Shown piece after piece: positions 1 to 28,000 of a stretch of DNA of 28,000 bases (within the stretch, counting starts at the first letter, position 1; the number at the start of each line of letters is the position of its first letter). The position numbers were made by a program, and so were the translations under genes. Under the pieces are notes generated by a model. That model had not been told where the DNA came from and made no database searches. It saw only the letters and a program-made list of their open reading frames with translations. The stretch comes from a virus. Taxonomy: Duplodnaviria; Caudoviricetes. Where the stretch lies: positions 1-28,000 of the IMG/VR virus record IMGVR_UViG_3300049042_000281; one strand, 5' to 3'.

Positions 1-44
1 GGGATGGGTGGGGGACACGCTGTCCCGCCACCCGACACAAAAAC

Positions 45-76
45 AAAAAAAGGGACACGGCGCAGTGCCGTGTCCC
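45..76 (-). terminator. Intrinsic (Rho-independent) terminator after the 87..428 gene
   Basis: Minus strand reads GGGACACGGC-ACTGC-GCCGTGTCCC (perfect 10-bp stem, 52-76) followed by TTTTTTTG, 10 nt after the stop codon at 87. Confidence 0.85.
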
Positions 77-86
77 CTTCGGGCGG

Positions 87-428
87 TCACAGTTCGACCA
101 TGTTGCCGCCAGCGACGGCTTCGCCGTTCACAGCGCGGACTTCGAGCGACGAGATGCGCCCGAACTTCTTGACGGCGACGAGACGGCACTCCGTGCCGCA
201 GGGAGCGGTGAAGGTTCCCGAGAGGTCGACCGTCCCAAGGACGGTCCACGAGACCTCCTTGCCGTCGATCTTCGCGGTCTTCGTCTCGGGTTCGCCGATC
301 AGGATGGTCAGCGTCATCTTGTGCGCGGTCTTCGGCTTGTTCATGCCCTGCTCGGAGAGCAGTTCGTGAGTGCTGATGCCGACCAGAGGGTTCTTGACGA
401 GTGCGGACTTCGGTGCGTTCTTGCTCAT
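87..428 (-). CDS. Hypothetical protein (~113 aa)
   Basis: ORF 87..461 in track. AAGGAG Shine-Dalgarno 6 nt before ATG at 428 (MSKNAPK...), GC3-rich codons, followed by a terminator. Confidence 0.8.
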   Translation of the reverse strand: MSKNAPKSALVKNPLVGISTHELLSEQGMNKPKTAHKMTLTILIGEPETKTAKIDGKEVSWTVLGTVDLSGTFTAPCGTECRLVAVKKFGRISSLEVRAVNGEAVAGGNMVEL

Positions 429-838
429 TGTCATCTCCTTGAAACAGAATGAACCCCACATCGGGGTTCGCCACCCTGACCCTTACGGCAACCTACACCC
501 CCCCTCCCAACCGCCGTAAACCCTTGCAAATCAAGGACTTATGCGACCCATGCCGCGCCGTGACCTGCTTACTTGCGCTCTTTCGTTCGGTGTCCGTTCG
601 GTCTGCACCCCCCCGAAGCCCCCTCGCGGGCGGTCAGATCGGCGGGGGAAAGACCCTTTTTGTCTGGCAATTTTTTGCCAAACCTGACCAACACCTTTTT
701 GGGGGGTGGCAGCCGTAAACCCTTACGGCACCGGCTCCCATCCCCCCACTGACCATACTGTCATACTTTCCCCTACATTCATAGGAGGAAGTATAGAGAG
801 AGATAGTTGTGGCGAAAAGCTGTCAGTCCGTTTACCTG
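429..838. promoter_or_regulatory. Non-coding region rich in inverted and direct repeats (regulatory region, origin or structured RNA candidate)
   Basis: GAACCCC-N5-GGGGTTC (451-469); TAAACCCTTG-N5-CAAGGACTTA (517-541, imperfect); TGGCAA-N4-TTGCCA (665-680); GCCGTAA-N4-TTACGGC (712-729); direct repeats GCCGTAAACCCTT (513, 712) and ACCCTTACGGCA (479, 719). Confidence 0.45.
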
Positions 839-2266
839 TCAGCCGAGATCGTCGTCTTGGTCCTTCTTCAGCGAAAGACCCCCCAACGCCCTCGTACCTT
901 CAGCACCTTTCCTGATCCTGCTGAGATCCCAGCTACTTTCCGCCACAATTTTCATGAGCAGTTGGTTGTCAGCCACGTGCAACCTGACGTTATTGACCCT
1001 GCACCAGTCCTTCCACTCCCGCCTCACGAGCTCGTTTGCCACCGCTCCCTCCCGATTCCGGACGAACCGAGCCTCGAGGAAGTAATCGAACGGGTTGTTC
1101 GCCAGGTGATAGTCCCTCACCACGGTCTTCCCGGAATCAGTGGGGGTGAACTTCTCTCCGTCCGGAGCCCCCTCCAACCGGATCGCCCCCCTCAACGCCC
1201 ATACCGCGATCCCTGCCAGCTCACCCTTCAGCACGTCCATCAGGTTGTGCTGCTCCTTGCCCTCGAAGCTCTTCTCGAACGGCAGCACCAGCATCTTCCC
1301 GCTCAGCCCCCGGCCCTTGTTCGGCAGCTGTGGAATCTCATTGGACTGGACCCACGGCGCCGCCTGCACCACGACGTTCCGCATCTGCCGCTTGTACTTC
1401 GCATTGATGCTGATCGGATCCCGACCCAGCACGTTCTTCAAGACCCGCACCGCGACCTCGCCCTCCCGGGAATCGAGTTCGCTGACCTCCGAGATGCACA
1501 GCACCCGCGCGAACTCCAGCCCATCCAACCCAAAGTTCCCCGCAATCTCATCCAAACTACTGCCCACGAACCCAGTGCCCCCCACGAGCCACCGCATCAC
1601 GGTCCCGATCGTTCCCTTGCCGGCCCGGATCTTCCCGTGGAACAGCATCCACTTCGCATAGCGCCGGTGGCTCATCATCGAGTAGCCCATCCACCGCTGC
1701 AACAACTCAACCCACGCCGGATCCCCACCGCTCCACTCCTTCAAGCACTGCTCCCACCTCGGGCACTGAGCCGTCATGTCCAGATCCACGTCCACGACGC
1801 ACGGATCGAACCACTCGGGCCCGCGCGGAACGCACACGATCCCTCCAGTCTCCGCGCTCAGCTTCACATCGACGATCACGTCCCGGAACGCCACCGCGCA
1901 GTGCGGGTCGCTCAACCTGTCCCTGTAGTCCGGGCACAGCCACTGCGGCACTTCAGCACCAGCCACCCGTGACAACGCCTCGATGGCCCGCACGATCCCG
2001 GACACCTTGAACTCCGTGGGCCCGTACCTCTCGACCACGAGCCCGTTCGGGTCGTCGCTGACGTGCAGATCCTCGGTCCACCTCCACACCGCATCCTCAA
2101 GCCACTGCCGGTCCCGCTGCACCCACTTGCCGCCGTACCACTCGAAGATCCGTCCCTGGACCTCCTTCAAACCCATCCCATCCTCGAAGCAGACCTTCAG
2201 CATCGCCCGGGCCACCTTCATTGGCTCGGTTGTCCTCAAAGGGTTTTGTTGTGTACCCAGTGTCAT
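839..2266 (-). CDS. D5/P4-family SF3 helicase (phage primase-helicase C-terminal type, no primase domain)
   Basis: D5_N-like segment (VAFRDVIVD, CPRWEQCLKEW, LLQRWMGYS), Walker A GKIRAGKGT, Walker B LCISEV, motif C WVQSNEIP, and GRDPISINAKYK. AAAGGA SD before ATG 2266. Confidence 0.9.
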   Translation of the reverse strand: MTLGTQQNPLRTTEPMKVARAMLKVCFEDGMGLKEVQGRIFEWYGGKWVQRDRQWLEDAVWRWTEDLHVSDDPNGLVVERYGPTEFKVSGIVRAIEALSRVAGAEVPQWLCPDYRDRLSDPHCAVAFRDVIVDVKLSAETGGIVCVPRGPEWFDPCVVDVDLDMTAQCPRWEQCLKEWSGGDPAWVELLQRWMGYSMMSHRRYAKWMLFHGKIRAGKGTIGTVMRWLVGGTGFVGSSLDEIAGNFGLDGLEFARVLCISEVSELDSREGEVAVRVLKNVLGRDPISINAKYKRQMRNVVVQAAPWVQSNEIPQLPNKGRGLSGKMLVLPFEKSFEGKEQHNLMDVLKGELAGIAVWALRGAIRLEGAPDGEKFTPTDSGKTVVRDYHLANNPFDYFLEARFVRNREGAVANELVRREWKDWCRVNNVRLHVADNQLLMKIVAESSWDLSRIRKGAEGTRALGGLSLKKDQDDDLG

Positions 2267-2293
2267 CTGATTATCCTTTCAGTAGGAGCTCTC

Positions 2294-3637
2294 ATGTCTC
2301 AATACCCACGCGGCTTCAATCCACTCGACCCGGCCGGCCGGCGCCTCAACCGTACCCTCGGCACGGACCTCCGTGACCCGACCTCGTTCCTCGAGCAGCT
2401 TGCTGCCCGCAAGGCCGTTCCAACCACGCCAGTCGCAGCGAAAAAGCCAAAGCAGACCACGCCGGAACAACCGGCAAAGTCTGCTACTTCCACGATGACT
2501 ACTGGTCAGGATCCCCGCTCCGGCGGCCCTGCTCCGACTCCGCGACCTGCTGCTCCTGCTGCTCCGTCTGATTCGATGACTGCTGCTCGTGCTACGTATG
2601 AGTCTGAACTTGCGGCGTTTGCCGAGCGCGAACGCATGGGCTCCCCTGTGGACCCCCTCACCCGCAAGCGGGCCCTTCAGCGCTACGAGAACAATCTCGG
2701 CCGCATCAAGGCGATTCAAGCCCAGGAGGACCGAAAATACCGCTTCAAGGAGGAAACCCTCGCAAAGAACGCCAAGCGGGAAGCCGCCAACGCGAAGGCC
2801 AACCAGATGGCTGGCGAAGCCCTCGCATCGTCGACCGCCCGGCTCGAGCAGTCTATGCAAACTGCCCAGCCTGTCAAGAGCATCGACGAACTAAATGCGG
2901 AGTACACCCGCAAGCTCGGCCAGGACTACGCCGCCCAGCAGGCCCAAGACGCTGCCGCAGCCTCGAAGGTCAACGCCGCCGGCCAGGACCTCACCGCCAG
3001 GATCAGTGGGGGTGCAGACTGGCTGACCAAGGCCATCGACCGCTCCGTCTCCACGCTGCAGGAAGCAGCCCGCAAGACCCCCACTGGCCAGGTGTCCGAG
3101 CTCGTTGGTCCCCCCACGAGCCTGATGTACACGCCGGACCAGCAGCGCATCATGAACGCGCTCTCGCAGGTCGGCCAGTTCGAGCGAGACCTCCGTCGAA
3201 CCCCTGGCACCATCAACTATTCCCGTGAAGACTTCGGTCCTGGGTACCTCCTCGACAAGGCCGAAGCCGAACAGGCGGCCGTCGACAAGGCTGCCCGTGA
3301 CACCTTTACCCGCCTGTCGCAGCGTCCTCCGCTCGCAACGCCTTCCGTCCCTGAAGTGCCGGACAACAACCTTACCGATACCCAGATCGAACAGTTCTCC
3401 GCTGGCTACGCTCCAGGCCGTCCCATGACGGACACCGAGATGGAGCGAACTCCCGGGATCCCCATTCGTCGTCAGTTCACGGATACCCAGATGGAGCAAA
3501 GCCCGACACTGCCGAAGAGCAAGCGGCAGAAGCTTGCCGAAGATGTTCGTACCGCCAACGAATACGGCATCTCGGTTGATGACTTGCGTGGACTGCAAGA
3601 CATGCGTGACGCGATCCTTTGGAACTTGAGCCAGTGA
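2294..3637 (+). CDS. Hypothetical Ala/Gln/Pro-rich protein (~447 aa), possibly virion-internal
   Basis: AGGAG SD at 2284-2288 supports ATG 2294 within track ORF 2063..3637. Helical/low-complexity composition and three TDTx(I/M)E repeats near the C-terminus. Confidence 0.75.
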   Translation: MSQYPRGFNPLDPAGRRLNRTLGTDLRDPTSFLEQLAARKAVPTTPVAAKKPKQTTPEQPAKSATSTMTTGQDPRSGGPAPTPRPAAPAAPSDSMTAARATYESELAAFAERERMGSPVDPLTRKRALQRYENNLGRIKAIQAQEDRKYRFKEETLAKNAKREAANAKANQMAGEALASSTARLEQSMQTAQPVKSIDELNAEYTRKLGQDYAAQQAQDAAAASKVNAAGQDLTARISGGADWLTKAIDRSVSTLQEAARKTPTGQVSELVGPPTSLMYTPDQQRIMNALSQVGQFERDLRRTPGTINYSREDFGPGYLLDKAEAEQAAVDKAARDTFTRLSQRPPLATPSVPEVPDNNLTDTQIEQFSAGYAPGRPMTDTEMERTPGIPIRRQFTDTQMEQSPTLPKSKRQKLAEDVRTANEYGISVDDLRGLQDMRDAILWNLSQ

Positions 3638-4077
3638 GCAAGAAGAAGCGAGGCATGTCCTTCAGCCTGGGCGGCGGGCTCCGCTGGGTCCACGAGTCGC
3701 GGTTCTGCGACGAGCTCCAGCTCAGCCCGAAGGCGTTCCGCCGGCTGTGCCGGCAGCTCGGTGTCCCGATGCTGCACATCCACGAGGACTGGCTCGTCAA
3801 CCTGCACATGTTCCGCATCGGGCTCTGGGCCGCCTGCCGCTTCGGCCAGCCCGACTTCCTCGTGCCCGGCTGCGAGCAGATCTCGAAGGGCCGCAAGCCC
3901 TCCCGTCACCAGGCAACTTCCGTGTCCCGCGAGTACATCGAGCAGAATCTCCCGATGCTTATCGAGGAGATCAACAAGGCCCGCGTCATGGACGGCGTCG
4001 AGCTCGAGCAGCGCACCATCGACGAGTCCCGTGACGCCGCCCGCCGTATGCTGAACCTCCTCAACCCCAGGACCTGA
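3634..4077 (+). CDS. Putative winged-helix DNA-binding protein (Xis/MerR/Nu1-like)
   Basis: GTG start overlaps the upstream TGA (GTGA). ESRFCDELQLSPKAFRRLCRQLGVPMLHIHEDWLVN fits a helix-turn-helix plus beta-wing pattern. Confidence 0.55.
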   Translation: MSKKKRGMSFSLGGGLRWVHESRFCDELQLSPKAFRRLCRQLGVPMLHIHEDWLVNLHMFRIGLWAACRFGQPDFLVPGCEQISKGRKPSRHQATSVSREYIEQNLPMLIEEINKARVMDGVELEQRTIDESRDAARRMLNLLNPRT

Positions 4078-4080
4078 CCC

Positions 4081-4434
4081 ATGGCCAAGTTCGCCGTCAT
4101 CGCCCGACAATCCCTGATCGACCTGCTTCGCGCCGTTAAGAAGGGTTCTCTTAGAACTGTGGACGAAGGCAGATACGCAGGAGAAGGGGCCTTAGAGCAG
4201 TATTCCAAGTGGAAGAAGAATGTGCCTGGTAGGACCGAAGCCATGAAGGCCTATCGGTCCAAGACCGGTTCATCCCTATCCCCCGACAAGGTGTTGATTC
4301 CTCGCGGACTGCTAAACGATCTTCGAGGAGCCCGGTCCTGGAAGCAAGGGGACGAGATGCCCTTCAAGACGGAAAGGGAGAAAGTACGTCTTTCCAAAAC
4401 GAGAATGAACTCAACAAGGGATCAAGAGGTCTGA
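4081..4434 (+). CDS. Hypothetical basic protein (117 aa)
   Basis: ORF tightly packed between neighbours, K/R-rich, visibly more A/T-rich codons than flanking genes. Confidence 0.65.
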   Translation: MAKFAVIARQSLIDLLRAVKKGSLRTVDEGRYAGEGALEQYSKWKKNVPGRTEAMKAYRSKTGSSLSPDKVLIPRGLLNDLRGARSWKQGDEMPFKTEREKVRLSKTRMNSTRDQEV

Positions 4435-4435
4435 C

Positions 4436-4570
4436 ATGCCGTTCAAGTCGAAGGCCCAGCAAGGCTACATGTTCGCGAAGATGCCGAAGACCGCCAAGCG
4501 ATGGGCAAAGGAAACCCCCAACATCAAGGCGCTTCCAAAGCGCGCCGCCAAGAAAGGCACCAAGCGATGA
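4436..4570 (+). CDS. Small basic phage protein MPFKSKAQQGYMFAKMPKTAKRWAKETPNIKALPKRAAKKGTKR (44 aa)
   Basis: Not in the ORF track (<60 aa); translated by hand. GAGGT SD at 4426-4430, fills the gap exactly, ATGA-coupled to the next gene. The MPFKSKAQ...W start is a recurrent pattern in small uncharacterised phage proteins. Confidence 0.8.
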   Translation: MPFKSKAQQGYMFAKMPKTAKRWAKETPNIKALPKRAAKKGTKR

Positions 4571-4737
4571 TGGTCCCCATCTCCGAACAGGTCTTCGTGC
4601 CGGTGAACCGCATCAAGCGGATCTCCTTCTTTGCCGACTACGCCCTCATCAAGTACGAGGACCACTCGGAGGAGAAGATCGAGGGCGAGGACGCTACCCG
4701 TCTCCGCGACTTCCTCCTTACCCGCTGGGGCCTCTGA
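4567..4737 (+). CDS. Hypothetical protein (~56 aa, MMVPISEQ...)
   Basis: ATGA overlap with the upstream stop and TGATG overlap with the downstream start; part of track ORF 4501..4737. Confidence 0.7.
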   Translation: MMVPISEQVFVPVNRIKRISFFADYALIKYEDHSEEKIEGEDATRLRDFLLTRWGL

Positions 4738-4991
4738 TGGCCGCGAAGAAGAAGCGCTTCAACTTCAAGGCGGTTCACAAGAACCCCGAGGGCGGCCTCA
4801 GCGAAGCCGGCCGTTCGGCCTACAACCGCGCGACCGGCGGCAACCTCAAGGCTCCGCAGCCCGAAGGTGGCCCCCGCCGCAACAGCTTCTGCGCCCGCAT
4901 GCGCGGCATGAAGAAGAAGCTCACCTCCTCGAAGACCGCTGCCGATCCGAACTCCCGCATCAACAAGAGCCTCCGGGCATGGAACTGCTGA
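4737..4991 (+). CDS. Conserved small phage protein, DUF6321-like
   Basis: KNPEGGLSEAGR...RRNSFCARM...DPNSRINKSLRAWNC matches my recollection of this family's signature (SFCARM, terminal WxC). Confidence 0.7.
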   Translation: MAAKKKRFNFKAVHKNPEGGLSEAGRSAYNRATGGNLKAPQPEGGPRRNSFCARMRGMKKKLTSSKTAADPNSRINKSLRAWNC

Positions 4992-4992
4992 C

Positions 4993-5196
4993 ATGGCCAA
5001 GCTGCCCCCACTGAATGGAAAGCCGAAGAAGCCCTCCAAGTACGCGCCCAAGAAGTGCCCCGAGTGCGGCGAGGAGCTGGACGAGGAAGGCGAGTGCGAG
5101 GAGTGCGGCTACGGCTGCGAGGAGTGCGAGGCCGAGAAGGAAGCCGAGAAGCAGATGGAAATCAAGCTCTCCATCTTGCTGCCCGGCGGCGACTGA
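4993..5196 (+). CDS. Small acidic CxxC zinc-ribbon-like protein (67 aa)
   Basis: CPECG...ECEECG.GCEEC (three CxxC pairs) with a basic N-terminus and a Glu-rich core. Confidence 0.7.
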   Translation: MAKLPPLNGKPKKPSKYAPKKCPECGEELDEEGECEECGYGCEECEAEKEAEKQMEIKLSILLPGGD

Positions 5197-5250
5197 GTAC
5201 ACTGTTCACAAACTGACCGGCTCGTCGCTGGTTCTCACAAGGAAGAAGTC

Positions 5251-5382
5251 ATGAAGAGCAAGAAGAAGACCGCCACCCGCATGCCTCCCAAGAAGGCCGC
5301 CAAGAAGTTCATTCCCAAGACCCGTGCCCGCGTTGGCTTCGGTGGCGGCGGCAAGACCGCCAGCCCGACCAACCCCTATTGA
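5251..5382 (+). CDS. Small Lys-rich protein MKSKKKTATRMPPKKAAKKFIPKTRARVGFGGGGKTASPTNPY (43 aa)
   Basis: Not in the ORF track; translated by hand. AAGGA upstream, typical codon usage, and its stop overlaps the GAGGTG SD of the next gene. Confidence 0.7.
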   Translation: MKSKKKTATRMPPKKAAKKFIPKTRARVGFGGGGKTASPTNPY

Positions 5383-5390
5383 GGTGAACC

Positions 5391-6842
5391 ATGCTCTTTG
5401 ACCCCAGGATTCTCGAGCAAGCCACCCGCGTTGGCTTGGGGACGATCGGGGAGACTGGTGCGGTCGAGGGCACTCAGTTTGGCCGGGGTATAAGGCGCAG
5501 GGAAATCGGACTCGATCCGATGCCCCGCATCTACTACCCCGGCCAAGCTGAACTACTGCAGGACATCGGAAAGGTTCGCGCGACCCAGGATCCAAAGCTG
5601 CTGCAAGGCGCGATCCAGGGCGTTCTTGATGCTCCGTTCGAGGAGACCTTCGGGTTCACCCGTACGCCGCTCGGTGCAACCGTCGAACCGTTCTTCAAGG
5701 TCAAGGTCTCTCCGGACCTTCCGTTCTCGCAGTCCTCCATCTTCCCGATCCTCAACGATCCTAAGGAGACGGAGGACATGTACAAGCGGTTCATCTCGTA
5801 CGCCGAGAGCAAGAAGTACAGCGCGACCGCGAAGGAGATCCAGAAGGGCTATCTCGATCTTCGCCGCTTCAACAAGGACATGTCCGTGCTGATGGAGCTC
5901 GGACTTGCCCGTGGAGCCCAGCCCTACGGTCCCACGTTCGCCAGCGCATTCAAGCATTCCCTTCTTCTATATTCTGCCGCCATTCCGCCGGGATCGGCGA
6001 CCCTTGGCTACATGATCAAGGACCCCCGGCTGCAGACGACGGTCGGCGAACCAAAGCCAAGGCCGTACCGTGGGCCGCGTGGGGAGGGTGTGCTTGCGCG
6101 GGACACCCAGCTGATGAAGCGGTTTGCGGAACTCGGCATCCTGAAGGCGAAGGGTCGCCAGGCCGGTGGTCCGCTGACGGCCGATGCCATCCGGATGTTC
6201 CAGACCGTGCTTGGTCCGTCCGTCGGTCTGCGGATGGGCCGTGGGCTCAACGAGGTCCCGCTGACGCCGACCGTGCCCGGCGAGAACCCGATGATCGACC
6301 GCGCCCGTGCGGCCGCCACCAAGGACATCCGTGCCCAGTCGAGCGCTGAACTCCGTGGCCTCGTGACCCCCGAGGTCGCGCAGCTGGATCCGCAGGCCAA
6401 GTACGACCGCGTGGTCACAGTGCTGAAGTCGCGGCTGAGCCCGTCCGAGTTCAACAACGTCATGATCGACGCCGCCGGCGGACGCCCGCTCTCGGAGGCC
6501 ACCCAGGTCCTCAACAACCTCGACCCCGAGACCCGCACCAGGGCGCTCATGCGATCAGTGGGGGCTGCAAAGGGACAGGACGCCGTGGTCCAGACCCTTG
6601 AGGAAGCGGCAAGCACTTCGGCTGCCCGCGCCAAGCAGAAGGTGAAGCCGACGCAGACCCGCCTGACGACGCAGTCGCTCGAGGCCGGTGTGCTCACGCG
6701 CGAGGAAGCCGTCAAGCAGGGCAACAAGATCGCCCGCCAGATGAAGCCTATCGTGGGGGCCATGAAGAACCCGGCGCTGGTGTTCACGCTGGCTGCGATC
6801 CTGTCGGCAGGCATGATGTCGGCGATGGAGGAGGGCGCATGA
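5391..6842 (+). CDS. Hypothetical protein (483 aa) with C-terminal hydrophobic segment
   Basis: GAGGTG SD, long ORF, C-terminal PALVFTLAAILSAGMMSAM could be a membrane anchor. Confidence 0.8.
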   Translation: MLFDPRILEQATRVGLGTIGETGAVEGTQFGRGIRRREIGLDPMPRIYYPGQAELLQDIGKVRATQDPKLLQGAIQGVLDAPFEETFGFTRTPLGATVEPFFKVKVSPDLPFSQSSIFPILNDPKETEDMYKRFISYAESKKYSATAKEIQKGYLDLRRFNKDMSVLMELGLARGAQPYGPTFASAFKHSLLLYSAAIPPGSATLGYMIKDPRLQTTVGEPKPRPYRGPRGEGVLARDTQLMKRFAELGILKAKGRQAGGPLTADAIRMFQTVLGPSVGLRMGRGLNEVPLTPTVPGENPMIDRARAAATKDIRAQSSAELRGLVTPEVAQLDPQAKYDRVVTVLKSRLSPSEFNNVMIDAAGGRPLSEATQVLNNLDPETRTRALMRSVGAAKGQDAVVQTLEEAASTSAARAKQKVKPTQTRLTTQSLEAGVLTREEAVKQGNKIARQMKPIVGAMKNPALVFTLAAILSAGMMSAMEEGA

Positions 6843-7255
6843 AGGAGAAGAAGCCCGTGATCGAGAACGGCGAGGACGTGATCCGGTCGATGTTCTCGAT
6901 CGACGGGGTGGCCGCCGCGATCCAGCGCTCGGGCTTCGATGTCGAGGAGGAGGTCTCCATGTACATCGACATCGCCCGCAACTCGCTCGAGGACAACACA
7001 CGGCTTGCCGCCCTTCAAAGATTGAACAGGCGTGTACGAGAAGTTGCTGAAGTGAACGGCATGATCTCGACCGGATCTGTTAGAATGGTGTCCCATGAAG
7101 AAGACGGAACCCTCATCGAGCAGACCCGATCAGAATCCCGGCTCCTCTCCCAGGTCCGAGGCTTCAACCTCCCTGCAAAGTCCCGTATTGCCGACCGGGT
7201 CCTACCACCCGCTTCCGATCAAGATGCTCGAAAGGCGCCTGACGGAACTTCGTGA
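6839..7255 (+). CDS. Hypothetical protein, possible small terminase subunit
   Basis: ATGA-coupled, 138 aa, helical DNTRLAALQRLNRR segment, lies ~0.8 kb upstream of the large terminase. Function is positional inference only. Confidence 0.5.
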   Translation: MKEKKPVIENGEDVIRSMFSIDGVAAAIQRSGFDVEEEVSMYIDIARNSLEDNTRLAALQRLNRRVREVAEVNGMISTGSVRMVSHEEDGTLIEQTRSESRLLSQVRGFNLPAKSRIADRVLPPASDQDARKAPDGTS

Positions 7256-7538
7256 CGAGGACTTCGCCCGCTGGGGCGCGTACACCCTGGAGGACCTCGG
7301 CATCATCGAGGTCGACAGGGTCATCGGCAGTGCCGCCGGTTTCGGACGCAAGATCCGCGAGAGGATCTGCATCGCCGATGGCTCCGAGCTGAAGACGAGG
7401 TGGCGCAAGATCGCCACCCGCATCCTGTTCGATTCGCCGGGCACCAACAACCCATCGGCGCTGATGGCGACCATCTGCATGATCGCGGCCAACGAGGTCT
7501 ACGTCGAAGGAATCCTCGATGCCAAGGAAGCCCAGTAG
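7224..7538 (+). CDS. Hypothetical protein (~104 aa, MLERRLTEL...)
   Basis: C-terminal part of track ORF 7095..7538 with typical codon bias; the start codon is uncertain. Confidence 0.65.
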   Translation: MLERRLTELRDEDFARWGAYTLEDLGIIEVDRVIGSAAGFGRKIRERICIADGSELKTRWRKIATRILFDSPGTNNPSALMATICMIAANEVYVEGILDAKEAQ

Positions 7539-7743
7539 AACAGTGCGCGTGGACGAGCAGACGCACCGGGACCTCCAGTACCTCTCGGCCCGCTACTCGC
7601 TGACGACCGATCGGTACCACAGCCTGGCCGACATGGTCCGCATCGGACTGACCCTGGCGACGATCGAGCTTGAAAGGAGGGAACATGCCCGTGAAAGACA
7701 TCGAACATCGACTGGCGGAGATGAGGGAGTTCTATCCGTCTGA
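7519..7743 (+). CDS. Putative ribbon-helix-helix (Arc/CopG/MetJ-like) DNA-binding protein
   Basis: SRTVRVDEQTHRDLQYLSARY...SLADMVRIGL gives an alternating beta strand, helix A, then S-x-x-D-x-V-R helix B. Confidence 0.65.
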   Translation: MPRKPSRTVRVDEQTHRDLQYLSARYSLTTDRYHSLADMVRIGLTLATIELERREHARERHRTSTGGDEGVLSV

Positions 7744-8074
7744 CGACCACATCACGCTGGACGAGGCGATCGAGACCATCAAGCGGCTCCGCCAGCAGGT
7801 CCGCAAGGCCTGGTACGTCCCGGCCCTCAAGGACACCATCGAGGAGCTGAACCCAGCCGCCATGTTCCTGGACGGCATGGATGACGCCCTGGTCGGATAC
7901 GCGATTCAGTGGGGGTCTCCTGCGCTCCCGGTCTACGACGCCGACCGCATCATCGAGATCCTGTCGAAGGACATGGACTACGAGGAGGCGGTCGAGTACT
8001 TCAGCTTCAACATCGAGTGCGCCTACGTCGGTCCCGGTACTCCGCTGATCCTGCATCGCGCCACGGAGGAATGA
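7685..8074 (+). CDS. Conserved hypothetical phage protein
   Basis: GGAGG SD at 7676-7680. DGMDDALVG...VYDADRIIEIL...EEAVEYFSFNIECAYVGPGTP is a pattern I recognise from widespread uncharacterised phage proteins. Confidence 0.8.
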   Translation: MPVKDIEHRLAEMREFYPSDDHITLDEAIETIKRLRQQVRKAWYVPALKDTIEELNPAAMFLDGMDDALVGYAIQWGSPALPVYDADRIIEILSKDMDYEEAVEYFSFNIECAYVGPGTPLILHRATEE

Positions 8075-10035
8075 TGGAGATCAAGCGGATACCGACGCGC
8101 GACGAAGGGAACCCGAACTATCCGCTGCCTGCAGACTACGACTCGTTGAGCGCAGATGGCCAGCGCCTCGCGCGCGTGAACGCCTGCCGCCAGTGGCTCC
8201 TCACCGAGGATGATCCGACGAAGCGCGGCGACAACCTGGTATCGTCGGTGTGGTGGTTCGACCGCTACTACCTGTGGCCCGACGACGACGCCGACTTCAA
8301 CCCGCTGTTCTACGACGACACGCCGCTCGAGACCCCTGACTTCCACTGGGTCCTGCTGCGGCAGTGGGCTGCGTACCGCATGACCGCAGCCGTCGCGCCC
8401 CGTGGCTCCGCGAAGTCGTACCTCAACTGCAAGGACATGCTGCTCCGGCTGGTGACGAGGCCGGCGTACTCGTTCGTGTACGCGACCAGCTCGCACCCGA
8501 ACGCGCGGGAGGTCGGCGAGCGCATCAAGCGCCAGCTGATCCACAACAAGCGGATCCACGACGACTTCGGCCCTGAGTTCGAGAGCAACCGGATCGTGCC
8601 CCGCCGTGGCGAGGGATCGTTCAGCACCGAGCACATGGTGCTCAACAACGGCTCATGGCTCCGGTTGCTGAGCGCGTCGTCGAAGCAGCGTGGTGGCCGC
8701 CCCCGCCGGTACCGGCTCGACGACCCTGAGTACGATCCGAAGGCGTCGACGCCGATGTCGGTGCTCCGCGCCTACATCGACGAGCTCCTCTTCAAGATCG
8801 TGATCCCGATGGTCACGCGCCCGGACACGGGAGTGGACTGGGTCGGTACGTTCGTGTCGAAGCGCCACTACCTGTGGCATGCGATGCAGCTCCAGGAATC
8901 CCCGGAGGGAATGATCGCCAAGGACCCGCGCTTCAACCGCTGGTCCCGCCTCATCATCCCCGCCGGCATGGAGGAGGACGGCAAGATCGTGTCGTGCTGG
9001 CCGGACATGTGGCCAGCCACCAAGAAAGAGCGGCTCGAGATGGCGGCTACTCGCCCCCGCTTCAAGGAGTCGTTGTCGCTCGAGGAGATCCGCGAGTCGA
9101 TCGGTTCCGCCAACTTCTCCTCCGAGTACATGGCGGCTCCCGGCGACGGCGTCGGCACGTTCTTCGGCGAGATGAACGAAACGCACTCGTGGTGGTTCGA
9201 GGAGATCGACGACTTGATCGACCAGCCTCTGGCCTCGAAGACCGTCATCTGCTGGAACGAGCGCAAGGAGGAGAAGTTCGAGACCAAGAAGATGCCGCTC
9301 TCGGACTTCCTGCGGGACTACAGCCGCATCTTCATGACGGCCGACACTTCGCACACCTCGACCACGGATTCCGACTTCAAGGTCTGCTGCCTGCTCGCCG
9401 TGACCCCTCAGAACGACCTGTTCGTCCTCGATCTCTGGGCCCGCCAAGGCCAGGAGTCCGAGTTGGTGAAGGCGATCTTCGAGATGGCTGATCGCTGGCG
9501 CTGCCCGACCGTGCACCCCGAGGTCATCAAGCAGGGCGTCTCCCTGTTCAACGCCCTGAACTCGATCGTGAGTACCCGCGCGAACGACATGGCCGGCGTC
9601 GCGCACCTGCCCAAGATCGTCAAGCTGAACCCTGGCATGGCGGAGAAGCAGGACAAGATCGCCGGCCTGCAGTTCCGGTTCGAGCACGGCAAGATCAAGC
9701 TGCCCTTGTGGCGCCGTGAACAGCTGCCGTGGCGCCACCTGTTCGACCAGATCGAGTCGTTCAACCCCGAGGCCCAGGACGGCGGCCTGGAGAAGGACGA
9801 CTGCATCGACGCGGTCGCCATGTCCCAGTTCGTCCTTCGGGGCCGCCTGAACAAGATCAGCGGTTCCGTCTCCGCCAAGAGCCTGTTCGAGCGCCTGCGG
9901 GACGGCGACTTCTACGAGAACGGCCACCACGTGGGAGAGGGCTTGAACCTGGATGCCCTGACCGCCGCCCAGATCAACGAGATCCTCGATGCACGAACCC
10001 CATCCCCAATCGCAACCAAAGTCAACAAGATCTGA
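8074..10035 (+). CDS. terL: Terminase large subunit
   Basis: Walker A APRGSAKS, RGGRP and Walker B RYRLDDPE, coupling motif WVGT, nuclease acidic motifs MTADTS and KDDCIDAVA. GGAGG SD; start at 8071 or 8074. Confidence 0.9.
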   Translation: MEIKRIPTRDEGNPNYPLPADYDSLSADGQRLARVNACRQWLLTEDDPTKRGDNLVSSVWWFDRYYLWPDDDADFNPLFYDDTPLETPDFHWVLLRQWAAYRMTAAVAPRGSAKSYLNCKDMLLRLVTRPAYSFVYATSSHPNAREVGERIKRQLIHNKRIHDDFGPEFESNRIVPRRGEGSFSTEHMVLNNGSWLRLLSASSKQRGGRPRRYRLDDPEYDPKASTPMSVLRAYIDELLFKIVIPMVTRPDTGVDWVGTFVSKRHYLWHAMQLQESPEGMIAKDPRFNRWSRLIIPAGMEEDGKIVSCWPDMWPATKKERLEMAATRPRFKESLSLEEIRESIGSANFSSEYMAAPGDGVGTFFGEMNETHSWWFEEIDDLIDQPLASKTVICWNERKEEKFETKKMPLSDFLRDYSRIFMTADTSHTSTTDSDFKVCCLLAVTPQNDLFVLDLWARQGQESELVKAIFEMADRWRCPTVHPEVIKQGVSLFNALNSIVSTRANDMAGVAHLPKIVKLNPGMAEKQDKIAGLQFRFEHGKIKLPLWRREQLPWRHLFDQIESFNPEAQDGGLEKDDCIDAVAMSQFVLRGRLNKISGSVSAKSLFERLRDGDFYENGHHVGEGLNLDALTAAQINEILDARTPSPIATKVNKI

Positions 10036-10492
10036 CACGGTCGTCCCCCTCCCCCTGTTCGAGGCGATGGCCAGGTGGTACTTCGGTGCCTCCGTGGAGA
10101 AGGAACCCCCACTGGATCGCGGGATGGGTCAAACCATCACAATCTCCGATTCTTGGTTAGGGGTGCTCTGCCTGTCTTACTACGGCAACGGCCCCCGTCA
10201 CCCATCGGTCAACTTGAAGCCCCTGGAATCAGTGGGGGTGGACAAGCCCGATCGTGACACCGTGATGCAGTATGTTCCCGTCAAGGAATCCGTCCGCATG
10301 ATCCCCGGTGGGTATGCGGCCAAGAAGGCACAGGCACAACATGGCAACCGACCCAATCAAGCTGACCAAAGACCCGATGATGCTGGCTCGGATAATCGAC
10401 GAGCACTGCGAACGGGAGCAGAATCGCCTGGCGTACCGCCGGGCGACGTGGCTGGTGGCGCTCTACTACATGATGGGGGCCCGTCAGTTTGA
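9989..10492 (+). CDS. Hypothetical protein between terminase and portal
   Basis: Only ORF spanning the 305-bp terL-portal gap. Internal duplicated motif (VVPLPLFEAMARWYFG / ITISDSWLGVLCLSYYG); overlaps both neighbours. Confidence 0.5.
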   Translation: MHEPHPQSQPKSTRSDTVVPLPLFEAMARWYFGASVEKEPPLDRGMGQTITISDSWLGVLCLSYYGNGPRHPSVNLKPLESVGVDKPDRDTVMQYVPVKESVRMIPGGYAAKKAQAQHGNRPNQADQRPDDAGSDNRRALRTGAESPGVPPGDVAGGALLHDGGPSV

Positions 10493-12353
10493 TGTGTTCG
10501 ACCCGGTGAGCGGCACCGTCCGGTACTCCTACCTCGACGACGAGGAGAAGATGGAGTTCCAGTCGAGCGAGCTCATGAGCGCGGTCGACAAGATCTCGGG
10601 ACGGCTGAGCAGCATGGACTTCCGGCCGCTGGTGCAGCGCGTCGGTTCGTCGCTGAGCTCGATCAGGCAGCGGTCGATCGCGCAGATCATGCTGGACCAG
10701 GTTGTCTCGGAGCACCAGCTGCAGCGGATCGTGCCGCAGTTCAACCACGTCTTCGCGCTCCTGGGTTCGTGCGGCATCACCGGGCACATGGTGAACCACC
10801 CCACGGTGGGCATGACCGCCGATCTTGAGGTCGTGCATCCGATGGAGCTGTTCCCGTTCCCGAGCCTGACGCAGGATTACACGAAGCAGCGCGGGTTGCT
10901 GCGGCAGCGCATGGTGTCGCTCGAGTACCTGAAGGACGTGTTCGGGCCGAGGGTGGCCCGCAACAAGGATCGGCTCGAGTATTTCACGATCAAGCCCGGC
11001 GAGACCTTCGAGCAGCAGACCGCCAACGAGTACACGCTCGGCACCAACGTCGAGTATTCGGACAGCAAGGTCGTCGGTTCCGATCCGAAGTACGACGCGC
11101 TCGAGGTCGTCAAGGTGCGCGAGCTCTGGCTCAAGGGACCACGGGACACCGTGACCCGGTACGTGGTGACGAGCGGCGAGTACGTGATCCACGACGAGGA
11201 CCTGGAGGGCCGCGAGGTCTACTGCCCGATCGGGTTCGCCCGGTTCATGGAGAACGGAACCTTCCACGGCGCCGGCGTCTTCGACCTCTTGTTCCCGCTG
11301 TGCCGCGAAGCCGAGAAGCTCCAGAAGCAGCTCTTCAAGAACGTGCACGACATCGACCGGTACGGCGTCCTCGTGCTGCCGCACGGATCGTTCAACGCGA
11401 ACACGATGCTGCGCGACGTCGGCAAGGGACTGCGGGTGTTCCCGTGGGAGCCCGATCCGATCAGCGAGGGCTTCCGTCCGTTCAACATCACGCCGTTCAA
11501 CTCGGGCGACGTGCCCGGCAAGATCAGCGCGTTCGCGGTCCAGCAGATCGACCGTCTCAATCCGATCCGCGACCTTATCGCGGAGAAGGGCCGGGTGGAC
11601 TCGGCCACGGGATTGCAGTTCCTGGACGAGCAGGTCAACCGCGCCATGAACACCCCCACTGCCGGTGTGCAGCAGGCGTGGGGCGACTGCTACAGAAGCG
11701 TCCTCGCGGGCACGGTGCGTGAGGTCGTGTTCAGCCCGAAGACGTTCACGGTCGACCAGCTCACGCTGGATCTGGCCGGCGTCGTGGTTGATCCGGAGAC
11801 GATGGCGGTGAGCTTCGAGCAGAACCCGCTGCCGTCGCTCGGGCAGCTGTCGTTCAAGATCAAGGACATCAACCCGAGGAGCAAGGTCGCCCGCAAGCAG
11901 GAGGCCCTCCAGCTCCAGCAGCAGTTCCAACTGGACCCGGACACCTTCATGCTGTTTGCGCTGAAGGAGGGCCTGGACTTCGCGATGTGGACGGACGAGC
12001 ACCAGGCTGCGTACGAGTCCGTGGTCAGGAACTGCCTGCTGCTGTACGGTGACGGAACGACGCCGGGACAGGTGGTGCTGACGCCGCAGACCACGAAGCC
12101 CGAGATGCAGATCCGGGTGCTCAACTCGTTCATGGCCGGACCAGTGATGGCGGTCGCGACGGCGGAGGTGCAGAACGCCTTCATCGAGTACCACAAGACG
12201 CTGACGAGCTTTATGGGCTTGGTACTTCCGAACGCCCTTCCCAATCCTGACGATATGGCTATGCTGGGGCGGCTGGATCAGCAGATGGCCCAGCTCCAGG
12301 GCATGCAGCAAGGAGCACCTGGACCGCAGATGCCCCAGATGCAAGGGATGTAA
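10341..12353 (+). CDS. Portal protein (podovirus/P22-like, ~670 aa)
   Basis: Position after terL and before scaffold/MCP, size, helical N-terminus, VHPMELFPFP and VKVRELW segments, GRVDSATG-type motif, Q/M-rich C-terminal tail. Confidence 0.8.
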   Translation: MATDPIKLTKDPMMLARIIDEHCEREQNRLAYRRATWLVALYYMMGARQFDVFDPVSGTVRYSYLDDEEKMEFQSSELMSAVDKISGRLSSMDFRPLVQRVGSSLSSIRQRSIAQIMLDQVVSEHQLQRIVPQFNHVFALLGSCGITGHMVNHPTVGMTADLEVVHPMELFPFPSLTQDYTKQRGLLRQRMVSLEYLKDVFGPRVARNKDRLEYFTIKPGETFEQQTANEYTLGTNVEYSDSKVVGSDPKYDALEVVKVRELWLKGPRDTVTRYVVTSGEYVIHDEDLEGREVYCPIGFARFMENGTFHGAGVFDLLFPLCREAEKLQKQLFKNVHDIDRYGVLVLPHGSFNANTMLRDVGKGLRVFPWEPDPISEGFRPFNITPFNSGDVPGKISAFAVQQIDRLNPIRDLIAEKGRVDSATGLQFLDEQVNRAMNTPTAGVQQAWGDCYRSVLAGTVREVVFSPKTFTVDQLTLDLAGVVVDPETMAVSFEQNPLPSLGQLSFKIKDINPRSKVARKQEALQLQQQFQLDPDTFMLFALKEGLDFAMWTDEHQAAYESVVRNCLLLYGDGTTPGQVVLTPQTTKPEMQIRVLNSFMAGPVMAVATAEVQNAFIEYHKTLTSFMGLVLPNALPNPDDMAMLGRLDQQMAQLQGMQQGAPGPQMPQMQGM

Positions 12354-13271
12354 ATGGACCCAACCACCAAGATCACGCTTGAAGACGGAACCGAAGTCAC
12401 GCTGGCGGACCTCATGCAGAACCGCAAGGACCTGCAGGAGGCGATCGGCATCAACGACACCCTGCAGAAGGACCTGCAGGAAGTCGGTGTGCTGTTCCAG
12501 GCCGGCATCACCCAGGACCGCCGGGAGAACGCGATCCGAAACGTGCTCGAGAACCTCGGGTACGAGGACCAGCAGATCACCCAGTACCTGGACGCAACCC
12601 GTCAAGTCGCCAACAGCCCCGATCCCGATCCCCCCGAGGACGAGGTTGAGGAGATCGAGCTTCCCGATCTCCCGGACGAAGAAGATGACATCGAAGATTC
12701 CAGTGGGGGTGAACAAGAGAGAACCATGAGCAACGAACAAGAGCAGCTTCTCCGGCAGGAGCTCGAGGCCCAGCGGGCTGAGCTTCACAAGATGCGGGTC
12801 CGTGAACTTCGGGAAAACCTGAACTCGGAGCTGAACCGCGCCTTGAAAGCGAACCCCGAACTCCAGAAACTCATTGAGAGCGCCCGCAGCACCAGGGGCG
12901 ACGAAGGCGTGAAGCAGGCAGAGCAGACGCTCCGGGCACAGCTCGAGCAGCGCGCTCTCGAGCGCATGCAGGCTCGTCGTCAGAGTGCGGGAACCTTCGA
13001 GGACGCCTGGATGTCCGAGGAGGTAGAGAAGGCAGTCGAGCCCGTGGTGGGCACTTTCCGGTCGGTAATCGGCGACATCGACAAGCTCGGTCGGTCGTCG
13101 GAAACGGTCACTGGACTCGATGTGCAGGAGATTCTGCGCAGCAAGCCACTTCCTGCTCCGGAGTACAAGGCTGGAATGACCCTGACGGACGTTGAAGCGG
13201 ACGTGAAGGCATTCGCCTCGGACACCATCAAGCGGGCGCTGGCATCTTCTCCAGGTGAATCCGTCGTCTAA
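12354..13271 (+). CDS. Capsid scaffolding protein (putative)
   Basis: Lies between portal and MCP. N-terminal ITLEDGTEVTLADL, acidic linker and long coiled coil are typical of scaffolds. Confidence 0.7.
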   Translation: MDPTTKITLEDGTEVTLADLMQNRKDLQEAIGINDTLQKDLQEVGVLFQAGITQDRRENAIRNVLENLGYEDQQITQYLDATRQVANSPDPDPPEDEVEEIELPDLPDEEDDIEDSSGGEQERTMSNEQEQLLRQELEAQRAELHKMRVRELRENLNSELNRALKANPELQKLIESARSTRGDEGVKQAEQTLRAQLEQRALERMQARRQSAGTFEDAWMSEEVEKAVEPVVGTFRSVIGDIDKLGRSSETVTGLDVQEILRSKPLPAPEYKAGMTLTDVEADVKAFASDTIKRALASSPGESVV

Positions 13272-13286
13272 GCAAGGAAACAAATC

Positions 13287-14960
13287 ATGCCATTCGCAAC
13301 AACCGGGTCGATCTTCGACCGTCAGTCAAACCGCATTCAGGAAGTCCTCAACAAGTCTCTCAAGGTGTTCCTCGCCGGCCTCGATCCGGTCTGGCGGGAC
13401 AGCGTCGTCACCAGCCAGGGCATCGGCAACTCCGGCGATCTCGGCCGCGACCTCAAGATCACCAAGCTCTTCATGGGCAGCCTGACCGGCGTCATCGATC
13501 CGGGTCGTCCGTACGGTGAGCAGGATCTCTACGGCGACACGACCACTTCGCTGGGTTCGCTGATGCACACCCAGAACACGAACCAGGCGTACCCGAGCCC
13601 GCGCGAGGGTCCGAACGCCACGGCGTACCGGCTTGCGATCCCGATGAAGTCGCTCGTCACCAACCTGATGATCACCCTCGGTGAGAAGCAGGCTGATGCG
13701 ACCCCGGCTCTCATCGACCAGGTCGTGGCCCCGAAGCTCACGGCGTTCGCCCGCAACATGGCGCACACCCTCTGCAACTACTGGTACCTGAGCCAGAACA
13801 GCTCGTACCGGCTCTGCACCACCTCAAACTGCGAGGTGATCCGGGTCCCGGTCTCTGGAAGCGTGGCGGTCCACTGGAAGATTCGCTTCAACCCGGCGAA
13901 CTTCGAGACCCACCGGTTCACCCGTGGCCAGCGCGTGGACCTCATCGTCCCGGCGACGGGCGTTCGCTCCAACGATTCCACCGGAACCATTGGTTCTCAG
14001 ACCCGCACCAGCCGGCGTCAGCTGATCGTCGAGAACGTGGATCCACTGCAGAACCGCGTCACCCTTGTCACCCCCAACGACGTCTACACCGACTTCTTCG
14101 ACAAGGCTGGTACGCCGGCGGCGGTCGGCACCGGTGCGGTTCCGACCACTTGGACGGCAGAAACCGATTTCGATTCGATGGCGGTCGTGTACGCGAACAC
14201 CACGATCAACGGCAGCAATGCGGGATCGAACACGTTCTCGGGCATCGCCGGCATCAACAGCTGGCTCAAGAACGGCAACGAGACCAACACCGACGGTACC
14301 AAGCTGCTCGGCAATGAGGCGGATTCGACCGACTTCATCGACGTGAACGACCGTCCGGAGTTCAAGAGCTTCAAGTACGACGTGGCCGGTGTGCTCACGG
14401 AGTACAACCTGAAGCGCTACCTCCAGCGCGTCCACTCGGCGTTCGAGCCGCTTGGCCACAACATCGACACGCTCATCGCTTCCGAGGGCGTGTGGACCGC
14501 GTACGAGTCCCAGAAGATCGGCCAGTACCGGATCGACCGCACCAACAAGGTGGCGTCGATCACGAACGAGGGCCAGACCGAAGGCTTCACCTTCAACTTC
14601 GAGGGCCACAACTACAAGGGCTACACCTCGCGTTACGTGGAGGGTGGCACCATGTACGGCATCAAGCTCGGTGGAAAGAACTGGAAGAAGTACGTTCCGC
14701 CGAGCCCGGCTGGCCTCTCGAAGATGAGCCAGGCCGATGCGTACGTTCCGTTCGAGTTCGTCGCGGGCGCCATCACCGGCACCAGCACGAACCAGCTCCC
14801 GATGTTCGCCATCAGCGGCTCTGACAACCTGGTCACGCAGGCCAGCCAGATGCCGGGTCGCATCCGCATGCAGCTCGTCCCCGACCAGGTCAACGGCATG
14901 AAGCTCGTTGGCATCGCCGAGGATCGTCTGTACATGCCGACCTCCGGCAACATCGCCTAA
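13287..14960 (+). CDS. Major capsid protein (557 aa)
   Basis: AAGGA SD, strongly optimised codons, follows the scaffold, followed by a terminator. FSGIAGINSWL and later HK97-like A/P-domain character. Confidence 0.8.
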   Translation: MPFATTGSIFDRQSNRIQEVLNKSLKVFLAGLDPVWRDSVVTSQGIGNSGDLGRDLKITKLFMGSLTGVIDPGRPYGEQDLYGDTTTSLGSLMHTQNTNQAYPSPREGPNATAYRLAIPMKSLVTNLMITLGEKQADATPALIDQVVAPKLTAFARNMAHTLCNYWYLSQNSSYRLCTTSNCEVIRVPVSGSVAVHWKIRFNPANFETHRFTRGQRVDLIVPATGVRSNDSTGTIGSQTRTSRRQLIVENVDPLQNRVTLVTPNDVYTDFFDKAGTPAAVGTGAVPTTWTAETDFDSMAVVYANTTINGSNAGSNTFSGIAGINSWLKNGNETNTDGTKLLGNEADSTDFIDVNDRPEFKSFKYDVAGVLTEYNLKRYLQRVHSAFEPLGHNIDTLIASEGVWTAYESQKIGQYRIDRTNKVASITNEGQTEGFTFNFEGHNYKGYTSRYVEGGTMYGIKLGGKNWKKYVPPSPAGLSKMSQADAYVPFEFVAGAITGTSTNQLPMFAISGSDNLVTQASQMPGRIRMQLVPDQVNGMKLVGIAEDRLYMPTSGNIA

Positions 14961-14981
14961 CCCAACCGGGTACGGTACAAT

Positions 14982-15017
14982 GGGGCCACCTCGTAAATGG
15001 GGTGGCCCCTATTCTTT
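14982..15017 (+). terminator. Intrinsic terminator after the MCP gene
   Basis: GGGGCCACCTC-GTAAAT-GGGGTGGCCCC (11-bp stem with one G-U pair) followed by TATTCTTT. Confidence 0.8.
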
Positions 15018-15027
15018 GGAGTGAACC

Positions 15028-15579
15028 ATGACGATGTCGGAAGACCAGATCTCTGCGTCCCTGCTGTTCGGGACCGAGGTGACGCCGGAGAAGTTCGAGT
15101 TGGTTCCGCCGTGCAACTGGCTCGAGTCCTTGCGGCGGAAGACCGGGTTGCCGAACCTGTTCGTGTACCGGCATCGGAAGACCGGGAAGTTCGGGCTCGG
15201 GCAGTGGACGATCGAGCCCAAGGTGTTCGGGCAGGGCATGGCGGTCGCCACGGAGATCTGCCTGTTCTCGGCGCCGCCAGGTCAGAATCCGAAGGATCTT
15301 CCGGACATGGAGTGGTTGTTGTGGCGCTGCAAGCCGGAGGAGGAGATGATGGATGAGATGAAGCGGAACAAGCTCCGCAAGTACAGCGAGAAGCAGTCGG
15401 CGCTGCTCGACCGTCGGGCGATGCTGGACGACATGGAGAAGGTGCTTCGGACCCGTGGACTGGACGAAGCCGCCGACAAACTGAGTCTTGATGATGTACC
15501 GGACGAGGGGCCGGAGCTGGATCAGATGCGTGAACTGCTGACCTGGGCTGCCTCCGGCAAGATCATCTCAACGAGCTGA
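15028..15579 (+). CDS. Hypothetical protein (183 aa)
   Basis: GGAG SD, typical codon bias, in the structural operon. Confidence 0.8.
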   Translation: MTMSEDQISASLLFGTEVTPEKFELVPPCNWLESLRRKTGLPNLFVYRHRKTGKFGLGQWTIEPKVFGQGMAVATEICLFSAPPGQNPKDLPDMEWLLWRCKPEEEMMDEMKRNKLRKYSEKQSALLDRRAMLDDMEKVLRTRGLDEAADKLSLDDVPDEGPELDQMRELLTWAASGKIISTS

Positions 15580-15581
15580 AT

Positions 15582-16640
15582 ATGCACTCATCAGGATCCA
15601 TCCTCAAGACGTACTGCGAGAAGGTTCGGCATTACCTGGACGATCCGGACCTGGACGCCAAGTACGACGACAACTACCTGGTGCGGTTCTTCCTGCCAAG
15701 CGCGATGACCGACGTGATCTCGCGGGTCTCGCAGATGTCGGACGCCCAGATCCTGTCGTCGTTCCAGATCACCGTCAACCCTGGGACGACGCACTACAAG
15801 TTGCCGCCGGCAGTGGCGCAGGTCGTCAGGATCGGGAGCATCGAAGCGCAGACAGGTCTCTTCATCGAGGACCTGAAGCCCCGCAACCAGTTTCACCTGA
15901 ACGGTCCTGGATGGACGGTGCAGGGAAACGCGATCGTGTTCCAGCCGGCGGTCGAGTACACCAAGACGTACACGGTGGTGTTCGTGCCGAGCGGCGACAT
16001 CCAGTGCCATTACGTGTCGACGGCGACCGGTGCGCTCACAGGCACCGCGCAGTTCATCCTGCCGACCACGCTGACGCTGGGCACCTTGGACAAGCGCCCG
16101 AATGCGTACCAGGGTTCGTATCTGCGGATCTTCGGCGCGAACGTGACCGACGAGATCGTGATCGCGGGTTACGACGCGGACACGCGCGACGTGACGCCTA
16201 GCATCACCCCCGTCAATCCGGCGGGCCCGACGTACTTCTACAGCTACGAGATCGTGCCGTTCCTGCTGGAGCCGATGATCGACGCCATCTCGATCAGTGC
16301 GGCCATGCGCGCGGGCGTGGGCCGCAAGATCAACCAGGCCCACATGCAGTCGTTGATGCTGGCGTACAAGCAGGCGATCAAGACGGCGCATGACACGCTG
16401 GCCAACATGAATGGCCGCGTCGGCAAGAGCTTCTTCAGCCCGACCATCGACAGCACCCCAGGCTTCTACGTCGGGCCCTCCATCGGAACCAGCAGCTCCG
16501 GCGGATCCAGTGGGGGTCTCTGCGACTGTGACGATGTCGCAAGCGCGACCACCCAGTCCCAGATCCTTGCGACGGTGGATCAGATCCTTGCGGCCTTGCA
16601 GGATGGCGTGAGCGGAGGAACCTGGAACAACAACCCATGA
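15582..16640 (+). CDS. Head-tail adaptor-like protein (putative)
   Basis: N-terminal YCEKVRHYLDDP...YDDNYLVRF helix pair, GTTHYKLP motif, and C-terminal helices (LAYKQAIKTA) typical of podoviral adaptors; position after MCP. Confidence 0.65.
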   Translation: MHSSGSILKTYCEKVRHYLDDPDLDAKYDDNYLVRFFLPSAMTDVISRVSQMSDAQILSSFQITVNPGTTHYKLPPAVAQVVRIGSIEAQTGLFIEDLKPRNQFHLNGPGWTVQGNAIVFQPAVEYTKTYTVVFVPSGDIQCHYVSTATGALTGTAQFILPTTLTLGTLDKRPNAYQGSYLRIFGANVTDEIVIAGYDADTRDVTPSITPVNPAGPTYFYSYEIVPFLLEPMIDAISISAAMRAGVGRKINQAHMQSLMLAYKQAIKTAHDTLANMNGRVGKSFFSPTIDSTPGFYVGPSIGTSSSGGSSGGLCDCDDVASATTQSQILATVDQILAALQDGVSGGTWNNNP

Positions 16641-17713
16641 TCTTGCCGTACGTCTACGATCCCGTTACGCAGGATCTCTGGCTCTACGAGTCGGTGACGA
16701 TCTCGTGGACCAGTCCGAGCCCGGGCTCTGCGACGATCAAGCGGCCGTACGCCTGGAATCCGAACAGCCCGCTCTATGGGTACCGCAAGTCCCTTTCGGG
16801 CATGACTGCTCGTCCCCGTCAGCTTGGTAATCCTGGACCACAGGACCCACCGTACACAACGATCAACGATCCTGCGAACCCGGTCAATCAGCCGGTGTAC
16901 TACAACTCGTTTCCGTTTGCGCAGTGGGTCGTTTCCCGTCGGTTCATGACGATCTGCTCCCACTGCTATGGCTACTTTGGCGACCGTAACCCGTCGAAGA
17001 TGTTCATCGGAGTAGGTGCATCTGGGCACTACCAAACCGGAAGCTACCTGCATGCCGTGATGACGCAGGCGTTCCGCTGGATCGACGGAGACAACCAGCT
17101 GATCCAGGAACTGGACCCCACGTTGCTGATGGCAGGGTACACCACCGACTTGACCAACTATCCGGGGATGGTCAACAGTTCGGACACTGCCTTGGTTGAA
17201 TCGTATGAGGACCTCAAGGCTCCTCCGATCAAGTATGTCGATATGCGGTCAGTTCCTGCAGGAACCGTCGGCTGGGAGCTTGACAGCAACCACAAGATCA
17301 TCCGGGCGCGGTTCAACAAGTGCTTTGTCGACAGTCGGTCTGTCCCGCAACCTGACTACACGCTCTTGAACCCTGATGGATCTGAGGCCTTGTATGTATT
17401 CCCGACCTTTGAAGGGGATAGTTCAGGCACGATCCTGGTTGAGTTGGTTCCTCCTTCGACGAAGGAGGCAGGCGATGGGGTGCTGGCCTGGGCTATCGGG
17501 GGCAGAAGCTCCTCAAGCTGGCTTACTCGGGACAGCGTCGGAACCATCGCCACCACTCCACCGCTGGAGCCGTATAACGATCTCCTGGACTACATGGCTT
17601 TCAGGGGCTATCCAATCCCGGAGATCGAGCTTGTGCCTCGCAGATGGCGCGCTGGCACCGAGCTTGTTGAACAGCAGATCTTGACCGCCGTACAAGGGAT
17701 TTCACTCGAATGA
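16637..17713 (+). CDS. Putative trypsin-like (S1/PA clan) serine protease in the tail module
   Basis: VVSRRFMTICSHC (H109), SSDTALV (D183) and FEGDSSGTIL (S262) appear in canonical order. Confidence 0.6.
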   Translation: MILPYVYDPVTQDLWLYESVTISWTSPSPGSATIKRPYAWNPNSPLYGYRKSLSGMTARPRQLGNPGPQDPPYTTINDPANPVNQPVYYNSFPFAQWVVSRRFMTICSHCYGYFGDRNPSKMFIGVGASGHYQTGSYLHAVMTQAFRWIDGDNQLIQELDPTLLMAGYTTDLTNYPGMVNSSDTALVESYEDLKAPPIKYVDMRSVPAGTVGWELDSNHKIIRARFNKCFVDSRSVPQPDYTLLNPDGSEALYVFPTFEGDSSGTILVELVPPSTKEAGDGVLAWAIGGRSSSSWLTRDSVGTIATTPPLEPYNDLLDYMAFRGYPIPEIELVPRRWRAGTELVEQQILTAVQGISLE

Positions 17714-18576
17714 TCATCGGACCAATCTCTCCAACCCGTTTCGTACCGGCGACCACCAAGGCCCCCGAGCCGGATCTGTCGGTCAATCAAGAATGGACCA
17801 CGGGTCAGTTGCTGCAGTGCCTGCAGACCGGGCGCATCTGGGTCGTGGGCACCGCCAACGGGACCACCACGCAGCAGGTGCGACAGGTTCTGCCGTGGGT
17901 TCGTCAGCTTGTCGCGACCCCCACTGTCGGCACCCAGATCGTGAACAACGGCGGCGTGATGAAGGTGCAGAAGGAAGCCACTGCCGGAGTCACCTTTGGC
18001 GAGTTGAACCTGTTCGACACGCTCAAGGTCGACAGCAACGGCGGGGTCATTACGCCCGGGTTCTCCGGCATTGCTTGCTTCGATGAGACAAATAGCCTCA
18101 ACATTACCAGCGCTCAAACTTTTGTCGTCGAGGATTCTGACGAGCTCTTGTCGACAAACTCATCGGCTCCGACGGTGCTCTACCACGTCAGCCAAGATGC
18201 AAATGGGTGGGTTCAGCCGTCCCGGCCAGCACAATATCTGCTGACGACAACCAGGCAGTTCTACCACAACAATCCCTATGTCGTGCACATGGCGATCGAG
18301 TACACGCCGAACATTCCTATCGGTGGATCAACGTATTACCCGTTGATCTACCATTCACAGTCCAGCTCTGGCGGGTACATGTCAATGACCTTGACGGCCT
18401 TTGCCCCCCTCGGGGGCTCGCAGGGGTGGTTCAGGGTTCGTGCATGGTCATCCGAAGCGGGAGTTTTCCACCGTCCCTACTCCGGTGTCAACCAGTGGCC
18501 AAGCAACCCGGCGTCTCCCAATGCGGGGTATCTGGTCCAAAGCCGGTCGAACATGGTGGCGATCCAGGTAGTTTGA
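17710..18576 (+). CDS. Putative tail fibre/accessory structural protein (288 aa)
   Basis: ATGA-coupled, T/G/S/V-rich beta character, aromatic-rich C-terminal domain. Confidence 0.55.
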   Translation: MIIGPISPTRFVPATTKAPEPDLSVNQEWTTGQLLQCLQTGRIWVVGTANGTTTQQVRQVLPWVRQLVATPTVGTQIVNNGGVMKVQKEATAGVTFGELNLFDTLKVDSNGGVITPGFSGIACFDETNSLNITSAQTFVVEDSDELLSTNSSAPTVLYHVSQDANGWVQPSRPAQYLLTTTRQFYHNNPYVVHMAIEYTPNIPIGGSTYYPLIYHSQSSSGGYMSMTLTAFAPLGGSQGWFRVRAWSSEAGVFHRPYSGVNQWPSNPASPNAGYLVQSRSNMVAIQVV

Positions 18577-18588
18577 TCAGGAGGCGTC

Positions 18589-19341
18589 ATGGCTGATGAA
18601 CAGCTGAATGACGCGAACCGGGAGTTCGAGCAGATCTTCCCGACGTTCGCGAACCCAGTGACCCAGCGCTTCGTCGAGGGGTTCCAGGTTCGCACGTTGG
18701 TGCCTGGCATGCGCATGATCGGCGCCACGGCGTACACATCGCCCGGCGATGCAAGCGGTCAGTTCGGTCCTTCGCCGGCGACCAACCTGTTCCTGATGGG
18801 TGCCAACGGCCTCGGCGATCCCGGCGCCCTTGTCTTCAACCTGTTCAACCTGCCAAACCCCACTGTCCCGAATCCCGGGGTCGAGCCACCGATCGGTCCA
18901 GAGGAACGGCTTCGGTACTCGTGCCTCAGCGGCAAGTGCCTCCAGGATCCGAACGGCCAGTACTACGGCATCGACGAGTGCCTGGCCGATGGCTGCGGCG
19001 TCGACAGCGGTGGAGGCGGAGGCAAGGGCTGCGACTGCGGCTACGGGCTGTCTCACACCGTCTTCAAGGGCGAGATCGTCGCAGCTGCTGGACCGTACAC
19101 GGCCTCCGGAAAGAAGCATTGGCTTTACACCTTTAACGAGGTGGGAGGTGCGGGACGGTCGGGCACGATGTACAATGAGTACGAGCTCACCGTGCCGAAC
19201 TCAGGCGGAAACATCGGCCCGGCTACCGCGACCATCCAGAGGCTGCAGGTTCCGACGCTCGAGATCGTGCCCGTCTTCGTGGATGAAATCGGACTCTACT
19301 GGTTCCACGAGCAGAATCCCCTACAGGTCACTTGTCCATGA
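18589..19341 (+). CDS. Hypothetical structural protein with Cys cluster (250 aa)
   Basis: AGGAGG SD; YSCLSGKCLQDPNGQYYGIDECLADGC...CDCG; ends in VTCP. Confidence 0.75.
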   Translation: MADEQLNDANREFEQIFPTFANPVTQRFVEGFQVRTLVPGMRMIGATAYTSPGDASGQFGPSPATNLFLMGANGLGDPGALVFNLFNLPNPTVPNPGVEPPIGPEERLRYSCLSGKCLQDPNGQYYGIDECLADGCGVDSGGGGGKGCDCGYGLSHTVFKGEIVAAAGPYTASGKKHWLYTFNEVGGAGRSGTMYNEYELTVPNSGGNIGPATATIQRLQVPTLEIVPVFVDEIGLYWFHEQNPLQVTCP

Positions 19342-20681
19342 GCAACGGGATAGTCACGGCTGGATGCTGCTGCGGGGCTTGCCCCACGTGCTGCGGTTGG
19401 TGGTCGGCGTCCCCTGCGGGACCCGTGGACTTCACGCTCACCTTCTACCAGAACCACACGATGGAGGTCCTGGGCGGGCAGTTCATGCAGCTCGGGTACA
19501 CGGCGTGGACCATCACGGCGACGCTGACCAGGAGCGGCAGCTGCTGCGACTACAGCACCTGCGGACCCACGTTCAACAACCTGACCCGGTACACCGCCGA
19601 CGTATGCGAGGTAGCCGCCACCCGGGTGAGCAACATCTACTCGTACGGCTTCACCCGCAGGACTTGCCTCGAAGACGATATCCCTGCCTGCGTGGGATTG
19701 CCCGGATGCTATTGCACTCGGTCTCCAAGAGGTTGCGAGTACACGGGCGGGTTCACGTACGACGGGCTTCTGAACTGCACTGACCCGTGCACGAACTACA
19801 ACAGCCCGTTTGATCCAAACAATTTGCTTCCTCATTACAGGCTTGGAGATCCATGCCATCAGTGGAACTGCAAGAAGTGCAACTACGTCATGCCCATCGG
19901 GCAATGCGAATGCGAATGCAAGACGGTGCCTGAGCTCCTGTGGAAGAAGCTGTATGAGGTGCGGGAGAACTACAACGCCACGGTGTTCGGCACTGGATCA
20001 GGACCTGCGCTTTGTGGTTACCTTGGCAAGCCCCTCCAGGCAGGCGCCAATGCAGTGATCACGATCTACTGTGGTCCGAACCCATGCGGCGGCACGTGCC
20101 AGGTTCCCCGATTGATCTTCACGCCCCGCAACCAGGCACTCATCACGAACGCCATCGAGTATGACGCCACGATGAACCCCTGCTGCCCCAACGGCTACTG
20201 CCAGAGCCAGGAACCGTATACCACCTTGATCCCGTACGGCTCGTGCTACGCGACCACGACCACGAACGTGGCGCGATGCTTGCCTGAGTTTCAATTGATG
20301 GGCAAGGGGAACCTGTTCAACAGCGCGACGTTCACCAACCCGATCCCTGTGTCCACCTTCGACATCACCCTCGGCATGGGGGTCGAGACAGGCACCCGTG
20401 AATGGGGCCCTGGCTACCTGGCCTACACCCAGGCACAGGCCTGCGAGACGGTGAACAAGTCCGCGATCTGCGAAAAGTACGCATGGGATCACAGCGAAGC
20501 CGCACAGACCAGTGGGAATCCGAGCGGATCTCCCTACTTTCCAGTCTTCTGTGGAAATAACCGGCTTGATCCGATCGGAAACAACAAGGGTTGCAACAAC
20601 GTGTTCTCGTCCTGTTGGGGGCCCAGTTGGACTGAGAAGTTCTGCATGGAAAATAGGTCTTTGAACTCGGTGGTGATATGA
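19338..20681 (+). CDS. Cysteine-rich protein (447 aa, 38 Cys)
   Basis: ATGA-coupled start; N-terminal GCCCGACPTCC; Cys counted by hand from the translation. Confidence 0.8.
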   Translation: MSNGIVTAGCCCGACPTCCGWWSASPAGPVDFTLTFYQNHTMEVLGGQFMQLGYTAWTITATLTRSGSCCDYSTCGPTFNNLTRYTADVCEVAATRVSNIYSYGFTRRTCLEDDIPACVGLPGCYCTRSPRGCEYTGGFTYDGLLNCTDPCTNYNSPFDPNNLLPHYRLGDPCHQWNCKKCNYVMPIGQCECECKTVPELLWKKLYEVRENYNATVFGTGSGPALCGYLGKPLQAGANAVITIYCGPNPCGGTCQVPRLIFTPRNQALITNAIEYDATMNPCCPNGYCQSQEPYTTLIPYGSCYATTTTNVARCLPEFQLMGKGNLFNSATFTNPIPVSTFDITLGMGVETGTREWGPGYLAYTQAQACETVNKSAICEKYAWDHSEAAQTSGNPSGSPYFPVFCGNNRLDPIGNNKGCNNVFSSCWGPSWTEKFCMENRSLNSVVI

Positions 20682-21178
20682 GATGCTTCTGGGATAACAA
20701 CGGAAAGTGCAAGCACCCGATGATGGGTGGCGTCGATGCGACGGAGGAGCGATGCCGGCAGTGCTCGTTCTTCTCAAGGGCGTCACGCGAGGCCAATGTC
20801 GATCCTGCCGATTACGAGGAGATGGTCCGCAAGCGGGCTCTCTGGGAGCAGGACGAGCGGCATCGTCAGGAGGAGGAGCGGCAGAAGTCGCTGCTTGAGA
20901 AGGCAGCCAGCTGGGCAAAGGCTGAGATCAGCCAGGTCGTCAAGGGTCCTGTGGACGACGAGACCTACCGGATGCGGCTTGAGACCTGCAACGCCTGCTT
21001 CCGGCTGGAGCGGAAGGCTGACGCCCCTCTCGGGTTCTGCAAGGCTTGTGGCTGTGGCCAGAACGCCCGGGCTGAGCTGACGATCAAGGCGCGGATGCCG
21101 GAGGCCAAGTGCCCGATCCAGGCTTGGGGGGATCCTGCTGCGCCCCGGGCTCCTTTGCCTGATACTTTGAGTGGGTGA
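20678..21178 (+). CDS. Cys-cluster protein with DUF6171-like C-terminal domain
   Basis: RLETCNAC...FCKACGC...KARMPEAKCPIQAW, plus an N-terminal C-x7-C...CxxC cluster. Confidence 0.7.
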   Translation: MRCFWDNNGKCKHPMMGGVDATEERCRQCSFFSRASREANVDPADYEEMVRKRALWEQDERHRQEEERQKSLLEKAASWAKAEISQVVKGPVDDETYRMRLETCNACFRLERKADAPLGFCKACGCGQNARAELTIKARMPEAKCPIQAWGDPAAPRAPLPDTLSG

Positions 21179-21181
21179 TCC

Positions 21182-24100
21182 ATGCCTGACCTAAAGACTG
21201 ACTGGTCGTATCCCGTGATGGAGACCACGCTCGACAAGCGCATCGAGCGGGCCGGTGTCCAACGGGGTTTCTCAAGCGAGCTCACGGGGGTGGACGGACG
21301 CAGCGAGGGCGGGCTCAAGCCGTTCCCTGGGTTCCGCAAGGTCTACACCCTGGACCAGCTTCAGGCGCAGGCGGGACACGGGATCCTGTCGGACGTGATC
21401 GACTTCAAGGCCGTCGACTTCAGGATCGGTTCCGAGTACTACGGCTACGGCTTCGTGTATCGCGCGGTCAACGTGGCCGGCACGGCGGCCGACGTATTCA
21501 TCGACTACTGGGATTCGGCGAACCAGGTATGGACCAAATGCACCAAGCTGATGTCGAACGTCTCGAAGACGGCGCAGTTCGACGTGGAGGTCTCGGGTCG
21601 GTTCATCTACACCTTCGTGGCTGGACGGTCTCCTGCGCTCTTCTATGTGGAGGCGACCCGAACCAAGGAGTACGCGCCCGAGGCGGACTCGTACATCAAC
21701 GCGGGCGCCACCACCACGAACTACGGAAGCGCTGTCGATATCCAGATCAACAACACCCCCACTGAACGCAGGGGGTTGATCCGGTTCGATACGTCGGCGG
21801 AGTCCGGCAAGACCGTGGAGACGTCTGTGCTGAGCTTCACGGTGTCGGGCAACGCGCCCGGTGCCACCACCACCCTGACGCTGAACCCCGTGACCGATCC
21901 GGCGCCCGTGGACGGAGACTGGATCGAGGGCCAGGTCACATGGGCCGAGCGGAAGACGGGAACCGCATGGACGACTGCGGGCGGCGACTACAACGCAGGA
22001 GTCTCAGCCACTCTATCAGTGGGGGTGGGATTCCTCGGTCGTGTGTCGATCGACCTGAAGACGATCACACAGGGCTTCCTGAGCGGGACGTACAACGCGG
22101 CCTCGGCGAAGACATCGCTGATCATGCGGAGCAACCAGACCGGCATCATCAACGTGCCGGCTAGGGGGCAGGCGAATCCAGCGATCAGGCCGCAGCTCGT
22201 GGTGACGTACGTCGACAAGGTGTTCCTGACGCCTGTGATCGTCGGGTTGACGGGTACCGGTACTTTGCCGGGACCGGGCAAGCAGCCGTTGCTGACAAGT
22301 CCGGAGCGCGGCATCTCGGCGGGTTCGTACACGTCGATTGATTCGGGCCGCCCGGCGAACGCGCAGATCGTGCTGGTCTCCGACAACCCGTACGCCAACG
22401 AGAACAACTTCCCCGACCAGACCTCGGGCCTGTGCACTGCGGATTCGTTCCCTGCCCCAGGAGCCGAGACCGTTCCGGGCGGGGCGGGTGGCTGCAGTAC
22501 AAGCGGTGGACCGTGCGCATCGACGGTGGATCAGAAGACTTCGGACAACCTGATCCTGCAGCTGTTGACGCCTGCGAATCGGCAGACGGGCGTGAGCGTG
22601 ACGCCAAAGCTCGACTGGATGGCGTACTACACCACGGGTGCATCGTTGTCAGTGAACATGCTGTACGACGTGTTCCTCGTGGAAGAGGGCAAGGGTTCGC
22701 TAAGTGACAAGCGGGTGGCCACCGACATCACGACGAGCTACTTCGAGCCCGCGAGCCTGTGGCCGCTGGGCAAGATGCCGTACGGCAAGAAGTTCCTGTG
22801 GAAGGTCGTGGCGAAGCGAAACGACTGCAACGACTTCTGTCTGTCGAGCACCACGGGTACGTTCACGACGGAGAACAGGTACCAGGCCCGCAAGTTCGAG
22901 CCCGGCGACTACAGCTTCAGCTACGTGCTGGTGGACTCGAAGACGGGACGCAGGAGCGCTCTGAGTTCGGTCGCGCAGGTCCGCAGCGAGGACTTCCTCG
23001 TGACGCGGAACCAGGGCGGCAACAGCATCAGCGTGAAGCAGGACCAGTACATGGGCATCGAGATCGTGTACGACTCGGACAAGTACGACCTGCTGTATGC
23101 GTACCGCAGCGTGAAGATCCAGGATGCCGGCGGAACGATGATCGCGGGCCTGCCGTTCCTCGACGCGGTGATCAGGCTCGAGGATTACCACACTTGCAAG
23201 AATGGCACCGACCGTACCTTCGATCCCACGAACACGACGAACCGGCATGCGATGTACTTCTACGAGCTCGAGGACAAGCAGCTCGTGTACCAGAGCCCGT
23301 ACGTGGACCGCAGCGTGTTCGACGAGGAGATGCCGTACGGAGGTGCGGCGGCCTTCTACCAGAACACGATGCTGGTCTCGCGGATCGAGAACCCGCTTGA
23401 GTCGAGCTCGGACGAGACGCGGATCGACGACCCGCACCGGGGTCTCGGGGAGATGCGCTGGTCCAGCCTGGTGGAGATGAGCCCGGAGCTGTTCCCGCCG
23501 TTCAACCGGTACAACCCGACGGTGCCGAGCAACGAGGTCATCTGCTTCTCGAAGGTGGGCGCCAACGTCGTCGGCATCAGCCGCGACAAGGTGTACCACA
23601 TCCGGAAGAGCGGGCCGTACATCAAGGTCACCGAGATGCACGAGGGCTACGGCATCGTGAACCACAAGGCCGTGGACTCGGTGGGCAGCTCCGCGTTCTA
23701 CGTGACGAGCCACGGTCTGAAGAGCGTGGATATGCAGGGCCAACTGGATGAGATCAGGAACCTGAACAGCGTGATCGTGCGCGAGTGGCAGGATGACCTT
23801 GCCTCGGTGCAGGTGTGCCACGACCCGTTCATGAACTGCTTGTTCGTGCACAATCCGGATCAGGAGGAGACGTACGTCCTCTGGTTCTCGACGAGCAAGA
23901 CCACCAAGATCGCGGACGCCAGCTTCGCCCTGGTGTCCCAGGGTTCGTGGCCGATCAACTTCACGGGGTCCGAGTACGTGAACGATCTGTCGCGACGGGC
24001 GTTCTTCCTGCAGAACAACCAGGAGACCCGGGTCAGCGGCACGGGCTACAACACCTACGCAGGTCCTGCGGTGTACGTGGTCGATCAGGCTGGCGACCGC

Positions 24101-24862
24101 ACGATCAGTGGGGGTTCAGCGGCATGGAACGGATCCCGACGGATCACGACGCTGGACTTCGCGGGGGACAGCCGGTTCCTGGCTTCGGGCGCGTGGGCTA
24201 GCGCGATCCCGATCGGTAGCGCCACCGTGGCGACCGGGGCCTGGAAGTTCTGCTACCTGTATCTGGTGGCTTCGACCGCGAACCCCGGCAACGTGGGCAA
24301 GAAGGCGAAGATCATGCACAACACGGCGACCAACGTGTACATCGACAGTGTGGTGTACCCGTGGGTCACCTCGGCTGCGGCGGGTGACGTGTTCGTGGTG
24401 AGCCCGGTTCCGTTCGAGTGGGCTGGGCATCCGCTGTCGCTGTCCACCGAGAACGGCATGGTGTTCTCGAGCGCCGACCTGTTCCGCATGAAGGTGCTGA
24501 GCAGCATCGGTGCATCGTTCACGGATGTGGCTGGGCCGCCGGTCACGGACTCGGTGACGGCGACCAAGCCGTTGAACCGGTACACCGGGTTGGCGTACTC
24601 GGGCACTTCGGAGAACCCGGTCGCTACGGCGGCCACCAAGGACACCAATGGAAACCTGTATGCGTCTGTGGAGGATGATGAAGGCGTGGTGTACGCTGCC
24701 TTTGGATCTGATGCTTCTGATGGGAAGTACGGTGTCAAGGGCAACTCGCTGACACCGGGCATCCGAATCCTGTGCCCCGATCTCGACTTCCGGCTTCTGG
24801 GCTGTATCGTGCGCGGCAGCATCACGTCGGTCGAGCGAACCACCAACATCAGAGGTAGCTGA
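21182..24862 (+). CDS. Large tail protein (nozzle/tail tubular B-like) with DNRLRE and Fn3-like insertions (1226 aa)
   Basis: N-terminal GGLKPFPGF, MRWSS...PELFP and beta-propeller-like repeats, C-terminal FRLLGCIVRG, typical of P22 gp10/T7 gp12-like nozzles. Inserted EADSYIN...NYG...RGLIRFD...WIEGQVTW...RPQLVVTY and LLTPAN...LDW...YDVFL...WKVVAK...FTT. Confidence 0.7.
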   Translation: MPDLKTDWSYPVMETTLDKRIERAGVQRGFSSELTGVDGRSEGGLKPFPGFRKVYTLDQLQAQAGHGILSDVIDFKAVDFRIGSEYYGYGFVYRAVNVAGTAADVFIDYWDSANQVWTKCTKLMSNVSKTAQFDVEVSGRFIYTFVAGRSPALFYVEATRTKEYAPEADSYINAGATTTNYGSAVDIQINNTPTERRGLIRFDTSAESGKTVETSVLSFTVSGNAPGATTTLTLNPVTDPAPVDGDWIEGQVTWAERKTGTAWTTAGGDYNAGVSATLSVGVGFLGRVSIDLKTITQGFLSGTYNAASAKTSLIMRSNQTGIINVPARGQANPAIRPQLVVTYVDKVFLTPVIVGLTGTGTLPGPGKQPLLTSPERGISAGSYTSIDSGRPANAQIVLVSDNPYANENNFPDQTSGLCTADSFPAPGAETVPGGAGGCSTSGGPCASTVDQKTSDNLILQLLTPANRQTGVSVTPKLDWMAYYTTGASLSVNMLYDVFLVEEGKGSLSDKRVATDITTSYFEPASLWPLGKMPYGKKFLWKVVAKRNDCNDFCLSSTTGTFTTENRYQARKFEPGDYSFSYVLVDSKTGRRSALSSVAQVRSEDFLVTRNQGGNSISVKQDQYMGIEIVYDSDKYDLLYAYRSVKIQDAGGTMIAGLPFLDAVIRLEDYHTCKNGTDRTFDPTNTTNRHAMYFYELEDKQLVYQSPYVDRSVFDEEMPYGGAAAFYQNTMLVSRIENPLESSSDETRIDDPHRGLGEMRWSSLVEMSPELFPPFNRYNPTVPSNEVICFSKVGANVVGISRDKVYHIRKSGPYIKVTEMHEGYGIVNHKAVDSVGSSAFYVTSHGLKSVDMQGQLDEIRNLNSVIVREWQDDLASVQVCHDPFMNCLFVHNPDQEETYVLWFSTSKTTKIADASFALVSQGSWPINFTGSEYVNDLSRRAFFLQNNQETRVSGTGYNTYAGPAVYVVDQAGDRTISGGSAAWNGSRRITTLDFAGDSRFLASGAWASAIPIGSATVATGAWKFCYLYLVASTANPGNVGKKAKIMHNTATNVYIDSVVYPWVTSAAAGDVFVVSPVPFEWAGHPLSLSTENGMVFSSADLFRMKVLSSIGASFTDVAGPPVTDSVTATKPLNRYTGLAYSGTSENPVATAATKDTNGNLYASVEDDEGVVYAAFGSDASDGKYGVKGNSLTPGIRILCPDLDFRLLGCIVRGSITSVERTTNIRGS

Positions 24863-26133
24863 TGAGCCAGTTCCGGTTTGGAAACCTTCCGTCCCCGTCG
24901 CAGGACCCGCTGTCCTCGCTGGTGACTCCGACTCCCCGCAACCAGGGTCGGCCTGGTGGCACCCCCACTGGTCAGCGTCCTCCCGAGGCGCCACGCCCGA
25001 TGAACCCGTTGCAGGGTCGCCCGGGAGCCTCTTCGTTCCAGACGACGGCGCCGAGTTCGTTCAACCGTCGCGGCATTGTCCCCATGGGGCAGGTTCCGAC
25101 CCCCCGTGGGCAGCAGCCGAATCAGATGCAGTACATGGGCAACACGGTGTCGCAGGGTTCCCAGCCTTCATTCACCCCGGGCGCCGGCATGGTTCCTATG
25201 GGTCTTCCGGCTGGCAACATCGGGCAGCAGTTCATCAACTGGGATCAGGCGCTGGCGAACGCGATGGGCATGGACATCGCGAACCAGCAGGGCGCCATGA
25301 ACCAGCAGTACGGCCAGATGCAGGGCCAGATCGGGCAGTACGAGCAGGCTCTCCAGCAGGGCCTCGGAACCCTGCAATCAGTGGGGGTGCAACAGCAGCA
25401 GGCGCTCCAGGGCATTGCGGGCGGGCTCGAGCAGAAGGGCCAGCAGGGCTACCAGGAGTTCAAGGACTTCCGCGACCAGCAGATGGGCGCGGTCGGACAG
25501 GACATCACGAAGGCCAATCAGTTCGCGGCACAGGCCACGCAGAACTACCAGCAGGCCATCGCGGACTTCAAGGACACCAGCGCCCAGGATGCGGCGAACG
25601 CGGCGTTCGGTATGCGGAGGAACGCGCAGGAGCAGATGGCGCAGATCGACATGCTCGATGCGTCGCCGGCGGAGAAGGCTGCGCTGAAGCAGACCATGAT
25701 GGCGGACGTAGGTAGCCAGGTCACGCAGACCGTGACCGGGATCTACAGCAACATGAACCAGACCGTGGCGTCGATGCAGGGCAACCTGTCGAGCCTGATG
25801 GGTGCGCAGTCGCAGACGGCGATGGCCGGCGGTCAGTTGCGGGGCCAGGTTGGTACGGCGTTCGGAGCGCAGACGCTGCAGGCCCAGCAGATGAACCAGC
25901 AGATGAGCGAGCTCGGTGCGAACCTGCGGGTGATGGGAGAGCAGGCGCTTGCGAGCGCGATGCAGCAGTCGGTGATGCTGGAGCTGCAGGGCCGTCAGAC
26001 GGTGGCCCAGATGATCCAGGAGAACCCGCGACAGTTCGTCAGCATGTTCGCAGGCATGACCGGGTTCCTGGCTGCGGCCACGACGCCGGGCATCGGACAG
26101 ATCAGTGTGCCTAACTTCGGAGCCATCGGATGA
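24862..26133 (+). CDS. Putative internal virion/ejection protein (Gln/Met/Gly-rich)
   Basis: Follows the nozzle; Pro-rich N-terminus, Q/M/A-rich helical body, hydrophobic C-terminal FVSMFAGMTGFLAAA. Confidence 0.6.
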   Translation: MSQFRFGNLPSPSQDPLSSLVTPTPRNQGRPGGTPTGQRPPEAPRPMNPLQGRPGASSFQTTAPSSFNRRGIVPMGQVPTPRGQQPNQMQYMGNTVSQGSQPSFTPGAGMVPMGLPAGNIGQQFINWDQALANAMGMDIANQQGAMNQQYGQMQGQIGQYEQALQQGLGTLQSVGVQQQQALQGIAGGLEQKGQQGYQEFKDFRDQQMGAVGQDITKANQFAAQATQNYQQAIADFKDTSAQDAANAAFGMRRNAQEQMAQIDMLDASPAEKAALKQTMMADVGSQVTQTVTGIYSNMNQTVASMQGNLSSLMGAQSQTAMAGGQLRGQVGTAFGAQTLQAQQMNQQMSELGANLRVMGEQALASAMQQSVMLELQGRQTVAQMIQENPRQFVSMFAGMTGFLAAATTPGIGQISVPNFGAIG

Positions 26134-27788
26134 GCCGGATCCCATCGAACACGGAACAGTTCCTGAGCGGCATTGCGGCTGGTACGCAGGCGTCTGGTCA
26201 GGCTGCGCAGAACTTCCAGATCGCGGAGCAGGCCCGGCAGGGACGGCAGCAGCTGGCGCTTCAGCAGCAGCAGCTCGGGCTTGAGCAGCAGCGGATGCAG
26301 CAGCAGGGCCAGCAGTTCGAGCGCGGTCTTGAGGCTGAGTCTGAGAATTACCGGAAGCTCAATGAGAGCCGGGAGCGCATGGCTCAGGCTGAGATGGGCC
26401 AGCAGCAGTCACAGTTTGGTCAGAAGATGGCGTTCGACCGGGAGCAGGCGAACCTTGAGCGGTTGATCGGCGTCAAGATGAAGCAGCTCGACATGGACAT
26501 GATGCGCAACGAGCAGGAGATCGCGGCGATGGCCGACGATGATCCGAGGCTTGCGGAGGCGCGGACCAAGCGTCGGAAGCTGCAGGCGGATGCGCGGAAC
26601 CTCGAGCAGATGATGGGCTCAAGCCAGGTTGCGATGCAGCTGGCGCAGGGGGTCCGTGGCGATCGGCTCGACGAGGTCGATGCGCGGCTTGATGCGTTCA
26701 AGAGCGGGCTCGATACCCGTAAGCAGATGGCGATGCAGGCCATGCAGAATGGCTTGGATTACGCGGTGCTCAATGATGCCCGCGAAGGTGGGTTCATCAA
26801 GGAGATGGCCCGCATGTCCGTGGCGGATATCCCCGGGATGCAGCAGGCAGAGGGCGGTCGTGGCTTCGGGACTACGGCGATGCAGATCCTCGGCGACAAT
26901 GTGACCAAGTTCTTCTTTGGCACGGGAGACAAGGCCTTTGCCGAGGCCAAGGCCACCGAGTTCCAGAAGAACGGATCGGCCATGGCGGTGCAGATCGTGC
27001 ACAACGCCTTTGACCTCAACGGGGACGCTTTCGGCCTTGACGCAGGAAAGAAGGCGGAGGCTGCGCAGGTGGCCGCCGACATGGTGGCCAAGGCCGCGAT
27101 CCTTGCGGGTGCCGATCCGCAGGTGCGGGCGGGCAAGGATGCCGGGCGTCAGGCTCTGAAGCAGGAGATTGCGGCGGGATTCGGAAAGCTCCGCGCTGCA
27201 GGAATGGGTGACGAGCAGATCGCGGCGATGCTTGAGGGCCTTGAGTCCGTGAGCGAGAACCGTGCCGAACTGCTGAGGACGTACGTTGAGAAGGATCCAA
27301 ACTCGAATCAGGCGGATCTCCTGAACCGAAGCCTGTCGAATGTCGGACGGATCCAGGATCTGCTTGAGAGCGTGGCTGTCGATGATGCGCTGATGCAGCC
27401 CAACCGGGGCAAGCTGGTCGATCACTCGAAGTACGACTGGACCGGAGTCACGCGGAAGGCGCGGCTTGCGTACGGCATGGGGCAGAACGAGCAGCTCGAG
27501 GGCCTGATGGGCGAGCTTCGGGCGCGAGGCATGACGGATCAGGAGCTCAACGAGGTGTCGAAGCTCCTCATCGAGAGCGACCCGAACCTGCAGTTCCTCC
27601 GGCCGGAGGAGTATGCGCAGGCGCTGCGCGGCATGGGCGCTCGTCAGATGGAGCTCGGACTTGAGGCCGAGACTGCGGGCGAGGACATCGGCAGGATCCA
27701 GGGGCAGGTGGTCGCGCGTGGGCGCCTGCAGGGATTGTCGGAGGCGGAGCGTCGTCTGGCTGAGATCGCAGGACTTGCAGGAGGCTGA
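26130..27788 (+). CDS. Putative internal virion/ejection protein (coiled-coil, 552 aa)
   Basis: ATGA-coupled; FLSGIAAG start followed by a Q/E/R-rich coiled coil; podoviral synteny. Confidence 0.6.
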   Translation: MSRIPSNTEQFLSGIAAGTQASGQAAQNFQIAEQARQGRQQLALQQQQLGLEQQRMQQQGQQFERGLEAESENYRKLNESRERMAQAEMGQQQSQFGQKMAFDREQANLERLIGVKMKQLDMDMMRNEQEIAAMADDDPRLAEARTKRRKLQADARNLEQMMGSSQVAMQLAQGVRGDRLDEVDARLDAFKSGLDTRKQMAMQAMQNGLDYAVLNDAREGGFIKEMARMSVADIPGMQQAEGGRGFGTTAMQILGDNVTKFFFGTGDKAFAEAKATEFQKNGSAMAVQIVHNAFDLNGDAFGLDAGKKAEAAQVAADMVAKAAILAGADPQVRAGKDAGRQALKQEIAAGFGKLRAAGMGDEQIAAMLEGLESVSENRAELLRTYVEKDPNSNQADLLNRSLSNVGRIQDLLESVAVDDALMQPNRGKLVDHSKYDWTGVTRKARLAYGMGQNEQLEGLMGELRARGMTDQELNEVSKLLIESDPNLQFLRPEEYAQALRGMGARQMELGLEAETAGEDIGRIQGQVVARGRLQGLSEAERRLAEIAGLAGG

Positions 27789-27790
27789 CC

Positions 27791-28000
27791 ATGGCAAAGA
27801 AGAAAATGCGAGACATGCTTCCCTCGGAACTCCGTAATCTTTCTAGCAAGGAGCTGGAGTCCCTGGCTCGAACTCCTAAGAAGGCAGAGTTTGAGATGCC
27901 TACCCGGGAAGAAGTGGCTGAAGTTCGCAAGCTGGCAAATAACTTTGTCTCTGGAACAATAACCAGAGAAGAGTTCATGGCCGAGTTTGACAACTTGGAT
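27791..28000 (+). CDS. Hypothetical protein, truncated by window end (MAKKKMRDMLPSELRN...)
   Basis: GGAGG SD; open to position 28000; more A/T-rich codons. Confidence 0.7.
   Translation, partial: MAKKKMRDMLPSELRNLSSKELESLARTPKKAEFEMPTREEVAEVRKLANNFVSGTITREEFMAEFDNLD

Follow-up and report, generated by a model that had tools for sequence, protein, structure and literature searches.

Genes and word copies in the window

The window, that is, the whole stretch of 28,000 nucleotides that was analysed, is half of the genome of an uncultured tailed phage of about 53 kb. Its genes include those for a D5-family helicase, a conserved 152-aa protein, the terminase large subunit and a putative major capsid protein, and the intergenic region next to the helicase gene is one that we infer to be the replication origin (Table 1). 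The product of the putative capsid gene has no match to a capsid family, and the small ORF 9989-10492, located in the interval between the terminase and putative portal genes, has no family match. Exact copies of the 9-mer CAGTGGGGG are dispersed over these genes.

Table 1. Copies of the word and other features of the window, by position
Feature	Position	Strand	Remarks
Intergenic region, inferred replication origin	430..838	.	downstream of helicase
CAGTGGGGG copy	743..751	-	within intergenic origin-like region
D5-family (SF3) helicase without N-terminal primase domain	839..2266	-	
CAGTGGGGG copy	1138..1146	+	in helicase gene, antisense, TPTD
CAGTGGGGG copy	3004..3012	+	ISGG
CAGTGGGGG copy	3078..3086	-	TPTG
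152-aa conserved protein, predicted winged helix	3619..4077	+	in 28/29 genomes
CAGTGGGGG copy	5005..5013	-	PPLN; common to 4/5 aligned genomes
CAGTGGGGG copy	6556..6564	+	SVGA; window only, among 6 aligned genomes
CAGTGGGGG copy	7907..7915	+	QWGS; common to 5/6 aligned genomes
Terminase large subunit	8071..10035	+	phrog_38, E 3e-38
CAGTGGGGG copy	10106..10114	-	PPLD; ORF 9989-10492
CAGTGGGGG copy	10230..10238	+	SVGV; ORF 9989-10492
CAGTGGGGG copy	11653..11661	-	TPTA; putative portal gene
CAGTGGGGG copy	12701..12709	+	xSGG; putative scaffold gene
Putative major capsid protein	13287..14960	+	label from size and position
CAGTGGGGG copy	16508..16516	+	SSGG
CAGTGGGGG copy	17918..17926	-	TPTV
CAGTGGGGG copy	21756..21764	-	TPTE
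CAGTGGGGG copy	22017..22025	+	SVGV
CAGTGGGGG copy	24106..24114	+	ISGG
CAGTGGGGG copy	24962..24970	-	TPTG
CAGTGGGGG copy	25379..25387	+	SVGV

A preliminary description of this DNA had reported 18 exact copies, 10 on the + strand and 8 on the - strand, and all of them were recovered at the same coordinates. Also recovered were the T that follows the word in 15 of 18 copies, the pyrimidine that precedes it in 16 of 18, the 13-mer extension at 1136, 3002, 10228, 22015 and 25377, and the location of 17 copies in ORFs, where they fall into five frame/orientation classes and encode the peptides listed earlier. The GC content of the window is 62.1%, and the mononucleotide expectation, previously given as about 0.6 copies, was computed as 0.56. 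Dinucleotide shuffling of the window yielded a mean of 0.32 and a maximum of 4 copies in 100 shuffles, and Markov models of orders 1-5 with the copies masked expect 0.09-0.38. When the codons of 27 genes were shuffled synonymously, a mean of 0.63 and a maximum of 4 copies were obtained in 2000 shuffles, compared with 15 observed in this set. From these nulls it is evident that the word is enriched 28-200-fold, the figure varying with the null employed, and just 3 one-mismatch neighbours of the word occur in the window. At the putative portal site 11653 the TPTA peptide is unchanged in 8 of 8 aligned genomes and the word is retained in 5 of them; at the putative scaffold site 12701 the word is retained in all 8 and the first residue varies between S, T, I, P and F, its codon always ending in C. 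The synonymous-codon shuffle and the aligned relatives rule out codon or peptide demand as the source of the word. Tripeptides matching the word are mildly enriched.

The word in the phage family

Relatives were gathered with the terminase large subunit and the putative major capsid protein as markers. Enrichment in relatives had been proposed as a check, and the word is present in every one of 73 close loci; because they derive from independent assemblies, an assembly artefact is ruled out, as is low complexity. In each of the 29 long genomes examined, the top 9-mer is the genome's own G-tract variant, and about ten clade words are found over one conserved gene set. In every variant, one strand contains 4-6 consecutive C; GTGG is present in the words of clades A, B, D, E and G and absent from those of C, F and H. 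The density is about 0.6 words per kb; one strand has a copy about every 2.4 kb and the other about every 5 kb, and a comparison of sites between relatives, also suggested earlier, showed that sites are gained and lost while this density is held. In 7 of 8 clade-A genomes a copy is found at a distance of 296-299 nt from the helicase stop (the copy at 1138 in the window). One-mismatch neighbours remain at background (65 vs 69.7 expected), indicating all-or-none specificity. Its presence throughout the family, the turnover of its sites and its precedence over codon usage support the earlier proposal of a selected, distributed recognition code.

Among 219 clade-A copies, a role as ribosome-binding site (2 vs 2.1 expected) or as terminator (10 vs 12.1 expected) was rejected, and clade-A copies are mildly over-represented in the 150 nt that precede a start (27 vs 16.8). 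In nearly all of the 11 gene trees built with FastTree, the word classes agree with the family tree; the capsid tree splits class C, and the variant of genome G018 falls within class F. As kin share word labels, this agreement does not amount to co-evolution, and the gene trees single out no gene as the reader of the word. A literature search covering CC-licensed PMC papers and bioRxiv turned up neither the word nor an array of this kind.

Among annotated phages, a match was obtained neither for the terminase nor for the putative capsid protein. In the genome collection, relatives were found on three MAG contigs from three unrelated groups, which are probably mis-binned; the word is not enriched in the cellular DNA of these three MAGs, and the true host was not identified. 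Similarly, word-rich cellular DNA was not found among 119 metagenome loci, a weak sample for which 2 of 64 parts were scanned. Mimicry of a host motif, also put forward earlier, thus drew no support from these weak searches. A cluster look-up returned one Bacteroidota MAG name, and the Atlas showed a weak lean towards Planctomycetota in one cluster, in which 17 of the 79 members have an assigned phylum.

Spacing, strand bias and replication genes

Same-strand pairs 12-1000 nt apart are absent from the window (0 vs 5.0 expected) and depleted in ten non-F representatives (35 vs 71.7 expected), whereas opposite-strand pairs at this distance are not (6 vs 5.6 and 63 vs 57.0 expected, respectively). 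The same-strand deficit exists below about 1.5 kb and is absent at 1.5-3 kb, and the smallest same-strand gap in the window is 1273 nt (p = 0.00017). The same-strand O/E is 0.49 for the word and 1.25, with a minimum of 0.77, for count-matched control words, and 0 of 500 draws reached 0.49. The length scale of this spacing is about that of bacterial Okazaki fragments, and the deficit, being absent across strands, indicates an action per strand at that scale, the F-type genomes excepted: the four genomes of this type have no same-strand deficit (128 vs 128.7), which argues against priming. An orientation-blind coat should space copies irrespective of strand, and because only same-strand copies repel each other, coating or compaction of this kind, which had been put forward earlier, fits poorly. 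Inverted pairs in divergent arrangement are more frequent than expected (9 vs 2.7 within 60 nt), some conserved inverted pairs having just 9 nt between the words, and priming leaves this excess unexplained.

The earlier statement that the word has no strand polarity is correct for the window, with its 10:8 distribution; over whole genomes of the family it fails, as 29 genomes together give a split of 555:274, about 2:1. This bias follows the genome strand and not gene direction, the ratio being 300:160 in + genes, 150:58 in - genes and 105:56 in intergenic DNA. Pooling of 20 genomes placed + above - in 10 of 10 map bins. A weak left-right gradient was also seen (69:47 vs 77:30, p = 0.067). For 14 genomes, the observed ratio did not follow that expected from composition (slope -0.01, r -0.03). 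The + share of 67% overall compares with 59-66% from composition alone, a point against priming. Among five primase-helicase phages examined as controls, one (W04) has a dispersed word (43 vs 8.4 expected) with a same-strand deficit (8 vs 20.5 pairs), a point for priming; the lack of a clear spaced word in the other four is a point against it.

The nearest annotated relatives of the helicase are primase-helicase fusions of 784-834 aa. In 17 near-complete genomes the family pairs its primase-less D5 helicase with an A-family polymerase (PolA), and neither a DnaG- nor an AEP-type primase was found in them. The models PF09250, PF13155 and PF22763 (Prim-Pol, Toprim_2 and NrS-1 HBD) each matched 0 of 17 genomes; a custom AEP profile, which recovered 6 of 8 controls in a leave-one-out trial, reached a best E of 0.25 among 10,435 six-frame segments; and a primase was absent among 36 proteins of genome G001 and 123 accessory proteins, the latter taken from 5 genomes out of 233 listed for 10 genomes. 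A very divergent primase may have escaped these searches. PolA has about 665-760 aa, and its gene neighbours encode a 96-aa HTH protein, ERCC4 and UDG. N-terminal exonuclease-type motifs are conserved in 17 PolA sequences, which speaks against priming. The family also encodes a PD-(D/E)XK exonuclease, a Sak4-like ATPase and an ERCC4 nuclease, two nucleases being core genes, and no integrase was seen among the proteins scanned. A 1,139-aa core protein was considered as polymerase or primase and is not recognisable as such: it has no PDB match, and its BFVD matches, at TM 0.2-0.3, are large proteins of the polyvalent or internal-virion kind, with virion RNAPs in two weak rows. Alignment profiles of the exonuclease and of the 152-aa protein gave no matches in the PDB.

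In clade A, the origin-like region contains 3-7 short repeats CTGACA/TGTCAG flanking a purine-rich tract, the window having fewer of them than its clade-A relatives. According to the extracts of PMC7581432, a helicase-adjacent layout of repeats is also found with SaPI Rep and SCCmec Cch2. The winged helix of the helicase is an unlikely reader of the word, because the repeats of the origin-like region have another sequence and because G006 and G014-G017 have CCGG-type origin repeats in common but differ in their dispersed words.

Possible functions of the word

Among the functions listed in the preliminary description, priming sites fit best. The word may mark fixed sites at which discontinuous DNA synthesis starts, kept at regular intervals on each strand separately, a reading that we consider about evenly balanced between right and wrong. 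In its favour are the same-strand spacing, the bias towards one genome strand, the rejection of ribosome-binding and terminator roles, the precedents of NrS-1 and CCPol-MP, and the spaced word of W04. The D5 helicase would load at the presumed origin adjoining its own gene, and a priming activity would begin synthesis at copies of the word that lie in exposed single-stranded DNA; therefore a second copy on the same strand within about 1.5 kb would bring no added benefit. The main fork direction would need more sites than the secondary direction, started by recombination or restart. The likeliest priming activity would be the phage's own A-family polymerase together with a small partner protein, as in CCPol-MP of SCCmec, and a recruited host primase would be the alternative. 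It is possible, though we hold this tentatively, that in this widespread freshwater and marine family without DnaG or AEP primase a proofreading PolA with a probable partner primes de novo at the word, and equally tentative is the suggestion that the exact, clade-changing word of 8-10 nt would in that case be the whole priming map, placed in genes and on both strands.

The extracts of PMC7581432 describe CCPol-MP as an A-family polymerase with a small protein that primes beside a primase-less D5_N helicase, starting mostly with dGTP opposite template C, and cite a proposal of 2008 that A-family polymerases linked to D5 helicases (TV-Pol group) act as primases. The phages resemble the CCPol-MP/Cch2 system in the A-family polymerase, the D5_N helicase without primase domain, the DnaG/AEP gene that was not found, the short repeats that immediately follow the helicase gene and the C-run strand of all word variants, which recalls the dGTP-opposite-C start. 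As far as the same extracts go, however, CCPol lacks exonuclease domains, needs MP and shares one operon with the helicase, MP being encoded between the two, whereas the phage PolA retains exonuclease motifs, is separated from the helicase by about 9-14 kb of the circular map in a different gene order, and had no MP-like partner that was found. Also, the start preference of CCPol-MP is loose and origin-centred, with no unique start consensus, whereas the phage word is an all-or-none 9-mer used genome-wide, which argues against priming. The prim-pol of NrS-1 starts at TTTGGTTA and GTGG (extracts of PMC8718748), and its short asymmetric start signal, like ssiA/ssiB of RSF1010 RepB' (extracts of PMC8567376), resembles the word, as do the GTGG of clades A, B, D, E and G and the primase-fused state of the nearest annotated helicases. 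On the other hand, an AEP or helix-bundle domain was not found in the phages, clades C, F and H are without GTGG, NrSPol also accepts GTG and so is looser than an exact 9-mer, which counts against priming, and the extracts of both papers describe no evenly spaced genome-wide array of such sites.

A Chi-like stop signal for host RecBCD/AddAB or for the phage PD-(D/E)XK exonuclease, which would protect phage DNA and start recombination, is an unlikely reading of the word; the protected DNA would be linear or concatemeric, and the clade variants would, on the same doubtful footing, mirror host Chi variants. The word is not palindromic, and its predominant orientation (2:1) is that of the G-richer strand; it resembles Chi (GCTGGTGG in E. 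coli; lambdoid and T5-like phages) in being G-rich, oriented and dispersed through genes at a density of similar order (0.2 per kb for Chi in the extracts of PMC3784561). The family has the exonuclease, the Sak4-like ATPase and the ERCC4 nuclease, the weak left-right gradient runs in the direction of end protection, and the same extracts report Chi as over-represented in phages without RecBCD inhibitors, including those with their own recombinase. They also describe it as a host word with an O/E of about 2.3-2.5 and regional concentration, whereas the phage word is enriched 28-200-fold with same-strand repulsion; one Chi-like word that was measured (W01) is clustered rather than spaced (50 vs 22.1); and word-rich cellular DNA was found neither in the three MAGs nor in the 119 metagenome loci, both of them weak tests.

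A role in nicking of either strand is improbable for the word, whether the nicks are virion-borne as in T5, phiKMV and tf or furnish 3'-OH starts for strand displacement by PolA, which would replace a primase. The tf-group motifs (TACTRTGMC/WACTRTGAC), and similarly those of T5 and phiKMV, are exact, about 9 nt long, mostly genic and conserved across a whole phage group, but the extracts of PMC3517423 and PMC11780129 place them on one strand, unevenly and in part of the genome. As the word is evenly spread on both strands, nicks of this type, which had been listed earlier, fit poorly, and conserved inverted pairs 9 nt apart would approach a double-strand break. The failure to find a primase and the two core nucleases are in line with nicking, and contig ends lie within 150 nt of a copy in 10 of 74 cases (6.0 expected), a weak excess in an uninformative proxy.

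We give little credence to an oriented double-stranded DNA binding or loading site for a phage protein, guiding a motor for packaging, ejection or translocation or else organising the DNA, for which the 152-aa winged-helix protein or an HTH_33-like 115-aa protein would be candidates. A protein that binds duplex DNA would fit the all-or-none specificity and the surplus of inverted pairs, and the near-universal 152-aa protein has an N-terminal predicted fold resembling Xis, BldC, RppA and pSK1 Par, and also MerR, but these matches are weak (Z 5.3-6.2) and below the tool's trust level, its comparison with P2 Cox gave E 0.12, and it sits in the packaging block, where it may be a small-terminase or regulatory domain. 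Accumulation by biased uptake and recombination without a phage function is very improbable: the word shares with USS/DUS the exact 9-10-mer, very high enrichment, even spread, both orientations, inverted pairs, embedding in proteins and tripeptide enrichment, but these are cellular, tied to competence and near-equal in orientation (extracts of PMC2817400), whereas the word is viral, biased about 2:1 in the genome frame and spaced per strand, with its one-mismatch neighbours at background, no integrase among the scanned proteins and no enriched cellular DNA found in the MAGs or the metagenome sample.

If the word marks priming sites, the starts of DNA strands would be readable from sequence alone, and the roughly ten clade words on one gene set would form a natural series for the specificity determinant. 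With no primase found, the proposal of priming by A-family polymerases with D5 helicases, cited in the extracts of PMC7581432, can be put directly to the test in phages; if true, a virus family would be using PolA to prime in a sequence-strict way across its whole genome, and a proofreading PolA that needs no primer would help amplification. Whatever its reader, the word is a strong genomic signature of this uncultured family that flags its contigs in mis-binned MAGs, and it is a case of selection on the DNA itself altering the codons and residues of structural genes.

A selected G-rich word across the phage family

Eighteen exact copies of the G-rich 9-mer CAGTGGGGG (the word) had been claimed for the window in a preliminary description, and on recheck their coordinates were borne out (10 on the + strand, 8 on the - strand), as were the flanking-base preferences, the five positions of the 13-mer and the encoded peptides. 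Dinucleotide shuffling predicts 0.32 copies, and Markov models of order 1-5 predict 0.09-0.38 once the word itself is masked. When codons are shuffled synonymously in 27 genes, which contain 15 of the copies, 0.63 are expected, in agreement with the claim that protein sequence does not explain them. Of 27 places in the window where the peptide is compatible with the word, 15 are occupied by it (0.49 expected), and in six relatives it is found at 18-28 of 35-52 such places. One-mismatch neighbours number three in the window and 65 against 69.7 expected in clade A, the group sharing the window's word (eight genomes, 219 exact copies); judged by this background level of neighbours, recognition of the word looks all-or-none.

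The window covers roughly one half of the genome of an uncultured tailed phage. Its genes include those for a terminase large subunit and a D5-type helicase, and the names portal, scaffold and capsid were assigned from gene size and order; neither the terminase nor the putative capsid protein had a match among GenBank phages. It also carries a DUF6321 gene and very cysteine-rich tail proteins. Near-complete relatives of 48-58 kb are syntenic with the window and additionally encode an A-family polymerase (PolA), UDG, an ERCC4 nuclease, a PD-(D/E)XK exonuclease, a Sak4-like ATPase and a putative SSB.

All 73 close loci, a partly redundant set with GC contents of 47-67%, contain the word, with 508 copies over 983 kb in total, and 38 more distant loci contain three copies in 412 kb. 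In 29 of 29 long genomes a G-tract word ranks first among the 9-mers, each genome having 12-82 copies of its own variant, these being CAGTGGGGG, GAGTGGGGG, AGCGGGGAA, GTGGGGGAG, TAGTGGGGA, TGGGAGGGG or GGAGGGGTT, GGAGAGGGG, GGGAGGGGG, GTGGGGGGA or TGGGGGGAC, and TTCTGGGGG. Among the aligned coding sites listed for eight clade-A genomes, 44 of 72 are private to one genome, a few of these singletons being alignment offsets; at one aligned site the word is present in all eight, with a variable first residue and a codon always ending in C. Among 80 viral loci with an inverted pair and flanks, the density of further clusters was 0.19 per kb or higher in 16, all of which bear family genes, the highest density in non-family loci being 0.12/kb. 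The word array is real, selected and present throughout the family, and searches of the open literature found no published account of such a word or pattern.

Spacing, strand and genomic setting of the copies

Pairs of copies on the same strand less than 1 kb apart are absent from the window (0 vs 5.0 expected) and scarce in ten representatives (35 vs 71.7), whereas opposite-strand pairs occur at chance (6 vs 5.6 and 63 vs 57.0, respectively). The smallest same-strand gap in the window is 1273 nt (p = 0.00017), and the deficit is gone by separations of 1.5-3 kb. Count-matched control words were clustered (mean O/E 1.25), and none of 500 reached the O/E of 0.49 shown by the word. Four representatives of the F-type, one of the word-variant classes, show no same-strand deficit (128 vs 128.7 expected). 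One F-type genome encodes a RecD-like SF1 helicase (AAA_30, UvrD_C_2) near its polymerase region. Close divergent pairs are over-represented (9 vs 2.7 expected); one of them, CCCCCACTG-N9-CAGTGGGGG, lies in a 120-aa core gene, encodes TPT-x-x-x-VG and recurs in many clade-A contigs. It may represent a distinct type of site, bound by a dimer or forming a hairpin. A convergent pair 33 nt apart in the PolA gene of the relative G001 is nearly identical in G002. A role of the word as ribosome-binding site or terminator was rejected, its placement being unlike either.

Across 29 genomes, which are not independent, the G-rich form occurs 555 times on the terminase-coding strand and 274 times on the opposite one, with ratios of 300:160 in + genes, 150:58 in - genes and 105:56 between genes. 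The + strand share is 67%, where composition gives 59-66%, and every one of the 10 map bins shows a + excess, without a switch point. Because the observed strand ratio in 14 representatives (mean log2 1.03) is unrelated to that expected from composition (log2 -0.45 to 2.96; slope -0.01), word density seems to be maintained separately on each strand.

Downstream of the helicase gene, an origin-like intergenic region contains short repeats in both orientations flanking a purine-rich tract, a layout beside the phage helicase that is the one given for SaPI and SCCmec origins (PMC7581432). In clade-A relatives this region has a common GGGGGAAAG-N-TTT-GTCTG block and CTGACA/TGTCAG repeats. Many contigs terminate no more than about 0.2-1.1 kb away from the helicase stop, and these ends may mark the genome terminus. 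A hairpin followed by a T-run is likely the terminator after the gene at 87-428.

Coordinates of features in the window and in loci (L-numbers) of related genomes
Feature	Location	Remark
Hairpin and T-run	window 49-79	minus strand; 13-bp hairpin
Origin-like intergenic region	window 430-838	downstream of helicase gene
DUF6321 gene	window 4737-4991	
Cysteine-rich tail region	window 19332-21178	
Divergent pair in 120-aa core gene	L113:12768-12794	G001
PolA gene	L114:6365-8404	G001
Convergent pair in PolA gene	L114:7225-7266	G001
RecD-like SF1 helicase gene	L215:225-1358	G014

Priming and competing readings of the word

The word would be read by a factor that handles the two DNA strands separately and to which a further site less than about 1.5 kb from the first would bring no added benefit. 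For such a reader we infer that priming of discontinuous synthesis is the best match, the spacing of about 1.5 kb being compared with the length of Okazaki fragments, and the chance that the copies are priming sites is judged to be about even. Start signals of the NrS-1 prim-pol are TTTGGTTA and GTGG (PMC8718748).

Three primase Pfam models matched none of 17 genomes, a custom AEP profile gave a best E of 0.25 across 10,435 six-frame segments and recovered 6 of 8 controls, no primase was found among the 36 G001 proteins and the 123 of 233 listed accessory proteins scanned, and none of the core families is recognisable as a primase. Priming without a recognisable primase is no longer paradoxical, since in SCCmec de novo priming is carried out by an A-family polymerase together with a small protein (CCPol-MP), next to a D5_N helicase that has no primase domain, and a role as primases has been proposed for those A-family polymerases that are linked to D5 helicases (PMC7581432). 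PolA of the phage family is a divergent enzyme, its best PDB match (E 6e-9) being limited to the C-terminal part, and it has YDA in motif C where PolI has HDE. As it possesses exonuclease motifs that are missing from CCPol, and as no MP-like partner was found in the phage family, PolA may by analogy work like the SCCmec module without belonging to it. At fourfold sites the + strand is G-richer, which would point to the lagging template as the place where the G-rich form is read; the SCCmec polymerase, however, starts mostly with dGTP opposite C (PMC7581432), which by analogy would suggest the C-rich form as template.

A Chi-like protection signal is rather unlikely: the word is G-rich and co-oriented, with a weak end gradient (p = 0.067), and Chi is over-represented in phages without RecBCD inhibitors (PMC3784561), but O/E for Chi is only about 2.5. 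Furthermore, cellular DNA was not enriched for the word in three MAGs, which may not be those of the host, or in 119 metagenome loci (2 of 64 parts), a survey of low power as family members were not hit either. In the MAG G012, contigs C7, C18 and C72 account for 29 of the 36 occurrences of the clade-G word, and in the MAG G013 this word is concentrated on C464; C18, C72 and C464 may be further phage pieces. Nick sites are improbable, as the nick motifs described in PMC3517423 and PMC11780129 lie on one strand only. Slightly less probable still are binding or loading sites read by a duplex-binding protein, for which a 152-aa core protein with a predicted Xis/BldC-like winged helix (weak match) and a 115-aa protein with a weak HTH_33 match in 3 of 16 members would be candidates. 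Uptake-sequence-like drive, compared with PMC2817400, is the worst fit and very improbable.

With regard to priming, five phages with the nearest helicases, which are primase-fused, showed a dispersed word with same-strand deficit in one case and a weak deficit in another. Another of the five, W01 (MG592458.1, L493-L495), has 51 copies of the Chi-like GCTGGTG where 16.4 are expected, and these are clustered. The phage with the clear deficit is the cultured Vibrio phage W04 (PQ284950.1, L502-L504), which has a fused primase-helicase. It carries dispersed GGAACCA (43 vs 8.4 expected) with too few same-strand pairs and is a tractable model in which to test priming arrays. The missing primase is what distinguishes the word array of the phage family.
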